Below are positions 1-41,352 of a DNA stretch of 41,352 nucleotides, piece by piece. Source of the stretch: Actinomycetes bacterium. Its GTDB lineage: Bacteria; Actinomycetota; Thermoleophilia; BMS3ABIN01. How positions within the stretch are numbered: position 1 is the first letter of the stretch; each line of letters begins with the position of its first letter. The notes under the pieces were generated by a model that did not search any database, was not told the DNA's origin, and worked only from the letters and a program-made list of their open reading frames with translations. The stretch covers positions 1-41,352 of the forward strand of contig JAJYIN010000002.1 of assembly GCA_021790075.1 (NCBI GenBank). Reading direction: 5' to 3'. The translations under genes were made by a program, and so were the position numbers.

Positions 1-1
1 G

Positions 2-148
2 CAGGCTGCCTTCCACACCCAGTCCCTGCTGATCTCTGACTGGATCGTCGCCTTCCTGGCCGGAAGCGTGGTTCTCTGGGCGGTGGAGCTTTTCAAGCTG
101 CTTTCCCGCTCACGCGACTGGGCTACGGGCAAGATACCACTTCGCTAG
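2..148 (+). CDS. 3' fragment of a membrane protein gene, possibly a cation-transporting P-type ATPase (5' part lies outside the window)
   Basis: The frame is open from the window edge to TAG at 146-148. The translation QAAFHTQSLLISDWIVAFLAGSVVLWAVELFKLLSRSRDWATGKIPLR is a terminal hydrophobic helix plus a basic tail, as at the C-terminus of P-type ATPases. It is too short for a firm call. Confidence 0.35.
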   Translation, partial: QAAFHTQSLLISDWIVAFLAGSVVLWAVELFKLLSRSRDWATGKIPLR

Positions 149-162
149 CGCGATCACGCTAC

Positions 163-257
163 CCGCCTCTGGCGTACCCGCCGGCGCATCTTCCATTGCG
201 CCCAACTTCCCTATTGTCGTACCTTCCTCTGCGTCCAAACCCGCCGGCGCATCTTCC
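163..257. repeat. Two-copy imperfect direct repeat upstream of the helicase gene
   Basis: A perfect 19-nt core ACCCGCCGGCGCATCTTCC occurs at 176-194 and 239-257, 63 bp apart. Each copy is preceded by CCTCTG(G)CGT. Confidence 0.8.
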
Positions 258-282
258 CCCGCGGCTGGGGTAAGATAGGCAC

Positions 283-2553
283 ATGGTCCGCCTCTCACCT
301 GAACAGTTCCCCCAGATCACAGCCGTCACGCATCAGGCCGCCCGTCCCGGAGAGCACGAGGAGATGCCGCCGGAACTGGCGGCGCCGGTCAAGGAGGCGC
401 TTGCCGCCGCGGGCATCCGGCGTCTTTATTCGCACCAGGCCGGCGCCTGGAAGCTGGCGCGCGCCGGACGCAACGTGGTAGTCACTACCGCCAGCGCCAG
501 CGGCAAGTCACTCTGCTTCAACCTGCCGGTGCTGGATGAGCTGGCCCAGAGCGACCGGTCGCGGGCCCTCTTTCTTTATCCCACCAAGGCGCTCACCCAG
601 GATCAGGTGCGCAAGCTGCAGGGGCTGCGGCTCAAGTTTGTGCGGCCGGGCATTTATGACGGAGACACGCCCGCCGCCGACCGCCCACAGATCAGGCGGC
701 GAGCCAACATCCTGCTTACCAACCCGGACATGCTGAACGTGGGCATCCTGCCCCACCGCGGCGCCTGGGAGGATTTCTTCTTCAACCTCAAGTATGTGGT
801 TGTCGATGAGGCCCATTCTTACCGGGGCGTTTTCGGTTCCCACGTGGCCAATGTCATCCGCCGCCTGCGCCGCATCTGCTCGATGTACGGCAGTGAGCCG
901 GTTTTCCTGCTAACTACCGCCACCATCGCCAACCCCGGGGAACTGGCCGCCGCTCTCACCGGACTCGATTTCGAGCTGGTGTCCCGGGACGGCTCACCGC
1001 GGGGGGAAAGGCAGATAGTCTTCTGGAACCCGCCCCTGGTCGACGCCGCCCTGGGTTTGCGCAAGAGCATTTTCGGCGAGACCGCCGGCCTGTTTGCCGA
1101 CCTGCTGCGGCAGGGTGTCCGCACCATCGTCTTTACCCGGACCCGCAAGGGCTGCGAGCTCATCTATAACTACAGCCGCAGGCTGCTGGAGGAAAAGGAC
1201 CGGGAGCTGGCGGAGGCGGTCTCGCCCTACCGGGGCGGTTACACGCCTGCCCAGCGCCGGGACATCGAGAAAGGACTGTTCGAGGACCGGCTCCTGGGCG
1301 TGGTTTCCACCAATGCCCTGGAACTGGGAATCGACGTCGGCGGCATCGATGCCGTCATCTCGGCCACCTTTCCCGGCACGGTCGCCAGCCTCTGGCAGCA
1401 ATGGGGCCGGGCGGGCCGGGGGGCGCAGCCGAGCCTGGCCGTGTTCATCGCCGGGATGGACGCCCTGGACCAGTTCTTCATGAACCATCCGGACCAGCTG
1501 CTGGAACGGGATGTGGAAGCGGCCATCCTGGACTTTCAGAACCCGCAGATCTTTGCCGGCCATCTGGCGGCGGCGGCTTTCGAAGCTCCCCTGGAGCCGG
1601 ACGACGAGCGCTTTTTCGGCCCGGGTATGGCGGCGGCGGCCGTCCGCCTGGCTGCGGAACGGCGGCTGCGCCGGCGGGAAGACGTTTTTGTTTACGCCCG
1701 GTCCGACTTCCCCGCCGCCGCCATTTCCCTGAGGTCCTCCTCTGCGGACGCCTTTTCGATCATCGAGGAGCAAACCGGCGCCGTTCTCGGTGAGGTGGAG
1801 GCGGATCGCGCCTTTTTCTTCGTCCACCCCGGGGCTATCTATCTGCATCTGGGAGAGGTCTACCAGGTGCGGCATCTCGACATCGATGGGCGGGTGGCGT
1901 TGGTGCGCCCGGTCGTGGCCGACTACTACACCCTGCCGAAAAAAGAGACTTCGGTCGAGATCGTCGAGCGCGGCCTGCGGCGCCGCTCGGGCCGGATTGA
2001 GCTATCCTTTGGCCGCCTGCTGGTGACCGAACAGGTGATCGCCTACCAGAAGAAACTGCTGGCCGACAACCAGGTGCTGGAATTCGTCGACCTGGAGCTG
2101 CCGGAGCAGAACTTCGAGACGGAAGGGCTCTGGTTCTCTCTGCCGGAAGAGATCGTCGAACAGATTCCACCCCAGGAGCTGGCGGGGGGCATCCACGCCA
2201 CCGAGCACGGCCTCATCGCCCTCCTGCCTCTCTATGCCATGTGCGACCGCTGGGATATCGGCGGCCTCTCCGCCGAGATGCACTGGCAGACGGGCGGGCC
2301 TACCATCTTCGTTTACGACGGCCACCCGGGCGGCATCGGCATCACCCGGTCCGGCTTCCACAGTTTCGAGGAACTGGCCGCCGACTCCCTGAAACTGATA
2401 TCGGGCTGCCCGTGCGACTCGGGCTGCCCTTCCTGCATCCAGTCCCCCAAGTGCGGCAACCTGAACGAGCCGCTCAGCAAGGTGGAAGCAGTCCGGATCC
2501 TCAAGATGATCAGCAGGGCAAAGGCGCCGGAGGAAAAGTGTGCAAACGGTTGA
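283..2553 (+). CDS. DEAD/DEAH-box superfamily-2 helicase with a C-terminal DUF1998 Cys4 domain (MrfA/YprA/SftH type)
   Basis: Walker A TASASGKS and motif II VVDEAHSY are present, plus a helicase C domain (STNALELGIDVG, QQWGRAGR). The C-terminal CPCDSGCPSCIQSPKCGN metal-binding cluster is typical of DUF1998. Confidence 0.9.
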   Translation: MVRLSPEQFPQITAVTHQAARPGEHEEMPPELAAPVKEALAAAGIRRLYSHQAGAWKLARAGRNVVVTTASASGKSLCFNLPVLDELAQSDRSRALFLYPTKALTQDQVRKLQGLRLKFVRPGIYDGDTPAADRPQIRRRANILLTNPDMLNVGILPHRGAWEDFFFNLKYVVVDEAHSYRGVFGSHVANVIRRLRRICSMYGSEPVFLLTTATIANPGELAAALTGLDFELVSRDGSPRGERQIVFWNPPLVDAALGLRKSIFGETAGLFADLLRQGVRTIVFTRTRKGCELIYNYSRRLLEEKDRELAEAVSPYRGGYTPAQRRDIEKGLFEDRLLGVVSTNALELGIDVGGIDAVISATFPGTVASLWQQWGRAGRGAQPSLAVFIAGMDALDQFFMNHPDQLLERDVEAAILDFQNPQIFAGHLAAAAFEAPLEPDDERFFGPGMAAAAVRLAAERRLRRREDVFVYARSDFPAAAISLRSSSADAFSIIEEQTGAVLGEVEADRAFFFVHPGAIYLHLGEVYQVRHLDIDGRVALVRPVVADYYTLPKKETSVEIVERGLRRRSGRIELSFGRLLVTEQVIAYQKKLLADNQVLEFVDLELPEQNFETEGLWFSLPEEIVEQIPPQELAGGIHATEHGLIALLPLYAMCDRWDIGGLSAEMHWQTGGPTIFVYDGHPGGIGITRSGFHSFEELAADSLKLISGCPCDSGCPSCIQSPKCGNLNEPLSKVEAVRILKMISRAKAPEEKCANG

Positions 2554-2568
2554 GCCAGTGTTAAAATC

Positions 2569-3039
2569 ATGGTCATGTCCAGGAAGTACATTTCTGTCAT
2601 AGGCGGTTCCCAATGCGATGAAGGCATCGCCACCCTCGCCGAAGAAGTCGGCCGGCTGGTGGCGGCGGGCGGCGCGGTGCTGGTCTGCGGCGGCGGAGGC
2701 GGGGTGATGGAACATGCCTGCCGCGGAGCCCGCCAGGCTGGCGGCGTCACCATCGGCATCCTCCCCGGCGATGACAGGGCGGAAGGCAACCCTTTCCTGG
2801 ACTATGCAATCTGTACCGGTATCGGCCATGCCCGCAACCTGGCCGTCGTCAGCAGCGGCGACGCCGTCATCGCCGTAGGCGGATCGTTCGGCACCCTCTC
2901 CGAGATCGGCCTGGCGCGCATCCGCAGCCGGCCGGTTTTTCTGCTGTCAAGCTGGGATGTCAGCAGAAATGGCAACATCCCCGAAGGAATCATCCCGGTT
3001 TCATCGCCGGCAGAAGCCGTCCGCCTGGCGCTGGCGTGA
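2569..3039 (+). CDS. LOG/TIGR00725-family (Rossmann, lysine-decarboxylase-like) protein
   Basis: The 156-aa product has ISVIGGS...LVCGGGGGVMEHACRGA...GILP...AVGGSFGTLSEI motifs characteristic of the LOG/SLOG superfamily. It lies 15 nt downstream of the helicase stop. Confidence 0.75.
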   Translation: MVMSRKYISVIGGSQCDEGIATLAEEVGRLVAAGGAVLVCGGGGGVMEHACRGARQAGGVTIGILPGDDRAEGNPFLDYAICTGIGHARNLAVVSSGDAVIAVGGSFGTLSEIGLARIRSRPVFLLSSWDVSRNGNIPEGIIPVSSPAEAVRLALA

Positions 3040-3256
3040 TCTGGTTCCGGCATAGCTAGACCCCGCCTCGCCTTGGCGTCATCTGGTTCCTGCATGACCC
3101 CGACCCCACATCGCCTTGGCGTGAGGTTCCGGCAGGGGCGGACACAGCCTGGCGCTGGCGTAAACCCGCACCTGTTTGCGTCAAATCCGGACTACATTTG
3201 TCAGAAATATATCAAGGATTTGGGGCTTGTCAAGACGTGGGAAGGCGTGATACACT
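3021..3256 (+). repeat. Degenerate phased direct-repeat array with T(G/T)GCGTNA cores in the leader of the small peptide gene
   Basis: Cores lie at 3032-3039, 3074-3081, 3117-3124, 3156-3163, 3176-3183 and 3243-3250. The first two 33-nt units (3021-3053 and 3063-3095) differ at about 4 positions. The first three cores are spaced 42 and 43 bp apart. Confidence 0.75.
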
Positions 3257-3335
3257 TCGACCCCTCGGCGTTCTGGGTGGGGACCTCAAATCCTTGCTGA
3301 GAGTTTTTTGCACATTTGCAGAAGGGAGGATGGGG

Positions 3336-3461
3336 ATGAAGAAGAAGGCACAGTCCTACGAGAAGCCCGTGCTCGTCAAGCGCGAGAACTTGAAGGACAT
3401 CACCTTCGAGTGCCCCAACTGGCAGTGCAGCGTAGTGGTGCCGCCACCGCCGGCGCCGTAG
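3336..3461 (+). CDS. 41-aa stand-alone peptide, RiPP-precursor-like (lasso/RRE-type leader motif plus a Cys/Trp/Pro-rich tail)
   Basis: The product is MKKKAQSYEKPVLVKRENLKDITFECPNWQCSVVVPPPPAP. A strong SD AAGGGAGG (3322-3329) lies 6 nt before the ATG at 3336. An intrinsic terminator follows 25 nt after the stop. The leader fits YxxPxLx(9)T-x. Confidence 0.6.
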   Translation: MKKKAQSYEKPVLVKRENLKDITFECPNWQCSVVVPPPPAP

Positions 3462-3485
3462 GGCCTCGCGACAATTTCATATTTT

Positions 3486-3513
3486 AAAAGGACGGCCATG
3501 GCCGTCCTTTTTT
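3486..3513. terminator. Bidirectional rho-independent terminator shared by the peptide gene (+) and hemC (-)
   Basis: AAAA-GGACGGCC-AT-GGCCGTCC-TTTTTT forms a perfect 8-bp GC-rich palindromic stem. It is flanked by an A-tract and a T-tract and sits between convergent stops at 3461 and 3536. Confidence 0.85.
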
Positions 3514-3535
3514 CGCTGGCTCCCGACCTGCCGGA

Positions 3536-4504
3536 TCAGGTCCAATAACCGGTATTTTCGCCTGCGGGCGCTTCCCGCACCTCGTTCAGGATCTCCTCAC
3601 CGCCGGACTCGAACATTTTCTTTCCCAATTGCTCACCCAGATTCTCCGCCAGGATGACCGGCCCCTCGATGCTGTCCCTGATGAACCTCTTGCCGTCCAG
3701 CGAGCCCAGATAAGCCCGCAGGATTAGCTTGTCCCCGGAGACAGTGGCATGGGCGCCGATCGGCACCTGGCAGCCACCTTCCAGCCAGCGCATCAAGGCG
3801 CGCTCAGCCTGCACCGCCGCCGTTGAGGCGGCGTCATCGTGAACCGTCACCAGGTCGCGGGTCGCGCCGTCCCCCTCGCGCACTTCGATAGCGATCACTC
3901 CCTGGCCGACCGCGGGAATCATCTCTTCCACGGAAAAATAGAAAGACACCTCGCTCTCACGCTCCAGCCGCTTGACGCCCGCCGCCGCCAGGATGGTGCC
4001 GTCCAGGCCGAGTTCAGCGATCTTGCGGATGCGGGTATCAACATTGCCCCTGATATCAACTATCTCCAGGTCCGGCCTCAGGGCCAGCAGCTGGGAGCGG
4101 CGGCGGAGGCTGCTGGTGCCGATGCGGGCGCCCTCGGGAAGGTCCGCCAGGCCGCCGGCCTGGCCCAGAAAAGCGTCACGTGGGTCCTCCCTGGCTCCAA
4201 GGGCCCCGATCATCAGGCCCTCCGGCAATTCAGTAGGCAGGTCCTTGGAGCTGTGGACGGCCAGGTCGATATCGCCGCTTAAGAGGGCGGTCTCGATCTC
4301 CTTGACGAAAAGCCCCTTGTCGCCGATCTCGGCCAGGGGGGAATCGAGGACCTTGTCTCCGGAAGTGGTGATCTTCTGGATCTTTACCGAAAGGTCGACG
4401 TTGTGCTTCTGCAGGGTCCAAGCCACGTGGTGCGCCTGAAACAAGGCCAGCTCGCTGCCTCTGGTTCCCAGTATGACACGCCTGGCGGCCGCTTCTTTAT
4501 TCAT
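3536..4504 (-). CDS. hemC: Hydroxymethylbilane synthase (porphobilinogen deaminase)
   Basis: The N-terminus has ILGTRGSELALFQA, with TSGDK, SSKDLP and GTSSLRR motifs. I chose the start at the ATG at 4504 (MNKEAAARRVILGTRGS), which overlaps the hemA stop by 8 nt. The longer ORF reaching 4597 is probably read-through of the frame. Confidence 0.9.
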   Translation of the reverse strand: MNKEAAARRVILGTRGSELALFQAHHVAWTLQKHNVDLSVKIQKITTSGDKVLDSPLAEIGDKGLFVKEIETALLSGDIDLAVHSSKDLPTELPEGLMIGALGAREDPRDAFLGQAGGLADLPEGARIGTSSLRRRSQLLALRPDLEIVDIRGNVDTRIRKIAELGLDGTILAAAGVKRLERESEVSFYFSVEEMIPAVGQGVIAIEVREGDGATRDLVTVHDDAASTAAVQAERALMRWLEGGCQVPIGAHATVSGDKLILRAYLGSLDGKRFIRDSIEGPVILAENLGEQLGKKMFESGGEEILNEVREAPAGENTGYWT

Positions 4505-5906
4505 CCCTGTCGCTGCCGCCGCTGCCGGCCATCTCTTCCCGGGGCCGTTCCGGTTCGCCCGCCCCGGACACTTCTTCCCGGGGAGGTTCCAGTTCATCGA
4601 CCCTGGACACTTCTTCCGTGGGCCGTGCCAGTTTCTTGTGGCCGTTCAGCTTGAACAGGCGGCGCATCGATTCCACATAAAGGTAGCCGCCGCGCTCGTT
4701 CGATGCCCGTTTCAGCTCCACCGTGGGACTGTGCAGGATCTTGTTGACGATACCCGACGCCATGGCCTCGATGCGGTTGCGGTCCTCCTCGGAGAGGTCG
4801 CCGTTGAACTTGCTGAGCGCTCTGGCCACCTCCGCCTCCTTGATCTCTTCCACCAGCTGCCGCAGAGCGGTGATGGTCGGCACCACATCCAGGCTGGAAA
4901 GCCACTGGGTGAAATTGAGCACTTCCTCGCCAATAATCTTTTCCGCCTTTTGTGCTTCCTTGCGGCGCGCTACCGCGTTGGCTTCGGCAACCTCGTTGAG
5001 ATCGTCGATGTCGTAGAGGAAGGCGTTGTAAACGTCGTTGACGCCGGGGTCGATATCACGGGGAACCGCGATGTCAATAAAGAAGATCGGCTTGTTGTGG
5101 CGCTGGCGCATGGCCTTTTCCACCTGGCCCTTGCGCAGCACGTAGTGAGGCGCGCCCGTGGAACTGATAACGATGTCCGCCAGGGGCAGGTAATCGGCAA
5201 GATCGTCGAAGCGGATGGCCTGGCCGTTGAACCTGTCCGCCATCTCTTCCGCCCGGCTGAACGTGCGGTTGCCCACCATGATGCTGGAGATGCCGTGCGA
5301 GAGCAGGTGGGTAGCGGTCAGCTCCCCCATCTTGCCGGCGCCCAGCAGCATGACGGTGCGGCCTTCCAGGTTGTCAAACACCTTTTTGGCCATCTCCACG
5401 GCTACCGACGACACCGACACGGGGTTCTCGCCGATGGCGGTTTCGGTGCGCACGCGCTTGCCCACTTCGAGGGAGTGGCGGAAAAGCCGGTTGAGGAGCA
5501 CGCTGGTGGTTTCACGGGCGTGGGCGTCGTGATAGGCCGCCTTGATCTGGCCCAGGATCTGGGCCTCGCCCACCACCAGGGAATCGAGGCTGCCGGCCAC
5601 CTTGTAAAGATGGCGGACGGCGCTCTCACCCTCGTAATAGTAAGAGCTGTCCTCCAGTTCTTCCCGGTCCACGCCGGCGAGGTGCGCCAGGGCAGCGAGC
5701 ACTTCGCGGTTGCCGGTTTCGGGGCGGGAGACAACCACGTAGATTTCGGTGCGGTTGCAGGTGGAAAGGGGAACGGCTTCCAGCACGCCGGCACTGTCCA
5801 GCAGTTTCTGGGAGAGAACCCCGCACTTCTCTCCATCAAGGGAAACCTTTTCCCGCAACTCCACGGGGGCGGTTTTATGATTTATGCCTAATACCGCGAG
5901 ATGCAT
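4497..5906 (-). CDS. hemA: Glutamyl-tRNA reductase with an unusual repetitive acidic C-terminal tail
   Basis: MHLAVLGINHKTAPVELRE, the STCNRTEIY active-site motif and the LLGAGKMGE NADPH site are all present. Confidence 0.92.
   Translation of the reverse strand: MHLAVLGINHKTAPVELREKVSLDGEKCGVLSQKLLDSAGVLEAVPLSTCNRTEIYVVVSRPETGNREVLAALAHLAGVDREELEDSSYYYEGESAVRHLYKVAGSLDSLVVGEAQILGQIKAAYHDAHARETTSVLLNRLFRHSLEVGKRVRTETAIGENPVSVSSVAVEMAKKVFDNLEGRTVMLLGAGKMGELTATHLLSHGISSIMVGNRTFSRAEEMADRFNGQAIRFDDLADYLPLADIVISSTGAPHYVLRKGQVEKAMRQRHNKPIFFIDIAVPRDIDPGVNDVYNAFLYDIDDLNEVAEANAVARRKEAQKAEKIIGEEVLNFTQWLSSLDVVPTITALRQLVEEIKEAEVARALSKFNGDLSEEDRNRIEAMASGIVNKILHSPTVELKRASNERGGYLYVESMRRLFKLNGHKKLARPTEEVSRVDELEPPREEVSGAGEPERPREEMAGSGGSDRDE
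4512..4628 (-). repeat. 3 x 39-bp in-frame tandem repeat encoding the HemA C-terminal tail
   Basis: The protein units are ARPTEEVSRVDEL / EPPREEVSGAGEP / ERPREEMAGSGGS. On the plus strand, CTTCC(C/G)(G/T)GGG recurs at about 4533, 4572 and 4611. Confidence 0.7.
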
Positions 5907-6514
5907 TTGTCGATCTCCGACTGCGCGGCGGCTTCGCCGCCGCTATGTAAAATTGCCGCCAGGTCCAGCTGCGCCAGTTCCGCCAGGCACTGCCGCTTGG
6001 CGTCCTCATCTTTCACCCGGGCTATCACCTGCCGGCGCGCTTCTCCCAGCAGTTCCAGCGCCCGGGCCCACTCCGGAGGAAACTCTTCTTCCAGCTGCCG
6101 GCGCAAACGTTTCGCCAGGGCCGGCAGCCCGCCGCCCGTGGAGACGGTCAGCATCAGATCGCCGCGGCGGACGGAGGCGGGAACATAAAAATTGCATTGC
6201 CCGGGCCGGTCGACCACGTTCAGCAGCAGCCCCCGGTCCTGAGCCTCTGACTCGACTTCCCGGTTGACCGCCTCGTCATCTGTGGCAGCAATGGCCAGAA
6301 AAGCCCCCTCGAGATCTCCCCGCCGGTAGGGCCTGTCCACATAGTCGAAGCGGCCTTGATGCCTTTCGAACTCAGGGTCAAGCACCGGCGACACCACCTT
6401 CACTTCAGCCCCGCATTCGAGCAGCGACTCCGCCTTGCGCAAAGCCACCTTACCGCCGCCGATTACGACGCAGGGGCGGCCTTCCAGCTTGAGATTGACA
6501 GGGTAAAGCGCCAC
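5888..6514 (-). CDS. Precorrin-2 dehydrogenase / sirohydrochlorin ferrochelatase (SirC / CysG N-terminal / Met8-like)
   Basis: It has the Rossmann motif VVIGGGKVALRKAESLLECGAEVKVVSP and is 208 aa long. It sits between resC and hemA. Confidence 0.85.
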   Translation of the reverse strand: MALYPVNLKLEGRPCVVIGGGKVALRKAESLLECGAEVKVVSPVLDPEFERHQGRFDYVDRPYRRGDLEGAFLAIAATDDEAVNREVESEAQDRGLLLNVVDRPGQCNFYVPASVRRGDLMLTVSTGGGLPALAKRLRRQLEEEFPPEWARALELLGEARRQVIARVKDEDAKRQCLAELAQLDLAAILHSGGEAAAQSEIDKCISRY

Positions 6515-6517
6515 ACC

Positions 6518-7576
6518 TTATCCCACCGAGCCGTAACTGTGGAGCCCGGAAAGCAGCAGGTTGACTCCCAGGTAGGTGAATAGCACCACGACCATGCCGA
6601 TCACGGCCAGCACCGCGGAATGGCGGCCCCGCCATCCCCAGGTCAGCCGCGTATGCAGATAGGCGCCGTAGAAAAGCCAGGTGATGAACGACCAGGTTTC
6701 CTTGGGGTCCCAGCTCCACCAGCTGCCCCAGGCCTGGTCGGCCCAGATGGCGCCGGTGACGATACCGATGGTGACCATGGGGAAACCAAAGGCGATGCCG
6801 CGATAGCTGACCTCGTCCAGCACATCAAGTGAAGGCAGCCGCTTGGAAAATGAAGGCTTGGCGGCGCCCCGGCCGGCCAGGTATCCCAGCCCCAGAGCCA
6901 CTGTCAGCCCCAGGAGGCCGCCGGCCCCGATCTTGAGCCAGTCGCTGGTGGCGTAAATCTTGCTGACGGCGCCCGTTACCGGGTCGGCGATCTTGGCCGG
7001 ATTGGCCCAGGTGGAGCCCAGCCACAGCCCCAGCACCAGCCCCAGGAGGCCAAACATGATCAGGAATGCCATCACGACATTTTGATAGTGTTTTTTGAGC
7101 AGATATTCCTGGACGACATAGAAGAAGCCGGCGCCGAAAGACAGCGCAAAAAATCCGTAGGAAAGCATGGCGATGGAGACGTGGATCCAGAGCCAGTAAC
7201 TCTGAAGCGCCGGCACCAGCGGTTCGGGACCCGTGTAAAACACAAAGGCGACGCTGTTGATGATGAACGCCGTGGGCACCACCAGCGCCCCGGCGGCCCG
7301 GATGGGGTAAAACCGCTCGGCGATCAGATAGAAGAGCACGATGCCCCAGCCGAACACCGACAGCGATTCATACAGGTTCGACATGGGCGCGTGGCCCGAG
7401 CTGATCCAGCGCAGGACCAGCGCCACCGTGTGGGCCGTCAGGCCAAAGACCAGCAGGGCCGTGCCCAGCTTCGCGGTCATGGCATTGCGCGTGATCAGGT
7501 GCCAAATGTAAAGGCCGCTGCATACCAGGTACGAAATAACCGCAATAATGAAGAGTATCTCTTCTACCTTAGCCAT
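6518..7576 (-). CDS. ccsA: Cytochrome c biogenesis System II haem-handling protein (CcsA/ResC)
   Basis: It is polytopic, carries the WWD-type motif WGSWWSWDPKETWSFITW, and has conserved His residues. Confidence 0.88.
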   Translation of the reverse strand: MAKVEEILFIIAVISYLVCSGLYIWHLITRNAMTAKLGTALLVFGLTAHTVALVLRWISSGHAPMSNLYESLSVFGWGIVLFYLIAERFYPIRAAGALVVPTAFIINSVAFVFYTGPEPLVPALQSYWLWIHVSIAMLSYGFFALSFGAGFFYVVQEYLLKKHYQNVVMAFLIMFGLLGLVLGLWLGSTWANPAKIADPVTGAVSKIYATSDWLKIGAGGLLGLTVALGLGYLAGRGAAKPSFSKRLPSLDVLDEVSYRGIAFGFPMVTIGIVTGAIWADQAWGSWWSWDPKETWSFITWLFYGAYLHTRLTWGWRGRHSAVLAVIGMVVVLFTYLGVNLLLSGLHSYGSVG

Positions 7577-8720
7577 CTGCTCTTGCCTCCTGTCCCAGTC
7601 TCAACCTGAGTTCGGCAGTAATCCGCTCGAAATCGCGCTTGAATCCCAGCTTGGAGCGGTTGGTCCGCCCTCCCATCAAAAGCTCATCCGACTTGCCGAT
7701 TTTCAGCCAGATACGCCGGTGCGGGAAATACAGCCCGATCGTGATTCCCACCATCATCATCGCAAAACCCAGGTAGATCAGGGTCTTGCCGGGACGCCGG
7801 CTGATCTCGATCACGCTGACGTAACCGCGGCTTGACTGGTAATAACTCGATTGATAAAAATTCGTCCCCTCCACCTTGAGCAGGTCGAGAAAGGAAGACG
7901 TCAACCGCAACGGGCCGTTGACGGTGATCGTCTGCCGGACCACCTGCTGCCCCCCATCCAGGACCTGCAGGTCGGTGGAATAGAGGGATGGCCTGTAACT
8001 GACAATCCGGTTGCCGTCATAAACCGGATCGGATTTCATATTGAACCCGTAGCTCTTGAGCTGGTAATCCGTGTTGGGAACGTTGATGGTGGCGCCGTCC
8101 GGGACGTCGAGACGTTCCTGAAAACCAAAGACCGCGCCACTGATCGCTCCTATACAGATTACCAGAAAACTAAGATGAAACATTAGTGAGGAAAGACCGG
8201 AAAAGCGGCCCTTTTGCGCCAGCACCGAGCCGCTCTCACCTGCATGGAGCCGGTAACGCGAGCCCTTGAGCAGATCCCGGGCGGCCCCCATCCCCTTCTC
8301 GCCGGCCCCCTCGAAACTGGCGGCTTCCGGCTGGTTGGCCACAAAAGCGTCCTTGACGTCTAAACGCAGCTTAAAAGCATGCTTGACCGTGGTGGGAAGG
8401 CGGTTGAGGATGCAGACCGAAAGGTTCGCCATCAGCAGCGTCAGGAGGGACATGAACCACCAGGAAGTGTACATGTTGAAGAGGCCCAGGAAGTTGTAGA
8501 AATTGTACAGCGGGTTCTTGACCCAGTCCGACTGGAGGGCTTCCTCACCTTGGGGAATGATCGTGCCTATGATCGAGAGGATGGCAATGATGAACAGCAG
8601 CGTCAGCGCCAGCTTCATGGAGATGAGGAAATGGAAGATCCTCATCCCTAATGGAGGCGCCGGCTTTGACACCTCGGCTGTCTCGGATATGGCGCTCATT
8701 TCTTTGACGGAATCAGACAT
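7569..8720 (-). CDS. resB: Cytochrome c biogenesis System II protein (ResB/Ccs1/CcsB)
   Basis: The N-terminal FLISMKLALTLLFIIA helix, a large extracytoplasmic domain and a C-terminal TM segment match the family. It overlaps the resC start by 8 nt. Confidence 0.85.
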   Translation of the reverse strand: MSDSVKEMSAISETAEVSKPAPPLGMRIFHFLISMKLALTLLFIIAILSIIGTIIPQGEEALQSDWVKNPLYNFYNFLGLFNMYTSWWFMSLLTLLMANLSVCILNRLPTTVKHAFKLRLDVKDAFVANQPEAASFEGAGEKGMGAARDLLKGSRYRLHAGESGSVLAQKGRFSGLSSLMFHLSFLVICIGAISGAVFGFQERLDVPDGATINVPNTDYQLKSYGFNMKSDPVYDGNRIVSYRPSLYSTDLQVLDGGQQVVRQTITVNGPLRLTSSFLDLLKVEGTNFYQSSYYQSSRGYVSVIEISRRPGKTLIYLGFAMMMVGITIGLYFPHRRIWLKIGKSDELLMGGRTNRSKLGFKRDFERITAELRLRLGQEARADG

Positions 8721-8741
8721 ATGACGTCATGCCAAGCGGGC

Positions 8742-9782
8742 CTAGGGTGCATCACCCTTGATAAAGGCTTTCTTGAAACTGGCAGCCTGTGACGGATCCG
8801 GCTGTGGCAGGGTGTCGGGCAGTTGCCATATTTGGATGCGGTTGTTCATCCGGTCGCAGATATAGAAACGTTTGGTGGAAGTTATTGCTATGCCGTCCGG
8901 AAAATTGACTTGGCCGTTCTGATCGCCCTTCTCCCCAAAAACGGATACCACGTCGCCGTCTTGGGTCAGGACGACAAACTGGTTGTTGAAATTGTCGGAT
9001 ACATAGACATTCCCGTCGGGTCCAAGCGCAATACCTTTCGGCAAACCGAAGGGACTGGTAATGTTGCCGTTGACATCGGGAGAACCCACCATCCAGCGAA
9101 CCTGCCCGCTGGAGTTGAGGGCGACGATGCGCCGGTTGAGTGAATCGGCCACGAAGAAATTGCCGGTATTGGGATCGACAACAATTCCTTCAGCGTAATT
9201 GAACTGGCCCTTATCCTTACCTTGCTTATCCGTGCCCCAGTGGCCTACATACTTGCCGTCGGCGTCAAAGATATATATGCCCGCCCAACTGGTCACATAT
9301 TCCTTGTCTCCGTAAATGGCAATTCCGTAAGGGGCAAACAGCTGACCGGCGGGGAAGTCCTTGGGGTCACGGGGAAGATTGAACTGGAAATCCCCGGCCT
9401 TGTTGAGAACCCGGACACCCCGGAAGTTGTAGTCGCATACGTACACGCGGTCCCGCGAGTCGTCAACGGCGATGTCGGCCATGTTGGCACGGAACTGGAG
9501 TGGATTCCCATCCTGGTCCTTGGTATCCACTTTAAATTGGAAATTGCCATCCTTGTCGTAAACATCAACTTCCGATTTGCCAGTGTTGCTAACATAGATG
9601 TTCTGGTCGACATCGGTGGCTACTCCAAAAGGAGCCAACACACCATAGATGGAAGTAATATAGCTGAAACCCCCGCTGATCGCCTGGGTCTGGGGAGTCT
9701 TGCGGGCAAGCAAAACCGCCACCAGTGCCAGCACGACTACCAGAACCCCCAGGACTATCAGCCTGCCTTTATACTTGCTCAT
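8742..9782 (-). CDS. Membrane-anchored NHL-repeat beta-propeller protein
   Basis: It has an N-terminal TM helix (LIVLGVLVVVLALVAVLLA). Repeated G.A.D..GN.YV.D..N.RV/I blocks (for example IYVSNTGKSEVDVYDKDG, VYVCDYNFRGVRVL, FFVADSLNRRIVAL, VYVSDNFNNQFVVL, FYICDRMNNRIQIW) follow. Confidence 0.85.
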   Translation of the reverse strand: MSKYKGRLIVLGVLVVVLALVAVLLARKTPQTQAISGGFSYITSIYGVLAPFGVATDVDQNIYVSNTGKSEVDVYDKDGNFQFKVDTKDQDGNPLQFRANMADIAVDDSRDRVYVCDYNFRGVRVLNKAGDFQFNLPRDPKDFPAGQLFAPYGIAIYGDKEYVTSWAGIYIFDADGKYVGHWGTDKQGKDKGQFNYAEGIVVDPNTGNFFVADSLNRRIVALNSSGQVRWMVGSPDVNGNITSPFGLPKGIALGPDGNVYVSDNFNNQFVVLTQDGDVVSVFGEKGDQNGQVNFPDGIAITSTKRFYICDRMNNRIQIWQLPDTLPQPDPSQAASFKKAFIKGDAP

Positions 9783-9816
9783 TGTTCAAACCGCCTTGTT
9801 CTTATAGCAAACAAAC

Positions 9817-10419
9817 TCATGTTGATACCCGCTTGATCGCGTTCTGCAGATCCTGGTCGTTGGGGTTGAACTGAGCCGCCGCCTGGTATTCCTTCAGGGC
9901 GCCGGCCTTGTCCCCCTGCTGCTCGAGAATCTGCCCCATCAGGTAATGTGAAGTCCAGGTAATGTCACCGTCAGCAAACGACTTCTGCAGATCGCCCTTG
10001 GCGGCGTCGAGGCTGCCCCGGTTGAATTCCAGCTGCGCCATCTGGTAATAGGCTTCATACTTTTGACCACTGGAATAGGCGTCGGCAGCATGGGAAAACT
10101 GGTCTATGGCATTGTCGAGGTCACCTTTCTTCTCATAGGCCACGCCCATTTTCAGCAGGAGGATGGGCTGATTGGGCGCTTGTGAGAGGGCCGTCTGCAG
10201 TTCGCGGATGGCGTCGTCATACCGGCCGGCGTCCAGATAGGCGGCGCCGAGGTTCGCGCGCAAAGTCGGATCATCGGGTTTATCGTTAACAGCCTTCTCA
10301 AATTTTTCTATGTTGAGCTGGGTAGCTGTAGGAGCCGTGCCCGGCCGCAGGTAAAAGAACAGGGTAACGCCCAAAGCAATGACGGCGGCGGCGATGGCAA
10401 TGTTGATTATCTTGGACAA
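9817..10419 (-). CDS. Membrane-anchored TPR-repeat protein
   Basis: An N-terminal TM helix is followed by about 4 TPR units (LGAAYLDAGRYDDAIRELQTAL, MGVAYEKKGDLDNAIDQF, and others). A TTG start lies 6 nt after GAGGAG. Confidence 0.8.
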   Translation of the reverse strand: MSKIINIAIAAAVIALGVTLFFYLRPGTAPTATQLNIEKFEKAVNDKPDDPTLRANLGAAYLDAGRYDDAIRELQTALSQAPNQPILLLKMGVAYEKKGDLDNAIDQFSHAADAYSSGQKYEAYYQMAQLEFNRGSLDAAKGDLQKSFADGDITWTSHYLMGQILEQQGDKAGALKEYQAAAQFNPNDQDLQNAIKRVST

Positions 10420-10539
10420 GAAGTTCTCCTCAGAAATATCCGAAAAAGAAATGTTATGGGTTAACCGGCGAAGATGTTTGCGCCCCCGCTGTCCTGGCGG
10501 CTAGATTCATTATGCATCAACCTCATGGCGAAACCAAAT

Positions 10540-11079
10540 TTAACGCTCTTGGATCGGGGTTGTAGGGGTATTGGCATTACTGGGCAAGAAAATTCCCTGG
10601 ATTTTCCAGCGCCCTTCCTCCTCCACTAATGCCAGATCCAGTTTCACGTGATCTCCGGCCGGCTTGGAAAGCGCCTGGCCGGTGCTCGAGTCTACGTAAT
10701 AGCTGTTGTCGTCGAATTCCGCCACCACCTGGGCGATGGGGTAATTGTAGTCGTCCAGCCGCACCTGCAGGTTCTGGTAGTCACGCTTCTTGTATTTCCC
10801 CGCCGCCAGGTCCTGATTGATGGTGTTGGTGGCATCCTGAAGCGCGGTTCCCTTCATGGCCTGGGACAGAACGCTGGTGTCCTTGCCGGCGCTGGCAATC
10901 AGGTTCAGGTCGGCGGTAGCGTCGGCCACGACCTGGTCCTTGACCTGCTGGGATGGATCGTGCGCCGATGTCGCCGTGGTATCGACGGTATCGGGCTGGG
11001 TGCCTGAACCCCCGGAACCACACGATATAGCAACGAGAGCCAGAACGAGAACCAGAGGAACTGCTATAAACCGCATCAA
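10540..11079 (-). CDS. Lipoprotein of unknown function
   Basis: The signal peptide has a lipobox (LALVAISC-GSGGSG). The mature domain of about 155 aa ends in an NTF2/Tim44-like strand pattern (HVKLDLALVEEEGRWKIQG). Confidence 0.65.
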   Translation of the reverse strand: MMRFIAVPLVLVLALVAISCGSGGSGTQPDTVDTTATSAHDPSQQVKDQVVADATADLNLIASAGKDTSVLSQAMKGTALQDATNTINQDLAAGKYKKRDYQNLQVRLDDYNYPIAQVVAEFDDNSYYVDSSTGQALSKPAGDHVKLDLALVEEEGRWKIQGIFLPSNANTPTTPIQER

Positions 11080-11111
11080 CTTCGTTTTAATTCCTTATCT
11101 TTCCAATTTTT

Positions 11112-11138
11112 GGGGAGGCACCTCAAGGGTGCCTCCCC
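11112..11138 (-). terminator. Perfect 11-bp GC-rich hairpin 30 nt after the hexahaem cytochrome stop (I-shaped terminator or mRNA-stabilising stem)
   Basis: The sequence is GGGGAGGCACC-TCAAG-GGTGCCTCCCC. No U-tract follows on the minus strand, so its function as a terminator is uncertain. Confidence 0.5.
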
Positions 11139-11167
11139 ATATTCTACCTTCTACCAACCGGCCCGGA

Positions 11168-12280
11168 TTAGGGCAGTGAACCCTTGCTATGGCATCCAAT
11201 GCAGATGCCGTCACCATTGCTGGTGAGCAGATACGGGTTCGAACTCGTGTGCGGGAAGTCCAGAGAAGTCGGATCGTTACTCGGATTTCCGTGGCACGAA
11301 GCGCAGAACGGCGGGTGGTTCTGGTGAACCACGCCTGATGCATCCGCGGTCTTGTTGAGCACCTTCTGGTCGTGGCAGGCTTCGCAGAACCCTTCGAACG
11401 TCGTCACCGGCGTCGTCGTGTGGTTCGGCCGCGCGGACAGCAGGAAGTACGACTGCACTTTGGCGAACGCAGTCGTATTGATGAACTGCTGACCCCACGC
11501 GTTGTCCGGGATGTTGTCCGGACCCGCCGCGCCGGTCGCGTTGTTGACGGTGTCAGTGCCGTCGACAGAACCATGAGGTGTGTGGCAAGAAGCGCAGTAG
11601 AGGCCCTTGGTGCCATTGTAGGTAGTCGCGTTGCCGTTATTGTAACGAGGCATGCCGTTAGAGCCGGCCGCGTAGGCGCCGGGGAACTGGCCCGTGCCCA
11701 GGCCGCTGGCCATCACCACCAGCGGGTTGGTGCCGCTGGGGATGGCGTCAGTGACCCTCACCAGCGTGCCGTCGAGCATGACGCCCAGGCTGTGGCCTGG
11801 AATCGCGTCGATACTGGTGGTATTACCACTGATCGGCGCGCTCCGCATGTTCTTCTGGTAGGCGGCATAGGACGAGACCGTCGGCAGCTGCGGCTGGTTC
11901 GGGCTGTTGGGCTCGCCGTACGTGCCCGTCGGGCCCAGGATCGACTGGGTCAGATCAGGCGGCGCATCGGTCCAGCCGAAACGCATGGTGTTGGGAGCCG
12001 CCGGATTCTCCGGAATCGGCGCCTGATCGCCGAACAGGCCGTGGCAGGTACCGCAAGTACCGGTGACCGTAGCCTCGCGCGTCAACACGTAATCACCCTG
12101 TGCGTCGTGAGGCTCGTGACACTGCAGACACGTGTTGGTCGAAGAACTGTAACCACCGTGAGGGCTAATGTCGCCAGCGACGAGGGGACCGGCTGCGGTT
12201 TCGGCCATGGCTGAAGAGGCGAAAGCCAAGATCAGCACGACAGGGAGAGCAACCGCGACTATAAGCGCTATCCTTTTCAT
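11168..12280 (-). CDS. Secreted hexahaem c-type cytochrome with OmcS-like motif layout
   Basis: Six CxxCH motifs are present (CLQCH, CGTCH, CASCH, CEACH, CASCH, CIGCH). The Sec signal is MKRIALIVAVALPVVLILAFASSAMA|E. I chose the start at the ATG at 12280, 11 nt after AGGAGG; the track ORF extends to 12337 without an SD. Confidence 0.9.
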   Translation of the reverse strand: MKRIALIVAVALPVVLILAFASSAMAETAAGPLVAGDISPHGGYSSSTNTCLQCHEPHDAQGDYVLTREATVTGTCGTCHGLFGDQAPIPENPAAPNTMRFGWTDAPPDLTQSILGPTGTYGEPNSPNQPQLPTVSSYAAYQKNMRSAPISGNTTSIDAIPGHSLGVMLDGTLVRVTDAIPSGTNPLVVMASGLGTGQFPGAYAAGSNGMPRYNNGNATTYNGTKGLYCASCHTPHGSVDGTDTVNNATGAAGPDNIPDNAWGQQFINTTAFAKVQSYFLLSARPNHTTTPVTTFEGFCEACHDQKVLNKTADASGVVHQNHPPFCASCHGNPSNDPTSLDFPHTSSNPYLLTSNGDGICIGCHSKGSLP

Positions 12281-12312
12281 ATATGTAGACACCTCCTTTC
12301 GCCTTGGAATAA

Positions 12313-12350
12313 TTGTCATCTTTGTGAATAACATCACAAATAAATGACAA
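12313..12350. promoter_or_regulatory. CRP/FNR-family-type operator: a perfect TGTGA-N6-TCACA inside a 38-bp imperfect palindrome
   Basis: TGTGA lies at 12323-12327 and TCACA at 12334-12338. They are flanked by TTGTCAT (12313-12319) and ATGACAA (12344-12350). The site sits 43-58 nt upstream of the cytochrome start codon. Confidence 0.5.
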
Positions 12351-12578
12351 CACCTTGTCGTCCAGGCGCAATGGCGGGCCAGTCTATAACTGGTTCAACA
12401 AAGGCGCGGACGAAATGGCCAAACGAGGTTGCAGTTAGCCTGCTGCTGGATGGGACCTACCTATCCCATGTCGTGTGAGGACTTTCGTGGTGTTGTGGCA
12501 CTTTATCAACAATCCGCTTCCGCTCGAGTGTCCGCTTTTGTAACCGCTGAGACTGCAACGCATACTACCCTGGGTATG

Positions 12579-12607
12579 AAGATACAGGCTGATCAGGATT
12601 TTGTCAA
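12579..12607 (-). promoter_or_regulatory. Candidate sigma-70-type promoter for the cytochrome / accessory / resBC operon
   Basis: On the minus strand, TTGACA (12607-12602) is followed by a 17-nt spacer and TATCTT (12584-12579). This would give a leader of about 290 nt. Confidence 0.45.
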
Positions 12608-12925
12608 TAACCCCGGGGGGGTAATTAGGACTAAATCCGTTCAGTAACTTTTATCCTTCAGACCCCTATACCCAGTGTGAGCATTTACGGGAATGAATCG
12701 CGCAAGTTTGAGGATGCTCCGCAACTCATGCCAGTATAGCCTAAAAAGCCCGTACCAAAGCGGTTTTTCCTCAAATGGCAAAGAAAGGAAAAAGCGCAAC
12801 ATAAGACTCGCCGACCTCTGGTACTCTGCCAACCAGAAATTTTAGCCGTCCGGGGATGAATAAAATATCGGGGAATTCCCCTATACAGAAACGGCGGCAA
12901 AACACAACAGGTGAATCATTAGCAC

Positions 12926-13567
12926 TCAGCAGCGCGCCAGGTAGAGGATGTCTGTATAAGGACGCCGGGTCGGCATTTCCACCACGCTGGGCGCGAATCC
13001 CGCCCCCTCAAGCGCCTCAAGCGCCTGCCTGCGGCTGAGGAAACAGAGGCGCTCCCGCTTTCCCTGCGTCACTCCAATGCTCGTGGCCAGCAGTTCCTGA
13101 AAATGGGTCCAGGCGTATTTCCAGCGCGGCGAGGTCTCCTGCGCCTTCCAGACCAGCAACCCGCCCGGCTTCAATTTCTGCCTGCAAATATTCAATATTT
13201 CTTCCTGCTCCTGCCGAGGCAGCAGATACATGACGTCCACGATGGTGATGACGTCGCAGGGGGACAGATCCGCTGTCAGGATGTCGCCGCAGAGAAAACG
13301 GATGCCGTCCCTCTTCCCCACGGTGGCCTGGGCGTGCCCGATTTTTTCGCAGGAAAGGTCGATGCCGGTAACATGCCGGTGACGCGAATCCAGCGCCATC
13401 ATGTTGGCAAACAGGCCGTGCCCGCAGCCCAGGTCGAGGATGTCCCCGGCATCAGGCACGTGGCGCTCGACGAAGTCGAGGTCGCTCAGCAGCACACGCG
13501 TCCGCAGGAAGGCCCTGGTGGCCAGCGGCGCCGCCCGGTAGAGTTTGAGCGCTTCAGTTGCCTTCAA
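12926..13567 (-). CDS. Class I SAM-dependent methyltransferase
   Basis: Motif I is ILDLGCGHGLF, followed by an acidic loop GIDLS and motif LKPGGLLV. It overlaps the upstream gene by 14 nt. Confidence 0.8.
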   Translation of the reverse strand: MKATEALKLYRAAPLATRAFLRTRVLLSDLDFVERHVPDAGDILDLGCGHGLFANMMALDSRHRHVTGIDLSCEKIGHAQATVGKRDGIRFLCGDILTADLSPCDVITIVDVMYLLPRQEQEEILNICRQKLKPGGLLVWKAQETSPRWKYAWTHFQELLATSIGVTQGKRERLCFLSRRQALEALEGAGFAPSVVEMPTRRPYTDILYLARC

Positions 13568-15056
13568 GCGACACGCTCCTGGTCTTCCAGTCCACCATCA
13601 CCGAGTTCTGACCCGGCTGCCGGTCCATGAAGCGAAGCACCTGGTCCCAGGCCAGGGGCAGGTCTTTTTCCTGGCCGCCACCGGCAGGTTTCAAGTACCC
13701 TTCGAAAATGACCACATGCCTGATGGCGGGACCGAGCCCGATACTGACGGCATTCTCCTCGGTCGGATCGAAGCTGAGACTCTGATACTGCGGCAGATAG
13801 TATCTTACCTGCTGGTCATCGAAGACGGCGACGATAAGCGTGTCCGCGGGGTTGAACCCGGCTCTTATGGTATCCACGCGCGAGCGGAGGATCTCATCCC
13901 GCGCCGCCAGCTTGTTGGCGCTGAACTGCGGCGTGAAAACAAGAAAGAGCAGCAGGTTGCAGACGGTCAGGAGGCCGGCGGTCAGCATCAGGAATCTCTT
14001 CCTGGCGTCCGCGCGGCTGGTGGCAGCATCAGCAAGCCATGTCAACCCCCAGGCCGAGGCCAGCAGGGCCGCCGGCAGGAAGCTGAAAACGTACCCGAAC
14101 TCGCCAACGTGGACGAATGCATAAAAAAGGACGCTGGGGACGATCCAGACAGCCAGGAACCAGAACCGGCGGTCATGCAGAACCGGCCGCCATCGTTTCC
14201 GCGTGAGGCCGGCGATGAACCAGGCCATGAGCGGCAACGCCGCCGCCAGGGCCCAGGCCAGGAAAGTCCATAATGCCCTCAGGTTGGCGCCCAGCGCCCC
14301 GAGCCCGCCGCCCAGTACGGATGAAAAGCGCAGCAGGTAGTCGCTCTGGGCCGATGACGCTTGCTGGTAGGCGGTAAAGCCACCCGAGAGCAGTGCGGAG
14401 GGAACATACCACGCCAGAACGCCCGCCGCCAGCAGGGCGAGCGCGCCGGCGATCCTCCAGGCCGGTTTCCGGTACAGGCCAACCAGCAGAAGGGGAAACA
14501 GGAAAGGGAGCAGGTCCTGGCGGAAGCCGGAAGCAATGCCCAGCAGAAGGCCGGCCGGAAGCACATAGGCCTGATTCCCATCCCAGGTGCGGTAGATGAC
14601 GCCGGCGGTCACAATGCTGAGAAACGCCAGCAGCGTATAGGGATAGGCGACCTCGCTGTACGCCCAAAAGCTCAGGCTGGTAGCTAGTAACAATGCTGCG
14701 ATCAACCCTACTTCGCGGCCGAAAACGCTCCGCCCCAGCCAGTAGAGGGCGGCGGAGGCCGCGGCCGCGAAAAAGACGCTTACCCATACCAGGGCGGCGT
14801 TGGGGTCGCTGATGAACTGATGGACCAGCCAGACGGTGCCCACGTAAAAGATGTGCCCCGGAGGTTGCGGCTGCCCGCGGGTCACGTCGAAATGTTCGAT
14901 GGCCCTGGTGTAGAGCACCGAGTCCCACGCGTATAGCATGGTGGTGCGGAAAGGAATCCGCGATAGGAAAGTCGCGAGAAAAAGGGCTGTGGTTATCGGC
15001 CAGTCCGGCATGGCCCACGGCCGGCCAGGACCGGGGGGAGAAGAACCCGGCTTCAT
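13554..15056 (-). CDS. Polytopic GT-C-fold membrane glycosyltransferase-like protein (ArnT/PMT/DUF2723-like) with a C-terminal soluble domain
   Basis: It has about 11-12 hydrophobic helices. The first-loop motif YAWDSVLYTRAIEHF...PPGHIFYV resembles GT-C families. The ATG at 15056 overlaps the dihaem cytochrome stop as ATGA. Confidence 0.55.
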   Translation of the reverse strand: MKPGSSPPGPGRPWAMPDWPITTALFLATFLSRIPFRTTMLYAWDSVLYTRAIEHFDVTRGQPQPPGHIFYVGTVWLVHQFISDPNAALVWVSVFFAAAASAALYWLGRSVFGREVGLIAALLLATSLSFWAYSEVAYPYTLLAFLSIVTAGVIYRTWDGNQAYVLPAGLLLGIASGFRQDLLPFLFPLLLVGLYRKPAWRIAGALALLAAGVLAWYVPSALLSGGFTAYQQASSAQSDYLLRFSSVLGGGLGALGANLRALWTFLAWALAAALPLMAWFIAGLTRKRWRPVLHDRRFWFLAVWIVPSVLFYAFVHVGEFGYVFSFLPAALLASAWGLTWLADAATSRADARKRFLMLTAGLLTVCNLLLFLVFTPQFSANKLAARDEILRSRVDTIRAGFNPADTLIVAVFDDQQVRYYLPQYQSLSFDPTEENAVSIGLGPAIRHVVIFEGYLKPAGGGQEKDLPLAWDQVLRFMDRQPGQNSVMVDWKTRSVSLEGN

Positions 15057-15298
15057 CTGGTTTCCCCTGTGGCTGTCCCAGTGGTCTGCTGGACGGGGTG
15101 ACAGGAAGTGCAATCCGGTTTCCGGGGATGGTCGGTCTTCGGCGCTCCCTTGACACCCGCCTCATGGCAGCTGTCGCAATCCTTATAGACGCCGGCGCCG
15201 GGGTGGCCTGCCGGTGGCGGCGAAGAACCGGTGAGGGCGCAGGCCCAGGCCGAAAAAGCCAGCACCAGGACTGCCGCCACGATTAGAATTGTTTTCAA
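15053..15298 (-). CDS. Small membrane-anchored or lipoprotein dihaem c-type cytochrome
   Basis: The 81-aa product has an N-terminal hydrophobic segment (ILIVAAVLVLAFSAWAC) and two CxxCH motifs (CDSCH, CTSCH). A TTG start lies 6 nt after GGGGAGGGG. Confidence 0.75.
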   Translation of the reverse strand: MKTILIVAAVLVLAFSAWACALTGSSPPPAGHPGAGVYKDCDSCHEAGVKGAPKTDHPRKPDCTSCHPVQQTTGTATGETR

Positions 15299-15339
15299 GA
15301 AGGGCCCCTCCCCGGTAGCCAGGGCTGACGCCGGCAGCC

Positions 15340-15819
15340 CTATTCGATGAAATACTTCATGCTGATCTTTTTGAACTCACGGCTGCTGAACAGGAGCTCA
15401 TACGCGGCGATGCCGACCTGCTGTGACAGCTCCGCCGCCATCCGGCGGCAATCTTCTTCGGATGCGCCGTGGATCATGGCAAAGAGATTGTAATCCCATT
15501 TGTCCGCCCGGGGGCGCTGGTAGCAGTGGCTGACCTCGTCGGCCGCGGCCAGGATTGCTCCGACTTCTTCGGCCCTCGCGTCCGGCACGTCCCACGCGCT
15601 CATGGCATTGGCTGTATAACCCAGCCGCTGGTGGCGCACCATGGCGCCGAAACGGCGGATGGTGCCGTCCTGCTTCCATTCCTGTACCTTTGCCACCACT
15701 TCCGCAGGTTCCATGCCTGCCTGGGCCGCGATCTCGGCAAACGGCTCGGGCGTGACCGGAATTGTTTCCTGCAGCAGACGGATCAGTTCCTGCTCTTTTT
15801 CGGAGAATATTCTATCCAT
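15340..15819 (-). CDS. Siroheme decarboxylase subunit (AhbA/AhbB, NirD/L/G/H family, Lrp/AsnC-like)
   Basis: The 159-aa product has an N-terminal wHTH (EQELIRLLQE) and a C-terminal NirD-like domain (RRFGAMVRHQRLGY.ANAMSAW). It is paired with a paralogue and overlaps it by 8 nt. Confidence 0.85.
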   Translation of the reverse strand: MDRIFSEKEQELIRLLQETIPVTPEPFAEIAAQAGMEPAEVVAKVQEWKQDGTIRRFGAMVRHQRLGYTANAMSAWDVPDARAEEVGAILAAADEVSHCYQRPRADKWDYNLFAMIHGASEEDCRRMAAELSQQVGIAAYELLFSSREFKKISMKYFIE

Positions 15820-16273
15820 CGATCACCGGCAGGTCGACCTGTATCTTGAACAGCCGCGAGGCAGGCAGGTTGATGACCGGGCCGATGCCGGCGTCGGCTT
15901 CGATCTCCCCGATGATCTCTTCAATCCGCGCCCGGCTGGGAGCGATGAGCGTGAACCAGACGTTGTAATGGTGGTTGCGCTCATAGTTGTGGGTGACATT
16001 ATGGAAGCGGTTGATCGCGGCAATGGCGGCGTCCAGTTTTTCCGGAGGCACGTGCACGGCGCAAAGGGTGCTCGTATAACCCACCTTGCGGGAATCAAAG
16101 GAAGCGCCCAGGCGCCTGATCTCACCGGACTCCATGATCGCGTTGATGCGGTCGATGACCTCCTGCTCCGGAATGCCCAGTTTCTCGCCGACGGCGGCGT
16201 AAGGGCGTTCCTCGATGGGGAAATCCGCCTGGATCAGGGTTATGAGCTTTTTGTCGGTTCCATCCATATGCAT
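15812..16273 (-). CDS. Siroheme decarboxylase subunit (AhbA/AhbB family), second paralogue
   Basis: The 153-aa product carries DKKLITLIQADFPIEERPY and IRRLGASFDSRKVGYTSTLCA motifs. Confidence 0.85.
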   Translation of the reverse strand: MHMDGTDKKLITLIQADFPIEERPYAAVGEKLGIPEQEVIDRINAIMESGEIRRLGASFDSRKVGYTSTLCAVHVPPEKLDAAIAAINRFHNVTHNYERNHHYNVWFTLIAPSRARIEEIIGEIEADAGIGPVINLPASRLFKIQVDLPVIDG

Positions 16274-16276
16274 CGT

Positions 16277-17458
16277 CTAACGAGGGCCGGCGGGAGGCAT
16301 TTTCCTCCTGGCTTTCGGCTCGTAAACACAGAAAGGCTCCTCCCCCAGATAATCCCCGGTCACCTCATAGGCCCGGGCCCGGCAGCCGCCGCAGTAGCGG
16401 CGGTACTCGCAGTAGCCGCAGCGTCCATGGTAACCGTCCAGGTCACGCATCTCCCTGAAAACGGGAGAGTCGCGCCAGACATCACCAAAACTCTGTTCCT
16501 TGAGGCTGCCGCAGTTTACATCCAGGAAACCACAGATCTGGACCACGCCCTGGTATGAGATGAAGCAGAAACCCTGCCCACCCAGGCATCCCTTGCTCAT
16601 GGCGTCCATGCCGTGCGTCTCCACCGTCACCTTCTTGCCTTCGGCGTGGGCGCGCTGGCGGAGGATGCGGTAGTAATGCGGCGCGCAGGTGGGCTTGAAG
16701 TTGAGCGGCACCGTTTCCCGCTGGTCGTAGACCCAGCCCAGCGTCTCCTCGTACTGCTCGGGGGAAAGCTCCTGGTCGGCCAGTTCCTTGCCGCGGCCGG
16801 TCGGCACCAGCAGGAATGGATGGAAGGCGACCGCGCCCAGGTCGATGGCCAGCCGCAGGATGTCCGGCAGCTCGGCCAGGTTGACTTTGGTCACGGTTGT
16901 ATTAATCTGGAACTCGATGCCTGCCTTCCTGGCGGCCTCGATGCCTCTCATCACCTCGTCGAAAGCCCCGGGCACGCGGCGGAAATCGTCATGCGTCTGC
17001 GCCGTGGCGCCATCGACGCTCAAACTGATGCGGTCGATGCCGGATTCCTTGAGGCGGCGGGCATTTTCATCACTCAGGAGGGTGCCACAGGGGGACATCA
17101 CCATTTTCAGTCCCCTGTCGGTGCCGTAACGGGCTATCTCGTAGATGTTTTCCCTCAGCATGGGATCGCCGCCGGTGAGGATGACGATAGGCTTCCCGAC
17201 CGCGGCGATCTCGTCGATCACCTGGAAGCATTTCTCGGTCGAAAGTTCACCGGGGTACGGGCCCTTGTCGGCAGCGGCGCGGCAATGGCGGCAGGAAAGA
17301 TTGCAGCTGCGCGTCACCTCCCAGGCAACCAGCCGCGGCGCGGGCGGACCGCCGGGCTTGCCGCCCGGATGCCCGTGAGGCTGGCCGCCTGCACGCCCGT
17401 GTGGATGGCCGCCGGGATGACCCTGATGTTTGCCGGCGAGCCTAGCCAATCTCCTCAT
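16277..17458 (-). CDS. ahbD: Radical SAM/SPASM haem-pathway enzyme, NirJ2/AhbD-like (haem synthase). Start uncertain, possibly up to 17530
   Basis: It has the CNLSCRHC radical-SAM cluster motif and a C-terminal Cys-rich auxiliary-cluster region (CGYCEYRRYCGGCRARA). It is adjacent to AhbA/B and AhbC. The AhbC versus AhbD assignment is tentative. Confidence 0.7.
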   Translation of the reverse strand: MRRLARLAGKHQGHPGGHPHGRAGGQPHGHPGGKPGGPPAPRLVAWEVTRSCNLSCRHCRAAADKGPYPGELSTEKCFQVIDEIAAVGKPIVILTGGDPMLRENIYEIARYGTDRGLKMVMSPCGTLLSDENARRLKESGIDRISLSVDGATAQTHDDFRRVPGAFDEVMRGIEAARKAGIEFQINTTVTKVNLAELPDILRLAIDLGAVAFHPFLLVPTGRGKELADQELSPEQYEETLGWVYDQRETVPLNFKPTCAPHYYRILRQRAHAEGKKVTVETHGMDAMSKGCLGGQGFCFISYQGVVQICGFLDVNCGSLKEQSFGDVWRDSPVFREMRDLDGYHGRCGYCEYRRYCGGCRARAYEVTGDYLGEEPFCVYEPKARRKMPPAGPR

Positions 17459-18641
17459 CCGTGAGATAGCAGGCCGGGTCGGGGGCCCAGGGATCGCCAT
17501 AAACCAGGTCGGCGCGCACGCGCAGGGCACCGCCGCAGGCGTCGAACCATTTGCAGGAGCGGCAGCGGCCGTGGATATGGCCGCGCCGGTCCTTGAGCCC
17601 CGCCATCAGCGGGTCGGAAGTGTCCATCCAGATCTCGCTGAAGGGGCGCTCGCGCACGTTGCCGAAGCTGTAGTGCATCCAGAACTGGTCCGGGTGCACG
17701 TTTCCCTTGAAGTCGATGTCACCGAAGCCGACGCCCGAGCTGTAGAGGCCGCCGCCATTCCATTTCAGCAGCCGCATGACCGCCTCGGCCCGCTCCGGGG
17801 CCTCTTCCAGTAACTTCATGTAAAGGTAGATGCCGTCGACGTGGTTGTCCACGGTGAGGATATCCTTTTCCAGGCCGCGGTCATGCATGTCCCGGGTGCG
17901 GGTCAGGATGATGTCGAGGGCATCCCGGGTTTCAGCGTGGGTGAGGTCGTCGCTCTCCTTGCCCCGGCCCGAATAAACGAGGTGATAAAAGCAGGCGCGG
18001 TCGATCTCCTCCGCCTCGATGAAGTCGAAGATGCGGTGCAGGTCGGTGTAATTGTGGCGGGTCAGGGTCAGCCTGAGGCCCACCCGCTGCCCCACCGCCT
18101 TGCAGTTGCGGAAGCCGGCCATCGCCTTCTCAAAGGCTCCCTTGTGGCCCCGGAAAGCATCGTTGATGTCGCCGATGCCGTCCAGGCTGATGCCCACGTA
18201 GGTGAAGCCGAGGTCCTTGATCCGCTGGGCCACGTCGCGGGTGATCAGGGTGCCGTTGGTAGAGAGCGTCGGCCGGATGCCCAGCGAGACGGCGTGCCCG
18301 GCCAGTTCGAAGAGGTCCTTGCGCATCAGCGGCTCGCCGCCGGAGAAGAGCAGCGCCGGGATCTGAAACCGGGCCAGGTCCTCGATGAGCGTCTTGCCCT
18401 CCTCGGTGCTGAGTTCGCCCTCGTATTTCCTGGCCTCGGAATCGGTATAGCAGTGCACGCATTTCAGGTTACAGGTGCGGCTGGTGTTCCAGGCCACCAC
18501 CGGGCGCCGCTCCGAGGCCGACTTGGGGTTGCGGGGAATGTAGGGCGCCCCCTGCATCTCCTTGCCCTTGTGGCCGTGACCATACCGCAACGAGTCGGCG
18601 GGAGTGTCCCGGTCGCAGTAGAGTCGGGTGATATCGATCAT
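17442..18641 (-). CDS. ahbC: Radical SAM/SPASM haem-pathway enzyme, NirJ1/AhbC-like (Fe-coproporphyrin III synthase)
   Basis: It begins MIDITRLYCDRDTPADSLRYGHG, carries a CNLKCVHC cluster motif, and has a C-terminal CRSCKWFDACGG motif. Confidence 0.7.
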   Translation of the reverse strand: MIDITRLYCDRDTPADSLRYGHGHKGKEMQGAPYIPRNPKSASERRPVVAWNTSRTCNLKCVHCYTDSEARKYEGELSTEEGKTLIEDLARFQIPALLFSGGEPLMRKDLFELAGHAVSLGIRPTLSTNGTLITRDVAQRIKDLGFTYVGISLDGIGDINDAFRGHKGAFEKAMAGFRNCKAVGQRVGLRLTLTRHNYTDLHRIFDFIEAEEIDRACFYHLVYSGRGKESDDLTHAETRDALDIILTRTRDMHDRGLEKDILTVDNHVDGIYLYMKLLEEAPERAEAVMRLLKWNGGGLYSSGVGFGDIDFKGNVHPDQFWMHYSFGNVRERPFSEIWMDTSDPLMAGLKDRRGHIHGRCRSCKWFDACGGALRVRADLVYGDPWAPDPACYLTDEEIG

Positions 18642-18674
18642 GCTGTAACTCTTTCCTAGTTTTTTCCGGCTCCC

Positions 18675-20222
18675 TCAGGCGCCGGCGTCGCCGGTCAGCG
18701 CCTTGACCAGCCCCGGGATTGTGTACTCATCCGCCACGATGTCAACCTTCAGGCCCAGCTCCCGGGCCGTATCGGCGGTGACGGGGCCGATGCATGCAAT
18801 CGTCACACTCGCGGGCAAAAGAGAGAAGTCGAAACCGTCGAGGAGCGCTACGAAGTTTTTGACTGTGGATGAGCTTGTAAAAGTAATGATATCAATTTCA
18901 CCGGCGCTGAGCATATGTTTCATGTCACTTGCGCCCGCGTCATCGAGCATGGTTTCGTAGGCGGTGACAACCTCCACCCGGGCGCCGGCCCCTGCCAGTT
19001 TCTCGGGCAACACTTCGCGGGCCTCCCTGGCCCTGGGGATCAGCACGCGGCTGCCTTTCACGCCCAGATCGAGCAGCCCCTCGACCACCGATTCAGCCCG
19101 GTACTCGGGCGGCACGAAATCAGGTTTGAGCCCCCGGGCCTCGAGAGCCGCCGCCGTCGCCGGGCCGATCGCCCCCAGCCTGACGCCCTTGAGGGCGCGC
19201 ACGTCACCAATCCTCTCCAGGCGGGCGAAGAAGTGGTCTACGCCGTTGACGCTGGTAAAGACGATCCACTCGTAAGCAGGTTCAGCGACGGCAACGACCT
19301 TTTCCACGGCCGCGTCCAACGCCGCGTAGCCGTCAGCGGGGGGCGCCACCCGGATGGTGGGAAACTCCACCGGCACGGCTCCCGCCTGCCTCAGCGCCTC
19401 CACCAGATCGCTGGCCTGCGCCCGCGAGCGGGTGACCACTACCTTCCTGCCGAACAGGGGCCTGTCCTCGAACCAGTGCAGCTGCTCCCGCAGGGATACA
19501 ACCTCGCCGACGATGGTGATGGCGGGCGCCTTGAACCGGCGCTCTTTGACCAGCTCGACGATGTTCGACAGGGTGCCGGTAAGGGTTTCCTGCCGCTCCG
19601 TGGTCCCCCACCGGATCAGAGCTACCGGCGTTTCCGGGGAACGGCCGTTGGCCACCAGGTTCTCGACGATATAGGGAAGATTCCTGACGCCCATCAGGAA
19701 GACCAGGGTGCCGACACCGGTGGAGATCCGGTCCCACTTGATGGTGGACTCGGCCTTGGCAGGATCCTCATGGCCGGTGATGAAGGCCACGTCCGTGGTG
19801 AGGCCGCGGTGGGTCACCGGAATACCCGCGTAGGCAGGCACCGCGTATGCCGAGGAAATACCAGGCACCACCTCGAAATCAACGCCTGCCTCCCTCAGCG
19901 CCAGGGCTTCCTCACCACCACGGCCGAAGATGAAGGAATCGCCGCCCTTGAGCCGCGTTACCACCTTCCCGGCCGACCCCAGCTCCGCCAGCAGCCGGTT
20001 GATGTCCTCCTGCTGCATGGTATGGTTGCCGCCCTTCTTCCCCACATAGATGAGCTCCACGTCCGGGCGGGCATGCGCCAGCAGCTCCTTGCTGGCAAGG
20101 TAGTCATAAACGATGGTGTCGGCTTCGCGGACGCACCGGACCCCCTTGAGGGTGAACAGGCCCGGGTCGCCAGGGCCGGCGCCAACCAGGTAAACCTTTC
20201 CCTTTAAATCGCCTGCTGTCAT
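18675..20222 (-). CDS. Fused uroporphyrinogen-III C-methyltransferase / uroporphyrinogen-III synthase (CobA-HemD)
   Basis: The N-terminal half carries VYLVGAGPGDPGLFTLKG and the SUMT core. The C-terminal half of about 250 aa is HemD-like (VVVTRSRAQASDL...FTSSSTVKNF). Confidence 0.9.
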   Translation of the reverse strand: MTAGDLKGKVYLVGAGPGDPGLFTLKGVRCVREADTIVYDYLASKELLAHARPDVELIYVGKKGGNHTMQQEDINRLLAELGSAGKVVTRLKGGDSFIFGRGGEEALALREAGVDFEVVPGISSAYAVPAYAGIPVTHRGLTTDVAFITGHEDPAKAESTIKWDRISTGVGTLVFLMGVRNLPYIVENLVANGRSPETPVALIRWGTTERQETLTGTLSNIVELVKERRFKAPAITIVGEVVSLREQLHWFEDRPLFGRKVVVTRSRAQASDLVEALRQAGAVPVEFPTIRVAPPADGYAALDAAVEKVVAVAEPAYEWIVFTSVNGVDHFFARLERIGDVRALKGVRLGAIGPATAAALEARGLKPDFVPPEYRAESVVEGLLDLGVKGSRVLIPRAREAREVLPEKLAGAGARVEVVTAYETMLDDAGASDMKHMLSAGEIDIITFTSSSTVKNFVALLDGFDFSLLPASVTIACIGPVTADTARELGLKVDIVADEYTIPGLVKALTGDAGA

Positions 20223-20276
20223 TTCCTGCCTTCATAATCCGTCCGCCGGGGGGACGCCGCCAGCGCGCCGTTCCTG

Positions 20277-20282
20277 ATTATA
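20277..20282 (-). promoter_or_regulatory. Perfect TATAAT -10 hexamer upstream of cobA-hemD (candidate ahb operon promoter)
   Basis: On the minus strand, CGCGTATAATCAGG lies 55-60 nt upstream of the ATG at 20222. Only a weak -35 (TTGCGC at 19-nt spacing) is present. Confidence 0.4.
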
Positions 20283-20323
20283 CGCGACGGCACTTGGCCC
20301 GGCGCAATATTTAGAATCTATCC

Positions 20324-20977
20324 TTAACCTGATTTCCCGGGGCAGAGCGCCAGGATCTCTTCAGGCCGCTCGAAGAAGAAATCCGGCTCCAGCTCCCGCA
20401 GGCGCACCGGAGGAAAGATGCCCCAGCCAACACCGGCGGTGCTGACCCCGGCCGCCTGGCCTGCCTCGATGTCAAAGGGGCTGTCGCCGATATAGATCGA
20501 TTCGTCGGGCGCCACGTCCAGCCTCCTCAGGGCCAGCAGGATCGGGTGCGGATTGGGCTTGTGGTAGTCGGTGTCGTCGGTGGAAATGACCTCATCGAAA
20601 TAATGCTCGATCGGAATCGTGCGAAAGGCCATGTTCACCGTGTCCCGGCTCTTGGAGGTGACGATCGCCAGTTTCGCCCCGCGCGCCCTCAGGGCCTCGA
20701 GCAGTCCGGTGACCCCTGCGTACGGGCGGATGAATTCATCATGCCGGGCATGGTTGAACTCACGGTAGACCTTGAACAGCTCCTCGGCCCTGGCGGCGTC
20801 CAGCAGCTTCATCTGCGTCATCAGCGGCTGGCCGACATTGGCCATCAGCACCTCGTCGGGCAGCTCCCGTCCCAGGACCTCGCGCCCGGCGTAGCGAAAC
20901 GACTGGCGGATGAGATTGGTGGTATCCACCAGCGTCCCGTCCAGGTCGAAAAGAAAGGCTGCGTAACAGTTCCTCAA
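20324..20977 (-). CDS. HAD-superfamily hydrolase (PGP/PpaX-like phosphatase)
   Basis: It has the DxDGT motif FLFDLDGTLVDT, followed by VTSKSR and GDSPFDIEAG motifs. Confidence 0.85.
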   Translation of the reverse strand: MRNCYAAFLFDLDGTLVDTTNLIRQSFRYAGREVLGRELPDEVLMANVGQPLMTQMKLLDAARAEELFKVYREFNHARHDEFIRPYAGVTGLLEALRARGAKLAIVTSKSRDTVNMAFRTIPIEHYFDEVISTDDTDYHKPNPHPILLALRRLDVAPDESIYIGDSPFDIEAGQAAGVSTAGVGWGIFPPVRLRELEPDFFFERPEEILALCPGKSG

Positions 20978-21807
20978 TGCGCATCCCGTTCCTGCGGCAG
21001 CAGATGTTCCACGTTCCAGCTGCGGATGATCTCCATGCCGGCCAGGTTGGTCAGCGCGAAATGGATCGGGGTGACCGAGATCCTGCGTTCGCTGAGGGCG
21101 TGAAAATCGGTTCCGGGCTCTTCATGGTACGAAGGGTCGTCCCCATAGATGTGATAGCGTTTGCGCCCGGCGGGGCCGTCGCCATCGGTCTCTTCGACCA
21201 GCTCGTCCCGGTAGATGCGCTTTCCCAGCCGGGTCACCTCGGCCCCCCTGATCCGGCCGGCCGGCAGGTTGGGCGAATTGACGTTGAGCAGGATGGTCCC
21301 GGGAAGATGGTTCTCGAGTATCTTCTCCACCATCCGCGCCGTGAAAGCCGCCACGCTGTCAAAATGGAAGATCCCTTCGGCGCCGGTCGCTTTCCAGCCC
21401 CCGGGGCGCTCGATGGAGACCGCGATGGCCGGCAGCCCCAGCATGACGCCCTCGAAGGCGGCCGCTACGGTGCCGGAATAGGTGATGTCATCGCCCAGGT
21501 TGGGCCCCAGGTTGATTCCGGAAACGACGATGTCAGGCTCCCAGTCAAGGAACCCGAGGGAGGCCAGGCGCACGCAATCCACCGGCGTGCCATCCACCGA
21601 GAAACCGGTGCTGCCGTCGGGGAAGTAAATCTCATCGACATTCAGGGATTCCCCGATGGTGATGCCGCGCCCGATGGCGCTGCGGTTTTGATCCGGCGCG
21701 ATGACCGCCACGCGGCCGCAGGTATCCAGCGCCCGCTTGACCGCGAACAGGCCGGGAGAGTCGATGCCGTCGTCATTGGTGACAAGTATGTTCAAGGGGT
21801 GCGCCAC
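20974..21807 (-). CDS. surE: 5'/3'-nucleotidase SurE
   Basis: ILVTNDDGIDSPG and SGINLGPNLGDDITYSGTVAAA motifs are present. Confidence 0.9.
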   Translation of the reverse strand: MAHPLNILVTNDDGIDSPGLFAVKRALDTCGRVAVIAPDQNRSAIGRGITIGESLNVDEIYFPDGSTGFSVDGTPVDCVRLASLGFLDWEPDIVVSGINLGPNLGDDITYSGTVAAAFEGVMLGLPAIAVSIERPGGWKATGAEGIFHFDSVAAFTARMVEKILENHLPGTILLNVNSPNLPAGRIRGAEVTRLGKRIYRDELVEETDGDGPAGRKRYHIYGDDPSYHEEPGTDFHALSERRISVTPIHFALTNLAGMEIIRSWNVEHLLPQERDAH

Positions 21808-21885
21808 TCCTTGGAATTATTGCTTGGGAAAGCCGCGGGTGGGGATCCGCCGCCTGTTTGAAGCCAGGACCGGGACGCCGGACAG

Positions 21886-22152
21886 TTATTTTTCGGATTT
21901 GCCCGCGGCCGTTTTTTTCTGCTTTTCTTTTTTCTTCTTTGGCTTTTCTTCCGATTTACTCTTTGCGGATCCCTTTTTGCCGTAATCGGTGCTGTAAAAA
22001 CCGCTTCCCTTGAAATGAATGGCCACGGGATGAAACAGCCGCGTGACCCGGGCGCCACACTTTTCACATTTTTTTACCGCGTGGTCAGAAATGCTTTGAA
22101 GCTTTTCGAACTGGTGCCCGCACTTCAGGCACCGGTATTCGTATATAGGCAA
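21886..22152 (-). CDS. FmdB-family zinc-ribbon protein with a Lys-rich tail
   Basis: It has the canonical N-terminus MPIYEYRCLKCGHQFE...CEKCG, a TTG start, and AGGAGG upstream. Confidence 0.85.
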   Translation of the reverse strand: MPIYEYRCLKCGHQFEKLQSISDHAVKKCEKCGARVTRLFHPVAIHFKGSGFYSTDYGKKGSAKSKSEEKPKKKKEKQKKTAAGKSEK

Positions 22153-22238
22153 CTAGCGTCAATCCTCCTTTCGCATGATGTCTTTGTTGAAATCTTCGGG
22201 GGAAGTCCCCGTAACATGTCTTTTCAAACCAGATTGAC

Positions 22239-22244
22239 ATTATA
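22239..22244 (-). promoter_or_regulatory. Perfect TATAAT on the minus strand (candidate fmdB promoter), overlapping a perfect TTGACA on the plus strand (22234-22239)
   Basis: The plus-strand sequence is AGATTGACATTATACACC. Neither hexamer has a good partner at 16-18 nt, so this is weak evidence. Confidence 0.3.
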
Positions 22245-22485
22245 CACCAATCACGCCTCCGGCGGCTTGTCCTGCCCATCGCCGGTGTGTGAAGCGCCCG
22301 CAAACCGGGTATTCTCAAACGGGTTGCAGGAAGTCCAGGCAGATGAGTCGAATGGAGACCGGGTTGGTATTTTGTCGCGACTATTGGTTATCGAGTAGCA
22401 AAAGCAACCGCTTTTTAGTATTATTCACGCCGGATTTGAACGATGCCAATAGTCTTGAATTCCGGCTTGAGGTTTCAGCCTGTAA

Positions 22486-23673
22486 ATGAAAGTCGCACTC
22501 GTATCTGAGTATTATTATCCTCTCCTCGGAGGAATAACCGAGCATGTTCACAACCTTGCCGTCTTCCTTGGCAGGCGGGGACATGATGTCACCGTCGTCA
22601 CCCATAATCTGAAGCCGCGCAAGCACCATCATTATCCCAGCGAGCTGGTGGACTTCCCGATAGTGCGCTTCGGCAAGGGGATGCCGATTTATTCGAACGG
22701 TTCCATTGCCCACATCACCGTGGGCAAGGGACTCTCCGGCAGCATGCGGCGCTTTTTCCAGCAGGAGCGGTTTGACGTGATCCATGCCCATTCCCCGCTC
22801 ACGCCGACGCTCCCCGTCCTGGCCCTGCGCGCCTCGAACGCCCCTGTCACCGTGGGCACGTTCCACACGTATTTCGACCGCAGCCGCAGTTACAGCCTGG
22901 TGCAGAAAAAAGCGGCTGCGCACATGAACATGATGGACGGCAAGATCGTCGTCTCGCAGGCATGCGTGGATGCTCTCTCGCGCTATTTCGAAACCGATTA
23001 CCGCGTCATCCCCAACGGGGTGGACCCCGGGTATTTCTCGCCCGACGCCCCTGTGCTTCCCGAGTTCGACGACGGTAAGCTGAATATACTGTTTGTGGGA
23101 CGGTTCGATCCCCGCAACGGCCTGCGCACGATGATCGATGCCTTCAAGATTGTGAAAAGGCAGTTCGGGAACTGCCGCCTGATCGTCGTGGGAGACGGCC
23201 CCCTGCGCCCGTATTACCGCTCCATGGTGGGGAAAAAGCTGGCTGCGGACGTTCACTTCGCCGGTCTGATCAACGGCGGGCGCCCCAATTACTACGCCTC
23301 CGCCGACGTCTACTGCACGCCGTGCACCAAGGCCTCGTTCGGCGTCGTCCTCCTGGAAGCCATGTCGTCTGCGACCCCCATCGTGGCATCCGACATCAAC
23401 GGCTACCGGCTGGTAATGGATGATGACCGGGAGGGCATCCTCGTTCCCGAACAGGACCCGGCCGCTTTCGCGGAAGCCCTGCTGCGCCTGCTGAAAGACC
23501 CGGAGCTCCGGCAGCGCATGGGCCGGGCGGGCCGCGAAAAAGTCCTGAGCACCTTTTCCTGGGAGCTGGTGGCCGCGCGCATCGAGCAGCTCTATCTGGA
23601 GCTGCTGGGCGAGAACGCCTCCGCCGGCATGCCGGACCCAGATCCGGAAAAGGTCATCGTTCTGAATGACTAA
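22486..23673 (+). CDS. GT4-family (GT-B fold) glycosyltransferase
   Basis: It begins MKVALVSEYYYPLLGGITEHV and has the C-terminal EX7E-region motif FGVVLLEAMSSATPIVASDINGY. Confidence 0.88.
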   Translation: MKVALVSEYYYPLLGGITEHVHNLAVFLGRRGHDVTVVTHNLKPRKHHHYPSELVDFPIVRFGKGMPIYSNGSIAHITVGKGLSGSMRRFFQQERFDVIHAHSPLTPTLPVLALRASNAPVTVGTFHTYFDRSRSYSLVQKKAAAHMNMMDGKIVVSQACVDALSRYFETDYRVIPNGVDPGYFSPDAPVLPEFDDGKLNILFVGRFDPRNGLRTMIDAFKIVKRQFGNCRLIVVGDGPLRPYYRSMVGKKLAADVHFAGLINGGRPNYYASADVYCTPCTKASFGVVLLEAMSSATPIVASDINGYRLVMDDDREGILVPEQDPAAFAEALLRLLKDPELRQRMGRAGREKVLSTFSWELVAARIEQLYLELLGENASAGMPDPDPEKVIVLND

Positions 23674-24478
23674 GAAGCAGGCCCTGCGGCGGCTGGCTTC
23701 CCTGACGGGTGGTCTTTTCGCCACGCAGGCCGCCGCCGCCGCCCACTGCCGGCGCCACGGCCGGCCTTGCCTCGGTAAGTTGATCATGTCAACCGGCGTC
23801 GCTGCCGACACCCTCCTCCTTTACGCCGTTCTGGTTCCAAACTTCCCTCTGCTGGGCAAGGTTTACCACCATGGGAACCGGAATGGAAACAAAGTGGCGC
23901 TCACCTTTGACGACGGCCCCCGGCCGCCCTACACCGGTCAGGTGCTGGACGCGCTGGGCGCCGCCGGCGTGCGCGCCACGTTTTTTGTCCTGGGTGAGAA
24001 CGCGCGCCGGTATCCGGAAGCCGTGCGGCGGATCGAGGCTGAAGGCCACCGGGTGGCAAATCACGGCATGGACCATGATATTCTCATGTTTGCCAGCGGA
24101 GCAGCGGCCCTGTCGCAGGTCATGGGCGCCGAGGCGGCGCTTCGGCAGGCAGGCGTACGCGATCCGGCGCTGCTGTTCCGGGCCCCGCATGGATGGCTGA
24201 GCCTTCCCGCTCACCGGGCAATCACCCGCCGAGGGTACCGGGTGGTGGGTTGGACCAAGGGCGTCTGGGACACGGCCAACCCGGGGGCGGACAGGATCGT
24301 GTCCCGGACCAGCGAGGTGCTGGCGCCGGGGAGCATCCTGCTGCTTCACGACGGCTGGGGAGGCATCTCCGCCGAAGACCGCTCCCAGACAGCGGCGGCA
24401 CTCCCGGCTATCATTGGGGAGGCCCGTTCCCGGGGGCTTGAATTTATCACCGTTGAAGAGATGATGCGGGAGGCCTGA
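23666..24478 (+). CDS. Polysaccharide deacetylase (CE4/NodB family) with an N-terminal membrane anchor
   Basis: NodB motifs VALTFDDGP, ANHGMDH and LLHD are present. The ATG overlaps the GT4 stop by 8 nt. An alternative start lies at about 23786. Confidence 0.85.
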   Translation: MTKKQALRRLASLTGGLFATQAAAAAHCRRHGRPCLGKLIMSTGVAADTLLLYAVLVPNFPLLGKVYHHGNRNGNKVALTFDDGPRPPYTGQVLDALGAAGVRATFFVLGENARRYPEAVRRIEAEGHRVANHGMDHDILMFASGAAALSQVMGAEAALRQAGVRDPALLFRAPHGWLSLPAHRAITRRGYRVVGWTKGVWDTANPGADRIVSRTSEVLAPGSILLLHDGWGGISAEDRSQTAAALPAIIGEARSRGLEFITVEEMMREA

Positions 24479-25650
24479 TGCAGGGAACTGGCAGTGCTGG
24501 GAAAAAACGGCTGCGGCTTTTCCTGCGGTGGTTTTTCCGCATCGCGGTCCTCCTGCTGGTCTTTTATGTTCTCAGGTACCGGACCGAGTGGGATGAGTTC
24601 GGCGCTGCCTTTGCCGGTGTTTCCTGGTTCTTTGTCTTCCTGGCGATCCTGGCCAATCTCGCGTCGATCATGCTCAAGGCCGCCAGCTGGAAAGTGATCT
24701 TCGATTTCACTTTTGGATTCAGGGGCCGCTGGCGCGACCTCACCTCGGCGATCATGATCGGCTTTCTGGTGAACGCGCTGGTGCCGGCCCGCATCGGCGA
24801 GCTGGCGCGGGCTTACGTTATCACCAGGCGGCAGGCCATCCGCGGCCATTTCCTCTCGCGGTCGACGGCTTTTGGCACCGTCGTGCTCGAGCGGGTTTTT
24901 GACGGCGTGGCAATGGCTCTGCTCGTCCTGTTCGGCATCACCCGGCTGAACCTGCCCGCCTGGGCTGACCGGGGAGCCATCGCCATACTGATCATCGCCG
25001 CCGCCTTCGGCGCCGCCGTCATCTTCCTGGAGGCAAAAAGGGAGAAGCTGAGGAAGGGAGCCGAGGCGGCCAAGGCGGCCACCCAGGAAAACCATCCCTG
25101 GTGGCGCAAGCAGCTCACCCGGCTGCACGGGGTCGTGGCCCGGTTCAGCGAGGGGCAGCAGGTCCTGAGGAATCCGTTGAGGATCGTGGTCGTCTTTTGC
25201 ACGACCTCGCTCTCGTGGACTTCGCAGCTGGTCGCCGTCTACCTGTCGGTCAGGGCCTTCCATCTGGTCAATCCCAGCGGGAACAGCATCGGCATGTCCG
25301 GAGCGCTCCTGCTGCTCATCCTGATCAACATCGCCGGCGCCTTGCCGGCCACCCCCGGCAATGTCGGCATCTTTCAGCTGGCGACCGTGATTCCGCTGAG
25401 TGTCACCTTCGGGATACCGGAATCCACCGCTCTCGCCTTTTCCATCGGCCTGCAGGCAATCGAGGGGTCGATCGGGCTGGGCCTGGGCAGCCTCTTCCTG
25501 CTCCGGGAGGGCCTTAGCTTCAAGGAAGTCCGGAGCGAAAGCCTGCGGGATAGGGAAGAGATCGAGGAAAAAGGGGAGGAGATACAGGAGGAGATCGAGG
25601 AAGAGATAGCAGGGGAGATAAAGGAAGAGGCTGGGAAACGGGAGAAATAA
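24478..25650 (+). CDS. Lysylphosphatidylglycerol-synthase transmembrane-domain protein (UPF0104, MprF flippase-like) with an acidic repeat tail
   Basis: It has about 8 TM helices and the motif VPARIGELARAYV. The start overlaps the upstream stop as TGATG. The tail reads REEIEEKGEEIQEEIEEEIAGEIKEEAGKREK. Confidence 0.8.
   Translation: MQGTGSAGKKRLRLFLRWFFRIAVLLLVFYVLRYRTEWDEFGAAFAGVSWFFVFLAILANLASIMLKAASWKVIFDFTFGFRGRWRDLTSAIMIGFLVNALVPARIGELARAYVITRRQAIRGHFLSRSTAFGTVVLERVFDGVAMALLVLFGITRLNLPAWADRGAIAILIIAAAFGAAVIFLEAKREKLRKGAEAAKAATQENHPWWRKQLTRLHGVVARFSEGQQVLRNPLRIVVVFCTTSLSWTSQLVAVYLSVRAFHLVNPSGNSIGMSGALLLLILINIAGALPATPGNVGIFQLATVIPLSVTFGIPESTALAFSIGLQAIEGSIGLGLGSLFLLREGLSFKEVRSESLRDREEIEEKGEEIQEEIEEEIAGEIKEEAGKREK
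25545..25650 (+). repeat. Polypurine tract of about 100 nt, low complexity (GAGGAGAT/GAAGAGAT reiterations)
   Basis: The plus strand here is almost exclusively A/G. It encodes the EEI-periodic tail of the flippase-like protein. Confidence 0.7.
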
Positions 25651-25683
25651 GGAAGCCGGGGCTCGAAATCCGTCCTGTCCTGT

Positions 25684-25712
25684 TTGATTTAGGATAGCTA
25701 TTCGCTTACTAT
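25684..25712 (+). promoter_or_regulatory. Candidate promoter for the dehydratase-like operon
   Basis: TTGATT (25684-25689), a 17-nt spacer and TACTAT (25707-25712) sit in a locally AT-rich intergenic patch. Confidence 0.4.
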
Positions 25713-25845
25713 CACTTAATCTTTTGCATCGAAATTGTTTAGGCGCACCTGAAATGGGAATTTTCTTTGCACGAGCATCCGGGCCGGGCGCCCGCTGGTG
25801 CGGGCGGCGCCTGCGTCCTTCGACCATCGAGAATGCCATCTGCTT

Positions 25846-26838
25846 ATGCGTGTAGGAATACCCAGATCACTGCTGTACTACAAATACCTGCCCTTCTGGA
25901 AGACTTTCCTGGCCGGTTGTGGCGCCGACGTGGAAACCTCCCCCCTGACGAACAAGAAGATCCTTTCCTGGGGGGTCGAGGTGGCGGAAAACGAGCTGTG
26001 CGTGCCGGTGAAGGCCTTTTACGGGCATTGCATGGCGCTCCGCGACCGCGTGGACGCTCTGTTCGTGCCCCGGGTCGTCAGCGTCGAAGAGCGCGCCTAT
26101 ACCTGCCCCAAGTTCCTGGGCCTGCCTGACATGATCGCCGCAGTGGCAAACCAGCTGGAGCTGCCACCGCTGCTCACGCCCAAACTGAGCCAGAGGGAAA
26201 AGCCCAGCGAATTCAAGTGGGCGCTGATCAATTTTGCCCAGGACGAGTTCGGCCTCAGCAAGCTTGACGCTGTGGCGGCGCTGGACGCCGCCCGCCGGGC
26301 CCAGAAACGCTACCAGGAAAGCCTGGTGGCCGGGCACAAACCTCTGGATCTGCTCCCCGCCAGCCGCCTCAACCGCACCCGCTGGCGGCCCGAACGGACG
26401 GAAGGAGCCAAGCGCATCGGCCTCCTGGGGCACCCGTACAATATCTACGATGGTTACATCACCCAGAACCTGATCGCCCGCCTGGAGGAGACGGGCGCCG
26501 AGCTGGTGGTGCCCGAGATGACAGACCACCACGTTTTGATGAACGCCGCAACCGACGTTCCCAAGCAGCTCTACTGGACTTATGAAAAGGAGATCATGGG
26601 AGCCATCAACCACTGGACCGAAAACAGGCTGGTTGACGGAGTGGTATACGTGCTGGCTTTCGCCTGCGGCCCCGACTCGCTCGTCCAGGTGCTGATCGAA
26701 CACCGGGCCCGCCAGTACAAGGTGCCGCTGATGGCGCTGACCATCGATGAGCACAGCGGCGAGGCCGGCCTCGTCACCAGAATCGAGGCGTTCACCGACA
26801 TGTTGATGCGCAGGAAGAAGCCGGCGGCTGTAGCGTGA
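25846..26838 (+). CDS. Acyl-CoA dehydratase activase-related protein (DUF2229-type, N-terminal module)
   Basis: MRVGIPRSLLYYKYLPFWKTFLAGCG...ELCVPVKAFYGH...YTCPKFLGLPDM is the typical DUF2229 signature. I chose the start at the internal ATG that begins MRVGIPR. Confidence 0.8.
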   Translation: MRVGIPRSLLYYKYLPFWKTFLAGCGADVETSPLTNKKILSWGVEVAENELCVPVKAFYGHCMALRDRVDALFVPRVVSVEERAYTCPKFLGLPDMIAAVANQLELPPLLTPKLSQREKPSEFKWALINFAQDEFGLSKLDAVAALDAARRAQKRYQESLVAGHKPLDLLPASRLNRTRWRPERTEGAKRIGLLGHPYNIYDGYITQNLIARLEETGAELVVPEMTDHHVLMNAATDVPKQLYWTYEKEIMGAINHWTENRLVDGVVYVLAFACGPDSLVQVLIEHRARQYKVPLMALTIDEHSGEAGLVTRIEAFTDMLMRRKKPAAVA

Positions 26839-28055
26839 ACGCCCTGGCCAGGATACCCGGCAGGCGCCGCGCCGGCGCCGGCGGCGACATCAAGGTGAGC
26901 GCTCCCCACATGGGCAACATGCACCTGTTGCTGGAAGACTTGTTCGGGCGGCTGGGCTGTGAGTACGTGAAGCCGCCCCCCTCATCGATAAAAACCCTGC
27001 AGATAGGCGCAAAACATAGCCCTGAATTCGCCTGTCTGCCGTTGAAGATCAACATCGGCAACTTCATCCAGGCGCTGGACCGGGGAGCAAATACGCTGAC
27101 CATGGCCGGCGGCCACGGCCCCTGCCGCTTTGGTTATTACGGCATCGTCGAGGAGCGCATCCTGCGGGATCTGGGCTACCAGTTCGATTTCCTCATGCTG
27201 GAACCGTTCAGCGACGGCGCCCGCGCTTTTTACCGCACATTCGCCGCGCTGTCCCCGGGGCTGAGCATCCGGAAGCTGTGGAAGATCCTCAAGATGTCTT
27301 TCTCCAAAGGGCGTTCCTTTGACCACCTGCGGAAACGGGCACTGCAGGTGCGGGCCTACGAGGTCAACCGGGGCGACACCACCAAAGCGCTGAAGGCGGC
27401 GGAAGAACTGCTGGCCGGGGCCGTGTCCCCCGAGGAGATCGAGGCGGCTTCAGCCGAGGCCATGGGCATGCTCGACGGCGTCCGCCAGGACCGGGAGCGG
27501 GACGTGCTCAAGGTGGGCATCGTCGGCGAGTTCTACCTCCTGCTGGAGCCGTTCAGCAATTACGACCTGGAAGAGATACTGGGGCACGAAGGCGTCTATC
27601 TGGAGCGCACAGTCTGGGTGACTGACTGGATCGCCCCCCGGCGGGACAACAAGATTTACGGTTTCCCCAAGAAGCTGATCGAGGAAAAGGCGGCCCCGTT
27701 CCTGAACCACAACGTGGGCGGTGAAGGCCGCGAGACAGTGGGCAGCACCGTGCTCTTCGCCGAACGCGGTTTTGATGGCGTCATCCAGCTGCTGCCCTTC
27801 GGCTGCATGCCGGAGAACATCGCCACCAGCATCATTCCCCGGGTCCAGCAGCAGCATGACATCCCGGTGCTGACGCTGGCCTTTGACGAGCAGACCGGCC
27901 GCGCCGGCCTGGTCACCCGCCTGGAAGCCTTCCTCGACCTGTTGATGGCGCGCCGCGGCAGCAGGCTGGTTTCGGCTACGGGAAGCCGGGAAAAAATCAC
28001 TCAGGCTGTGACCCCCGAGTGTGCTGCCTGTGCAGCAAGAGGCGGCTGTAAATGA
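26835..28055 (+). CDS. 2-hydroxyacyl-CoA dehydratase / BCR-family related protein (second DUF2229/HGD-D-like module)
   Basis: PHMGNMHLLLEDLF...SPEFACLPLKINIGNFIQAL...GGHGPCRFGYYG...LPFGCMPE motifs are present. A GTG start overlaps the upstream stop as GTGA. Confidence 0.78.
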   Translation: MNALARIPGRRRAGAGGDIKVSAPHMGNMHLLLEDLFGRLGCEYVKPPPSSIKTLQIGAKHSPEFACLPLKINIGNFIQALDRGANTLTMAGGHGPCRFGYYGIVEERILRDLGYQFDFLMLEPFSDGARAFYRTFAALSPGLSIRKLWKILKMSFSKGRSFDHLRKRALQVRAYEVNRGDTTKALKAAEELLAGAVSPEEIEAASAEAMGMLDGVRQDRERDVLKVGIVGEFYLLLEPFSNYDLEEILGHEGVYLERTVWVTDWIAPRRDNKIYGFPKKLIEEKAAPFLNHNVGGEGRETVGSTVLFAERGFDGVIQLLPFGCMPENIATSIIPRVQQQHDIPVLTLAFDEQTGRAGLVTRLEAFLDLLMARRGSRLVSATGSREKITQAVTPECAACAARGGCK

Positions 28056-28106
28056 CGGGCGCCCTCAAGTATACGCCAGGGCGTGTCTCTGCCAATGGAG
28101 GGAAAA

Positions 28107-29123
28107 ATGACTGAAGCGACAACCAGCTATCTCGGCATCGATGTCGGGTCTGTGAGCACAAATCTGGTGATCCTGGACGAGCACGCCGCCGTGGTGGCCG
28201 CCATTTACCGCCGCACCCAGGGCCAGCCCATCAGGGCGGTCCAGGAGGGCATGAAGGAACTGCTGGAGCTGATCGCCGGCCGGAAGATAGAGATCCAGGG
28301 TGTGGGGGCGACCGGCAGCGCCCGGCACCTGACCGGCGTCATCGTGGGCGCCGACGTGGTCAAGAACGAGATCACCGCGCACGCGGTGGCCGCCTCACAG
28401 GTGGTACCCGATGTCAATACCGTCCTTGAGATCGGCGGCCAGGATTCCAAGCTGATCATCCTGCGCGACGGCGTCGTCACCGACTTCGCCATGAACTCTG
28501 TCTGCGCCGCCGGCACCGGCTCCTTCCTTGACCACCAGTCGGCGCGGCTGGGCATCCCCATCGAAGAGTTCGGCAGCTATGCCGTCAAGTCGGAAAGCCC
28601 GGCCCACATCGCCGGCCGCTGCTCCGTGTTCGCCGAATCGGACATGATCCACAAGCAGCAGGTAGGCGTGGCCACCCCCGATATCATCTATGGCCTCTGC
28701 CACGCCCTGGTGCGCAACTACCTGAACAATCTTGGCAAGGGCAAGGAGCTGCTGGAACCGATGGTGTTCCAGGGAGGCGTGGCCGCCAACGCAGGCATGA
28801 AACGCTCTTTTGAGGACGCCCTGGGAGTCGAGGTCGTGGTGCCCACCTACCATCACGTCATGGGAGCTATCGGCAGCGCCATCCTGGCCATGGAGCTGGA
28901 ACTGGAGCCGGGAGAAACCGCCTTCAAAGGATTCTCGATGAGCGACCTCGTTTACGAGACGTCCACGTTTGTATGTGACGGCTGCTCGAATACCTGCGAG
29001 GTCGTGCGCATCAAGGTGGAAGGCAAGACGCTCGCCCGCTGGGGCGGCCGCTGCGGCAAATGGGAGATGCAAGACGTTGCCGGCCGGGGAGGCCGAAGGG
29101 CGCCGGCAGCGAGCCGCGGCTGA
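28107..29123 (+). CDS. BadF/BadG/BcrA/BcrD-type ATPase (CoA-substrate-specific enzyme activase, HgdC-like)
   Basis: SYLGIDVGSVSTNLVILDE, LEIGGQDSK, CAAGTGSFLD and VFQGGVAAN motifs are present. I chose the start at the ATG at 28107, 4 nt after GGAGGG; the ORF is open from 28083. Confidence 0.88.
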   Translation: MTEATTSYLGIDVGSVSTNLVILDEHAAVVAAIYRRTQGQPIRAVQEGMKELLELIAGRKIEIQGVGATGSARHLTGVIVGADVVKNEITAHAVAASQVVPDVNTVLEIGGQDSKLIILRDGVVTDFAMNSVCAAGTGSFLDHQSARLGIPIEEFGSYAVKSESPAHIAGRCSVFAESDMIHKQQVGVATPDIIYGLCHALVRNYLNNLGKGKELLEPMVFQGGVAANAGMKRSFEDALGVEVVVPTYHHVMGAIGSAILAMELELEPGETAFKGFSMSDLVYETSTFVCDGCSNTCEVVRIKVEGKTLARWGGRCGKWEMQDVAGRGGRRAPAASRG

Positions 29124-29181
29124 AGGTCAATCAAGGAGGATGGTGCTTGAGGGCAGGGCGGGGGGTCCCGTAGCTGGCGGC

Positions 29182-29688
29182 TCAGGCATTCCGCTGCCAG
29201 GCGCCGAAGGCAGCGGCGGCCATCCACACGAAGCCCCAGATCCCGTAGGCGCTCAGGGCGAATCTGAAGGCGAAAGCGGTCAGCGTGAAGCCGGTCACAT
29301 ACGCCCAGATGCCGAAAAAGACCCCCAGCACCGCACACGCTGCGGCCCACGCGGCCAGGCGGGTGCCGTGGTAACGGCCGCTGGCGCGGGAAACCGCCTC
29401 GCCGACGCCGGCCCCCAGCGCGAAGGCGATGATGATGGCGAAAAAGCTGATCATCGAGATCACCAGCGCAAACAGGTAACCGCCGAAAACGGCGGCGACG
29501 ATGCCGATGACCCCCGTCAGCAGCAGCCGGTCCGGTTTCAGCCTTGCCAGCGCCGATTTGGGCATGCGGGCGCAGCTGGGGCACTTGGCGCCGACAGCTG
29601 TGTAAACCATGCAGTCCGGACAGATAGGATCGCCGCAAGCGCTGCAGGTTACCCGGGTTTCTACGGAAGGATGATTGACGCAATACAT
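29182..29688 (-). CDS. Membrane protein with an N-terminal B-box-like zinc ribbon
   Basis: CVNHP...CSACGDPICPDCMVY...CPSC is followed by about 4 TM helices. Confidence 0.55.
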   Translation of the reverse strand: MYCVNHPSVETRVTCSACGDPICPDCMVYTAVGAKCPSCARMPKSALARLKPDRLLLTGVIGIVAAVFGGYLFALVISMISFFAIIIAFALGAGVGEAVSRASGRYHGTRLAAWAAACAVLGVFFGIWAYVTGFTLTAFAFRFALSAYGIWGFVWMAAAAFGAWQRNA

Positions 29689-29714
29689 ACTTTTTTTAGT
29701 TTAACAAATAGCGA

Positions 29715-29739
29715 GGGCGGGCCCTAACCGGACCCGCCC
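29715..29739 (-). terminator. Hairpin terminator candidate after trxA
   Basis: On the minus strand, GGGCGGGTCCGGTTAGGGCCCGCCC is followed by TCGCTATTTGTT. Confidence 0.5.
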
Positions 29740-29764
29740 AAACTGATCGCCATCCTACCTAAGA

Positions 29765-30100
29765 TTAAGTATCTTCGCCAAGCTGGAGTTCCCTTACCAG
29801 CGATTCCTTCGGCAGTGCCCCCACTACCTGTTTTGCCACTTGCCCGTCCTTGAACAGGATCACCGTGGGAATGCTCATGATGTCATAACGCGCAGCGGTC
29901 TCACGGTTGGCGTCCACGTTCAGTTTCGCAACCTTCACGCGCCCCGCATACTCTTGCGCGAGTTCCTCCAGCACTGGAGCCACCATCCGGCACGGCGCAC
30001 ACCACTCGGCCCAAAAATCCACCAGAACGGGCATTTCGGACTTGATCACCTCGTCCTCGAAGTTCGAGTCAGACACCTCAAGCAGAATGTTTGCCGACAT
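29765..30100 (-). CDS. trxA: Thioredoxin
   Basis: It has the [10 protein letters not shown] active site and is 111 aa long. A strong SD AAGGAGGTG precedes it. Confidence 0.92.
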
Positions 30101-30287
30101 TCAACACCTCCTTTCCCGATATTGCCCGTCACGCCTTTCTGGGGGCAGGCGCAGACAGGCTGGCGCAAGGGTACCTGGGAACAGGAAGGTCCATCTTTTG
30201 TTCCACAACCTCAGCCTCCGGTTCCTCGGAGCTCCTGCCGCGGACCACGGACAGCGTCCGCAGATTTCCGCTAAGCAGGCTGGCTGG

Positions 30288-31595
<1,308 letters not shown>

Positions 31596-31707
31596 TCAGG
31601 GATATGCCCTCAAGACGTGCCTTGATTCCAAGTTTCAGGCTACGTTGAAATATTCTGAACAGGCTGGCGAATTTGGAAACAATGGAAACGCGCGTCCCCG
31701 GTTCTCC

Positions 31708-32541
31708 CTAAGTGTTTTGCTTTGCCCGCTGATAATATTCCTCCTGCCGCTCCTGGGACAACCGGTCGAACCGCTCCCCGGCGGCCTCGGCCAGGGCCGC
31801 CGCCCGCTCCACACGCTGCTGAAAGCGCCGGGTGGCGCTCCGGAGGGACAGCTCGGGGTCGACTCTCAGCTTGCGGGCCAGGTTGACGACGGCAAACAGC
31901 ATGTCGCCGATCTCGTGATAGGCGCCCGTGTCCGGACCCCGCTTCCTGCCGGTCCCCTCCGGCTGCGGTTCCTCGGCGGCGAGGGCCTGCCTGAGTTCTT
32001 CGGTCTCCTCGTCCAGCTTCTCGAAGACCGGCTCGACACGGTCCCAGTCGAATCCGACGGCGGCGGCGCGCGCCTGGAGCCGCTGCGCGTACAGGGGCGC
32101 GGGCAGGGACTCGGGGATGTCATGGAAGATGCCCTGCCGGCCCTCCTGGTCCCGCTTGACGGCTTCCCAGCGCTCGACCACTTCTGCCGCCGTCTTCGCT
32201 TCGGCCTCGCCGAATACGTGCGGGTGCCGCCGCACCAGCTTCTCGATGATTCCGGAGGTGACAGTGATGAGATTCCCCCAGCCCTTTTCCTCAGCCAGTT
32301 GGGCCAGAAAGAAGATGTGGAACAGCAGGTCGCCCAGCTCGCCGTTGACCTCTTCCCCCCGGCCGGCGTGGGCGGCGTCGATGAGCTCGTAGGTTTCCTC
32401 CAGGGTGTGGGTGACGATATCATCGACGCCCTGTTCGCGGTCCCAGGGACATTCCCGGCGCAGCCGCCGCACGACGCCGTCCAGCTCGAGGAGGATGGCG
32501 GCCAGCTGTCTGTCATCCATTGGCGCCCGGCCCATGTTCAC
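31708..32541 (-). CDS. mazG: Nucleoside triphosphate pyrophosphohydrolase MazG
   Basis: It carries tandem MazG domains with CPWDREQ, EETYELIDA and GDLLFHIFFLA motifs. Confidence 0.9.
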   Translation of the reverse strand: MNMGRAPMDDRQLAAILLELDGVVRRLRRECPWDREQGVDDIVTHTLEETYELIDAAHAGRGEEVNGELGDLLFHIFFLAQLAEEKGWGNLITVTSGIIEKLVRRHPHVFGEAEAKTAAEVVERWEAVKRDQEGRQGIFHDIPESLPAPLYAQRLQARAAAVGFDWDRVEPVFEKLDEETEELRQALAAEEPQPEGTGRKRGPDTGAYHEIGDMLFAVVNLARKLRVDPELSLRSATRRFQQRVERAAALAEAAGERFDRLSQERQEEYYQRAKQNT

Positions 32542-32618
32542 TCAGCCATTCCCTTTCCCTGCCTAAAAGACAAGGGCACGGCGCACCGTGCCCTCGAGAT
32601 ACTTCAGGTCCGCCTCCA

Positions 32619-33638
32619 TCAAGGAGTGGTTGCCGCCGTGGTGGCCAGCCCCCCGGCCGGCGAGGTCGACGCCCCTCCGCCCACGGGCGTGGTCGCGGGC
32701 GCATAACCGTCGGCGTACTCTATCTTGTGCCGGGCCATGGCATCCGACAGCCATTTGTCAAACACGGGCCGCTGCTTTTGCAGAAGCAGTTGTTGTTTAA
32801 GACCATCCTTCACCTCAGCAAAAGTCACCTGGTGCGGCGGGGTGATCTTGTCCACCCGAATGATGTGGTAACCGTATTGCGTCTTTACCGGCCCGGAAGT
32901 CTGCCCGGCCTGGAGCTTATCCATCGCCGCCTCGAACTCGGGAACCATGCCGCTGTTCTTGCTCGGAATCTCCGCCTGGTTCGTGGTGGGATTGTAGAGA
33001 AGCCCGCCCTTGTCCTTGCTGCCGGGATCGATGGAATACTTTGAGGCGAGCGCGGCGAAATCGGCGCCGGCGTCCAGCTGCGCTTTCACATCATTTGCGG
33101 TTTTTTCATCGGCTACGAGGATGTGGCGCACCTGGCGGGTCTCCGGGGCCTGGAAGCTGGGGTCGGACGCATGCTGATTATAGTAGTCCTGCACTTCCTG
33201 ATCGGAAACGGTGACATTCTTGGTGACCTGCTCCAGTACCTTCCGGAAATAGAGATTGTTGCGCACGAAATTCTTGTACCAGTCGAGGTCGATGCCGGCC
33301 TTGTTGAGCGCGTCCTGGAACTGGCTGTCGCCGCCGGCCGTCTGTTTTTGCTTGTCGATGGTGGAGTTGACCTCGTCATCGCTGACGGTAATGTTCATGG
33401 CCGGAGCTTCCAGCGCCAGCACCTCGTTCACCACAAGGATGTTCACGATGGAATCCTGCGGAGCCGGACTGGATGCCGACTGGCTATTGACAAGTTTGGT
33501 CATCTTGTCCAAGTCAGACTTGGTGATGTCATGGCCGTCGACGGTGGCGACGTTATCGCTGGAGCCGCAGCCCGCTGCCAGCAGGACGGCGGCGGTGACG
33601 AGCAGAGCGATGGCAAGTAGCGAGATCTTTTTTATCAT
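32619..33638 (-). CDS. Lipoprotein peptidyl-prolyl isomerase, parvulin type (PrsA/SurA-like), paralogue 1
   Basis: It has the lipobox LLAAGC, a SurA-N-like chaperone region, and a parvulin core (VRHILV...GPVKTQYGYHIIRV). Confidence 0.85.
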   Translation of the reverse strand: MIKKISLLAIALLVTAAVLLAAGCGSSDNVATVDGHDITKSDLDKMTKLVNSQSASSPAPQDSIVNILVVNEVLALEAPAMNITVSDDEVNSTIDKQKQTAGGDSQFQDALNKAGIDLDWYKNFVRNNLYFRKVLEQVTKNVTVSDQEVQDYYNQHASDPSFQAPETRQVRHILVADEKTANDVKAQLDAGADFAALASKYSIDPGSKDKGGLLYNPTTNQAEIPSKNSGMVPEFEAAMDKLQAGQTSGPVKTQYGYHIIRVDKITPPHQVTFAEVKDGLKQQLLLQKQRPVFDKWLSDAMARHKIEYADGYAPATTPVGGGASTSPAGGLATTAATTP

Positions 33639-33728
33639 CAGGTACCCCTAGTACATTTGGCGCCGTGACGGCGGCGCGCCGCTCAACCGGGCCGGAGGAC
33701 ATTGCGTTTATTTATCCATGGAGTGGTT

Positions 33729-34757
33729 CTATGGAGTGGTTGCTCCCTGTGTCTGACCGGGGGCCTGACCGGTGGCGCCTGTACCTGTTCCAGTGGTTCC
33801 GGTCTCGGTCGGCGCGTAATCGTCGCCGTACTGAACCTTGTAATTACCCTTGATGCTGTCATACCAGTTGTTAAATGCGGTTTGCTTGTTGGTCTGCTCC
33901 AGTTGCGACTTGATGTCTTCCTTGACCTGGCCGAAGGGCTGCACGCCCGCCGGGATGATCTGCGTGACGCGGATGATGTAGTAGCCGCTCTTTGTCTTCA
34001 CCGGCCCGGACGTCTGGCCGGCCTGCAGCTGATCCATGGCCGACTCGAACTCGGCGGGATAACCGCTGTTCTGGGAAGGGATCTCGCCCAGGTCGCCGCC
34101 GTTGTTCTTGCTGGAGGCGTCGGTGGAGTACTGCTTGGCCAGAGTGGCGAAGTCGCCGCCCGCGTCCAGTTGCGCTTTGACTTGATTTGCGGTAGCCTGA
34201 TCGGCGACCAGGATGGCCGAGACCTTGCGCGTCTCCGGTTTCTGGAACAGAGCCTGGTTGCTGTTGTAGTAGTTCTGGGCGTCCTGATCGCTGACCGGCG
34301 GCACGTCCTTGGTCACTTGGTCGCTCAGCTTCTGGGCAATGAGGCTGGTGCGGATGAGGTCCTTGAGACGGTCGAGCGTGAGGTTGCGTGAAGTAAGGGT
34401 CTGATTGAACTTGTCCTCGCCGCCGCTCATCTGCTTCAGCTGGTCGATCTGCTGATTGATCTCATCGTCGGTGACGGTGATTCCCCTCTTGTCGGCCTCG
34501 AACAAAACGATCTGCTGCTCGACCAGGCTCTGAACCACCTGCTTCTGGAGCTCCTTGTACTGGGGAGAATCCTGCGACGGAAAACCCTGATCGCCGTACT
34601 GTGACTTGAGATCCTCGATCCGCTTGTCCAGGTCCTCCTTGGTGATCACCTTGTCGTTGACCTGGGCCACCGCGCTTTTCGGCAGCCCGCCGCAGCCGAT
34701 CCACACGGGCACCAGGGCAAGCACGAACAAGACTGCGATCATTTTTTTAATCATCAA
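33729..34757 (-). CDS. Lipoprotein peptidyl-prolyl isomerase, parvulin type (PrsA/SurA-like), paralogue 2
   Basis: It has the lipobox VWIGC and a parvulin core (VSAILV...GPVKTKSGYYIIRV). It is collinear with paralogue 1. Confidence 0.85.
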   Translation of the reverse strand: MMIKKMIAVLFVLALVPVWIGCGGLPKSAVAQVNDKVITKEDLDKRIEDLKSQYGDQGFPSQDSPQYKELQKQVVQSLVEQQIVLFEADKRGITVTDDEINQQIDQLKQMSGGEDKFNQTLTSRNLTLDRLKDLIRTSLIAQKLSDQVTKDVPPVSDQDAQNYYNSNQALFQKPETRKVSAILVADQATANQVKAQLDAGGDFATLAKQYSTDASSKNNGGDLGEIPSQNSGYPAEFESAMDQLQAGQTSGPVKTKSGYYIIRVTQIIPAGVQPFGQVKEDIKSQLEQTNKQTAFNNWYDSIKGNYKVQYGDDYAPTETGTTGTGTGATGQAPGQTQGATTP

Positions 34758-34770
34758 ACAACTCCCGGAA

Positions 34771-38091
<3,321 letters not shown>

Positions 38092-38160
38092 ACGTGGTGT
38101 CTACCCTGAGGAGCCGCAGCCGATGCCTGCGGCCTTAAATTCCAGAATGACAAAAAAGGA

Positions 38161-38242
38161 ATGTGATTGCCAAGTCAACCGGCATCCCGGCTGTTTGTTT
38201 CCGGTTCTCTACGGTTTAACCCACCCTCATTGCCAATCACAT
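38161..38242. repeat. Long-range inverted repeat in the pth-mfd intergenic region
   Basis: ATGTGATTGCCAA (38161-38173) pairs with TTGCCAATCACAT (38230-38242) at 12 of 13 positions. It encloses a nested AACCGG/CCGGTT stem (38177-38182 and 38201-38206). The right arm abuts the pth stop. Confidence 0.6.
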
Positions 38243-38841
38243 CAGGGCAGTGAGGGCCCATCGCCGCCCATTTCCGGCTCTCTGCGGTTGCACCTTCCCA
38301 TCGCCGTCTCGATGCCTTCAGCGATGATCGTTTCGACGCAGTCCGCCGCCCTTGCCAGCACCCGCCGCAGCTGCTCAGCGAGAACGTCCAGCGGGCCCAG
38401 AACCCAGTCGCTGGGATCCATTTCCGGGTCTTCGGGCCGGCCGATGCCGATCCGCACGCGGTTAAAACCATCAGTGCCCAACCGGTCGATAATGCTCACC
38501 AGGCCCTTGTGGCCGCCTGCTCCCCCGCCCTGCTTGGCCCGCACTACGCCGAAAGGAAAATCCATGTCATCATGGATCACGATGATGCGGGCGGGCGGGA
38601 TATGCTTGCCGGCGGCCGCAGCGGCCACGGCTCCCCCGGACTGGTTCATGTAGGTATGCGGGAACAGCAGGCCGGTGGCCTGCCCGCGCACGGAGTGCTC
38701 GCACCAGCGCCCCAGATAGCGGCGCCGGGTGCGTCCCATGCCACGGGTGCGGCGGAACTGGTCGGCAGCCATGAACCCGATGTTGTGCCGCGTGTCCCGG
38801 TATTCTTCCCCCGGGTTTCCCAGGCCGACGACGAGGAACAT
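38242..38841 (-). CDS. pth: Peptidyl-tRNA hydrolase
   Basis: FLVVGLGNPGEEYRDTRHNIGF and GGHKGL motifs are present. Confidence 0.93.
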   Translation of the reverse strand: MFLVVGLGNPGEEYRDTRHNIGFMAADQFRRTRGMGRTRRRYLGRWCEHSVRGQATGLLFPHTYMNQSGGAVAAAAAGKHIPPARIIVIHDDMDFPFGVVRAKQGGGAGGHKGLVSIIDRLGTDGFNRVRIGIGRPEDPEMDPSDWVLGPLDVLAEQLRRVLARAADCVETIIAEGIETAMGRCNRREPEMGGDGPSLP

Positions 38842-38850
38842 CGTTCCCGG

Positions 38851-39519
38851 CTATTCTTCGGACGGCGCCTCTTCGCCCTCGGCAGCCGGTTTCTCTTCGG
38901 CGGCTTCCGCTTCGGCTTCCACGGCCTCCTCGCCTTCCTCCGCCGGCACTTCTTCCTTCACCAGTGTTGGCGGGATGACGCTCGCAACCTGCGCCTCGAC
39001 GTCGTTGAGGATCTCGACGCCCGGCGGCGGGGTCAGGTCTGAAACCCTGATCGAGTCGCCAATCTGCATCTTTTCCACATCGAACTGGATGCTTTCGGGG
39101 ATGTCCCCAGGCAGGCAACGGATCTGAAGCTCGCGCAGGCTCTGGTCCATGACGCCGCCATCACGGACGCCGGCGGACTGGCCGGTCAGCTCCAGGCGGA
39201 CATGGGCCTCAACCGGCTTGTCCATGCGGATTTCCATGAAATCCACATGCAGCATGCCGCTGCCCGCCGGACTGGCCTGATACTCCTTGAGGATGGCCGG
39301 ATGGGATTTCTTCTTGCCCTCAAAGGTCAGGTTCAAGACGACGCTTCCGCCTTCACTGCCGAGGGCGCGCCGGAGCGCCTTTCCCTCCACGGTGAGCGCC
39401 ACGGCGTTGTTGCCGCCACTGTAAAGCACACCCGGAATCCAGCCGGTCTGGCGCATGCGGCGCGCTTCGGCGCTGCCAAAGCTGTCCCGCTCTTTGACTA
39501 TCAGTTCTATTGTCTCCAT
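38851..39519 (-). CDS. rplY: 50S ribosomal protein L25 / general stress protein Ctc, with an acidic tail
   Basis: It has the GSAEARRMRQTGWIPGVLYG-like N-terminus, a long Ctc form, and an Glu/Ala-rich C-terminus. Its position between prs and pth is conserved. Confidence 0.9.
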   Translation of the reverse strand: METIELIVKERDSFGSAEARRMRQTGWIPGVLYSGGNNAVALTVEGKALRRALGSEGGSVVLNLTFEGKKKSHPAILKEYQASPAGSGMLHVDFMEIRMDKPVEAHVRLELTGQSAGVRDGGVMDQSLRELQIRCLPGDIPESIQFDVEKMQIGDSIRVSDLTPPPGVEILNDVEAQVASVIPPTLVKEEVPAEEGEEAVEAEAEAAEEKPAAEGEEAPSEE

Positions 39520-39557
39520 TGACTCTTCAACTCCCTTGTAATAACAGGCTCATGACG

Positions 39558-40559
39558 TCAGAACAACTGGTCGTCGCCCTCGAACAGCCGGCTCACCGAC
39601 TCATCGCTGAAAACGGACTTGATCGTGTCCGCCAGGATCGAGGCGGTGGACAGAACCTTAATTTTGCTGGTCTTTTTCTCAGGATTCAAGGGGAGGGTGT
39701 CGGTAACCGCCACTTCCTCGACCTCGGATTCCTCCAGCCTTTCATAAGCCGGCCCCGAGAGCACCGCGTGCGTGGCGGTGGCGCAGACATCCCGGGCGCC
39801 CATGTTTATCAGGGCCTGGGCGCCGGCGGTGATGGTGCCGGCGGTGTCGATCATGTCGTCGACCATGATGGCGTGCTTGTCCCTGACGTCGCCGATCACT
39901 TCCATGATCTCGGCTACGTTGTGCGCCGGGCGCGTCTTGGTGAGGATGGCCAGGTCAACCGACGGGCCCAGCTTGTCGGCGAACTTCTTGGCCCGCTTGA
40001 CGCCGCCCACGTCCGGGGAGACCACCACCAGGTCCTCGGGCGCGATCTGCTTGAGGCGGAAATGCCCGGCCAGGATCGAAAGCGCCGTCATGTGATCGAC
40101 GGGGATGTTGAAAAAGCCCTGCACCTGCCCCTGGTGCAGGTCCATGGTCAGCACCCGGTCGGCCCCCGCCACCTGGAGAAGATCGGCGACCAGTTTGGCG
40201 CTGATCGGCTCGCGGCCGGCGCTCTTCTTGTCCTGGCGGCAGTAGCTGAGCCAGGGCATGACCGCGGTGATGCGGCGGGCCGAAGCCAGGCGCGCCGCCT
40301 GGATCATGATCAGGAGCTCCATCAGGTTGTCGTTCACCGGGCCGGAGGTGGACTGGATCAGGAAGACGTCGCTGCCGCGGATGTTTTCCCGGTAACGCAC
40401 GTAGACCTCGCCGTTGCTGAAGGTCTTGATCTCGATGTCTCCCAGCGAGATCTCCATCTTCTCGGCGATCTTCTCACCCAGATCCGGCACGCTGCGGCCG
40501 CAAAAAACCATCAGGCGCTTGTGTTTCGGGGTCAGGAAACTGCTCGGGGCCATGTTCAC
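39558..40559 (-). CDS. prs: Ribose-phosphate pyrophosphokinase
   Basis: DLHQGQVQGFF, VVSPDVGGVKRA and VDDMIDTAGT motifs are present. Confidence 0.95.
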   Translation of the reverse strand: MNMAPSSFLTPKHKRLMVFCGRSVPDLGEKIAEKMEISLGDIEIKTFSNGEVYVRYRENIRGSDVFLIQSTSGPVNDNLMELLIMIQAARLASARRITAVMPWLSYCRQDKKSAGREPISAKLVADLLQVAGADRVLTMDLHQGQVQGFFNIPVDHMTALSILAGHFRLKQIAPEDLVVVSPDVGGVKRAKKFADKLGPSVDLAILTKTRPAHNVAEIMEVIGDVRDKHAIMVDDMIDTAGTITAGAQALINMGARDVCATATHAVLSGPAYERLEESEVEEVAVTDTLPLNPEKKTSKIKVLSTASILADTIKSVFSDESVSRLFEGDDQLF

Positions 40560-40587
40560 TCCTCTTAAACTTTGTCAAGTAACGGAA

Positions 40588-41352
40588 TTACGGTTTCCCC
40601 TCTTTTTCCTTGCCGGAAAACTTCTTCCGGGCGTATCCCTCGATATTCCGCTGGCGGGCTCTGGCGATGCCCAGCGCGTCCGCGGGCACGTCGCCGGTGA
40701 TCACCGAACCGGCGCCCGTCATGGAGCCGTCTCCCACCTTGACCGGCGCCACGAACACCGTGCCGGCCCCCGTGTGCACCCGGTCGCCGATCTCCGTGCG
40801 GTACTTGCGGATACCGTCGTAGTTGGCGGTGATATTGCCGGCCCCGATATTGGTGTCTTTCCCGATGGCGGTGTCGCCCACATAACTCAGATGCGGCACC
40901 TTGCTGCCCGCCCCCACCGAGCTGTTTTTGATCTCCACGAAGGCGCCGGCCTTGGCGCCCTCTTCCAGATGGGCTCCCGGACGCAGATACGCGAACGGGC
41001 CCACGTTGCAGCCGCTGCCGATCCGGGCGCCGCTGACGTAAGACGAAACCAGGCTGACGCCGTCGTCGATGACCGTATCGATGACCGTGGACGAGGGACC
41101 GATGACGCAGTTCTCGCCCACCGACGTGGAGCCCGACAGCATGGTCATCGGCTCCAGAACCGTGTCGCGGCCGATGGTTACCCCCGCCTCCACGTAAGTG
41201 GTCTCCGGATCGGTCACAGTGACGCCCTGGAGCATGTGGCGCTCCAGAACCCGGCGCCGCATCACAGCTCCCGCCCGGGCCAGGTCCGCGCGCGAATTGA
41301 CGCCGATGACAGCCTCCGGATCATCCACCTGTTGGGCCAGCACCGCCAGGCC
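40588..41352 (-). CDS. glmU: Bifunctional GlmU, C-terminal acetyltransferase (left-handed beta-helix) portion. The 5' part lies outside the window
   Basis: It shows hexapeptide repeats and NYDGIRKYRTEIGDRVHTGAG. The frame stays open to the window edge. Confidence 0.9.
   Translation of the reverse strand, partial: GLAVLAQQVDDPEAVIGVNSRADLARAGAVMRRRVLERHMLQGVTVTDPETTYVEAGVTIGRDTVLEPMTMLSGSTSVGENCVIGPSSTVIDTVIDDGVSLVSSYVSGARIGSGCNVGPFAYLRPGAHLEEGAKAGAFVEIKNSSVGAGSKVPHLSYVGDTAIGKDTNIGAGNITANYDGIRKYRTEIGDRVHTGAGTVFVAPVKVGDGSMTGAGSVITGDVPADALGIARARQRNIEGYARKKFSGKEKEGKP

Follow-up and report, generated by a model that had tools for sequence, protein, structure and literature searches.

A family of actinobacterial peptides with a lasso-type leader, a conserved non-lasso core and exoprotein genes as neighbours

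We have analyzed a short gene in a stretch of 41,352 nucleotides from an Actinomycetes bacterium (contig JAJYIN010000002.1), which we refer to as the window. The 41-residue product of this gene is best described as belonging to a family of peptides derived from lasso leaders, in which both the core and the genomic logic are new. The peptide belongs to an undescribed multi-copy family confined, within the reach of our searches, to an uncultured Thermoleophilia/Gaiellales-like actinobacterial lineage. The features of the gene are collected in Table 1.

Table 1. Positions in the window of the peptide gene, its parts and its expression signals.
Feature	Position	Strand	Description
Palindrome, operator-like	3187-3205		CGGAC-N7-GTCAG, 5' of the promoter, ~22 nt before the -35
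Promoter, sigma-70 type	3227-3256	+	-35 TTGTCA 3227-3232, N18 spacer, TG 3248-3249, -10 TACACT 3251-3256
Shine-Dalgarno	3324-3329	+	GGGAGG, read directly; ATG 6 nt further on
Peptide ORF	3336-3461	+	ATG 3336, TAG 3459-3461; 41-residue product MKKKAQSYEKPVLVKRENLKDITFECPNWQCSVVVPPPPAP
Leader-like part	3336-3407	+	Residues 1-24, MKKKAQSYEKPVLVKRENLKDITF; Y8, P11, L13, T23 in lasso leader register
Core-like part	3408-3461	+	Residues 25-41, ECPNWQCSVVVPPPPAP, plus stop TAG 3459-3461; CxxxxC loop around Trp, Cys-Ser, Val strand, polyproline tail
Intrinsic terminator hairpin	3486-3513		A4, 8-bp GC-rich stem, T6; common to convergent hemC

The gene and its family

By the conservation of its signals, the ORF is a real gene, independently transcribed, with its own promoter and terminator. 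We consider it real because it is called and conserved in public assemblies (the exact 41-residue gene is found on two contigs), because it is under purifying selection at the protein level, and because promoter, Shine-Dalgarno sequence and terminator are kept in 10 loci. These are orthologous stand-alone copies in 10 genomes, convergent with hemC at the end of a hemC-hemA-cysG(N)-ccsA-resB operon. The initial annotation had described a self-contained gene with a Shine-Dalgarno sequence at a spacing of 6 nt: these signals are present and have been retained in the 10 genomes.

The promoter scan gives 9 of 12 matches plus the TG, and an alignment of the 10 orthologous loci keeps both TTGTCAA and GTGATA..CTT, the conserved -35 and extended -10. 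The palindrome has the consensus CTGAC-N7/8-GTCAG and is found in the same place in the other aligned orthologous loci, which suggests a putative regulator binding site. The region from Shine-Dalgarno to start (GGAGGGAGG..GGGGATG) presents no variation among the 10 orthologues. We place the start at 3336 because another in-frame ATG, at 3330, is not conserved. The 5'UTR of the peptide gene has no consensus fold across orthologues and folds no better than shuffled sequences, and an Rfam search of the window gave no match. A riboswitch or leader RNA upstream of the peptide was rejected for these reasons.

The arms of the terminator hairpin, GGACGGCC and GGCCGTCC, are found at 3490-3507, between A4 and T6. 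The fold of this region has an energy of -28.3 kcal/mol (z = -4.0) which none of 200 shuffles equalled, and its stem is maintained by compensatory changes across the 10 orthologues. A consensus terminator scanner did not list the site 3490-3507. A perfect bidirectional terminator had been claimed here; the hairpin and its T6 bear this out on the plus strand, but the run on the minus strand has just 4 T, so the claim is only partly true. The convergent hemC ORF (3536-4597, minus strand) has a possible start 31 codons upstream of the public call, which would give 353 instead of 322 residues. Its Arg/Pro/Ala-rich N-terminal extension is probably not translated.

The gene had been taken for an orphan, which it is not: The family is found in ~25 MAGs, several genomes contain 5-8 copies, and the maximum is eight. 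With a word-indexed search we obtained 31 homologues, 38-63 residues long; those with a name are all called "hypothetical protein" and come from Thermoleophilia MAGs. A scan with one genome per species gave 76 loci, in MAGs labelled Thermoleophilia, Gaiellales, Actinomycetes or Actinomycetota, and one extra match in a 1.9-kb contig binned as Dehalococcoidia. MAGs with the peptide include GCA_054606915.1, GCA_054606475.1, GCA_024275795.1 and BDUA01, and the source habitats are groundwater and the subsurface. A HMMER search of 1.84 billion cluster representatives gave 44 matches at E <= 0.001, mostly peptides of 37-85 residues, and a broader metagenome scan seeded with a sequence pair led to one locus. 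Within the window the gene is single: Neither a motif scan nor the HMM detected a second copy. The peptide has no match in Pfam or NCBIfam, even at E <= 10, nor in a sequence profile search of the PDB. In the literature that we searched, we have found no occurrence of the core strings WQCSV and CPNWQC; ITFEC leads only to unrelated text. Some long proteins cluster with the peptides (P0074, P0120, P0032) and were considered as natural fusions, or Rosetta stones; they are artefacts or repeats.

Paralogues in the same genome differ synonymously at 29% and non-synonymously at 6% of their core codons, the corresponding values for leader codons being 27% and 32%. The large excess of synonymous differences in the core means that conservation takes place at the protein level and does not reflect a DNA repeat. 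A spurious ORF or a DNA repeat was rejected on these grounds, together with the conserved expression signals. The two variable residues in the C-x-x-W-x-C loop (PN, PQ, PA, SG, AN, PD) are mostly genome-specific across paralogues. The simplest explanation for such matching within a genome would be a partner common to all copies there; gene conversion confined to those codons could also account for it.

Leader and core of the peptide

The initial annotation had recognized a lasso/RRE-type leader motif in the peptide. By itself, such a motif in a single ORF would not be significant. Our family-wide conservation counts are based on 35 representatives: Y8 is invariant in them, P11, L13, N18 and T23 reach a conservation of 90% or more, and Tyr, Pro, Leu and Thr fall exactly onto the columns of YxxPxLxxxGxxxxxTx. 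This is the conserved leader of actinobacterial lasso precursors, where the RRE binds Tyr-x-x-Pro and Leu, and the penultimate Thr, with Ile as a rare known variant, is required for cleavage (PMC6856326, PMC6784204, PMC10368454). Since the residues of the motif are precisely the conserved columns of the family, the match is not due to chance: The motif is the functional signature by which the family is recognized. The peptide has both elements which characterize a lasso-precursor leader, YxxPxL and a penultimate Thr (rarely Ile). Position 10 of the motif is Glu in the window peptide and Gly in divergent members, one of which has Ile at -2.

The core, if the leader ends at F24, has the CxxxxC around a Trp and the proline tail that had been described. 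Its positions 7-9 are C, S and V (ECPNWQCSV...). In a lasso macrolactam, the N-terminal amine of the core is closed onto an acidic residue, Asp or Glu, at one of positions 7-9 (PMC9266682). None of the 35 representatives has Asp or Glu at these positions, so a lasso macrolactam is impossible, as had been concluded from the single sequence, and the peptide is not a lasso peptide.

In the alignment of close homologues the C-terminal ITFECPNWQCSVxVPPPP is almost invariant, while the N-terminus is variable. Among 32 close homologues there is no variation at E25, C26, P27, W29, Q30, C31, S32, V33, V35 and P37-39. A leader more conserved than the core had been proposed as a check, in line with the general pattern of RiPPs, a conserved leader and a variable core. 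The main clade presents the reverse: Conservation is much stronger in the core than in the leader, and the core diverges, with the leader retained, only across distant members. These divergent members have variable cores rich in Asp, Gly and His, without polyproline, yet they retain the leader and Cys-Ser; Glu25 and Cys26 are not conserved in them.

S32 is invariant in the 35 representatives. C31-S32 occupy core positions 7-8 in 31 of them (C31 is at least 90% conserved), and exactly two core Cys are present in 31 of the 35. The position of the partner of C31 is variable, ranging from 2-5 residues upstream to many positions downstream. A conserved pair of Cys with a mobile partner suggests a disulfide and, with it, a product located outside the cell. 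No signal peptide is found on the 41-residue peptide. AlphaFold2 gives the peptide alone no secondary structure: According to this model, it is intrinsically unstructured when alone.

Compared with actinobacterial lasso precursors of the LasA type, the peptide has the same register of Tyr, Pro, Leu and penultimate Thr, with Gly at motif position 10 in its divergent members (PMC6856326, PMC6784204). Total length is similar, the host phylum is also Actinomycetota, and an HPr-kinase homologue is associated with both (PMC8498205). The differences are the Cys-Ser in place of an acidic residue at core 7-8, the absence of B1, B2 and C genes near the peptide copies in the window and in related loci, a core more conserved than the leader, the multiple copies and the pairing with exoprotein genes.

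The profile of the family also matches eukaryotic or eukaryote-like FN3-repeat proteins (P0050 and P0070) at every repeat junction (YTKPEVVRNLNVTEITT), which is probably a convergence of beta-strand-forming sequence. It follows from these matches that the leader resembles the first strand of an FN3 domain, a likeness which hints that the leader may bind by beta-strand addition.

Partner genes, the master locus and the search for maturases

When genes were called and clustered in all loci, the largest cluster of neighbours was found immediately 5' of the peptide gene and in the same orientation. The N-terminal parts of these partner proteins are unrelated: rhodanese, EB_dh haem domain, multihaem cytochrome c, YVTN beta-propeller, FN3-like and GH26. 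All of them have Sec-type N-termini, and they have in common a C-terminal domain of ~110 residues, which ends in Y-T-Y-P-G-P-x-P. HMMs detected 71 domain-bearing ORFs, 67 of which have a peptide gene 5-92 nt downstream, a biased count, as the loci were fetched through the peptide. Two more have a peptide gene just upstream, and at least eight domain-peptide pairs are independent of the seed that fetched their locus. From this arrangement, most peptide copies are translationally linked to secreted proteins with a common C-terminal Ig-like domain. The proteins retrieved with the domain are "hypothetical proteins" from Thermoleophilia or Actinobacteria, and the domain has no match among PDB sequences.

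A minimal domain protein, with only a signal anchor and the domain (153 residues), was modelled as an eight-strand beta-sandwich, with a mean pLDDT of 85 for the whole model. Its Foldseek neighbours are weak: TRAP-beta, the gamma-adaptin ear and Ig-like domains of glycosidases, with a best E of 2.5e-3. The modelled sandwich is complete and would therefore not need a donated strand, so donor-strand complementation of an incomplete Ig fold is not favoured. Read-through of the stop codon, which would fuse the peptide to the upstream protein, was also rejected: The two genes are in the same frame only in some cassettes (L003, L010, L023), and in other frames in L004 and L006. In locus L004 (9486-11831), as well as in L056, L077, L083 and L073, the minimal domain protein and the peptide are followed by tatA-tatB-tatC, a row conserved in at least five genomes.

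Twelve genomes contain what may be called a master locus, with the order hemL-hemB ... SurA-like PPIase, domain protein, peptide, lipoprotein, a protein of ~345 residues, domain protein and peptide. A second peptide is sometimes found after the first domain protein-peptide pair, and housekeeping genes follow the locus. The nearest NCBIfam family of the ~345-residue protein is HprK-related kinase A (TIGR04352), with E values from 3e-17 to 4e-18 and scores of 63-66 bits, far under the cut-off of 200. Its P-loop is kept, and HPr kinase structures are matched only around it. The gene lies between cassettes in the 12 genomes and is absent from the window. HprK-related kinase A is associated with a chaperone of the PqqD family, but no PqqD neighbour is found here. 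In this best match and its P-loop it is like the HPr-kinase homologues of lasso clusters (PadeK, ThcoK), which phosphorylate a Ser of the linear precursor (PMC8498205, PMC9266682). By analogy, Ser32 may be a candidate phosphorylation site for this HPr-kinase-like protein. A difference is that the known enzymes phosphorylate a C-terminal Ser, whereas the only invariant Ser of the peptide is internal.

The lipoprotein has ~180 residues, with a signal peptide, a GCG lipobox, a Gly/Ser/Thr linker and the end ...GGW-x(3-5)-[IV]x[IV]VPPxP. Among the 1041 proteins of the fetched loci, the tail [IV]x[IV]PPxP is found only in the peptides and in the lipoprotein, where 6 of the 8 copies called have it. 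This extracytoplasmic protein therefore displays a tethered copy of the tail of the peptide.

HMMs for the C-terminal domain, the kinase and the lipoprotein detected no such protein in the window; apart from the one peptide, the motif and HMM scans led only to two SurA-like PPIases. Its right end (32619-38091 and 39558-41352) contains GlmU-Prs-L25-Pth-Mfd and the two PPIases, SurA/PrsA-like and in tandem. In other genomes this row of genes flanks the master locus, so the locus may lie just beyond the window, ~9 kb past its right end.

All genes of the window were scanned against Pfam or NCBIfam, and none codes for an RRE/PqqD protein, lasso B or C protein, YcaO protein or peptidase. This agrees with the initial annotation, which had seen no lasso cyclase, protease or RRE gene in the window and had placed any maturase elsewhere; the RRE-dependent modification that it had proposed is, accordingly, hypothetical. 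The same is found in ~90 related loci (+/-10 kb around the matches), where no RRE/PqqD, lasso B or C, YcaO, radical SAM maturase, leader peptidase or dedicated exporter adjoins any copy, and no maturase adjoins the divergent members in the contexts P0045, P0049, P0060, P0061, P0065, P0066 and L091. The window has a single radical SAM/SPASM gene (17442-18641). Its product is AhbC/NirJ1-like (E 1e-160 or better) and its gene adjoins AhbA/AhbB, so it belongs to haem synthesis and was rejected as a maturase of the peptide.

Two of the divergent peptides, with Asp/Gly/His-rich cores, have a ferredoxin reductase, a MacB-type ABC exporter and an unannotated protein of 353 residues in their vicinity (L085, 10001-15965; L091, 3742-9794). 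These are related loci of one divergent subfamily, with the exporter ~4.5 kb from the peptide; L085 also contains a Rieske ferredoxin and a DUF2769 protein. The genes around these two peptides could be maturation or export genes, or could reflect plain synteny.

Between 3536 and 20222, the window has a cluster of genes for the siroheme-dependent (Ahb) pathway of haem synthesis and for the maturation of cytochrome c by system II. Apart from the AhbC/NirJ1-like gene, it includes hemC, hemA, the N-domain of cysG, ccsA, resB, NHL-repeat and TPR proteins, a multihaem cytochrome, AhbB/AhbA (15340-16273) and a CobA-HemD fusion (18675-20222). The rest of the window adds housekeeping genes. Two DUF2229/HgdD-like proteins followed by a BcrAD/BadFG-type ATPase (25798-29123) form a set similar to 2-hydroxyacyl-CoA dehydratases with their activase.

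Possible roles of the peptide

The reading that we tentatively prefer, to which we would give somewhat less than an even chance, is a leader-processed, exported, disulfide-looped peptide that partners with the C-terminal domain of the exoproteins. Residues 1-24 would be a lasso-type recognition and cleavage leader (YxxPxL and Thr at -2), inherited from lasso precursors, which would be removed, and the product exported, by machinery encoded elsewhere. The functional product would be residues 25-41: a two-Cys loop around the Trp, probably a disulfide, followed by Cys-Ser, a short beta-strand and a proline tail. This 17-mer would act as a dedicated 1:1 partner (ligand, cap or anchor) of the Ig-like domain of Sec-exported proteins. 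The proteins with this domain would include rhodanese, haem-binding, multihaem cytochrome, beta-propeller, FN3 and glycosidase proteins, each gene having its own peptide copy directly downstream. The lipoprotein, with its ...W...VxVPPxP tail, would engage the same site of the domain, and the HPr-kinase-like enzyme would phosphorylate Ser32. We favour an exported product because 31 of the 35 representatives keep two core Cys and because the lipoprotein has the same tail. We favour a partner role because of the 67/71 pairing, the Sec-type N-termini of all the domain proteins and the confident beta-sandwich. The points against are that no maturase or exporter lies nearby, that the peptide has no signal peptide, that the sandwich of the domain is complete and that the match of the kinase is below the cut-off.

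QhpC, the cross-linked gamma subunit of quinohaemoprotein amine dehydrogenase, bears a leader, is modified in the cytoplasm, is exported independently of Sec and is assembled outside the cell with Sec-exported cytochrome and beta-propeller subunits. By analogy, it would be the best precedent for the route that we propose for the peptide. The two cases differ in that no QhpD, QhpE, QhpF or QhpG homologues are found near the peptide, which is also much shorter, and in that the peptide would pair not with one enzyme but with a generic C-terminal Ig-like domain, which is found on numerous unrelated cargoes. A wider reading, which we consider rather unlikely, would make the peptide the universal small component of an unrecognised exoprotein-display system of Thermoleophilia-type actinobacteria. 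The leader would derive from lasso precursors and direct cleavage, export would be Sec-independent, the disulfide-looped 17-mer would dock 1:1 onto the Ig-like domain of diverse secreted enzymes and cytochromes, the lipoprotein would tether through the same site, and the kinase would exert control through Ser32: a lasso-type RiPP pathway repurposed for cell-surface assembly.

The peptide might instead remain in the cytoplasm. As an adaptor or chaperone, the unprocessed 41-mer would bind the C-terminal domain or the nascent precursor, keeping the exoprotein export-competent or timing its folding, in the manner of the effector-specific chaperones and adaptors encoded beside each effector in specialised secretion systems. 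The C-terminal sorting domains of type IX secretion (CTD) and the effector-adaptor pairs of type VI (Eag) and type VII (Lap) may be compared with our loci: As in these, one C-terminal beta-sandwich is found on many unrelated cargoes, with a small partner gene beside each. The lack of a signal peptide, the 1:1 gene pairing with short intergenic gaps, the disorder of the isolated peptide in AlphaFold2 and the lack of a maturase or exporter nearby would all agree with an adaptor role. Our loci differ from the secretion systems named above in that there is no sequence match and no significant structural match to these, and in that the partner is a 41-residue RiPP-like peptide. The cargoes, moreover, have ordinary Sec signals, Sec export normally taking place without dedicated partners. 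The conserved Cys pair, and an extracytoplasmic lipoprotein with the same tail, point outside the cell; a lasso leader in exact register, with Thr at -2, would be left without a role, and stand-alone copies of the peptide are conserved. We regard an adaptor as improbable, about on a par with the display system. A regulatory small ORF, in which the polyproline before the stop would form a ribosome-arrest or EF-P-sensing peptide controlling its neighbours, is far less probable still. The stop codon is indeed closely preceded by PPPP, and known arrest peptides may have a spacing similar to its F-x4-W. Nevertheless, the copy in the window has a terminator and a convergent gene after it, with nothing downstream to control, copies in cassettes lie downstream of their partners, while an arrest ORF would be upstream of the gene that it regulates and co-transcribed with it, and divergent members without polyproline keep the leader and Cys-Ser.

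There is a small chance that the peptide is an ordinary secreted RiPP, antimicrobial or signalling, matured by a distant cluster, its adjacency to exoproteins being a matter of co-regulation only. Its lasso-type leader, the variable Asp/Gly/His-rich cores of divergent members and the MacB-type exporter in two loci are consistent with this. However, the near-invariant core of the main clade, more conserved than its leader, does not fit a diversifying natural product, and neither do up to 8 copies per genome with almost the same product, nor the tight link to one protein domain in 67 of 71 cases. A similarly low probability may be given to the precursor of a cross-linked redox cofactor or a small catalytic subunit (Cys-Trp, Cys-Glu), in the manner of PqqA, MftA or QhpC, which would be delivered 1:1 to extracellular redox proteins. 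PqqA and MftA, the precursors of PQQ and mycofactocin, are likewise small peptides: Their core is conserved, a PqqD-type chaperone binds their leader, and their genes are sometimes present in more than one copy. In the peptide, E-C-x-x-W-Q-C-S is invariant in close homologues, near-identical cores occur in multiple copies, and many cargoes or neighbours are related to redox processes: multihaem cytochrome, EB_dh haem domain, rhodanese, thioredoxin/TrxB, haem and cytochrome c biogenesis. Against this reading, no copy has a radical SAM/SPASM (PqqE/MftC-type), flavoprotein or PqqD/MftB gene beside it, the AhbC/NirJ1-like protein is the sole candidate of its class in the window, and NCBIfam and Pfam do not place the peptide with PqqA or MftA. 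In addition, Glu25 and Cys26 are lost in divergent members, and some cargoes (GH26, FN3, beta-propeller) are not redox proteins.

In summary, since both the core and the gene clusters differ from those of lasso peptides, the peptide should not be filed as one. RiPP leaders are regarded as handles for the diversification of natural products; here a lasso-type leader is found on a near-invariant core which is not a lasso core. Even if the mechanism that we propose is wrong, the family is a clear example, open to testing, of how annotation pipelines overlook a conserved small protein or leave it without a name. If the proposed role is true, three new families, all of them "hypothetical" now, would be defined: the peptide, the C-terminal domain and the tail-mimic lipoprotein. 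A RiPP recognition system would then have been recruited for the housekeeping assembly or anchoring of exoproteins in a poorly known group of uncultured actinobacteria.

Follow-up and report, generated by a model that had tools for sequence, protein, structure and literature searches.

Linkage of haem-synthesis genes to resB-resC, known as the hem-ccs operon, has been described in Corynebacterium and other actinobacteria, where it occurs without the cytochrome cassette considered here (PMC3353115). In Gram-positive iron reducers, genes for NHL and TPR proteins adjoin multihaem cytochrome genes (PMC10376724), and the omcS region of G. sulfurreducens also contains genes for a beta-propeller protein, a lipoprotein and a TPR protein (PMC3495685). 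We analysed a locus in a 41,352-nucleotide stretch of actinobacterial DNA (the window) that an uncultured clade of Actinomycetota, probably anaerobic, has conserved. It is likely to be composite: a housekeeping string for siroheme-route haem synthesis and System II cytochrome maturation that hosts a separately controlled electron-transfer cassette.

Gene content between positions 3536 and 20222 was established from a listing of open reading frames combined with codon-position GC, which gave 17 real genes, all on the minus strand—as are all features described below. An earlier sequence-only reading had placed 20 genes in this interval, a number reached only when genes for a Zn-ribbon protein, SurE and a HAD-family phosphatase are added and the co-directional string is extended to 22152. 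Its description of gene direction and of overlapping start and stop codons held up (overlaps being real for AhbA/AhbB, dihaem/GT-C (ATGA), ResB/ResC, SirC/HemA and HemA/HemC), and its functional labels agree with family assignments from profile searches. The three added genes are as well conserved as the rest of the string: a Zn_ribbon_8 protein (21886..22152; PF09723, 66 bits), which is encoded by the first gene of the conserved string, outside the interval considered earlier, and also upstream of SurE in L001 and L003; the 5'/3'-nucleotidase SurE (20974..21807; PF01975, 198 bits; syntenic and 63–80% identical in relatives); and the HAD-family phosphatase (20324..20977; PF13419, 161 bits; syntenic in relatives). 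Transcription then runs through cobA-hemD, AhbC, AhbD, AhbA, AhbB, an 81-aa dihaem cytochrome, a GT-C glycosyltransferase and a methyltransferase to a 645-bp spacer, which separates the methyltransferase gene from that of a hexahaem cytochrome, and continues through genes for a lipoprotein, TPR and NHL proteins, ResB, ResC, a SirC-type protein, HemA and HemC.

Family assignments suggest that the first layer of the locus is a general string for making haem and c-type cytochromes. Its early steps would fall to HemA glutamyl-tRNA reductase (4497..5906; domains GlutR_N, Shikimate_DH and GlutR_dimer) and HemC porphobilinogen deaminase (3536..4597; PF01379, 267 bits, plus PF03900), with HemL and HemB encoded elsewhere; the PF01379 match in HemC begins at residue 42 and ATG 4504 is the probable start. 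As the earlier reading had noted, hemB, hemL, resA and ccdA are missing from the window, no HemB, HemL, CcdA or ResA being found among its remaining ORFs. Siroheme would then be produced by a CobA-HemD fusion (uroporphyrinogen-III C-methyltransferase plus uroporphyrinogen-III synthase; 18675..20222; PF00590 (TP_methylase) and PF02602 (HEM4); 319 bits against NF004790, cut-off 198) and a CysG-N/SirC-type precorrin-2 dehydrogenase (5888..6514; TIGR01470, 154 bits, cut-off 62; PF13241), which is possibly also the sirohydrochlorin ferrochelatase.

Oxygen-free conversion of siroheme to haem b would be performed by the siroheme decarboxylase subunits AhbA (alpha; 15812..16273; NF040708, 163.5 bits, cut-off 140) and AhbB (beta; 15340..15819; NF040707, 196.9 bits, cut-off 125), the start of AhbB overlapping the AhbA stop by 8 nt, together with an AhbC-type radical SAM/SPASM enzyme (12,18-didecarboxysiroheme deacetylase; 17442..18641; assigned from family profiles) and the haem b synthase AhbD (16277..17530; TIGR04545, 549 bits, cut-off 500). 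The best matches of AhbC, which is 86–92% identical among relatives, were to TIGR04054 (NirJ1, 561 bits) and TIGR04546 (AhbC, 534 bits), both under the 650-bit cut-off; the TIGR04545 match in AhbD starts only at residue 67, and its true start is probably near 17458. The System II proteins ResB/CcsB (7569..8720; PF05140, 251.6 bits) and ResC/CcsA (6518..7576; PF01578, 184 bits; WWD motif WGSWWSWDPKE) would move haem across the membrane and, on its outer side, link it to CXXCH sites.

Relatives likewise have tetrapyrrole supply, System II and the cytochrome cargo nested together, with the same gene order in at least 12 Actinomycetota MAGs (kept in L001, L003/L017, L008, L009, L010, L012, L016, L021 and L043; partial in L011, L013, L014 and L022; variant in L020). 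Generic strand clustering of bacterial genes is all that favours a fortuitous juxtaposition of unrelated genes on one strand of a contig, an explanation that we rejected as extremely improbable, given that the order is retained in many species-level genomes in which the cassette proteins are just 35–50% identical.

The hexahaem gene (11168..12280) encodes a secreted c-type cytochrome of the OmcS/Paired_CXXCH_1 superfamily, with six CXXCH motifs, a Paired_CXXCH_1 match, seven conserved non-motif histidines and a Sec signal peptide ending in AMA. Its start was assigned to ATG 12280, which has AGGAGG upstream and gives a product of 370 aa, the length of the public gene call; a 389-aa GTG start was rejected on these grounds. 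A scan of the spacer revealed a sigma-70-type promoter-like site for the hexahaem transcript, TTGACA-17-TATCTT (12579..12607; 10/12 matches), in which TTGACA and TAnnnT are kept in 11 of 12 aligned spacers.

Comparison of loci predicts that the 5' UTR of about 290 nt, constant in length (278–298 nt across loci), is a conserved structured RNA with a covariation-supported anti-Shine-Dalgarno helix, which is newly described here. Its 5' domain (12404..12576) scored 142.5 bits with covariance model R1, which gave 87–181 bits in 17 loci and whose matches lie upstream of these cytochrome genes only, haem-gene-free loci included; the leader had no match in Rfam. The domain includes a long-range helix in which GUUGCAGU pairs with ACUGCAAC, and is 80–85% identical in nucleotide sequence across genomes, with approximately 75 nt near invariant; its helices show almost no covariation because the sequence barely varies. 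The anti-Shine-Dalgarno strand ACCUCGUUUGGCC (12417..12429) pairs with the Shine-Dalgarno region GGCGAAAGGAGGU of the hexahaem gene (12291..12303; nearly invariant in relatives) in an 11-bp helix, 97.7% paired over 12 sequences and with one compensatory pair. Pairing in the leader 3' half reached 90.9%, against 81.2% for shuffled controls, none of 500 attaining the observed value, and 12 pairs have compensatory changes. Helix 5 of the leader is the palindrome TGTGA-N6-TCACA (12323..12338), the sole exact copy in the window; exactly one exact copy occurs in each of 11 other loci, and it lies just upstream of the cytochrome gene in all seven distinct Actinomycetota loci with a measured site-to-start distance. 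One subclade has other hairpins in its place, a form of covariation, and the sequence of the palindrome could serve as a CRP/FNR-type operator as well. Beyond the gene, 29 nt past the stop, lies a perfect 12-bp GC-rich hairpin (11111..11139; centroid energy −26.4 kcal/mol), which has no U tract, is terminator- or stabiliser-like and recurs in L001 and L017, where it shows compensatory changes. For this gene, the promoter and the points at which transcription begins and ends are predictions from sequence.

These elements bear on the earlier proposal of one dedicated, co-regulated production line, of which the conserved nesting stands, but not the single line for one extracellular cytochrome system. 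That the hexahaem gene has a promoter-like site, a leader and a 3' hairpin to itself implies at least two, and probably three, expression units. Promoter scans found no recognisable promoter 3' of the hexahaem gene, where the cassette genes and resBC-sirC-hemA-hemC follow one another closely, and read-through from the hexahaem promoter could co-express them; this, the nesting in at least 12 MAGs and the many overlaps among co-directional genes favour a single line. Against dedication to one cytochrome system, the hexahaem-lipoprotein-TPR-NHL cassette is found without haem genes (L015, L023/24/26 and L044), while the L014 MAG, which has a nested cluster, carries a further, unlinked paralogue beside lon-clpX-clpP-tig (L019), so ResBC would not serve a single cargo. 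Moreover, the haem enzymes show core-gene levels of conservation (62–92% identity across MAGs), whereas the cargo diverges fast (35–50%), and actinobacteria without the cassette also have the hem-resBC linkage (PMC3353115), which would therefore be ancestral and housekeeping; we infer the same status for the Ahb and ResBC genes here. Overall, we think it quite unlikely that a single co-regulated line spans all 17 kb, with haem synthesis and ResBC devoted to one extracellular cytochrome system.

Just upstream of the cassette is a dihaem/GT-C gene pair, predicted to be translationally coupled through an ATGA shared by the dihaem stop and GT-C start, and accompanied in some genomes by a methyltransferase gene. 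The 81-aa dihaem c-type cytochrome (15053..15298; two CXXCH motifs), membrane-anchored or secreted, gave weak Cytochrome_C7/c3 matches and nothing stronger; it is kept in most relatives at 49–63% identity, with no match in L008 or L022 and no gene called in L043. The GT-C fold glycosyltransferase (13554..15056; GT39/PMT_2, DUF2723-like; PF13231, 31.8 bits, cut-off 26.1) has homologues named GT39 or DUF2723 and distant ones in polysaccharide loci, and its link to cytochromes may be only positional. The class I SAM-dependent methyltransferase (12926..13567; Methyltransf_25/23/11) is absent at the equivalent position in L003, L009, L010, L012 and L013.

Three partner proteins follow the hexahaem cytochrome. 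A 179-aa lipoprotein (10540..11079; lipobox VAIS|C), whose gene always comes after that of the hexahaem (38–50% identity), gave a sub-threshold ARC6-like_IMS match and no relative in a PDB search. The membrane-anchored TPR protein (9817..10419) matches TPR families and has an N-terminal hydrophobic helix; a CcmH/CycH-TPR model matches 15 of 16 orthologues, but non-specifically. The membrane-anchored NHL-repeat beta-propeller protein (8742..9782; PF01436, 69.9 bits) is syntenic among relatives at 39–51% identity. Homologues of the cytochrome, TPR and NHL proteins occur in two distant relatives, with a molybdopterin oxidoreductase, NarJ-like chaperone and FeS proteins in L005 and beside a Rieske/cytochrome b complex in L006. 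Such neighbours, and the fact that a monoderm cell needs no outer conduit, would suit a soluble or wall-space shuttle for membrane respiratory enzymes, akin to periplasmic multihaem carriers, rather than extracellular electron transfer. However, the nested clusters contain no oxidoreductase genes, a 1373-aa secreted protein in L023 ends in the same hexahaem domain, suggesting a surface role, and NHL and TPR proteins accompany cytochrome clusters of Gram-positive iron reducers (PMC10376724). A shuttle seems rather doubtful.

In the composite locus that we favour, an extracytoplasmic electron-transfer cassette of hexahaem cytochrome, lipoprotein, TPR and NHL proteins would be lodged within the haem string. 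The hexahaem gene would form its own expression unit, with the conserved promoter-like site and structured 5' UTR; as the strand beside the UTR closing helix pairs with the Shine-Dalgarno region, translation would stay off until some signal opens the fold. The strong hairpin just past the stop fits a monocistronic message that is both abundant and stable, with some transcription reading through. The product may be an abundant electron carrier at the cell surface or cell wall that the lipoprotein, TPR and NHL proteins fold, anchor or organise. As six haems go into each molecule, a place beside the genes for haem supply and ResBC would be an advantage. Against this reading, no quinol-oxidising partner is evident in the cluster.

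Among known cytochromes, OmcS was the top PDB match of the hexahaem family profile (E-value 8.2e-7 with a first profile, 9.1e-10 with a deeper one) and OmcE the second (3.4e-6). The hhalign values for the hexahaem family were 96.1% with OmcS by itself and 98.6%, over 73 columns, with the profile of the OmcS family, a match spanning the N-terminal part only, and a precomputed Pfam signature (PF09699/PF22113/PF14537/PF14522) is common to both. By these comparisons, reported here for the first time, OmcS appears to be the closest solved relative, with homology firm only for the N-terminal double-CXXCH part. A conserved H-x-G-G ... CxxCHxxH at the mature N-terminus aligns with FHSGG...CEGCHTMH of OmcS, in which the second histidine ligates the haem of a neighbouring subunit. 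Both best matches are filament formers, OmcS and the hexahaem protein alike have their final CXXCH at the very C-terminus, non-motif histidines number seven against six haems, the 3' hairpin suggests an abundant structural subunit, and the omcS region has similar accessory genes (PMC3495685). These features would fit a head-to-tail polymer built through inter-subunit histidine ligation and forming a conductive nanowire at the surface of a monoderm cell, assembled and anchored by the lipoprotein, TPR and NHL proteins and glycosylated by GT-C. We consider this improbable: significant homology is confined to the first two haem sites, CxxCHxxH is widespread in multihaem proteins, the spacing of haems 4–6 (27 and 34 residues) is strongly unlike that of OmcS, a mediocre AlphaFold model (pLDDT 66.7) had no Foldseek match in the PDB, and polymerisation is not something that a sequence can reveal. 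The haem string differs from the actinobacterial hem-ccs operon in its pathway: coproporphyrin-route genes are found there, and the Ahb route stands in their place here.

An ORF listing combined with codon-position G+C across the window (62% G+C) resolved a single uninterrupted run of minus-strand genes. The sequence-only reading had counted 20 genes at 3536–20222, where this listing finds 17; a total of 20 is reached by adding the co-directional upstream genes for a Zn-ribbon protein (21886–22152), SurE and a HAD protein, which are part of the same conserved string. The order of transcription begins with a cobA-hemD fusion, AhbC-like and AhbD radical SAM enzymes, AhbA and AhbB, and continues with an 81-aa dihaem protein, a GT-C/PMT_2 glycosyltransferase, a SAM methyltransferase and a 645-bp spacer. 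A four-gene cassette follows (hexahaem cytochrome, 179-aa lipoprotein, TPR protein and NHL protein), and the run ends with ResB, ResC, a CysG-N/SirC-type dehydrogenase, HemA and HemC. Several start/stop overlaps are genuine—for example, an ATGA joins the dihaem gene to the GT-C gene—and the stretch from ResB to HemC (ResB-ResC-SirC-HemA-HemC) is contiguous, co-directional and overlapping. The hexahaem gene (11168–12280) starts at the ATG at 12280, behind AGGAGG, and encodes 370 aa, the same length as in the public gene call.

Other genes in the window encode a helicase, an SLOG protein, glycosyltransferases, activase-type proteins, TrxA, enolase, MazG, two PrsA-like PPIases, Mfd, Pth, L25 and PRPP synthetase; HemB, HemL, CcdA and ResA are, as had been reported, absent from among these remaining ORFs. 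On the plus strand, 25798–29123 encodes two DUF2229/HGD-D proteins and a BcrAD/BadFG-type ATPase, a module that looks like a 2-hydroxyacyl-CoA dehydratase or benzoyl-CoA reductase-like activase and is consistent with an anaerobic lifestyle. The two PPIases are tandem PrsA/SurA-like foldases (32619–34757, minus strand) some 13 kb away from the cassette; a SurA_N-like protein lies inside the cytochrome-TPR-NHL cluster of L006, one of the loci from other genomes and contigs (handles beginning with L) that were compared with the window.

Curated cut-offs were exceeded for AhbD, the haem b synthase (TIGR04545, 549 bits, cut-off 500), for the siroheme decarboxylase pair AhbA and AhbB (NF040708, 163.5 bits, cut-off 140; NF040707, 196.9 bits, cut-off 125), whose genes are adjacent and overlapping, and for the two domains that supply siroheme, the uroporphyrinogen-III methyltransferase CobA (NF004790, 319 bits) and the CysG N-terminal domain of the precorrin-2 dehydrogenase, a possible ferrochelatase as well (TIGR01470, 154 bits). 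The AhbC-like radical SAM enzyme, a putative deacetylase, scored 561 bits against TIGR04054 (NirJ1) and 534 bits against TIGR04546 (AhbC), both below the 650-bit cut-off, and these two models are clearly its top matches. The predicted set—CobA, HemD, CysG-N/SirC, AhbA, AhbB, AhbC-like and AhbD—is complete from uroporphyrinogen III to haem b, and no hemE, hemN, hemY, hemH or hemQ was found within the 41-kb window. For haem attachment, ResB/CcsB matches PF05140 (251.6 bits) and ResC/CcsA matches PF01578 (184 bits) and carries the tryptophan-rich WWD motif, WGSWWSWDPKE. The thiol-reducing partners ResA/CcsX and CcdA were not found in the window or in the 20-kb loci of relatives and may be encoded elsewhere in the genome.

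The siroheme route has been attributed to archaea and sulfate reducers, while the coproporphyrin route is typical of Gram-positives (PMC11306076, PMC10452713, PMC10991733, PMC13564367); Gram-positives are said to use mainly the latter, and many of those with AhbD have none of the other Ahb enzymes (PMC10991733, PMC13564367). Given that placement, a full Ahb set in Actinomycetota represents a modest extension. If it holds, a deep-branching uncultured actinobacterial clade would make haem anaerobically via siroheme rather than by the coproporphyrin route held to be typical of its phylum.

Two further observations concern AhbD. Use of an upstream start (17380–17530, minus strand) would give it an N-terminal extension rich in His, Gly and Pro (HPGGHPHGRAGGQPHGHPGGKPGG), and the gene calls for L001, a locus from a relative, include a similarly long AhbD N-terminus. 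L007 (8597–9784) and L030 (9678–10766), which come from distant genomes, each have an AhbD-like radical SAM/SPASM gene (36–46% identity) immediately adjoining a hexahaem homologue, and the one in L007 sits beside a complete Ccm (System I) operon.

Homologues of the hexahaem protein numbered 163 at E ≤0.001, those named being Thermoleophilia or Actinobacteria MAGs. Synteny was established from neighbourhood look-ups, a one-genome-per-species scan and a tblastn map. The complete order—SurE-HAD-cobA/hemD-ahbC-ahbD-ahbA-ahbB-(dihaem)-GT-C-(methyltransferase), then hexahaem-lipoprotein-(second cytochrome)-TPR-NHL-resB-resC-sirC-hemA-hemC—recurs in L001, L003/L017, L008, L009, L010, L012, L016, L021 and L043, with partial copies on short contigs (L011, L013, L014 and L022) and a variant in L020, so the nesting is indeed kept in related genomes, a check that the sequence-only reading had proposed. 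Identity to the window is 62–92% for the haem enzymes, 47–57% for GT-C and ResB and only 35–50% for the cassette proteins; recurrence of the order despite so low an identity in the cassette excludes a fortuitous juxtaposition.

Conserved nesting thus speaks for the proposal that supply, attachment and cargo form one dedicated, co-regulated production line; the dedication and co-regulation themselves are not supported. The four-gene cassette occurs without haem genes in L015, L023/L024/L026 and L044; one MAG holds both a nested cluster (L014) and an unlinked paralogue adjoining lon-clpX-clpP-tig (L019); and the hexahaem gene has regulatory signals of its own. Haem genes are also linked with resBC elsewhere: in Corynebacterium glutamicum they form one operon with ccsX-ccdA-resB-resC, with hemA-hemC nearby and under HrrA control (PMC3353115), so linkage of supply and attachment is better seen as an actinobacterial theme than as a feature of the cargo. 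The Ahb route and ResBC probably serve haem and cytochrome c production throughout the cell, and proximity to that supply would be advantageous to the cassette rather than exclusive to it.

The cassette also varies in composition. In L023/L024/L026 it is headed by a 519-aa paralogue, and L023 encodes a 1373-aa secreted protein ending in the same hexahaem domain (6677–10798), a predicted giant surface form of this family; the next gene encodes a 799-aa secreted protein. More remote versions of the cassette accompany a molybdopterin oxidoreductase (L005) or a Rieske/cytochrome b complex (L006). In most relatives, the lipoprotein and TPR genes are separated by a second cytochrome gene (L001 11646–12467, and the equivalent position in L009, L010, L012, L016, L017, L021 and L043), whose ~270-aa product has five CXXCH motifs, one CX3CH motif, a membrane anchor and the same PHGG(Y/F)S N-terminus as the hexahaem protein; it is absent from the window between 10419 and 10540. 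The hexahaem protein of the window carries a ~90-aa insertion, unlike most relatives, and its closest full-length relative (49% identity) is that of L044, where the cassette is followed by adenylate kinase. This affinity with a stand-alone cassette hints that the cassette may have been replaced.

Among the accessory genes, several relatives do without the methyltransferase and some have lost the dihaem gene. The GT-C family is small (75 matches, named GT39 or DUF2723). Only in this clade is it coupled to the dihaem protein, and its distant members sit in polysaccharide loci without cytochromes, so that a role as a cytochrome-specific enzyme is not supported beyond the clade. Neither the lipoprotein nor the GT-C protein had a useful sequence match in the PDB, and no informative relatives of the lipoprotein were found. 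As to whether the TPR protein is an apocytochrome chaperone of the CcmI/CycH type, the CcmH/CycH TPR domain PF23914 matches 15 of 16 orthologues, as do all generic TPR models, and is therefore not specific. NHL and TPR proteins are also encoded beside multihaem genes in Desulfovibrio ferrophilus and in iron-reducing Gram-positives, where they have been proposed to act in the secretion, orientation or stabilisation of surface cytochromes (PMC10376724, PMC5815863). The conserved quartet offers a small, defined set in which to address their part in cytochrome assembly, a question raised repeatedly for Gram-positive metal reducers.

The six CXXCH motifs of the hexahaem protein are invariant in a 28-sequence alignment and, among 103 homologues, either invariant or conserved to at least 90%, and seven further histidines are conserved, a count sufficient for bis-His ligation. 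A Sec signal peptide precedes a conserved mature N-terminus, P-H-G-G-Y...C-x-x-C-H-x-x-H. When the family profile was searched against all PDB sequences, OmcS ranked first (E 8.2e-7 with 28 sequences, 9.1e-10 with 103), followed by OmcE (3.4e-6) and then MtrA (1.7e-4); the OmcS match is co-linear over haems 1, 3 and 4. The hhalign probability was 96.1% for the OmcS sequence by itself and 98.6% (E 1.2e-15) for a profile of 32 OmcS-family sequences; both alignments are confined to the signal peptide and haem sites 1 and 2, and that with the profile spans 73 N-terminal columns. A precomputed Pfam signature is common to the hexahaem protein and the OmcS family. AlphaFold2 models were poor to mediocre (pLDDT 41.6 from 28 sequences; pLDDT 66.7 and pTM 0.64 from 103) and Foldseek returned no PDB match for them at E ≤10, so that the fold argues neither for nor against a likeness to OmcS.

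On these profile matches, we would place the protein in the Paired_CXXCH_1 superfamily, with OmcS as its closest solved relative, and would not file it as an OmcS orthologue. It is probably an abundant surface electron carrier that the lipoprotein, TPR and NHL proteins help to organise; its formation of filaments is hypothetical. If the relationship holds, an OmcS-related surface cytochrome extends the search for extracellular electron transfer, and possibly for cytochrome filaments, to monoderm Actinomycetota.

Compared between genomes, the spacer upstream of this gene keeps 80–85% nucleotide identity over ~100 nt, while the adjacent cytochromes are only 35–42% identical. The alignment shows a conserved promoter-like site, TTGACA-17-TAnnnT (12607–12579, minus strand), and, 3′ of it, a domain of ~75 nt that hardly varies, together with a long-range helix (GUUGCAGU/ACUGCAAC). 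The interval 12281–12607 (minus strand) thus reads as a promoter-like site plus a structured 5′ UTR of ~290 nt in which an anti-Shine-Dalgarno (anti-SD) strand pairs with the Shine-Dalgarno (SD) region. A small peptide gene was rejected as an explanation for the conservation, since a 1-nt indel interrupts the sole ATG frame (MRCS...) in both L001 and L014.

A covariance model of the leader scored 142.5 bits in the window and found it in 17 loci, always upstream of the cytochrome gene, including L023 and L026, which lack haem genes; among the loci compared, it occurs upstream of this cytochrome family only. The distance from the start of the element to the ATG is a constant 278–298 nt. Searches with the model found no leader in L015, L018, L020 or L044, and a pattern scan of metagenomes gave three matches, none scoring with the model, which we attribute to chance. 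Rfam 15 gave no match at gathering thresholds anywhere in the window, and a search of 12250–12950 at E up to 10 returned noise only (E ≥5).

The 5′ half of the leader is nearly invariant, with negligible covariation. In the 3′ half, pairing across 27 pairs amounts to 90.9%, compared with 81.2% in shuffled alignments (0 of 500 shuffles attain the observed values), twelve pairs show compensatory double changes, and the covariation score is 0.38 against 0.06–0.145 in slid controls. The anti-SD strand ACCUCGUUUGGCC (12429–12417, minus strand), directly 3′ of ACUGCAAC, pairs with the SD region GGCGAAAGGAGGU (12303–12291, minus strand) in an 11-bp helix that is 97.7% paired, one C-G pair becoming U-A in five sequences. 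The leader is thus predicted, with the support of covariation, to pair with the Shine-Dalgarno sequence. With its anti-SD helix, its constant length and its absence from Rfam, it is a concrete candidate for a class of regulatory RNA controlling a haem-hungry protein, and may be new in kind.

The most ambitious extrapolation is that the leader is a new riboswitch-class RNA that senses a signal linked to haem or redox supply (haem, iron or a redox/second-messenger metabolite) and unmasks the ribosome-binding site of an OmcS-superfamily cytochrome forming conductive filaments on a monoderm actinobacterium. We consider this improbable; if true, control at the RNA level would tie the anaerobic synthesis of haem and its attachment to the making of nanowires.

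Helix 5 of the leader coincides with a palindrome of CRP/FNR-type consensus, TGTGA-N6-TCACA (12323–12338, minus strand), of which the window and 11 other loci each contain a single exact copy. Its distance to the start was measured in eight distinct loci, and in the seven that are from Actinomycetota it sits shortly before the cytochrome gene. An Acidobacteria MAG has it ~120 nt upstream of the cytochrome gene, and a Zixiibacteriota MAG has it upstream of a tblastn match where no long ORF is called; both have the palindrome and lack the actinobacterial leader. In one subclade, a different hairpin takes its place. Its occurrence upstream of cytochromes, together with this replacement, means that it could be an RNA hairpin, a CRP/FNR-type operator or both, and we regard either role as possible. 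An activator site of the classical kind, whether class I or class II, was rejected: the centre of the palindrome lies 37.5–50.5 nt before the start codon with the Shine-Dalgarno sequence between, and neither geometry accommodates this. The copies that precede homologous cytochrome genes in distant genomes, the Acidobacteria and Zixiibacteriota MAGs among them, are at L007 9954–9969, L035 9885–9900 and L036 2711–2726.

At the other end of the gene, a 12-bp perfect GC hairpin (11139–11111, minus strand) is separated from the hexahaem stop codon by a conserved stretch of ~30 nt containing repeated GGUAGAA. The hairpin lacks a U tract and is kept, at 12–13 bp and with compensatory changes, in L001 (~10868–10899) and L017 (~10893–10921). 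It may stabilise or attenuate the transcript of an abundant product.

The literature searched contained no account of this cluster or of its leader, and the parts of the cluster were compared with known systems. The haem pathway shares AhbA, AhbB, AhbC-like, AhbD, CobA, HemD and CysG-N/SirC with that of sulfate reducers and archaea (PMC11306076, PMC10452713, PMC13564367), but belongs to an actinobacterial lineage and has an AhbC below the curated cut-off.

The hexahaem protein and Geobacter sulfurreducens OmcS (PDB 6ef8/6nef) both have six c-type haems, with the last haem site C-terminal. Their N-terminal H-x-G-G...CxxCHxxH...CxxCH modules align (98.6% by hhalign), but confident alignment is limited to approximately the first 70 residues, the spacing of haems 3–6 differs, the host of the window is monoderm and no structural match was obtained. 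Geobacter OmcS genes are also preceded by a regulatory RNA, the GEMM/cGAMP riboswitch, whereas the leader described here is related to none of the Rfam families, GEMM among them. Genes for a beta-propeller, a lipoprotein and a TPR protein occur close to both cytochrome genes (PMC3495685).

Co-clustering of secreted multihaem cytochromes with NHL beta-propeller and TPR proteins is shared with Dethiobacter alkaliphilus, Thermincola and Carboxydothermus (PMC10376724) and with D. ferrophilus (PMC5815863). Their cytochromes, however, are larger (MtrA-, OcwA- and CymA-like) and are not embedded among haem biosynthesis genes and ResBC, and the 179-aa lipoprotein and leader RNA are specific to the family in the window.

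Like SD-sequestering translational riboswitches and RNA thermometers, the leader is a conserved, structured 5′ UTR with covariation-supported helices and an anti-SD strand directly beside the helix that closes a highly conserved domain. It differs in its unusual length (~290 nt), in belonging to no Rfam family and in including a possible CRP/FNR-type operator palindrome.

The hem-ccs operon of C. glutamicum comes from another member of the Actinobacteria and likewise strings haem genes with resB-resC and places hemA and hemC together. The terminal steps in the window, however, are AhbABCD rather than HemE/HemY/HemH/HemQ, with no hemE, hemY or ccsX-ccdA in its string; its ahb genes are separated from resBC by an inserted GT-C unit and cytochrome cassette; and the cargo gene appears to be regulated through a structured RNA leader rather than through (known) HrrA sites. 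Overall, the locus is a variation on known kinds of system, in which the leader may be the one new element.

Follow-up and report, generated by a model that had tools for sequence, protein, structure and literature searches.

A lipoprotein, a TPR protein and an NHL β-propeller that travel with a six-haem cytochrome in uncultured Actinomycetota

The 41,352-nucleotide stretch of an Actinomycetes bacterium genome analysed here (contig JAJYIN010000002.1 of assembly GCA_021790075.1; hereafter the window) carries on its minus strand, in transcriptional order, genes for a cytochrome (Cyt6), a lipoprotein (Lipo), a TPR protein, an NHL-repeat protein, ResB and CcsA (Table 1). The three co-directional open reading frames reported between the cytochrome and resB/ccsA in a first-pass annotation were confirmed, and so was the absence of catalytic motifs from their products: no catalytic Pfam family scored above cut-off and no curated NCBIfam family was matched either. 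Only 21 bp separate the end of the NHL gene from resB, and genes for a GT-C/PMT_2 glycosyltransferase and a methyltransferase are the upstream neighbours of the module, as we call Cyt6 together with the trio.

Table 1 Genes and non-coding features of the cytochrome locus in the window
Feature	Position	Strand	Basis
Cyt6 (six-haem c-type cytochrome, six CXXCH)	11168..12337	(-)	ORF call, Pfam
Lipo (lipobox lipoprotein, predicted NTF2/Tim44-like domain)	10540..11079	(-)	ORF, alignment of 20 homologues, AF2/Foldseek
TPR protein, 200 aa	9817..10419	(-)	ORF, Pfam, orthologue synteny
NHL β-propeller protein, 346 aa	8742..9782	(-)	ORF, Pfam, orthologue alignments
resB, System II haem attachment	7569..8720	(-)	Pfam ResB E 2e-74
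ccsA/resC, System II haem attachment	6518..7576	(-)	Pfam Cytochrom_C_asm E 3e-54
Motif and hairpin, conserved non-coding element	11112..11164	(-)	comparison of 12 loci
Promoter-like site TTGACA-17-TATCTT	12579..12607	(-)	consensus match only

Cyt6 likely starts at the ATG at 12277 (MKRIAL...) with a cleavable Sec signal peptide ending in AMA, and is itself without a membrane anchor; a ...G-x-L-P sequence is conserved at its C-terminus. Among the four multihaem cytochromes of this genome it is the only unanchored one, because the other three each have an N-terminal membrane helix; two of these three score above the Pfam NapC/NirT cut-off and the third just under it. A PDB search with the single Cyt6 sequence returned nothing, and an AF2 model (47-sequence alignment) had a pLDDT of 46 and was unusable. 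The Cyt6 family profile found OmcS (E 6.9e-8) and OmcE (E 2.6e-5) as its best PDB matches, and the score with OmcS exceeded those of 500/500 shuffles in which Cys and His positions were kept fixed. As 27 of the 84 other multihaem cytochromes from the examined loci scored equally high with the same profile, a specific Cyt6–OmcS relationship was dropped, and the earlier label ‘OmcS-like’ stands at superfamily level only.

Lipo comprises 179 aa when read from the TTG at 11079, the ATG at 11076 giving the 178-aa form on record. Its N-terminus (...LALVAIS-C-GSG) consists of a signal peptide and a lipobox, as had been proposed; the lipobox Cys-Gly is present in 19 of 20 aligned homologues, and position -3 in the window protein is Ala, not Leu, Val or Ile. 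Lipo is thus a predicted Lgt/Lsp substrate. A tether of ~25 disordered residues, ending at H40, a His invariant across the alignment of 20 homologues, leads to a globular domain (residues ~44-165) modelled by AF2 with a pLDDT of at least 95 (83 overall). Foldseek matched the model to Tim44-C, PARC6/ARC6 IMS and VirB8-like TraH/PrgL (E 1e-5 to 1e-3), with a probability of 1.0 and TM 0.5-0.7 for Tim44, PARC6 and ARC6; the Pfam match to ARC6-like_IMS was sub-threshold (21.2 bits vs a cut-off of 22.8). The domain is therefore best described, at the level of the model, as a predicted NTF2-like/Tim44-C/ARC6-IMS fold, an α+β cone in which three helices pack against an antiparallel sheet that is curved, a fold it would share with VirB8-like proteins of Gram-positive conjugation despite sequence identities of just 11-18% to the Tim44, ARC6, PARC6, TraH and PrgL domains. 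Tim44-C, ARC6/PARC6 IMS and VirB8-like domains are located at the membrane surface, and in ARC6/PARC6 a pocket holds the C-terminal peptide of a partner; the modelled Lipo fold is that of a membrane-proximal protein-binding module. Compared with these adaptors, the predicted lipid anchor and the cytochrome context are new. Lipo contains one Cys and two His residues and no CXXCH.

The TPR gene starts with TTG, preceded by a GAGGAG ribosome-binding site 6-7 nt ahead, and its product has an N-terminal membrane helix (residues 4-22) followed by TPR repeats (~35-195), no Cys, two His and no haem motif. Pfam assigns the 200-aa protein to the TPR family by TPR_2 (E 6e-20, 70 bits, cut-off 27), TPR_16 (68 bits) and many further TPR models. 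PDB and NCBIfam searches gave generic TPR matches only, the best in PDB being designed consensus TPRs, OGT and MamA.

The NHL protein, the sole NHL-repeat protein of the genome, likewise has an N-terminal membrane helix (residues 8-26), then a propeller (~45-322) and a conserved C-terminal tail (WQL-x-D-x-LP-x-P...KF), with two Cys, one His and no CXXCH. Pfam NHL (PF01436) matched in three stretches (E 1e-19, 69.9 bits vs a cut-off of 20), which identifies the 346-aa protein, by its sequence, as a predicted NHL-repeat β-propeller with a domain of ~280 residues. This domain aligns over all or most of its length with the solved six-bladed NHL domains of Thin (6d69, E 3e-35), TRIM71 and Brat; the six-blade type suggested previously is backed by these alignments, not by a blade count of the protein itself. 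The membrane anchoring claimed for the TPR and NHL proteins was upheld, a single N-terminal hydrophobic helix being present in 18/18 orthologues of each, and their predicted topology follows from a mild or weak N-in charge bias of these helices in the 18 orthologues.

Between the Cyt6 and Lipo genes we identified an invariant 23-nt motif, GGGCCGGTTGGTAGAAGGTAGAA (11164-11142), and 3' of it a G+C-rich hairpin (11138-11112) of 12 bp in the consensus and 11 bp in the window, with compensatory changes in 7 of the 12 pairs across 12 loci. No Rfam family was found for the motif and hairpin, which are candidates for an attenuator or for a 3' structure stabilising the mRNA, either of which would raise expression of the cytochrome over that of the accessory genes. 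More copies of the motif occur elsewhere in the genomes. The promoter-like site lies in a low-G+C spacer upstream of Cyt6 and may serve the module as its own promoter; promoter-like sites in the region were no more numerous than in shuffles.

The inheritance of the trio was followed through 41 related genomes, those of one family being non-independent observations. Cyt6 and the NHL orthologue occurred together in 18 genomes, adjacent every time, and both were missing from 21; NHL was never found alone (0/41), and Cyt6 was alone in two genomes, both of them fragmentary assemblies in which it lies on a contig fragment. Full-length NHL orthologues are present in 17 of the 23 genomes of the window's family, and none was found in six other sampled families of the same class. 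The order Cyt6-Lipo-(CytB)-TPR-NHL, where CytB is an extra cytochrome with five CXXCH carried within the module by most relatives, is identical in 17/17 related genomes with an NHL orthologue, and the arrangement is therefore not due to chance; in the same 17 loci, TPR orthologues (36-47% identical) lie immediately upstream of the NHL gene.

Genomes from which the module has gone define its limits. In G001 and G021 the ahbAB-resB-ccsA genes are intact without it, and orthologues of Cyt6, Lipo, TPR and NHL were found nowhere in either genome. G020 and G022 carry at the site a scar between a methyltransferase gene (MT) and resB, made up of a Lipo fragment, an N-terminal fragment of CytB and a C-terminal fragment of NHL; a single deletion took out cytochrome and trio and left the flanking genes in place. 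G020 has an intact module elsewhere in its genome, whose 85-95% identity with the module of a different genus is restricted to the stretch from Cyt6 to NHL. resBC is kept without the module at the site in G001, G021 and G022, and also in G019, where the contig breaks off within a Cyt6-like gene at the point at which congeners carry the module; we score the module there as unknown, not absent. Conversely, the module is not adjacent to resBC in genus g4 and in G020. It has thus been passed on, lost by deletion, moved and replaced by horizontal transfer as a single unit, the trio genes track the cytochrome and not resBC, and in the window resB and ccsA are neighbours of the module, not members. 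The trio did not show the combination that marks the System II maturation set (ResA/CcdA/ResB/ResC), namely joint inheritance with resBC together with a motif for thiol redox or haem handling.

The association extends to distant lineages. Orthologous NHL genes lie beside multihaem cytochromes, without resBC, in genus g4 and at nine further loci (L020, L022, L037, L039, L040, L059, L060, L062 and L141), the results for the high-G+C loci L059, L060, L062 and L040 coming from tblastn and CXXCH counts only. The pairing covers at least seven distant lineages and usually includes a TPR gene, an adjacent one being detected in six of them; a TPR gene upstream of NHL was recorded in L020, L022, L039, L040, L059, L060, L063 and L141. 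Metagenome sampling that started from NHL found multihaem cytochromes at 7/7 informative orthologue loci, and 19 of 25 generic NHL loci had no cytochrome nearby. P0166 (L142) was set aside, as it proved to be an NHL protein of the generic kind with no cytochromes. The TPR-NHL pair is the most widely conserved core of the module and always stands beside multihaem cytochromes. The trio is not one invariant set, because Lipo is confined to the window's family and L037, and elsewhere a SurA/PrsA-like foldase is present instead (a protein with SurA_N and a weak Rotamase_2 match, in the L022 and L141 clusters only).

Shared presence and absence, joint loss, joint transfer and the distant multihaem neighbours together bear out the co-conservation of trio and cytochrome expected if the three proteins serve it. 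The competing expectation, a generic partnership with resBC whatever the cargo, does not agree with resBC genes that lack the trio or with modules that lie away from resBC.

The first-pass annotation had placed NHL and TPR genes alongside omcS and omcE in Geobacter gene clusters, and the literature agrees for NHL/β-propeller and TPR proteins (PMC9070056, PMC13712944). In Geobacter sulfurreducens the NHL protein GSU2505 adjoins omcS (PMC9070056). PMC13194489, citing Shen et al. 2025 (Cell Chem Biol), describes in this species an osc (omcS-companion) cluster in which OscH is a prolyl-isomerase chaperone for folding, OscE/F/G are channel-like and act in secretion, and OscD affects filament morphology. 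Compared by gene type, with Cyt6 known from genes alone and the GSU2505 and OscD propellers likened by description, the window too has a multihaem cytochrome gene followed by non-redox accessory genes including a β-propeller, with glycosyltransferase and methyltransferase accessory genes nearby. OmcS is the best solved relative of the Cyt6 family, at a score shared by the 27 other cytochromes mentioned above, and a SurA/PPIase-like foldase takes the place of OscH in L022/L141. OscD is reportedly β-propeller-like. Unlike osc, the window module has no porin or channel component and presumably no outer membrane around its host, its propeller and TPR protein are carried on single membrane helices and are not lipoproteins or periplasmic, and no counterpart of its NTF2-like lipoprotein is described for osc. 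Pfam found no OscH-type PPIase or SurA-like domain in the three window proteins, and the stretch from the cytochrome to resB is free of OscE/F/G-type channel or porin genes in the window and in all 17 related loci; in a cell lacking an outer membrane a porin would not be expected.

The OmcE nanowire clusters of Desulfuromonadia all contain β-propeller lipoproteins, with TPR proteins in a glycosylation extension; they are inserted beside resB/ccsB and hold two multihaem cytochromes besides the main one, and GT39-type glycosyltransferases, methyltransferases and TPR proteins often follow downstream (PMC13712944). The window module also lies next to resB, with its glycosyltransferase and methyltransferase genes just upstream; it differs in belonging to Actinomycetota, in a propeller that is not a lipoprotein and in having the TPR gene in the core rather than in a glycosylation extension. 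Desulfovibrio ferrophilus co-expresses NHL propellers with the multihaem cytochromes of its outer-membrane clusters, and these propellers were proposed to stabilise the cytochrome complex via protein–protein contacts (PMC5815863). The complexes there are of the Gram-negative outer-membrane type, contain far larger cytochromes and have no TPR or lipoprotein partner.

Judged from their joint inheritance, loss and movement with Cyt6, the trio are likely helpers that hold or assemble it at the cell surface, and Cyt6 would be their cargo or partner. Our preferred reading, which we think probably correct though well short of certain, is that they form the non-redox half, tethered to the membrane, of a cytochrome module complete in itself and hold or assemble the cytochrome. 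Cyt6 would be exported via Sec and receive its haems from ResBC; it is itself unanchored, and its host is presumably monoderm. A platform of TPR and NHL proteins on the outer face of the cytoplasmic membrane would then capture, fold or hold the soluble cytochrome, Lipo may act as an adaptor whose NTF2-type pocket binds a terminal peptide or surface of it, and the hairpin 3' of the Cyt6 gene could keep the accessory proteins substoichiometric. The module would be the outer-membrane-less counterpart of the β-propeller, TPR and chaperone genes of Geobacter OmcS and OmcE. Of the scaffold envisaged in the first-pass annotation, the link to the cytochrome, and not to resBC in general, is retained; the specific action then ascribed to it (polymerising, positioning or tethering) stays hypothetical.

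The TPR-NHL pair may serve a redox complex and not surface display, because the Cyt6 homologue adjoins a molybdopterin oxidoreductase with FeS subunits in L020 and L037, and because in L022 and L141 the genes for Rieske, cytochrome b, three multihaem cytochromes, the SurA-like protein, TPR and NHL overlap and point in a single direction. In that case the TPR and NHL proteins would be structural, non-redox subunits that stabilise a quinol-oxidising or multihaem supercomplex fed by NapC or Rieske/cytochrome b, much like the accessory subunits of respiratory complexes, and would play no part in surface display or polymerisation; the NapC/NirT-type membrane cytochromes of the window genome could feed Cyt6. 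We regard this as unlikely: the module of the window's family includes no quinol-oxidising or membrane redox subunit, the signal peptide of Cyt6 is cleavable and leaves no anchor, and the redox partners vary by lineage while TPR-NHL stays constant, which fits a generic handling device better.

That the trio could act earlier, before the holocytochrome exists, as client-specific maturation chaperones, with the TPR protein binding unfolded apocytochrome and passing it to ResBC for six haem attachments in succession and NHL and Lipo assisting, has a precedent in System I. CcmI/CycH and NrfG are TPR apocytochrome chaperones, membrane-anchored TPR proteins work on the haem-attachment side, and NrfG is a client-specific TPR protein encoded within a cytochrome operon. 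The closeness of the NHL gene to resB, the adjacency of module and resBC in most of the family and the SurA/PrsA-like foldase beside the pair in L022 and L141 would suit such a role, as would matches to TPR_CcmH_CycH (PF23914), precomputed at E <=1e-5 for the L020 orthologue and weak for the window protein (E 1.6e-4), whose 22.0 bits are far under the cut-off of 42. The window organism, however, uses System II, its TPR gene travels with the cytochrome and NHL genes and not with those for haem attachment, and the similarity of the TPR protein is of the generic kind noted above. Moreover, the module lies far from resBC in g4, G020 and the distant lineages with sufficient flank, and resBC occurs with a paired-CXXCH cytochrome in the module-less G021 and in G019, whose module status is unknown. 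We therefore hold a chaperone role to be quite improbable.

A bolder variant would have TPR-NHL with Lipo (or the SurA/PrsA-like foldase) as monoderm nanowire machinery, Cyt6 as an OmcS-type surface haem wire, CytB as its base or tip and Lipo as a filament-end anchor, possibly with H40 of the tether supplied to an open haem, in the manner of adjacent subunits in OmcS and OmcE. We give it only a slim chance. That the three are generic envelope proteins, adjacent to the cytochrome and resBC by accident, is very improbable: TPR, NHL and NTF2-like folds are widespread interaction folds without diagnostic motif, and most generic NHL loci have no cytochrome nearby, but the orthologues are missing from Cyt6-less relatives, were deleted and transferred jointly with Cyt6 and recur with multihaem cytochromes in unrelated contexts, so that the co-occurrence data contradict an incidental association.

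The folding, retention and, for some, polymerisation of extracellular multihaem cytochromes is a live question, Geobacter included, and we know of nothing comparable to the present module described for bacteria without an outer membrane. What is new is the monoderm version of a known association of propeller and TPR proteins with cytochromes. The set of four to five genes, whose sharp boundaries are marked by one deletion and one transfer that occurred in nature, is small and hence a practical test system for heterologous expression. It couples a secreted cytochrome of the OmcS superfamily to three anchored interaction proteins in uncultured subsurface Actinomycetota, and the occurrence of a propeller and a TPR protein beside multihaem cytochromes from Geobacter to Actinomycetota suggests a general solution to cargo handling.

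The minus strand of the window carries a long co-directional run of genes, from ahbA/ahbB through hemA, in which a lipobox lipoprotein (Lipo), a TPR protein and an NHL-repeat propeller lie between Cyt6, a six-haem cytochrome gene, and resB. ORF calls and Pfam bear out the coordinates and descriptions that the first-pass annotation gave for this trio. The host genome (G000) comprises 1.97 Mb in 233 contigs and is 88% complete, the window being contig 39. Related genomes, assembled from metagenomes of groundwater, deep mines and similar settings, carry the labels Thermoleophilia, Actinomycetes or Actinomycetota. From the phylum, we infer a monoderm cell.

Coordinates and context of features in the window, in G000 and in loci of other genomes
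Feature	Position	Strand	Context
ahbA and ahbB		minus	start of co-directional run
Small dihaem cytochrome gene		minus	after ahbA/ahbB
GT-C (PMT_2) glycosyltransferase and methyltransferase genes		minus	upstream of Cyt6 spacer
Low-G+C spacer, ~590 nt			between methyltransferase gene and Cyt6
Cyt6, six CXXCH	12337-11168	minus
Motif and hairpin element	11112-11164	minus	directly after Cyt6 stop codon
Invariant 23-nt motif	11164-11142	minus
Hairpin	11138-11112	minus	3' of motif
Lipo, 179-aa lipoprotein	11079-10540	minus
TPR protein, 200 aa	10419-9817	minus
NHL-repeat protein, 346 aa	9782-8742	minus
resB	8720-7569	minus
ccsA	7576-6518	minus
Precorrin-2 dehydrogenase and hemA genes		minus	end of run, after ccsA
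Further 18-nt core copies, second class	G000:C106:25396-25415 (L136)
Further core copies, second class	L137, L139
Further core copies, third class	L138, L140
Other multihaem cytochromes of G000	C154:3035-4039; C154:9192-10004; C169:585-1748		12, 7 and 7 CXXCH, respectively
Deletion scar	L051 (G022:C106) 9757-10395; L052 (G020:C3) 6743-7303		resBC locus
Similar module DNA	L004 (G020:C23) 5368-9887; L006 (G008:C31) 5873-10185
L020			MAG labelled Clostridiales; two cytochromes, NarJ-like protein, molybdopterin oxidoreductase, FeS proteins, TPR, NHL
L022			marine actinobacterium; cytochromes, SurA-like protein, TPR, NHL, Rieske, cytochrome b
L037, L039, L040			other lineages; Cyt6 homologue, orthologous NHL nearby; TPR in L039 and L040; Lipo homologue in L037

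The NHL protein was searched in 40 related genomes, 23 of the same family and 17 from six other families of the class. Full-length orthologues (39-52% identity) were found in 17 of the 23 and in none of the 17. About 19 kb was excised around each orthologue and all window proteins were mapped onto these loci; the gene order Cyt6, Lipo, TPR, NHL is conserved in every one of the 17. This four- or five-gene module does not adjoin resBC in three genomes of genus g4 or in G020, and in G004 ahbAB sits between NHL and resB. Across 41 genomes, Cyt6 and an NHL orthologue occur together in 18, NHL alone in none, Cyt6 alone in two and neither in 21. The contig of one Cyt6-only genome (G015) stops just past Lipo, and in the other (G016, 75% complete) Cyt6 lies near a contig start. 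Two members of the family, 90-92% complete (G001 and G021), pass from ahbAB directly into resB-ccsA-sirC-hemA, with no Cyt6, Lipo, TPR or NHL orthologue anywhere in either; in G021 the site occupied by the module in congeners is contiguous without it. A third genome, G019, was counted as unknown, although it resembles these two, because its contig ends inside a Cyt6-like gene.

Loss and transfer affect the module as a whole. At the resBC locus of G020 and G022 we identified a scar with the order methyltransferase, Lipo fragment (residues 99-159, interrupted by stop codons), the first 35 codons of CytB (the second multihaem cytochrome of relatives), the last 37 codons of NHL, and resB. One deletion took Cyt6, TPR and most of the rest, leaving the flanks intact. 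The glycosyltransferase-methyltransferase pair survives module loss, which argues that it is separable from the module. G020 also has an intact module, on a second contig after a PAS histidine kinase. The proteins of this module share 85-95% identity with those of G008, from another genus, and only ~48% with those of G020's congeners. DNA similarity to G008 (86-95%) begins within Cyt6 and stops where NHL ends, with unrelated flanks; as the comparison contig runs out shortly after NHL, the boundary is strictly set on the 5' side alone. The pattern speaks for a recent horizontal transfer of the module as a unit. The contig is possibly mis-binned; even so, its context is unlike that of G008, which places the module in two distinct genomic settings.

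Outside the family, Cyt6 homologues (29-34% identity) were found close to orthologous NHL genes, whose products are full length (30-38% identity) and have a distinctive C-terminal tail in common. In most of these loci the TPR gene is directly upstream of NHL, and resBC is absent from those with both a Cyt6 homologue and an orthologous NHL. Metagenome contigs searched from the NHL alignment gave nine orthologue-grade matches (E <= 8e-48), with generic NHL proteins well apart (E >= 5e-29). Multihaem cytochromes occur in all seven orthologue-grade loci with at least 5 kb upstream, the other two being cut off upstream; resBC was found in family-type loci only. Among 25 generic loci of at least 8 kb, six contain multihaem cytochromes, all of them among the eight best-scoring, which hints at a deeper cytochrome-associated NHL clade, the generic loci being non-independent samples. 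The trio and its cytochrome gene or genes are one heritable unit, of which the TPR-NHL pair is the widely conserved core.

In L141 (1-8684), from a further actinobacterial lineage, one overlapping run encodes a fragment of unassigned family (probably Rieske), then cytochrome b and cytochrome b-C/c, several multihaem cytochromes and a SurA_N/PPIase-like protein, and finally TPR and NHL. With L022 (1-5582), this run resembles an entire quinol-to-multihaem pathway equipped with the TPR-NHL pair. In L020 (8001-16645) and L037 (9980-15065), Cyt6 homologues immediately precede the genes for a Tat-type molybdopterin oxidoreductase with FeS subunits and for a NarJ-like chaperone. The Cyt6 family of some lineages may therefore work for an extracytoplasmic molybdoenzyme instead of an external acceptor.

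The signal peptide of Cyt6 (AMA) is cleavable, and the protein is otherwise unanchored. A family profile of 47 members, searched against 177,635 PDB sequences, matched OmcS best (6EF8, E 6.9e-8; haem motifs 1, 3 and 4 and the C-terminal part collinear), followed by OmcE (7TFS, E 2.6e-5). None of 500 OmcS shuffles with all Cys and His fixed reached the real score of 33.3 bits (shuffle mean -1.7, sd 7.2, maximum 24.4), and 27 of 84 other multihaem cytochromes from the examined loci score at least as high as OmcS. The similarity implied by the earlier label 'OmcS-like' is thus real, but specific only to the doubled-CXXCH superfamily. The AF2 model of Cyt6 was unusable. The window's genome encodes only three further multihaem cytochromes, each with an N-terminal membrane helix; two pass the NapC/NirT cut-off and the third falls just short. 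These are candidate quinol dehydrogenases that could feed Cyt6.

In most genera CytB (~280 codons, five CXXCH and a possible CX3CH) lies between Lipo and TPR; it is secreted and shares the N-terminal PHGG motif of Cyt6. Comparison of window 10420-10539 with L012:7446-8294 and the equivalent site in 13 other loci showed that it is absent from the window and genus g4, and none was found elsewhere in the window's genome. Cyt6 is longer in these CytB-less loci (389 aa in the window, ~515 aa in g4, versus ~280-345 aa in relatives). Residues ~105-300 of the window's Cyt6 (11500-11900) include a long Asn/Thr/Ser/Gly/Pro-rich insertion with many N-x-S/T sequons, and the GT-C glycosyltransferase gene is its upstream neighbour. 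Like some nanowire cytochromes, for which this has been reported, Cyt6 may carry glycans.

An invariant 23-nt motif, GGGCCGGTTGGTAGAAGGTAGAA, follows Cyt6 and precedes a hairpin of 12 bp in the consensus (11 bp in the window), with compensatory changes in seven pairs across 12 loci, while the flanking proteins are only ~40% identical. No Rfam family matched the element. A stable hairpin between major structural and accessory genes is what one would predict were the cytochrome produced in larger amounts than its helpers. Each genome repeats the 18-nt core of the motif at one to three further non-coding sites; in one class a conserved ...CTTGGGGAGGCTGAAGGTCAACAGCC follows, and copies of another class sit 3' of a ComEA-like gene. 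Of the family genomes without the module, only G022 contains the core: although reduced to the deletion scar, it has two copies elsewhere. The core is missing from three of four module-bearing g4 genomes; G009 keeps it. The core may serve these sites in common as a binding site for a protein or an RNA.

The lipoprotein signal peptide ends in ...AIS-C-GSG, with Cys-Gly kept in 19 of 20 aligned homologues. The predicted model (mean pLDDT 83; at least 95 over residues 44-165) is an NTF2-like cone; a disordered tether of ~25 residues, with an invariant His at its end, leads to this domain from the lipobox Cys. The closest structural matches were the Tim44 C-terminal domain, the intermembrane-space domains of ARC6/PARC6 and VirB8-like TraH/PrgL of Gram-positive conjugation. 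All are membrane-proximal protein-binding modules; in PARC6 and ARC6 the pocket accommodates the C-terminal peptide of a partner. The family is small, with 11 clusters in a large protein collection, none named. The TPR and NHL proteins each have one strongly hydrophobic N-terminal helix, kept in 18 of 18 orthologues, and flanking charges mildly favour an N-in, C-out orientation. The NHL protein is the sole NHL-repeat protein in the genome; its NHL domain aligns over most of its length with solved six-bladed propellers, the six-blade reading being by alignment. No haem motif occurs in any of the three proteins, Cys/His counts are low (TPR 0/2, NHL 2/1, lipoprotein 1/2), and searches with all three found no catalytic Pfam family at cut-off and no curated NCBIfam model.

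Comparable companions are known. GSU2505, an NHL-repeat gene adjoining omcS, was suggested to be needed in OmcS assembly or expression (PMC9070056). For the omcS-companion (osc) operon of Geobacter sulfurreducens, the proposed roles are folding for OscH, secretion for OscE, F and G, and control of morphology for OscD (PMC13194489, citing Shen et al. 2025). OmcE clusters of Desulfuromonadia have an insertion site next to resB/ccsB. Without exception they encode two additional multihaem cytochromes together with two beta-propeller lipoproteins and one large beta-barrel, and genes for GT39-type glycosyltransferases, methyltransferases and TPR proteins frequently come next (PMC13712944). In Desulfovibrio ferrophilus, too, outer-membrane cytochromes have NHL propellers as companions (PMC5815863). 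The window shares this theme without any outer-membrane part; its propeller and TPR proteins are anchored by a helix and not by a lipid, and its NTF2-like lipoprotein has no described counterpart there. A full-text literature search for NHL repeats combined with multihaem cytochromes and Gram-positive bacteria gave three papers only, all on Gram-negative organisms by title and abstract. The module was not assigned to osc, because the porin and PPIase features of osc are absent from the module and the propellers were compared by description only; it is a distinct variant of the propeller/TPR-cytochrome theme.

The first-pass annotation had suggested that the trio may form a scaffold that polymerises, positions or tethers an OmcS-like cytochrome. 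This reading is supported in part: co-conservation with the cytochrome is strong, polymerisation, positioning and tethering are putative mechanisms, and 'OmcS-like' is only loosely true. That the three are instead fixed subunits of a redox complex seems unlikely. Somewhat less probable still is a role as apocytochrome chaperones working with ResBC. The trio adjoins resB in the window, but position, presence and absence, module-less genomes, joint deletion and transfer all speak against a generic resBC partner; a paired-CXXCH cytochrome persists in G019 and G021, and ResBC therefore has clients without the trio. Coincidental neighbourhood is scarcely credible beside the shared presence, deletion and transfer of trio and Cyt6.

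We favour, with rather more confidence than doubt, a dedicated handling or retention device for a secreted cytochrome. Sec export and haem attachment of Cyt6 would come first; a TPR and NHL platform at the outer face of the membrane would then capture, fold or hold the unanchored cytochrome, with the lipoprotein as a putative adaptor in the window's family and a SurA/PrsA-like foldase taking the same place in other lineages.

Follow-up and report, generated by a model that had tools for sequence, protein, structure and literature searches.

The window analysed here is a 41,352-nucleotide stretch of DNA from an Actinomycetota-type metagenome-assembled genome (MAG). Its minus strand carries a gene for a hexahaem c-type cytochrome precursor (11168..12280; 370 amino acids plus the stop codon), recognized from the open reading frame, Pfam matches, homologues and a residue census. 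The reading frame starts at an ATG at 12280 and ends with the stop codon at 11168-11170; a GTG at 12337, the alternative start in the open reading frame listing, is not required. Direct reading of the sequence revealed a strong ribosome-binding site, AAGGAGG (12292..12298, minus strand), 8 nt 5' of the ATG. An Rfam search of the 645-bp gap upstream of the gene returned no match, and promoter and terminator scans there returned chance-level hits only. Read by eye, the N-terminus (MKRIALIVAVALPVVLILAFASSAMA|ET) has the n- and h-regions and the AXA c-region of a Sec signal peptide, which we place at residues 1-26 (12203..12280, minus strand) with cleavage after AMA; an AF2 model has a helix across residues 2-26. 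Inspection of the translation by eye found no lipobox in the signal peptide, and the translation contains no membrane or wall anchor of the protein's own. By residue census the mature chain has 344 residues and is rich in G, T, P, A, S and N.

Six CxxCH motifs start at residues 51, 76, 229, 299, 326 and 360 and account for all 12 cysteines of the protein. A shuffled chain of the same composition (3.5% Cys, 4.1% His) would be expected to carry about 0.02 such motifs, so the six cannot be attributed to chance. All lie on the minus strand. Motif 1 (C51LQCH55; 12116..12130) is preceded by H41 and followed by an invariant H58, giving a CxxCHxxH; motif 2 is C76GTCH80 (12041..12055); and motif 3 (C229ASCH233; 11582..11596) runs on into an invariant H236 (CASCHTPHG), which makes it the second CxxCHxxH of the protein. 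Invariant P285-N286-H287 precedes motif 4 (C299EACH303; 11372..11386), and motif 5 (C326ASCH330; 11291..11305) is flanked by invariant N321-H322-P323 before it and D341-F-P-H344 after it. Motif 6 (C360IGCH364; 11189..11203) lies at the extreme C-terminus, whereas haem 1 lies near the mature N-terminus. The chain closes with Leu369-Pro370 (11171..11176, minus strand), a pair that ends 104 of 108 family members and is retained even in members with an extension after haem 6.

To judge how the haems might be ligated, we used the conservation of these residues. In a set of 68 homologues, all but one of the 14 His reach a conservation of at least 97%, and no Met is conserved; this is consistent with bis-His ligation, and all six haems are probably ligated in this way. 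Each has a conserved candidate for its sixth ligand; seven His outside the motifs are conserved, where an intramolecular bis-His scheme would take six. The initial annotation had described a secreted six-haem cytochrome with a Sec signal, about 14 His, about 345 mature residues, some 20 residues between motifs 4 and 5, and enough His for six bis-His haems, all of which agrees with these data. Multihaem scaffolds serve catalysis elsewhere (NrfA, HAO and MccA), and MccA appeared as a very weak PDB match (E 0.04). We nevertheless consider it highly improbable that the protein is a catalytic multihaem enzyme, such as a reductase with an open haem site: every haem has its conserved candidate sixth His, the cytochrome contains no CxxCK, CxnCH or other atypical haem motif, and Pfam, TIGR and PDB searches with it found no similarity to catalytic cytochrome families.

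The cytochrome scored 59.3 bits against PF09699, in four stretches spanning three di-haem modules, and 59.3 bits against TIGR01905, the cutoffs of these Paired_CXXCH_1 models being 20.6 and 25.2. By these profile matches it is a clear member of Paired_CXXCH_1, and we read it as three tandem paired-CXXCH di-haem modules. This entry defines a domain rather than a functional family. Beyond PF09699, the cytochrome and its relatives share a fixed three-module layout, GH, PNH, NHP and DFPH motifs, the LP C-terminus and a gene partnership with a TPR protein and an NHL protein. We found 277 homologues, many of them annotated as from Thermoleophilia or Actinobacteria MAGs; family representatives numbered 94 at E<=1e-30, 677 at E<=1e-10 and 2387 at E<=1e-3, with members sourced from metagenomes throughout. 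A scan with a single peptide pattern found 27 genome loci, 26 of them in Actinomycetota-type MAGs, and this distribution agrees with the monoderm-like host of the initial annotation. As delimited by homology, this is a distinct, uncharacterised cytochrome family nearly confined to uncultured (anaerobic) Actinomycetota.

Several relatives depart from the basic form at the haem-1 end. Some lengthen it covalently with extra haems, as do L024 and a group of distant relatives of 400-540 amino acids with 7-8 haems (the A4 group), which is homologous to the family at E 7e-38. In others, a large domain is fused some 8 residues ahead of PHGGY. In three MAGs, the cytochrome domain ends an N-terminally anchored beta-helix followed by about ten Ig-like repeats, with a free paralogue alongside.

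Downstream of the cytochrome, all on the minus strand, lie genes that suggest how it might be matured. A probable lipoprotein of 179 amino acids (10540..11079; ..LVAISC GSG), with a weak ARC6-like IMS match, is encoded immediately 3' of it. There follow a 200-residue TPR protein with an N-terminal membrane anchor (9817..10419), whose weak resemblance to the TPR region of CcmH/CycH stays below the cutoff (E 1.6e-4), and a 346-residue NHL six-bladed beta-propeller, also with an N-terminal membrane anchor (8742..9782), both also supported by synteny. Next come the System II cytochrome c synthase subunit ResB (CcsB-type; 7569..8720; PF05140, 2e-74) and the System II haem-handling subunit CcsA/ResC (6518..7576; PF01578, 3e-54; TIGR03144, 287 bits). 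A haem synthesis block (3536..6514) encodes a precorrin-2 dehydrogenase-like protein (5888-6514), HemA (4497-5906) and HemC (3536-4597). With its Sec signal peptide, its CxxCH motifs and ResB and CcsA in the same operon, the cytochrome has the features of a System II substrate. Upstream, on the same strand, are a SAM methyltransferase (12926-13567) and a PMT_2 GT-C glycosyltransferase (13554-15113), kept in about 11 and about 17 related loci, respectively, and a block for sirohaem-dependent (alternative) haem synthesis (15340..20222) with an AhbA/B-like gene (15340-16273), two radical-SAM enzymes (16277-18641) and CobA-HemD (18675-20222).

The order cytochrome, lipoprotein, TPR, NHL, ResB/CcsA and haem-synthesis genes is conserved. 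It recurs in a 712-kb Actinobacteria MAG contig, and the whole cluster was found in about 10 genome loci. Of the 31 related loci checked, about 20 link cytochrome, TPR and NHL genes, and the lipoprotein gene is directly downstream of the cytochrome in about 20 loci. The TPR-NHL pair also accompanies family members in other settings, near a molybdopterin oxidoreductase operon and in the company of further multihaem cytochromes and a Rieske/cytochrome b complex. A distant 7-8-haem relative has the pair as well.

These settings bear on whether the cytochrome is a dedicated NrfB-, c3- or c7-like partner that docks one extracytoplasmic oxidoreductase or quinol-oxidising complex. One family member (P0064) heads an operon for a molybdopterin oxidoreductase, its chaperone and FeS subunits, as such a partner might, and another (P0087) adjoins a Rieske/cytochrome b complex. 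Sulfate reduction, a way of life that relies on periplasmic multihaem hubs, is predicted for relatives in the order BMS3Abin01 (PMC13503563). The cytochrome also matches Cytochrome_C7 (33.2 bits, cutoff 24.8), NrfB-like (32.4, cutoff 27) and c3_2 (27.8, cutoff 25) in Pfam, but each match is weak and covers just 33-69 residues, and the protein is far below the cutoffs of the equivalog models for NrfB and TmcA. At 42-57 residues per haem, with 57 in the window cytochrome, it is much larger than c3 or c7 carriers; about 25-35 would be expected of a c3/c7/NrfB-like protein. The window cytochrome and its roughly 10 close relatives have no neighbouring oxidoreductase gene; their surroundings are genes for general haem synthesis and maturation. 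The stalk-fused forms, moreover, point to surface display. We therefore regard a dedicated partner role as rather unlikely for this protein.

The initial annotation had proposed that the cytochrome belongs to the family of OmcS (GSU2504; PDB 6EF8/6NEF), the hexahaem nanowire subunit of Geobacter sulfurreducens. The two proteins do share general features. Both are secreted, loop-rich chains with six CxxCH motifs and probable all-bis-His ligation, both carry PF09699, and three H...CxxCHxxH...CxxCH-type modules occur in the same order in each; OmcS likewise has haem 1 close to its mature N-terminus and haem 6 at its C-terminus. As a secreted protein with six CxxCH motifs and a mature chain of 344 residues, the cytochrome has the basic size (about 400 residues) and motif number of the OmcS family. 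Using an OmcS query identical in sequence to 6EF8_A, we found that hhalign gave a Prob of 96-98%, with a greedy alignment that ran end to end in register at 96.8%, and that five of the six spare His of OmcS have a counterpart, in the same order, in the cytochrome family. The family profile searched against the PDB placed OmcS first (8e-9) and OmcE second. Among the motif pairs that had been drawn with OmcS, those at haems 1, 3, 4 and 6 and the GH and NHP motifs are conserved in the family, but MRFGWTD is not: it lies in an insertion-prone, poorly conserved segment, in which a single one of the 68 sequences has the Met column and no residue but the Trp is even moderately conserved, and hhalign did not align it to GDFGW of OmcS.

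Motif-order likeness and even hhalign probabilities of 97-98% between multihaem cytochromes can arise from a shared di-haem module alone, so module-shuffling controls are needed. BLASTP of the cytochrome against OmcS returned matches of motif length only, phmmer against the PDB returned nothing significant, and an OmcS-family HMM scored the cytochrome at 10.4 bits, which is not significant; nor was significant full-length similarity to OmcS, OmcT, OscC or OmcJ found. In a local panel, the family HMM gave OmcS 37.7 bits, OmcT 17.1 and OscC 18-19, and gave unrelated 9-11-haem cytochromes 39-47. A haem-by-haem 6x6 matrix of module scores between the family and OmcS had no dominant diagonal. In profile-profile comparisons, the native module order of OmcS ranked 7-8th of 24 among shuffled orders with the window family and 5th of 24 with the distant relatives. 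The panel, the matrix and the 24-permutation control together indicate that the profile and hhalign scores for OmcS are non-specific. The A4 group was also tried as a bridge to OmcS and rejected, as it is linked to OmcS solely through a 35-column core and is missed by the OmcS HMM.

Membership in the OmcS family is therefore not supported. The pairwise and profile comparisons yielded no significant alignment beyond generic CxxCH motifs, an outcome that the initial annotation had itself named as counting against its claim, and shuffled module orders scored as well as or better than the native one. What stands of the OmcS-like architecture that it described is that haem motifs and spare His agree in number and order, which does not survive the specificity controls as a mark of relationship. 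By sequence, the cytochrome shares a type of haem-binding module with OmcS, OmcE and many multihaem cytochromes, but its membership in the OmcS family cannot be demonstrated.

A polymer might still be formed. In OmcS, the second His of the haem-1 CxxCHxxH is a ligand of haem 5 in the next subunit, and the corresponding His58 is present and invariant in the cytochrome family. A head-to-tail, OmcS-like polymer could span the thick monoderm wall, with His58 or the surplus His ligating the next subunit and the TPR, NHL and lipoprotein partners assembling or anchoring it. The in-register alignment and matched His described above would suit this, as would the placement of haems 1 and 6 at opposite ends and the seventh conserved spare His; the two top PDB matches of the family profile, OmcS and OmcE, are both filament formers. 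A monoderm cell would lose a soluble secreted cytochrome that has no anchor if it were neither bound nor polymerised, which leaves room for a polymer. Where the haem domain sits at the end of a long non-conductive stalk beside a free paralogue, as in the three MAGs, a conductive bridge would be needed. Polymerisation in the manner of OmcS is the idea of the initial annotation and also the one published for CwcA, whose modelling on OmcS is a precedent (PMC7911101).

Other observations argue against such a polymer. The cytochrome's resemblance to OmcS is a general property of the module. The CxxCHxxH form, found at haems 1 and 3 of the cytochrome and at haems 1, 3 and 5 of OmcS, belongs to the generic PF09699/TIGR01905 paired-CXXCH consensus; being generic and recurrent, it provides no evidence that His58 is an inter-subunit ligand. 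AF2 modelled the window cytochrome with a pLDDT of 64 and a minimal family member of 278 residues (P0024) with a pLDDT of 80 and a pTM of 0.74. Foldseek searches of the PDB found no match to the former and, for the latter, none at E<=10, including 6EF8 and 7TFS, although the models are haem-free and Foldseek is weak on loop-rich haem proteins. The covalent extensions at the haem-1 end suit a modular wire better than an obligate homopolymer, and the position of P0064 at the head of a molybdoenzyme operon is that of an ordinary redox partner. The neighbouring genes gave no support either: BLASTP of the NHL propeller against OscD was not significant, and the window PMT_2 and methyltransferase have no specific similarity to their Geobacter namesakes. 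An OmcS-like polymer is thus an unlikely explanation.

We favour the reading that the cytochrome is a bis-His six-haem electron conduit of the wall zone, with dedicated maturation or docking partners encoded in a conserved operon, and give it a probability of roughly 0.55. In this model, the apoprotein would leave the cell via Sec, the TPR protein would hold it for haem attachment, possibly by its invariant C-terminal Leu-Pro, and ResB/CcsA would load the six haems. The lipoprotein and the NHL propeller may then retain the cytochrome on the membrane's outer face or within the wall zone, where its linear haem chain could link membrane redox complexes, by electron transfer, to extracytoplasmic enzymes or to acceptors outside the cell. 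The roles given to the TPR, NHL and lipoprotein partners and to the LP tail are inferred from gene neighbourhood and analogy. Against this model count the surplus conserved His and the lack of any gene for a membrane electron donor in the window. A bolder proposal, on which we would place little weight, is a wall-crossing polymer of monoderms that is independent of OmcS and its osc genes, in which the TPR, NHL and lipoprotein partners would assemble or dock the subunits, the TPR protein would read the Leu-Pro and, in some lineages, the stalked subunit would cap or start the chain. If true, Actinomycetota would have their first defined nanowire-type system, equipped with a biogenesis machinery of its own.

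Uncultured subsurface Actinomycetota encode a conserved hexahaem cytochrome together with haem-synthesis and maturation genes and linked to TPR and NHL proteins. If the cytochrome-TPR-NHL trio is a maturation or assembly unit, it would supply a compact set of genes with which the expression and localisation of such cytochromes could be tested, and it could account for the pairing of NHL-repeat proteins with multihaem cytochromes, noted long ago but never explained.

Comparison with known systems sets the cytochrome further apart from OmcS. The His of NHP is about 4 residues from haem 5 in the cytochrome and about 70 in OmcS, the conserved His287 is extra relative to OmcS, and His344 lies 14 residues past the haem 5 motif His330, where OmcS has the His of a CxxCHxxH. 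The C-terminus is LP instead of AKD, and the host is represented by an Actinomycetota-type MAG, whereas OmcS belongs to diderm Desulfuromonadia. OmcS is linked to a companion cluster, osc (OscB-K; PMC13194489, PMC12977616). The Geobacter locus encodes OmcT, a 1017-residue spermine-synthase-like protein, OscC, a YncE-type propeller, a 718-residue protein and an LpoB-like protein; where Geobacter has osc genes, the window has the lipoprotein, TPR, NHL and ResB/CcsA genes, a contrast of gene content for which BLASTP covered OscD. No homologue of OmcT, OscB or OscC occurs in the window. Shared machinery with Geobacter was accordingly rejected, and we take the Pfam-level parallel of PMT_2, methyltransferase and propeller to be coincidence.

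OmcE (PDB 7TFS) and the OmcE-like tetrahaem filaments (9YUQ) were the second and third PDB matches of the family profile (7e-7 and 1e-4). OmcE and the cytochrome family have CxxCHTPH- and CxxCHD-type motifs in common, but OmcE and 9YUQ have four haems rather than six, and the match to OmcE is permuted, with family haems 3-4 corresponding to OmcE haems 1-2 and family haems 1-2 to OmcE haems 3-4. The similarity is therefore one of modules and not of architecture.

Electron transfer across thick monoderm walls is poorly understood, and the sole wire proposed for it is CwcA (TherJR_1122 / Tfer_0075), a hexahaem cell-wall cytochrome of the monoderm Thermincola. CwcA was modelled on OmcS at 18% identity and a wall-spanning polymer was proposed, its polymerisation resting on the homology model only (PMC7911101). 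It ends in ..YADVAG where the cytochrome ends in ..LP, a comparison limited to the C-terminus, as deduced from a published reverse primer, and our single-pattern genome scan found no Thermincola locus. In gene content, as distinct from sequence, the window recalls the Uet cluster of 'Ca. Tenderia electrophaga', which combines multihaem cytochromes with NHL-repeat proteins, CcsA/CcsB and an NrfG-like TPR protein (bioRxiv 10.1101/2022.05.06.490989). Uet differs in its Gram-negative electroautotroph host, its tri-, tetra- and undecahaem cytochromes and its outer-membrane barrel, whereas the mix of cytochrome, NHL, CcsA-CcsB and TPR genes is common to both.

The minus-strand ORF at 11168-12280 is genuine: it translates to 370 aa, and its ATG (12280) follows a ribosome-binding site, AAGGAGG, at a distance of 8 nt. 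Its N terminus has the features of a Sec signal peptide (MKRIALIVAVALPVVLILAFASSAMA, followed by ET). A residue census agreed with the initial annotation in counting six CxxCH motifs (residues 51, 76, 229, 299, 326 and 360), 14 histidines and a mature chain of 344 aa, which is rich in G, T, P, A, S and N. All 12 cysteines lie within the motifs, of which only about 0.02 would be expected by chance from the protein's own composition. The protein is a secreted hexahaem cytochrome. In an alignment of 68 family sequences (A1), the six motifs are invariant, as are six histidines outside them (H58, H163, H236, H287, H322 and H344, precursor numbering), H41 is conserved in 97% and no methionine is conserved. 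These spare histidines, together with the lack of a conserved methionine, make bis-His ligation throughout the natural reading, and very probably all six haems are bound in this way. Seven conserved spare histidines is one more than intramolecular bis-His ligation of six haems needs; OmcS, the hexahaem nanowire subunit of Geobacter sulfurreducens, has six.

The PF09699 (Pfam) and TIGR01905 (NCBIfam) models of the 'doubled CXXCH' domain each matched the cytochrome at 59.3 bits over four stretches, and c7, NrfB-like and c3_2 models gave short matches slightly over cutoff. The protein clearly belongs to the paired-CXXCH domain superfamily. Searching 5.8 billion proteins turned up 277 relatives of 270-430 aa; those with names come from Thermoleophilia or Actinobacteria MAGs, including one 'bacterium BMS3Abin01'. 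BMS3Abin01 is an uncultured Thermoleophilia order with predicted sulfate reduction (PMC13503563). An exhaustive profile search found 94 representatives at E≤1e-30, 677 at E≤1e-10 and 2,387 at E≤1e-3. A scan of GTDB species genomes, which under-samples the family because it used a single peptide pattern, found 27 loci (26 in Actinomycetota-type MAGs and one in an Acidobacteria MAG), none of them from a cultured organism.

The initial annotation had proposed an OmcS-like subunit, citing the order of the motifs, and profile comparisons appeared to support this. When the A1 profile was run against all PDB chains, the top three matches were OmcS (8e-9), the tetrahaem filament former OmcE (7e-7) and an OmcE-like chain (1e-4), and hhalign of A1 against an OmcS-family alignment (A2) gave a probability of 98.4%. 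With signal peptides removed, greedy hhalign gave a probability of 96.8% and a score of 80.9, its best path running end to end in register and pairing haems 1-6 with OmcS haems 1-6, GH with GH and NHP with HP. The spare histidines (H41, H58, H163, H236, (H287), H322 and H344) also follow largely the order of those in OmcS (H2, H16, H110, H147, H257 and H335, mature numbering). In direct searches, BLASTP against OmcS (mature reference identical to 6EF8_A) returned only motif-length matches, the best being LYCASCHTPHG with LHCSSCHDPHG (E 0.002), and phmmer found no match in the PDB.

Controls for specificity then failed. A 6x6 matrix of haem-module profiles, the family against OmcS, had no dominant diagonal, and the haem 1 module scored 38.1 against OmcS haem 3 and 23.9 against OmcS haem 1. 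When OmcS blocks 1-2 were fixed and blocks 3-6 permuted into 24 orders, A1 scored 42-101 in hhalign, with the native order (80.9) ranking seventh to eighth, and an alignment of distant relatives with seven or eight haems (A4) scored 61-121, with the native order (105.4) ranking fifth. It follows that the high hhalign probabilities reflect a shared di-haem module and not a common six-haem architecture. In a comparison set of 83 multihaem ORFs from all loci retrieved, the OmcS-family HMM gave no significant score to the cytochrome (10.4 bits) or its relatives (4-18 bits), and the A1 HMM gave 37.7 bits to OmcS, 17.1 to OmcT, 18-19 to OscC and 39-47 to unrelated 9-11-haem actinobacterial or acidobacterial cytochromes. 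The predicted model of the window protein was poor (pLDDT 64), and that of a minimal 278-aa family member, built with 108 sequences, was good (pLDDT 80, pTM 0.74); neither matched the PDB in Foldseek, which is weak evidence because the models are haem-free and the fold is mostly loops. The A4 relatives share with OmcS a long insert before haem 5. They were considered as a bridge from the family to OmcS and rejected, since the link consists of a 35-column core only and they escape detection by the OmcS HMM.

Given the motif-length BLASTP matches, the low OmcS HMM score and a module order that is not specific, membership of the OmcS family is not demonstrable by sequence. The likeness in order survives in that haem motifs and spare histidines come in largely the same order, but some shuffled OmcS orders score equally well or higher. 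The cytochrome and its relatives form a distinct, uncharacterised paired-CXXCH family.

All genes of the surrounding operon lie on the minus strand. AhbA/B-like genes, two radical-SAM enzymes and CobA-HemD (15340-20222) are found farther upstream of the cytochrome, and a PMT_2 glycosyltransferase and a SAM methyltransferase (12926-15113) directly upstream, across a 645-bp intergenic gap (12281-12925). After the cytochrome come a 179-aa probable lipoprotein, a TPR protein and an NHL propeller, the last two each with an N-terminal anchor (8742-10419), and finally ResB, CcsA, a precorrin-2 dehydrogenase-like protein, HemA and HemC. This order is identical in a 712-kb Actinobacteria MAG contig. 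In a tblastn table of 31 related loci (the 27 genome loci plus L003-L006), the full arrangement was present in about 10 of the 27 genome loci and the cytochrome-TPR-NHL linkage in about 20 of the 31. The TPR-NHL pair also accompanies a family member heading a molybdopterin-oxidoreductase operon, another amid other multihaem cytochromes beside a Rieske/cytochrome b complex, one in an Acidobacteria MAG and, on a separate contig, an A4-group member. The cytochrome shares its operon with genes for System II maturation and haem synthesis; its link to the TPR/NHL pair is persistent, and the lipoprotein is usually linked as well.

Other features of the neighbourhood were observed. TPR-NHL pairing occurs at window 8742-10419 and in comparison loci L003, L005, L006, L021, L022, L025, L033 and L035; the operon contexts are unrelated, namely haem synthesis, a molybdoenzyme, a Rieske/cytochrome b neighbourhood and a stalk-fusion locus. 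In most close relatives a second cytochrome, with five haems (~273 aa, ending ..HNxxxY), is encoded between the lipoprotein and the TPR protein, as in the L003 region 11646-12467; the corresponding place in the window is only a 121-bp gap (10420-10539). The region 15340-20222 holds a complete-looking sirohaem-dependent (alternative) haem pathway, forming one supra-operon with cytochrome c maturation; this pathway is typical of sulfate reducers and archaea. The gap at 12281-12925 is unusually long for an intergenic region; it matched no Rfam family at E≤1, and counts of promoter and terminator patterns across 10300-13100 were at chance level. Among related loci, about 17 have the glycosyltransferase at this position upstream of the cytochrome and about 11 have the methyltransferase there. 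The Thr/Ser/Pro-rich loops of the cytochrome could be sites of O-glycosylation. Two tandem SurA_N + PPIC-type (PrsA-like) prolyl isomerases adjoin mfd at 32619-34757, and a SurA_N protein lies within the L006 cytochrome cluster; OscH is a PPIase chaperone used by the OmcS system. Three 2-hydroxyacyl-CoA dehydratase / BcrAD-BadFG activase genes (DUF2229/HGD-D x2 + ATPase; 25798-29123) point to an anaerobic lifestyle.

Leu-Pro forms the final two residues in 104 of 108 aligned members (A3; codons 11171-11176 in the window) and in all 15 A4 relatives examined, and is retained even with a ~30-residue extension after haem 6. In three MAGs (L021, L022 and L025), a ~1370-aa protein terminates in the hexahaem domain; it begins with a membrane anchor and contains a NosD-type beta-helix and about ten Big_13 Ig-like repeats, the junction lying ~8 residues before PHGGY. 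Next to these fusions are the lipoprotein-TPR-NHL genes and a free paralogue of 510-520 aa. One or two haems are added at the N-terminal end in the A4 group and in one Coriobacteriaceae-labelled MAG. The A4 proteins are 400-540 aa long with 7-8 haems and show full-length homology to A1 (E 7e-38). In the Coriobacteriaceae-labelled MAG (L024 99-803), two extra CxxCH motifs immediately precede PHGGY, giving eight haems, and the ORF is truncated by the contig edge.

By analogy with CcmI and NrfG, the TPR protein may act as an apocytochrome chaperone. TPR domains commonly bind C-terminal peptides, which makes the Leu-Pro tail a candidate recognition tag for this partner. The NHL propeller and lipoprotein would retain the holoprotein on the outer side of the membrane or organise it there, and the six-haem chain could relay electrons in the wall zone. 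It is possible that the cytochrome polymerises, as it lacks an anchor of its own, has seven spare histidines for six haems and carries terminal haems at both ends of the chain, and the stalk-fused form would require a conductive bridge. However, no specific test indicates polymerisation, and the covalent N-terminal extensions in relatives favour a modular over an obligatorily homopolymeric design. We consider it unlikely, at roughly one chance in seven, that this is a new cytochrome polymer that crosses the wall and has machinery of its own. What is new here is the uncharacterised family, its conserved accessory gene set and its invariant C-terminal tail.

A hexahaem polymer resembling OmcS has already been proposed in print for a monoderm, in the case of CwcA of Thermincola, from an 18%-identity homology model (PMC7911101). 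A term search of a 2026 cytochrome-nanowire review found no mention of Actinobacteria or Firmicutes (PMC12954529). The Geobacter omcS locus encodes OmcT, a 1017-aa spermine-synthase-like protein, OscC, a YncE-type propeller, a 718-aa protein and an LpoB-like protein, and lacks the operon set of the window; the roles of the osc genes are those given in summaries (PMC13194489, PMC12977616) of the primary source, Shen et al. 2025. BLASTP of the window against Geobacter propellers, PMT_2 proteins and methyltransferases returned nothing specific. Upstream of omcS are a PMT_2-TPR glycosyltransferase, a GT2 and a methyltransferase (L001, the Geobacter locus, 493-3921). A similar neighbourhood has been described for the Uet cluster of Tenderia, where genes for multihaem cytochromes and NHL proteins occur together with CcsA/CcsB and an NrfG-like TPR protein (bioRxiv 10.1101/2022.05.06.490989).

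Follow-up and report, generated by a model that had tools for sequence, protein, structure and literature searches.

A GT-C glycosyltransferase and a methyltransferase coupled to ahb haem-synthesis genes in a Thermoleophilia-type actinobacterium: a candidate polyprenyl-phosphate-linked sugar pathway

Introduction

Extracellular and envelope cytochromes have been studied as electron conduits, and we know of no enzyme that has been tied to the glycan-like densities of one of them, OmcE. Enzymes that move a lipid-linked sugar across the envelope are better described. In the ArnC-ArnD-ArnT design, a GT2 enzyme makes a polyprenyl-phosphate-linked N-acyl-amino sugar, a deacylase (CE4) frees the amine, and a GT-C enzyme transfers the sugar outside. 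Bordetella LgmABC has the same design as ArnC-ArnD-ArnT and NaxD.

NaxD, a YdjC enzyme, deacetylates undecaprenyl-phosphate-GalNAc before transfer to lipid A (PMC11279074). Streptococcal systems that combine a GT2 with a GT-C enzyme (GtrB/PgtC2 and Pgf) glycosylate Ser/Thr-rich segments of lipoproteins (doi 10.1101/2024.05.05.592596), and among the proteins glycosylated by Streptomyces Pmt are many lipoproteins and also cytochrome oxidase subunit II (PMC6593405). For cytochromes, the extra densities of Geobacter sulfurreducens OmcE have been read as glycans, and OmcE clusters lie beside resB/ccsB, followed by GT2, GT4, GT39, methyltransferase and TPR genes (PMC13712944).

Here we describe a locus in an uncultured Thermoleophilia-type actinobacterium (genome completeness 88%), found in a window of 41,352 nucleotides that comprises the whole stretch of DNA analysed (GCA_021790075.1, JAJYIN010000002.1:1-41352). 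A small dihaem cytochrome, a GT-C protein and a methyltransferase (MT) follow the haem-synthesis gene ahbA. A sequence-only reading had proposed a cytochrome glycosylation module. Its GT-C, its MT partner and its operon link are upheld by our analysis; its link to the N-sequons of a nearby hexahaem cytochrome is not, since these are neither enriched nor conserved.

Results

Gene coupling and the variable slot between ahbA and resB

Every gene of the locus is carried on the minus strand (Table 1), and ahbA is the final haem-synthesis gene ahead of the cassette. The junctions given by the sequence-only reading are correct: 41 nt separate the end of ahbA (15340) from the dihaem gene, the dihaem stop codon (TGA, 15055-15053) overlaps the GT-C start codon (ATG, 15056-15054) as ATGA, and the end of the GT-C gene overlaps the MT start by 14 nt. 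An alternative GT-C start at M16 is possible, with which a gap of 41 nt would replace the overlap with the dihaem gene; of the two starts, M1 is preceded by the better SD. Orthologous GT-C genes start -28 to +49 nt from the dihaem stop, or -4 to +70 nt from ahbA. The MT and GT-C genes overlap by 8-23 nt in all eight orthologous loci that have an MT (8/8), and their coupling is evolutionarily conserved. Gene order across the whole family supports the earlier claim of a coupling to the ahb genes, with which the GT-C/MT pair and the small cytochrome are predicted to be co-transcribed.

Table 1. Features of the locus, in window coordinates
Feature	Position	Strand	Remarks
ahbA, sirohaem decarboxylase subunit	15340-15819	-	PF17805 115.7 bits, PF22451 56.7 bits
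Dihaem cytochrome	15053-15298	-	81 aa; TTG start preceded by GGGGAGGGG
Haem motifs of dihaem cytochrome	CDSCH residue 41, CTSCH residue 63		two CxxCH
GT-C	13554-15056	-	500 aa; ~12 TM helices and ~100-aa C-terminal outer alpha/beta domain
Methyltransferase (MT)	12926-13567	-	TTG at 13567; 213 aa; predicted cytoplasmic
Spacer, coupled unit to hexahaem module	12338-12925	-	conserved promoter, leader and TGTGA-N6-TCACA site
Hexahaem c-type cytochrome, predicted secreted	11168-12337	-	six CxxCH; probable ATG at 12280
Lipoprotein with Ser/Thr-rich linker	10540-11079		
resB	7569-8720	-	System II cytochrome c maturation
ccsA/resC	6518-7576	-	System II cytochrome c maturation

Our survey of the family covered 24 genomes, of which 18 have a GT-C orthologue, and gene order was examined in 13 complete GT-C loci. 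In all 13, ahbA or the dihaem gene is immediately upstream of GT-C. The dihaem gene is present in 10 of these loci; in the other three, GT-C lies directly behind ahbA. The remaining six genomes of the 24 have no GT-C, with ahbA joined directly to resB and ahbABCD-resBC kept, and the dihaem gene is found in none of these loci (0/6). A search between ahbA and resB in these six genomes found no remnants of GT-C, which is compatible both with loss and with the cassette never having been gained. Together, these loci show that the ahbA-resB interval is a variable slot with a changing set of cytochrome-related genes. Its far border is formed by resB-ccsA/resC (PF05140, 251.6 bits, and PF01578, 184.2 bits, for the resB/ccsA region).

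The hexahaem cytochrome leads a facultative module (hexahaem-lipoprotein-(pentahaem)-TPR-NHL) that is present at the locus in 11/13 GT-C-positive and 1/6 GT-C-negative genomes. A hexahaem homologue occurs in 17/18 GT-C-positive versus 3/6 GT-C-negative genomes (Fisher P ~0.035, uncorrected for phylogeny), a co-occurrence for which linkage and phylogeny are confounders and to which there are exceptions in both directions: three genomes (G004, G013 and G017) have the hexahaem without GT-C, and a fourth (G020) retains an intact GT-C/MT pair and dihaem gene beside a decayed hexahaem module. Placement of GT-C in the haem/cytochrome operon persists over ~55% GT-C identity and at least seven genera. 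The orthologous GT-C clade is confined to this operon; paralogues nested within the Thermoleophilia GT-C clade have unrelated gene contexts.

The 500-aa protein has a predicted GT-C fold

The description of the 500-aa protein as a GT-C glycosyltransferase is borne out by Pfam, an AF2 model, Foldseek and an invariant loop aspartate. PF13231 (PMT_2) matches with 31.9 bits (cut-off 26.1), and it matches 28 of the 30 family members compared. The AF2 model (pLDDT 89.8, pTM 0.89) has ArnT as its top Foldseek match (5f15; TMq 0.58, 13% identity), followed by ALG12, AglB, STT3 and PglB. All 18 matches with E <= 1e-3 are GT-C enzymes (ArnT, ALG9/12, AglB, STT3, PglB, AftA and Emb), and Pmt4 is next in the list (E 1.6e-3). 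We are confident of the GT-C fold on the strength of this model, in which the C-terminal ~100 aa form a small alpha/beta domain that is not TPR. In the first outer loop, D45 of the YAWDSVLY motif is conserved without exception across 30 sequences with identities as low as 28%. The invariant positions of the family are D45-S46, PxPPG67, which comes after the D45 motif, AxPY140, GxRxD181 and GG226.

HMM classification places the protein with PMT_2, and not with GT39, ArnT or STT3/PglB; DUF2723 matches 9/30 relatives. We rejected canonical PMT, ArnT or STT3 identity, as sequence models support membership in none of them. PF02366 and PF16192 match none of the 30 family members at E <= 0.01, and the first loop has the invariant Asp45-Ser46, not a DE motif, which excludes GT39. 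The NCBIfam ArnT equivalog does not match at E <= 0.01, and searches of the PDB with the GT-C protein, by sequence and by profile, returned nothing, ArnT included. Its likeness to ArnT is structural only, and it is therefore not assigned to ArnT. PF11028 (TMEM260-like/DUF2723) is matched by the nine relatives with a best E of 1.8e-8, the GT-C of the window not being among them (E <= 0.01). The TIGR04154 model of archaeal STT3 gives an 18-bit local match over 41 residues (cut-off 450), and PF02516 matches none of the 30 members. The C-terminal domain has no WWDYG, and WW[DE][YWF]G is absent from all long ORFs of the 88%-complete genome, which led us to reject an STT3-type oligosaccharyltransferase in this genome. 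Fold search and HMMs identify the enzyme class, and do not separate a lipid from a protein acceptor.

The methyltransferase is a recurrent partner of GT-C

The 213-aa protein is assigned to the class I SAM-dependent methyltransferases by its Pfam matches (PF13649, 56.5 bits; PF13489, 50.6; PF08241, 49.1), its predicted SAM motif D45-L-G-C-G-H-G51 (G47-G51 invariant, D45 and L46 in at least 90%) and an AF2 model (pLDDT 87.1) with TM of 0.6-0.7 to many class I enzymes. PDB profile search and Foldseek returned only generic class I (small-molecule) methyltransferases and point to no particular substrate. UbiG (39.8 bits versus a cut-off of 103) and UbiE (21 versus 216) were rejected as identities. 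Labels such as "glycosyltransferase family 39", DUF2723 and UbiG-like need qualification when applied to this pair. Matches to the NodS Pfam family are weak (E 4.6e-7 for the window MT, 1.5e-7 for that of L093), and NodS-like N-methylation is a guess.

MT orthologues with 48-50% identity overlap GT-C homologues with 35-37% identity in three loci (L076, L093 and L131). This recurrence of the overlapping pair in Chloroflexota and Thermomicrobiota bears out the earlier view of the MT as a genuine functional partner of GT-C, and it agrees with a lipid-linked donor that is tailored by methylation.

The dihaem cytochrome belongs to the coupled unit and the hexahaem cytochrome is predicted to lie outside it

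The dihaem cytochrome is predicted to be a lipoprotein (Cys20), and its Ser/Pro-rich tether is only ~10 residues long. Ten orthologues have in common the lipobox ([GA]C A[LF]), a TGSSPPP-type linker and conserved His residues.

The hexahaem cytochrome matches Paired_CXXCH_1 with 58.9 bits; a PDB sequence search found no relative, OmcS included. It is indeed rich in Ser, Thr and Pro, as was first noticed (S+T 18.5%, P 8.7%), and the count of seven N-x-S/T sequons is exact (NTT172, NAT236, NGT241, NAT266, NTT287, NHT305 and NKT328). Nonetheless, the sequons are not enriched (7 versus 4.2 +/- 1.8 in shuffles, P = 0.11). Orthologues have 1-3, and only the PNH[ST] position is common, a motif that probably serves structure or haem ligation.

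The hexahaem gene starts 588-645 nt downstream of the coupled unit. A promoter scan places a conserved promoter at 12607-12579, followed by a conserved leader of ~190 nt (about 12572-12400) and the TGTGA-N6-TCACA site. Alignment of the spacer DNA over 10 genomes revealed near-invariant blocks, for which RNAalifold predicts a long-range helix (GUUGCAGU/ACUGCAAC); Rfam has no match in the spacer. Because of this distance and its own conserved promoter and leader, the hexahaem gene is predicted to be a separate transcription unit outside the coupled one.

Relatives lie in GT2-YdjC modules and polysaccharide clusters

The wider GT-C family includes ~62 out-group loci in Chloroflexota, Thermomicrobiota and cytochrome-free methanogens (including Methanobacterium). 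None of the ~62 has an ORF with at least two CxxCH motifs, or any ahb or res gene, within 10 kb. The family member P0064 is inside a GT4/Bac_transf/Wzz/LytR polysaccharide cluster. Of 410 homologous loci, the best 80 include no Geobacter relative. The sequence-only reading held that it would be refuted by a lipid- or cell-wall-specific GT-C conserved in genomes lacking such cytochromes, and the outcome is divided: the wider family is conserved beside GT2/YdjC or polysaccharide genes and occurs in cytochrome-free methanogens, whereas the orthologous clade is found only in the haem/cytochrome operon.

Some relatives belong to a larger module. The order GT2-YdjC-GT-C(-MT) is contiguous in four loci (L043, L076, L093 and L131); in a fifth (L130), YdjC adjoins the MT, and the GT2 and GT-C genes are within 6 kb. 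The module GT2s resemble polyprenyl-phosphate sugar synthases (PgfS, PpgS, ArnC and dolichyl-phosphate hexose transferase), all below cut-off; PgfS is their best or second-best NCBIfam match, at 52-73 bits against a cut-off of 500. The module YdjC proteins resemble HexNAc deacetylases, and SecDF adjoins the module in L093 and L131. In a Thermomicrobiales lineage, the same four-gene module has been placed independently beside ferrochelatase and HemQ.

These GT2-YdjC loci fall in the sister clade (sister relation, SH-aLRT 86) of the Thermoleophilia clade (100). Only ~4 of 16 sister-clade loci have the GT2-YdjC context, and GT2, YdjC and MT are absent beside most other GT-C homologues of the sister clade and out-group. 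Hence, an amino-sugar donor is weakly founded for the sister clade. In the window, GT2 and YdjC are not adjacent to the GT-C/MT pair. The genome does encode a GT2 on another contig (G000:C129), with 41-44% identity to the module GT2, and a sole YdjC on a third (C130), unlinked to that GT2. The neighbour of this YdjC is glucosyl-3-phosphoglycerate synthase (GpgS), so it may serve another pathway.

Discussion

The evidence says that the GT-C/MT pair belongs to a general cell-surface sugar-decoration pathway that is also found in organisms without cytochromes. We propose, with slightly less than even confidence, that the two enzymes catalyse the two final reactions of a polyprenyl-phosphate-linked sugar pathway, with an envelope glycolipid or wall polymer as the most likely acceptor. 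On the inner face of the membrane, a GT2 would put a sugar, probably an N-acetyl-hexosamine, on polyprenyl phosphate, and in the relatives a YdjC deacetylase would next free the amine. The cytoplasmic MT would then tailor the lipid-linked sugar. After flipping, GT-C, whose donor we infer from gene context to be a polyprenyl-phosphate-linked sugar, would move it to an extracytoplasmic acceptor by means of the invariant Asp45 in the first outer loop, so that the target of decoration would be on the outer face of the cytoplasmic membrane. In the Thermoleophilia family, GT-C, with or without the MT, may have been captured into the variable ahbA-resB slot, where it would be transcribed with the haem-synthesis genes and the small lipoprotein dihaem cytochrome; modification of the envelope may matter during cytochrome export.

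What is the acceptor of the transferred sugar? In every characterised GT2, deacetylase and GT-C system known to us, it is an envelope glycolipid or wall polymer, and for this reason we favour that type here. Persistent placement in a haem operon, behind a Ser/Pro-tethered lipoprotein cytochrome, argues for a cytochrome-related acceptor and against a glycolipid, and the nine of 30 relatives that match TMEM260-like protein O-mannosyltransferases count in the same direction. GT-C could instead put an MT-methylated sugar on Ser/Thr residues of the dihaem tether, and perhaps also in loops of the hexahaem cytochrome and in the Ser/Thr-rich linker of the 10540-11079 lipoprotein, where the sugar would shield the proteins from proteolysis or tune the surface. 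We consider such O-glycosylation unlikely, though well short of dismissal. In its favour are the ATGA coupling of the two genes, the restriction of the dihaem gene to loci with GT-C (10/13 versus 0/6), the lipobox and linker conserved in the ten dihaem orthologues, the excess of hexahaem homologues in GT-C-positive genomes before any correction for phylogeny, the retention of the pair and the dihaem gene in G020, the position of SecDF beside the module in two relatives, and the precedents of OmcE, GtrB/PgtC2, Pgf and Streptomyces Pmt. However, these are linked genes of one cassette in one family, and may reflect a single event followed by inheritance. The dihaem gene is missing from 3/13 GT-C loci, three genomes have the hexahaem and no GT-C, a separate promoter and leader precede the hexahaem module, and no cytochromes are near the ~62 out-group homologues. 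Moreover, the tether is very short, and GT-C is not a canonical GT39 enzyme (no PF02366 or PF16192; D-S, not D-E). The stronger form, a dedicated cytochrome O-glycosylation system of a monoderm actinobacterium that is made together with haem and places a methylated (amino)sugar on the dihaem, and possibly on the hexahaem or the lipoprotein, is more doubtful still.

The acceptor is not the set of N-sequons in the hexahaem. That GT-C acts on them as an oligosaccharyltransferase would agree with the seven sequons in the window's hexahaem, with the presence of STT3, AglB and PglB among the structural neighbours, as for any GT-C enzyme, and with the local archaeal STT3 match. The idea is close to refuted by the numbers of sequons in shuffles and orthologues, by the lack of PF02516, WWDYG or other STT3/PglB features, and by the predicted separate transcription of the hexahaem. 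Similarly, the location between the ahb genes and resBC might suggest that the GT-C-like protein is an accessory for haem export or System II cytochrome c maturation and no glycosyltransferase at all. This is very improbable: 6/24 genomes keep ahbABCD-resBC with GT-C missing, the catalytic-type residues are invariant, homologues occur in glycan contexts and in cytochrome-free methanogens, and the paired MT also travels with GT2/YdjC.

If a pathway with a glycolipid or wall-polymer acceptor is the correct reading, the locus reveals an uncharacterised pathway of four components (GT2, YdjC deacetylase, MT and GT-C) that Chloroflexota, Thermomicrobiota and Thermoleophilia share. Monoderm envelopes would then also have the ArnT/NaxD design, with a methylation step added. 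If cytochromes are decorated, it offers a minimal two-gene handle on cytochrome glycosylation in a Gram-positive-type lineage. Were the system dedicated to cytochromes, it would provide the first enzyme and substrate of cytochrome glycosylation to be defined genetically, and the placement beside ferrochelatase and HemQ in Thermomicrobiales would represent a wider, unrecognised link between sugar pathways and haem proteins.

Comparison with known systems places the locus between several designs. The GT2-YdjC-GT-C logic of the sister clade is that of ArnC-ArnD-ArnT and of Francisella and Acinetobacter NaxD, and ArnT is the best structural match of GT-C. Unlike those systems, the set here has no ArnT or ArnC equivalog match and includes an extra MT, the actinobacterial host presumably lacks lipid A, and the window pair is in a haem operon, with the GT2 and deacetylase unlinked. 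The adjacency of YdjC and MT in L130 recalls NodB-NodS, in which a chitooligosaccharide deacetylase and then a SAM-dependent N-methyltransferase act on a hexosamine. In contrast to that system, the likeness of the MT is only in the Rossmann core, from which N- and O-methylation are indistinguishable, and the proposed substrate is lipid-linked. The combination of a GT2 and a GT-C enzyme in a monoderm is shared with streptococcal GtrB/PgtC2 and Pgf (PgfS/PgfM1/PgfM2) and with actinobacterial Ppm1/Pmt, systems that O-glycosylate lipoproteins and also membrane proteins on Ser/Thr-rich stretches outside the cytoplasm. Ppm1/Pmt is a GT39 system, whereas GT-C here has no PF02366, PF16192 or DE motif, and neither the streptococcal nor the Ppm1/Pmt systems include an equivalent of the deacetylase or the methyltransferase. 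Like the OmcE clusters of Geobacter and Geomonas, whose link between enzyme and substrate is likewise putative, the locus has cytochromes beside resB/ccsB together with GT-C, methyltransferase and TPR genes. Those clusters comprise 15-70 genes in diderm hosts of another phylum, whereas here there are two genes in a monoderm.

The GT-C gene and its operon

The GT-C gene lies in a single long co-directional gene array on the minus strand of the window, the parts of which are listed in the table. The junctions noted in the sequence-only reading are all present: the dihaem gene starts 41 nt beyond the end of ahbA with the Shine-Dalgarno sequence GGGGAGGGG, its TGA merges with the GT-C start (15056) as ATGA, and the GT-C gene overlaps the methyltransferase gene, which has a TTG start at 13567, by 14 nt. 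M16 is a possible alternative to M1 as the GT-C start. The dihaem gene is real and conserved. Ten orthologues share a signal peptide with a terminal lipobox [GA]-C-A-[LF], a TGSSPPP-type tether of ~10 residues, two CxxCH motifs and two additional conserved His residues. Since these features are conserved, the product is predicted to be a small lipid-anchored bis-His-type dihaem cytochrome. Elsewhere in the window, tblastn finds a minus-strand ORF conserved in all family loci; this is probably the antisense shadow of the plus-strand gene that it overlaps.

Features of the window and of related loci (L, extracted loci; G, family genomes; C, contigs)
Feature	Location	Strand	Content
Array, upstream end		minus	SurE, HAD, CobA/HemD
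Array, ahb block		minus	AhbC (NirJ1-type), AhbD, AhbB, AhbA
Array, coupled genes after AhbA		minus	dihaem cytochrome, GT-C, methyltransferase, then spacer
Array after spacer		minus	hexahaem cytochrome, lipoprotein, TPR protein, NHL propeller
Array, last genes		minus	ResB, CcsA/ResC, SirC-like NAD-binding protein, HemA, HemC
Dihaem gene	15053-15298	minus	
GT-C gene	13554-15056	minus	
Putative spacer promoter	12607-12579	minus	sigma-70-like TTGACA-17-TATCTT
Promoter and leader upstream of hexahaem gene	window 12400-12607	minus	near-invariant DNA
Leader in relatives	L014:11376-11666, L016:11210-11500, L017:7976-8265(-), L021:10537-10827, L022-L024		conserved DNA
Leader-motif variant	L033 (G019:C18) ~15794	plus	CAGGGTAGATAGAGTTGCAG, ~10 kb downstream of ahbA
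Loci compared for pentahaem gene	L014:13294-14225, L016, L017-L024, L046-L060		
Gap in place of pentahaem gene	window 10420-10539		120 nt
Hexahaem-type domains	G003:C35:34951-35745, G013:C52:2640-3434, G017:C96:7581-8381		~50% identity to window cytochrome
Relics in methyltransferase-resB gap	G020:C3 (L015) 6369-7323		lipoprotein residues 99-159, NHL residues 306-342
Second GT-C paralogue	L043:3311-4819		502 aa, 4-nt overlap with first
Module beside haem genes	L093:5427-17335, L131:1075-12989		secD-secF-GT2-YdjC-GT-C-methyltransferase-(pseudouridine synthase)-MerR-ferrochelatase-HemQ/ChdC-Peripla_BP_2-FecCD
ORF conserved by tblastn	22381-23811	minus	no Pfam match
Overlapping ORF	22486-23673	plus	

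A GT-C enzyme with a methyltransferase partner

The sole Pfam match of the 500-aa protein is PMT_2 (31.9 bits; cut-off 26.1), and its membership of GT39, ArnT/GT83 and the oligosaccharyltransferases was rejected. Among 30 family members, 28 match PMT_2, nine match a TMEM260-like domain, and none matches PMT, PMT_4TMC or STT3. An AlphaFold model with 30 homologues as input (pLDDT 89.8, pTM 0.89) gave significant Foldseek matches to GT-C enzymes only, with ArnT at the top (TMq 0.58), followed by ALG12/9, AglB, STT3, PglB, AftA, Emb and Pmt4. D45-S46 in the first outer loop, PxPPG67, AxPY140, GxRxD181, GG226 and an H..G..GY motif are invariant in the family. The protein is thus an apparently active GT-C enzyme.

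The 213-aa protein belongs to the class I SAM methyltransferases and is cytoplasmic. Its substrate is not readable from its structure, since profile and fold searches match it only to generic small-molecule methyltransferases. The gene is present at 8 of 12 related GT-C loci (9 of 13 including the window), and always overlaps the GT-C gene by 8-23 nt.

The hexahaem module

The hexahaem gene lies 588-645 nt beyond the coupled dihaem/GT-C/methyltransferase unit, and outside it. From the promoter and leader in between, we predict that the hexahaem module begins its own regulated transcript. Directly after the promoter is a leader of ~190 nt, the DNA of which is near-invariant in 10 genomes from six genera, whereas the hexahaem protein is just 36-42% identical among the same genomes. 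The conserved blocks of the leader include CAGGGTAGTATGCGTTGCAGT...GGACACTCGnGCGGAAGCGGA and ...ACTGCAACCTCCATTTGGCCAC, which can pair. The pairing predicted by RNAalifold is a long-range helix, GUUGCAGU/ACUGCAAC, together with GCGGG/CCCGC; covariation is almost nil because the helix pairs are invariant. Rfam has no match to the leader or spacer, and we regard the leader as a candidate for a new cis-regulatory RNA in the cytochrome module. A variant of the leader motif occurs in G019, which lacks a hexahaem homologue.

The sequence-only reading had proposed that the GT-C, perhaps with a methylated donor supplied by the methyltransferase, may modify the secreted cytochrome or its envelope anchor, and had pointed to the sequons of the hexahaem protein. 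The enzyme class stands on the PMT_2 and Foldseek matches, and the partnership on the persistent gene overlap. The sequon argument does not: seven N-x-S/T sequons are present, beside six CxxCH, but shuffling gives 4.2 +/- 1.8 (5000 shuffles, P = 0.11), such that seven is what an Asn/Ser/Thr-rich composition yields, and the hexahaem gene is a separate unit. With no enrichment of sequons, and with the STT3 domain in 0 of 30 GT-C family members, N-glycosylation at these sites is very improbable.

A variable cassette between ahbA and resB

The window genome is a MAG of roughly 2 Mb, with relatives from subsurface samples that are labeled Thermoleophilia or "Actinomycetes bacterium". GT-C orthologues (50-62% identity) were found in 18 of the 24 genomes of the family. 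Thirteen complete loci were examined; in each, GT-C immediately follows ahbA or the dihaem gene, the spacing ranging from -28 to +70 nt. The dihaem gene is present at 10 of these loci, and the hexahaem-lipoprotein-pentahaem-TPR-NHL module at 11. No GT-C orthologue was found in the remaining six family genomes (G001, G004, G013, G017, G019 and G021), in which ahbA is joined straight to resB. Among these, G004 has the hexahaem module upstream of ahbB, and G013 and G017 have hexahaem-type domains within ~1370-aa ORFs. In G020, dihaem, GT-C and methyltransferase genes are intact, and the adjacent hexahaem module has been deleted, leaving only relics of the lipoprotein (E 1.6e-19) and NHL (E 1.6e-7) genes. 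Hence, the ahbA-resB slot is a variable cassette site, and haem synthesis and cytochrome c maturation as such do not need GT-C.

Hexahaem homologues occur in 17 of 18 genomes with GT-C and in 3 of 6 without it (Fisher P ~0.035), which is weak evidence of a connection since the genes sit side by side in a single cassette and the genomes share ancestry. The homologue in G020 is on another contig, C23. The ~1370-aa ORFs, found in G003, G013 and G017, encode putative large fusion proteins of one genus. Most orthologous loci also have a gene for a pentahaem cytochrome (278-309 aa, 5 CxxCH) between the lipoprotein and TPR genes; the short gap in its place indicates that the window genome has lost it at this locus. 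Second GT-C copies in the family, including one on C72 of the window genome (47-49% identity), are nested in the ahbA-linked clade and have unrelated gene contexts.

Relatives outside the family

Scanning a single genome per species identified 410 GT-C relatives, and neighborhoods were taken from the best 80 loci. About 62 of these 80 (30-41% identity) belong to Chloroflexota, Thermomicrobiota and Methanobacteriota rather than to the family, and none of the ~62 has an ORF with at least two CxxCH, or an ahb/res homologue, within 10 kb. One homologue is in a classical polysaccharide cluster (GT4, Bac_transf, Wzz, LytR). P0059, the closest out-group homologue, and three further loci have the gene order GT2-YdjC-GT-C. 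In L076, L093 and L131, this order is followed by a methyltransferase gene that overlaps GT-C by 4-16 nt and encodes a protein 48-50% identical to that of the window. In L130, YdjC abuts the methyltransferase gene, and both a GT2 and a GT-C lie no more than 6 kb away. The P0059 locus (L043, Chloroflexota) has the order GT2-YdjC-GT-C-GT-C and no methyltransferase gene. In a maximum-likelihood tree, all module loci fall in one clade, which is the sister group (SH-aLRT 86) of the Thermoleophilia GT-C clade (100).

Module GT2s resemble the polyprenyl-phosphate sugar synthases PgfS, PpgS, ArnC and dolichyl-P hexose transferase, with scores far below cut-off, and module YdjC proteins resemble GlcNAc-type deacetylases. 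The window genome has a GT2 with 41-44% identity to the module GT2 on C129, where its gene adjoins tatC and converges with that of a CE4 deacetylase. Its one YdjC, on C130, is beside glucosyl-3-phosphoglycerate synthase and may belong to another pathway.

At the Thermomicrobiales-type loci L093 and L131, which count as one lineage, the four-gene module is flanked by secDF on one side and by a MerR-ferrochelatase-HemQ(ChdC)-haem/iron ABC group on the other, and thus adjoins SecDF and genes of the coproporphyrin-dependent haem pathway. This second, independent adjacency to haem synthesis, via a different haem pathway, is suggestive only, since the chance of haem-gene adjacency is roughly 2% per independent context.

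What does the GT-C modify?

The combination of a GT2, a sugar deacylase and a GT-C is the established design of the ArnC/ArnD/ArnT and NaxD pathways. For this reason, we read the window methyltransferase and GT-C as the putative enzymes that tailor and transfer the sugar in a pathway of this kind, with donor, methylation step and acceptor inferred from context. The sugar, carried on a lipid and perhaps a hexosamine stripped of its N-acetyl group, would be methylated on the cytoplasmic side, flipped across the membrane, and moved by the GT-C onto an extracytoplasmic acceptor. To our knowledge, all characterized systems of this design modify glycolipids or wall polymers. Because of this, and because ArnT is the best structural match, we tentatively rank an envelope glycolipid or wall polymer first as the acceptor.

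Alternatively, the acceptor could be the co-encoded dihaem lipoprotein, and possibly further exported products of the cluster, modified by O-glycosylation, a reading that we consider less probable. Consistent with it are the persistent position of GT-C in a haem/cytochrome operon, the ATGA coupling to the dihaem gene, and the Ser/Pro tether on the dihaem protein. There is also precedent: Geobacter OmcE shows densities read as glycans, and clusters with GT, methyltransferase and TPR genes occur there next to resB/ccsB (PMC13712944); Ser/Thr-rich segments of streptococcal lipoproteins are O-glycosylated by GtrB/PgtC2 and Pgf (doi 10.1101/2024.05.05.592596); and the Streptomyces Pmt glycoproteome is rich in lipoproteins (PMC6593405). 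An alternative explanation for the operon context is that the GT-C-like protein has a non-glycosyltransferase role in cytochrome maturation. This is unlikely given the six genomes that join ahbA to resB without it, the invariance of residues such as D45-S46, and the lack of nearby cytochrome or ahb/res genes at the out-family loci.

The NaxD pathway uses a YdjC enzyme to remove the acetyl group of undecaprenyl-P-GalNAc, after which a GT-C adds galactosamine to lipid A (PMC11279074). One actinobacterial family has taken up the GT-C/methyltransferase pair into a haem/cytochrome operon. The pair represents an uncharacterized GT-C subfamily with a dedicated methyltransferase, kin in design to the ArnT and NaxD pathways.

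What the first reader, a model, noticed from the sequence alone, without database searches (positions are those of the whole stretch)
25846..29123. Three-gene split 2-hydroxyacyl-CoA dehydratase/BCR-like system next to lipid genes: candidate PlsA/PlsR-type ether-lipid (plasmalogen or alkyl-ether) synthase
Seen in the sequence: two DUF2229/HGD-D-like modules are coupled by a GTGA overlap. A single BcrAD/BadFG ATPase activase follows 27-51 nt downstream, depending on which start is used. No acyl-CoA metabolic genes lie nearby, and the neighbours are membrane-lipid genes.

Anaerobic plasmalogen synthase (PlsA/PlsR of Clostridium perfringens) belongs to this ATP-dependent radical enzyme family. 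So do the related glycerol ester reductases proposed for bacterial ether lipids. In those systems the protein usually appears as one or two very large polypeptides with two ATPase domains.

Here the architecture is split three ways and has only one ATPase domain, which would be an unusual variant.

Inference: this is an ether-lipid-forming reductase acting on the membrane lipids made or modified by the adjacent operon.
Basis: partly seen in the sequence, partly recalled or inferred. Interest (0 to 1): 0.6.

Follow-up and report, generated by a model that had tools for sequence, protein, structure and literature searches.

The report
Split PlsA-like iron-sulfur reductase cassette
Three adjacent genes encode a split, single-ATPase relative of the oxygen-sensitive bacterial enzymes that turn ester membrane lipids into ether lipids; this form is common in anaerobes but has never been tested, so its ether-lipid role here is a reasonable inference, not a result.

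Summary
RedA (25846-26838), RedB (26835-28055, GTGA overlap) and one BcrAD/BadFG ATPase, Act (28107-29123), are real genes and the only such system in this 88%-complete Actinomycetota MAG.

The reading is partly supported. The cassette belongs to the DUF2229 branch that holds PlsA/PlsR/Ger. RedA keeps the three cluster cysteines and other residues of PlsA-type proteins, and Act is an "Act2"-type ATPase sharing PlsA's C-terminal four-Cys motif.

- The split architecture is not unusual. It defines a large, strongly supported sister clade (100/100) of all ATPase-fused forms, found in more than 500 species genomes.
- The link to the GT4/deacetylase/flippase genes is synteny within one family. Other lineages place the cassette beside NfnAB/ApbE, spoVA or a cardiolipin synthase.
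- No member of the split clade has been tested.

Indirect support comes from Fervidicola, Moorella and Thermoanaerobacter lineages, whose species produce plasmalogens. The genomes searched carry only split cassettes.

The best reading, at about 0.5, is an ATP-driven reductase that converts lipid esters to ethers. Earlier notes of this scan recorded the same cassette on other DNA.

The parts
25846..26838 (+). RedA: first reductase/dehydratase-like subunit (DUF2229 + C-terminal HGD-D), 330 aa. Probable [4Fe-4S] ligands are C52, C87 and C274.
   Evidence: PF09989 at 4.2e-47 over the full length. C52, C87 and C274 are invariant in 80 split homologues and in PlsA-type proteins. AlphaFold pLDDT is 92.7, with the HAD/BCR/DCCP fold at TM 0.5-0.58.
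26835..28055 (+). RedB: second, paralogous reductase-like subunit (PlsR-like module), 406 aa, coupled to RedA by a GTGA overlap. Probable cluster ligands are C67, C97 and C324.
   Evidence: Weak PF09989 and PF06050 matches. It aligns co-linearly with the module after RedA in fused or PlsA-PlsR relatives. The Cys-rich tail (C396, C399, C405) is not conserved.
28107..29123 (+). Act: single BcrAD/BadFG-type ATPase (activator), 338 aa from ATG 28107; alternative starts are GTG 28083 and ATG 28095. It has two cluster-bridging Cys (C133, C172) and a C-terminal C290-x2-C293-x3-C297...C316 module.
   Evidence: PF01869 at 6.6e-44 and TIGR00241 at 5.5e-55. Closest solved chains are MbdQ, HgdC and HadI. 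The Cys are 99-100% conserved. The Cys4 motif is shared with Act2 and absent from Act1 of Listeria and Collinsella PlsA-type proteins. It is the only PF01869 gene in the genome.
25651..25845 (+). Intergenic gap before RedA, holding a conserved CTTAnTATCAC motif (window 25705-25717). It is probably the cassette's own promoter (-10 region) or an operator.
   Evidence: The motif is kept in 4 of 6 genera aligned, while the rest of the gap diverges. The consensus scan found no sigma-70 site or terminator, and there is no Rfam match. Its function is inferred.
22486..25650 (+). Context only: GT4 glycosyltransferase (22486-23673), CE4 polysaccharide deacetylase (23666-24478) and LPG_synthase_TM flippase-like protein (24478-25650). 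This is a HexSDF-like trio. A functional link to the cassette is not shown.
   Evidence: Pfam and NCBIfam matches. The trio is adjacent to the cassette only in the window's family and is partly lost there.

Best explanation
The three genes encode a split member of the DUF2229 (PlsA/PlsR/Ger-like) branch of the ATP-dependent BCR/HAD radical-enzyme superfamily.

Shown:
- RedA and RedB are paralogous catalytic subunits, each with three invariant cysteines, as expected for a [4Fe-4S] cluster with one open iron site.
- Act is an Act2-type ASKHA ATPase with the two cysteines that bridge a [4Fe-4S] cluster between two ATPase protomers, plus a family-specific Cys4 module.

Inferred:
- Act forms a homodimer that takes an electron from reduced ferredoxin or flavodoxin.
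- On ATP hydrolysis, Act injects that electron into a RedA/RedB heterodimer.
- The heterodimer reduces, and perhaps dehydrates, the carbonyl of an acyl ester on a membrane glycerolipid. The product would be a vinyl-ether (plasmalogen) or alkyl-ether lipid, as PlsA/PlsR and Ger do.

The cassette is probably transcribed on its own. It need not act on the product of the neighbouring GT4/deacetylase/flippase genes.
For: Homology and anatomy:
- Domain content and order of the Red modules match PlsA-PlsR and fused relatives.
- The ligand Cys and H61, Y198, D202, W244, D301 and E302 are shared with Listeria and Collinsella PlsA-type proteins.
- Act shares the Cys4 motif of PlsA Act2.
- RedA has the HAD/BCR/DCCP fold.
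- It is the only PF09989 locus and the only PF01869 gene in the genome, so Act is dedicated to RedA/RedB.

Function of known relatives:
- The only tested DUF2229 enzymes I found in the held papers are lipid ester reductases: PlsA/PlsR in PMC12838417 and Ger in PMC13159169.

Indirect functional support:
- Fervidicola ferrireducens, Moorella mulderi and 11 Thermoanaerobacter/Caldanaerobacter-like genomes carry only split cassettes and no fused form.
- F. ferrireducens, M. thermoacetica and T. wiegelii nevertheless make plasmalogen-derived DMAs and/or alkyl glycerol ethers (PMC13274423 Table S1).
- Caldanaerobacter subterraneus shows no DMA, and one of its split RedB genes has TGG changed to TGA at a conserved Trp.
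- A PLD-type cardiolipin synthase lies directly upstream of the cassette in 4 Alkaliphilus-group loci and nearby in a fifth.
- In 151 Actinomycetota genomes sampled, 27 have split only, 12 fused only and 5 both.
Against: - No member of the split clade has been tested.
- The clade is a sister of all ATPase-fused forms in the tree, not nested among them (100/100). RedA is only 23% identical to Listeria PlsA.
- K89 and K240 are invariant in the split clade but differ in PlsA-type proteins.
- Many Bacillota carry two split cassettes, and some carry a fused one as well. Paralogues therefore probably differ in substrate or product.
- Relations between the window's Actinomycetota clade and the Bacillota paralogues are unresolved. 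The lipid correlations cannot be transferred to this clade specifically.
- Most genomic contexts (NfnAB/ApbE, spoVA-lysA, miscellaneous) say nothing about lipids.
- The lipid and genome data come partly from different strains or species.
- The organism is uncultured and its lipids are unknown.
- PMC13274423 itself calls the role of activation-domain-less PlsA homologues unclear.
Confidence: 0.5

Rival explanations
1. The enzyme machinery is the same (ATP-driven, low-potential Fe-S reductase), but the substrate or product is not an ester-to-ether conversion. It could be another reduced lipid, such as fatty alcohols or precursors of other reduced-acyl lipids. It could also be a small non-lipid molecule, as with double-cubane cluster proteins, whose natural substrate is unknown.
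For: - The split clade is separate, with its own invariant residues K89 and K240.
- There are several paralogues per genome.
- RedA and Act are conserved at 80-87% between genera, similar to enolase and higher than the lipid-gene neighbours at 60-79%.
- The cassette recurs beside NfnAB-like and ApbE redox genes, in two gene arrangements, in Aquicultor-like Actinomycetota.
- The Bacillota that carry it also make abundant 1-alkanols, wax esters and N-glyceroyl alkylamines.
- The best structural matches include DCCP.
Against: - The NfnAB link is equally expected for any ferredoxin-dependent activator.
- The DCCP equivalog model scores 21.9 bits against a cut-off of 350.
- For the alkylamine idea: Deinococcus radiodurans, a producer of such lipids (my own knowledge), does not ring PF09989 in the controls. 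Thermus rings PF09989 only weakly and has no PF01869 hit.
- The plasmalogen producers whose lineages carry only split cassettes need some enzyme for that step.
Confidence: 0.3
2. One reading: the cassette works with the adjacent GT4/deacetylase/flippase genes, converting the amino-glycolipid they make, or its diacylglycerol precursor, into an ether glycolipid.
For: - All six genes are co-directional.
- The adjacency holds in 7 of 8 genera of the family.
- A lipid gene (cardiolipin synthase) also precedes the cassette in an unrelated lineage.
Against: - The whole 20-kb neighbourhood is syntenic in the family, so adjacency carries little weight.
- G004 has the cassette without GT4 and flippase beside it, and four genera lack the deacetylase.
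- A 195-nt gap with a conserved -10-like motif separates the two units.
- Outside the family, the cassette is never next to such a trio in 87 loci.
Confidence: 0.12
3. A classical 2-hydroxyacyl-CoA dehydratase or benzoyl-CoA-reductase-type enzyme of fermentation or aromatic degradation.
For: - Weak C-terminal HGD-D matches.
- Superfamily fold.
- RefSeq names such genes '2-hydroxyacyl-CoA dehydratase'.
Against: - Identity to HadBC, BzdNO and MbdON is only 12-17%, detectable by fold alone.
- HadC and double-cubane equivalog scores are 17-22 bits against cut-offs of 350-700.
- No CoA-transferase, 2-hydroxyacid dehydrogenase, Etf or Bcr partner genes occur here or recur in 87 loci.
Confidence: 0.03

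Closest known systems
PlsA/PlsR anaerobic plasmalogen synthase (Clostridium perfringens CPE1194/1195; single-gene PlsA in Enterococcus, Lactococcus and Bifidobacterium)
   Same: - Same module set: a DUF2229 first reductase module, a second paralogous module (PlsR-like) and BcrAD/BadFG ATPase.
- Same three Cys ligands and several other invariant residues in RedA.
- Act carries the Cys4 motif of PlsA's second ATPase domain.
- The two-gene split of C. perfringens shows the Red modules can be separate polypeptides.
   Different: - One ATPase instead of two, encoded last and separately, against the N-terminal tandem fusion of PlsA.
- All three parts are separate.
- RedA is about 23% identical to a Listeria PlsA orthologue and about 30-33% to PlsA-PlsR-type proteins of sister families.
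- The cassette forms a separate clade (100/100).
- K89 and K240 are clade-specific.
- Activity is untested.
Ger, glycerol ester reductase (Thermotoga maritima Tmari_0479; Desulfatibacillum alkenivorans SHJ90043)
   Same: Same superfamily branch, with the B-B-D(H)-D(H) domain vocabulary. It is oxygen-sensitive and acts on intact glycerolipids. Sequence alone cannot separate Ger from PlsA (PMC13274423).
   Different: Ger is a single polypeptide of about 1400-1500 aa with two ATPase domains. I could not place the verified sequences in my tree because they were not obtainable with these tools.
2-hydroxyacyl-CoA dehydratases with a homodimeric activator (HgdAB/HgdC, HadBC/HadI)
   Same: Three-gene logic: two paralogous [4Fe-4S] subunits, each with three Cys, plus one ATPase gene whose product dimerises around a bridging cluster. 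Same fold.
   Different: Only 12-17% identity. There are no CoA-ester pathway genes. Act has an extra Cys4 module that is absent from HgdC and HadI, which are 260-276 aa.
Double-cubane cluster protein DCCP/DCCP-R (PDB 6ENO, 7YYL)
   Same: Best Foldseek matches. It is an ATP-driven reductase with a separate homodimeric ATPase and no known natural substrate.
   Different: DCCP is a homodimer of one subunit type. The NCBIfam equivalog model is not met (21.9 against 350 bits).

Membership tests
PlsA/PlsR/Ger lipid ester reductases (DUF2229 branch of the BCR/HAD superfamily) | First reduction module matching PF09989 (DUF2229) with three conserved cluster cysteines | tested here: met
   PF09989 at 4.2e-47 over the full length. 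C52, C87 and C274 are invariant and shared with PlsA-type proteins.
PlsA/PlsR/Ger lipid ester reductases (DUF2229 branch of the BCR/HAD superfamily) | Second, paralogous reduction/dehydration module (PlsR-like) directly after the first | tested here: met
   RedB overlaps RedA by GTGA. It aligns co-linearly with the second module of PlsA-PlsR-type and fused relatives.
PlsA/PlsR/Ger lipid ester reductases (DUF2229 branch of the BCR/HAD superfamily) | Two tandem BcrAD/BadFG activation domains fused N-terminally to the first reduction module (BBD) | tested here: not met
   There is one ATPase, on a separate gene downstream, and it is the only PF01869 gene in the genome.
PlsA/PlsR/Ger lipid ester reductases (DUF2229 branch of the BCR/HAD superfamily) | ATPase with two cluster-bridging Cys and the Act2-type C-terminal CxxCSNxC...C motif | tested here: met
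   C133 and C172, plus C290, C293, C297 and C316, are conserved at 99-100%. The motif is present in Act2 and absent from Act1 of Listeria, Collinsella and other PlsA-type proteins.
PlsA/PlsR/Ger lipid ester reductases (DUF2229 branch of the BCR/HAD superfamily) | Phylogenetic placement inside the clade that holds characterised enzymes or their orthologues | tested here: not met
   Split RedA proteins form their own clade (100/100), opposite all ATPase-fused forms including the Listeria and Collinsella PlsA orthologues. The verified sequences themselves were not available.
PlsA/PlsR/Ger lipid ester reductases (DUF2229 branch of the BCR/HAD superfamily) | Converts an sn-1 acyl ester of a glycerolipid into a vinyl or alkyl ether under anoxic conditions | not testable with these tools
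   There is only indirect support. Fervidicola ferrireducens, and the Moorella and Thermoanaerobacter lineages searched, have only split cassettes, and species of these lineages produce plasmalogens or ethers.
2-hydroxyacyl-CoA dehydratases (HgdAB/HadBC + activator) | Full-length HGD-D (PF06050) or equivalog match, with CoA-transferase and 2-hydroxyacid dehydrogenase partners | tested here: not met
   Only the C-terminal 60-110 residues match PF06050, at 29 and 26 bits. The HadC equivalog scores 16.9 against 700 bits. There are no partner genes.
Double-cubane cluster proteins (DCCP) | NF040772 equivalog score and a homodimeric single-subunit architecture | tested here: not met
   21.9 bits against a cut-off of 350. 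The cassette has two different subunits. The fold is similar, at TM about 0.55.

The most novel reading that the evidence does not exclude
The split RedA-RedB-Act clade may hold the unassigned plasmalogen and alkyl-ether synthases of the many anaerobes that lack a fused PlsA/Ger. These include Thermoanaerobacter, Fervidicola, Moorella and deep-branching anaerobic Actinomycetota such as this one. Its paralogues would then make different reduced-acyl lipids. In this family the cassette would supply ether-linked cores for the amino-glycolipid made by the neighbouring HexSDF-like genes.
Probability: 0.15. Interest if true: 0.7.

Novelty: new variant of a known kind. Interest (0 to 1): 0.42.

Why it matters
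Bacterial ether lipids and plasmalogens matter for the "lipid divide", for brGDGT palaeoclimate proxies and for gut-microbe lipid signalling. Gene-based surveys currently look for fused PlsA/Ger.

If the split, single-ATPase clade does the same chemistry, those surveys miss a large share of potential producers: more than 500 species genomes, and whole families of anaerobic Actinomycetota and Clostridia. A recent paper explicitly leaves the role of activation-domain-less PlsA homologues open.

If the clade does something else, it is a widespread and highly conserved ATP-driven low-potential reductase with an unknown substrate.

The window itself adds little beyond one more member with a lineage-specific lipid-gene neighbourhood.

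Tried and rejected
Ideas rejected:
- **N-glyceroyl alkylamine lipids.** I considered this because the Bacillota that carry the cassette make them and the neighbours resemble a GlcNAc/GlcN lipid module. I rejected it as the leading idea. The Deinococcus control lacks PF09989. Thermus rings it only weakly and has no PF01869 hit. Bale et al. 2025 was not held.
- **TGA in the Caldanaerobacter RedB as selenocysteine.** Rejected, because the aligned residue is a conserved Trp.
- **"Type II" orthology between the window's clade and Fervidicola_C8/Moorella_C18.** The quick tree suggested it at SH-aLRT 90, but the careful tree did not hold it.

Searches that gave nothing:
- The promoter/terminator consensus scan found nothing in the gap.
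- Rfam gave only chance-level hits.
- Sequence search of the PDB found no relative of RedA or RedB.
A 12-sequence alignment worked.
- Neighbours of Bacillota "type II" loci were uninformative: Fur, TPR, a ZIP transporter, a lysine aminomutase-like protein and a kinase, judged by eye.

Sources not available:
- Jackson et al. 2021 and the supplement of the Science Advances paper were not held.
- Table S7 of PMC13274423 was cut from the stored file.
- I could not obtain the verified PlsA/PlsR, E. faecalis PlsA or Ger sequences. Listeria and Collinsella orthologues from mislabelled "plasmid" records served as anchors.
Full report
**1. Observation**

The + strand carries six co-directional genes:

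| Gene | Coordinates |
|---|---|
| GT4 glycosyltransferase | 22486-23673 |
| CE4 polysaccharide deacetylase | 23666-24478 |
| LPG_synthase_TM flippase-like protein | 24478-25650 |
| RedA | 25846-26838 |
| RedB | 26835-28055 |
| Act | 28083/28095/28107-29123 |

A 195-nt gap separates the flippase-like gene from RedA.

- RedA matches PF09989 over its full length (4e-47), with a C-terminal HGD-D match.
- RedB matches both families weakly.
- Act matches PF01869 (7e-44) and TIGR00241 (5.5e-55).
- ATG 28107 has GGAGGG just before it.
- The flanks hold SurE, a HAD hydrolase, CobA/HemD and radical-SAM genes on one side. Enolase, MazG, SurA-like PPIases and Mfd lie on the other. None is an acyl-CoA gene.

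**2. Organism and uniqueness**

- The window lies in a 1.97-Mb MAG of 233 contigs, 88% complete.
- The closest relatives are labelled Thermoleophilia, Gaiellales, Actinomycetes or Actinomycetota bacterium.
- The genome has one DUF2229 locus and one BcrAD/BadFG ATPase. Act is therefore dedicated to RedA/RedB.

**3. Conservation and context**

All 23 genomes of the family carry the cassette, with RedA and Act at 80-87% identity. The whole 20-kb neighbourhood is syntenic there. Even so, the deacetylase is missing in four of the eight genera examined. In G004 the GT4 and flippase genes are absent beside the cassette.

The gap before RedA keeps a CTTAnTATCAC motif in four genera, while the rest of the gap diverges. 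I read this as the cassette's own promoter or operator. That is inference.

I clustered the neighbours across 87 related loci:
- RedA+RedB occur in 87 of 87 loci and Act in 76 of 87. The three genes are the conserved unit.
- No second ATPase and no CoA-transferase recurs.

The contexts differ by lineage:

| Lineage | Neighbours |
|---|---|
| Aquicultor-like Actinomycetota | NfnAB-like genes and ApbE, in two gene arrangements |
| Spore-forming Clostridia | dacF-spoIIA-sigF-spoVA upstream, lysA downstream |
| Alkaliphilus group (4 loci, nearby in a fifth) | PLD-type cardiolipin synthase directly upstream |
| Other loci | no recurrent neighbours; seven Bacillota loci examined by eye |

The lipid neighbourhood of the window is thus lineage-specific. 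One independent lipid association exists elsewhere.

**4. Family placement**

Searching every 50%-identity cluster representative with RedA gave 447 hits at 1e-30 or better. The best 150 are all about 300-380 aa (split) or 690-770 aa (RedA-RedB fusions). None carries an ATPase-sized extension. In species genomes, 537 stretches encode a relative. Many are in cultured Clostridia such as Caldanaerobacter, Moorella, Pelotomaculum, Desulfofundulus, Tepidanaerobacter, Alkaliphilus and Fervidicola.

Sister families of the window's class instead carry two other forms:
- an Act-Act-RedA protein of about 1050-1150 aa followed by a separate RedB. [quoted passage not shown]
- single fused proteins of about 1500 aa.

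For anchors I used PlsA orthologues from Listeria monocytogenes and Collinsella aerofaciens, taken from mislabelled "plasmid" records. Listeria is reported to have active pls orthologues (PMC9702350).

A careful maximum-likelihood tree of 77 RedA modules gave these results:
- All split forms fall in one clade, opposite all ATPase-fused forms (100/100).
- Inside the split clade, an Actinomycetota clade (100/99) holds the window.
- Three Bacillota paralogue groups are also supported (98/93, 96/83, 99/100).
- The relations among these four groups are unresolved.

**5. Anatomy bearing on mechanism**

- RedA has three invariant Cys (C52, C87, C274). RedB has three at equivalent positions (C67, C97, C324).
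- The RedA ligands and H61, Y198, D202, W244, D301 and E302 are shared with PlsA-type proteins. K89 and K240 are specific to the split clade.
- The RedA model (pLDDT 92.7) matches DCCP, HadBC, BzdNO and MbdON at TM 0.5-0.58 and 12-17% identity. Sequence search alone finds no solved relative.
- Act has the two bridging-cluster Cys (C133, C172) and a C-terminal CxxCSNxC...C motif. That motif is present in the second ATPase domain of PlsA-type proteins and absent from the first.
- A single Act2-type ATPase forming a homodimer is mechanistically sufficient, as with HgdC (established knowledge; closest solved chains).

**6. Functional evidence from elsewhere**

The only tested DUF2229 enzymes I found in the held papers are lipid ester reductases (PMC12838417, PMC13159169). 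PMC13274423 notes that Bacillota carry additional PlsA homologues without an activation domain and calls their role unclear.

Its Table S1 lists these lipids:

| Species | DMAs | Other reduced-acyl lipids |
|---|---|---|
| Fervidicola ferrireducens | yes | a glycerol monoalkyl ether, N-glyceroyl alkylamines, 1-alkanols |
| Thermoanaerobacter wiegelii | yes | N-glyceroyl alkylamines, 1-alkanols |
| Moorella thermoacetica | yes | a dialkyl glycerol ether, N-glyceroyl alkylamines |
| Caldanaerobacter subterraneus | none listed | alkanols, wax esters, alkylamines |

On the genome side:
- F. ferrireducens, M. mulderi, Tepidanaerobacter and C. subterraneus each have two split cassettes and no fused form.
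- Eleven Thermoanaerobacter/Caldanaerobacter-like genomes show the same pattern.
- Nine other genomes of that family have a fused 1443-aa protein plus one split cassette.
- In C. subterraneus DSM 13054, one RedB carries TGG changed to TGA at a Trp conserved in all Thermoanaerobacter orthologues.

These facts fit split cassettes being the plasmalogen or ether synthases of these organisms. The evidence is limited. It rests on few taxa, the strains partly differ between genome and lipid data, and it concerns paralogue groups whose relation to the window's clade is unresolved.

In 151 Actinomycetota genomes sampled, 27 have split only, 12 fused only, 5 both and 107 neither. The distribution is mostly, but not strictly, complementary.

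**7. Rivals**

- **Classical acyl-CoA dehydratase or reductase.** Excluded in practice.
- **N-glyceroyl alkylamine synthesis.** Disfavoured by the Deinococcus and Thermus controls.
- **Different, unknown substrate for the same machinery.** This remains the main rival, at about 0.3.
- **Functional coupling to the neighbouring HexSDF-like trio.** Possible but weakly supported, at about 0.12.

**8. Verdict**

The homology is right. "Unusual" is wrong. The neighbourhood argument is weak. The function is plausible but untested.
- This is a new variant of a known kind: an uncharacterised split subfamily.
- Earlier notes of this scan recorded the same cassette on other DNA. One follow-up (e1-899649) reached the same reading.

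Noticed in passing
window 22486-25650: GT4 glycosyltransferase, CE4 deacetylase and LPG_synthase_TM flippase-like genes are translationally coupled, forming a HexSDF-like amino-glycolipid trio. Within the family the deacetylase is missing in 4 of 8 genera. One genus lacks GT4 and flippase at this site.
   Followed up: partly
window 25705-25717: A CTTACTATCACTT motif sits in the gap before RedA. It is conserved as CTTAnTATCAC in four genera. In G003 it is preceded by a TTTGCC-N7-GGCAAA inverted repeat.
   Followed up: partly
window 29182-29688 (- strand): A 168-aa ORF lies convergent to Act. It is conserved at 59-69% identity across the family and has no family match, apart from a sub-threshold B-box zinc-finger hit at its N-terminus.
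   Followed up: partly
window 32619-34757 (- strand): Two tandem SurA-N plus PPIC rotamase genes. Relatives such as G007 and G001 show only one at this site, so the window has a local duplication.
   Followed up: no
L137 (Caldanaerobacter subterraneus DSM 13054, G041:C10): RedB of one of its two split cassettes is interrupted by TGA where all Thermoanaerobacter orthologues have Trp (TGG). The species is reported without plasmalogen-derived DMAs.
   Followed up: partly
L033-L039, L045-L053: In Aquicultor-like Actinomycetota the cassette lies between the dnaK-grpE-dnaJ-hspR-clpB genes and an NfnAB-like pair. ApbE lies divergently upstream in seven Actinomycetota loci (L036, L046-L048, L050, L055). 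L036 has the Nfn pair in the opposite orientation. This suggests an electron-supply link.
   Followed up: partly
L059-L110 (about 20 Clostridia loci): The cassette sits directly after spoVAC-AD-AE-(AF) and before a trpB-like gene, lysA, an M50 protease and trpS, all co-directional. This hints at forespore expression of one paralogue group.
   Followed up: partly
L074, L075, L082, L114, L117: A PLD-type (2x PLDc) cardiolipin-synthase-like gene lies directly upstream of the cassette in L074, L075, L082 and L114. In L117 two copies lie a few genes downstream. All are Alkaliphilus-group genomes.
   Followed up: partly
window 17442-20222 (- strand): A radical-SAM/SPASM gene lies next to a CobA-HemD fusion. 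In relatives a second radical-SAM paralogue follows. The arrangement looks like part of a sirohaem-dependent (Ahb-type) haem pathway.
   Followed up: no
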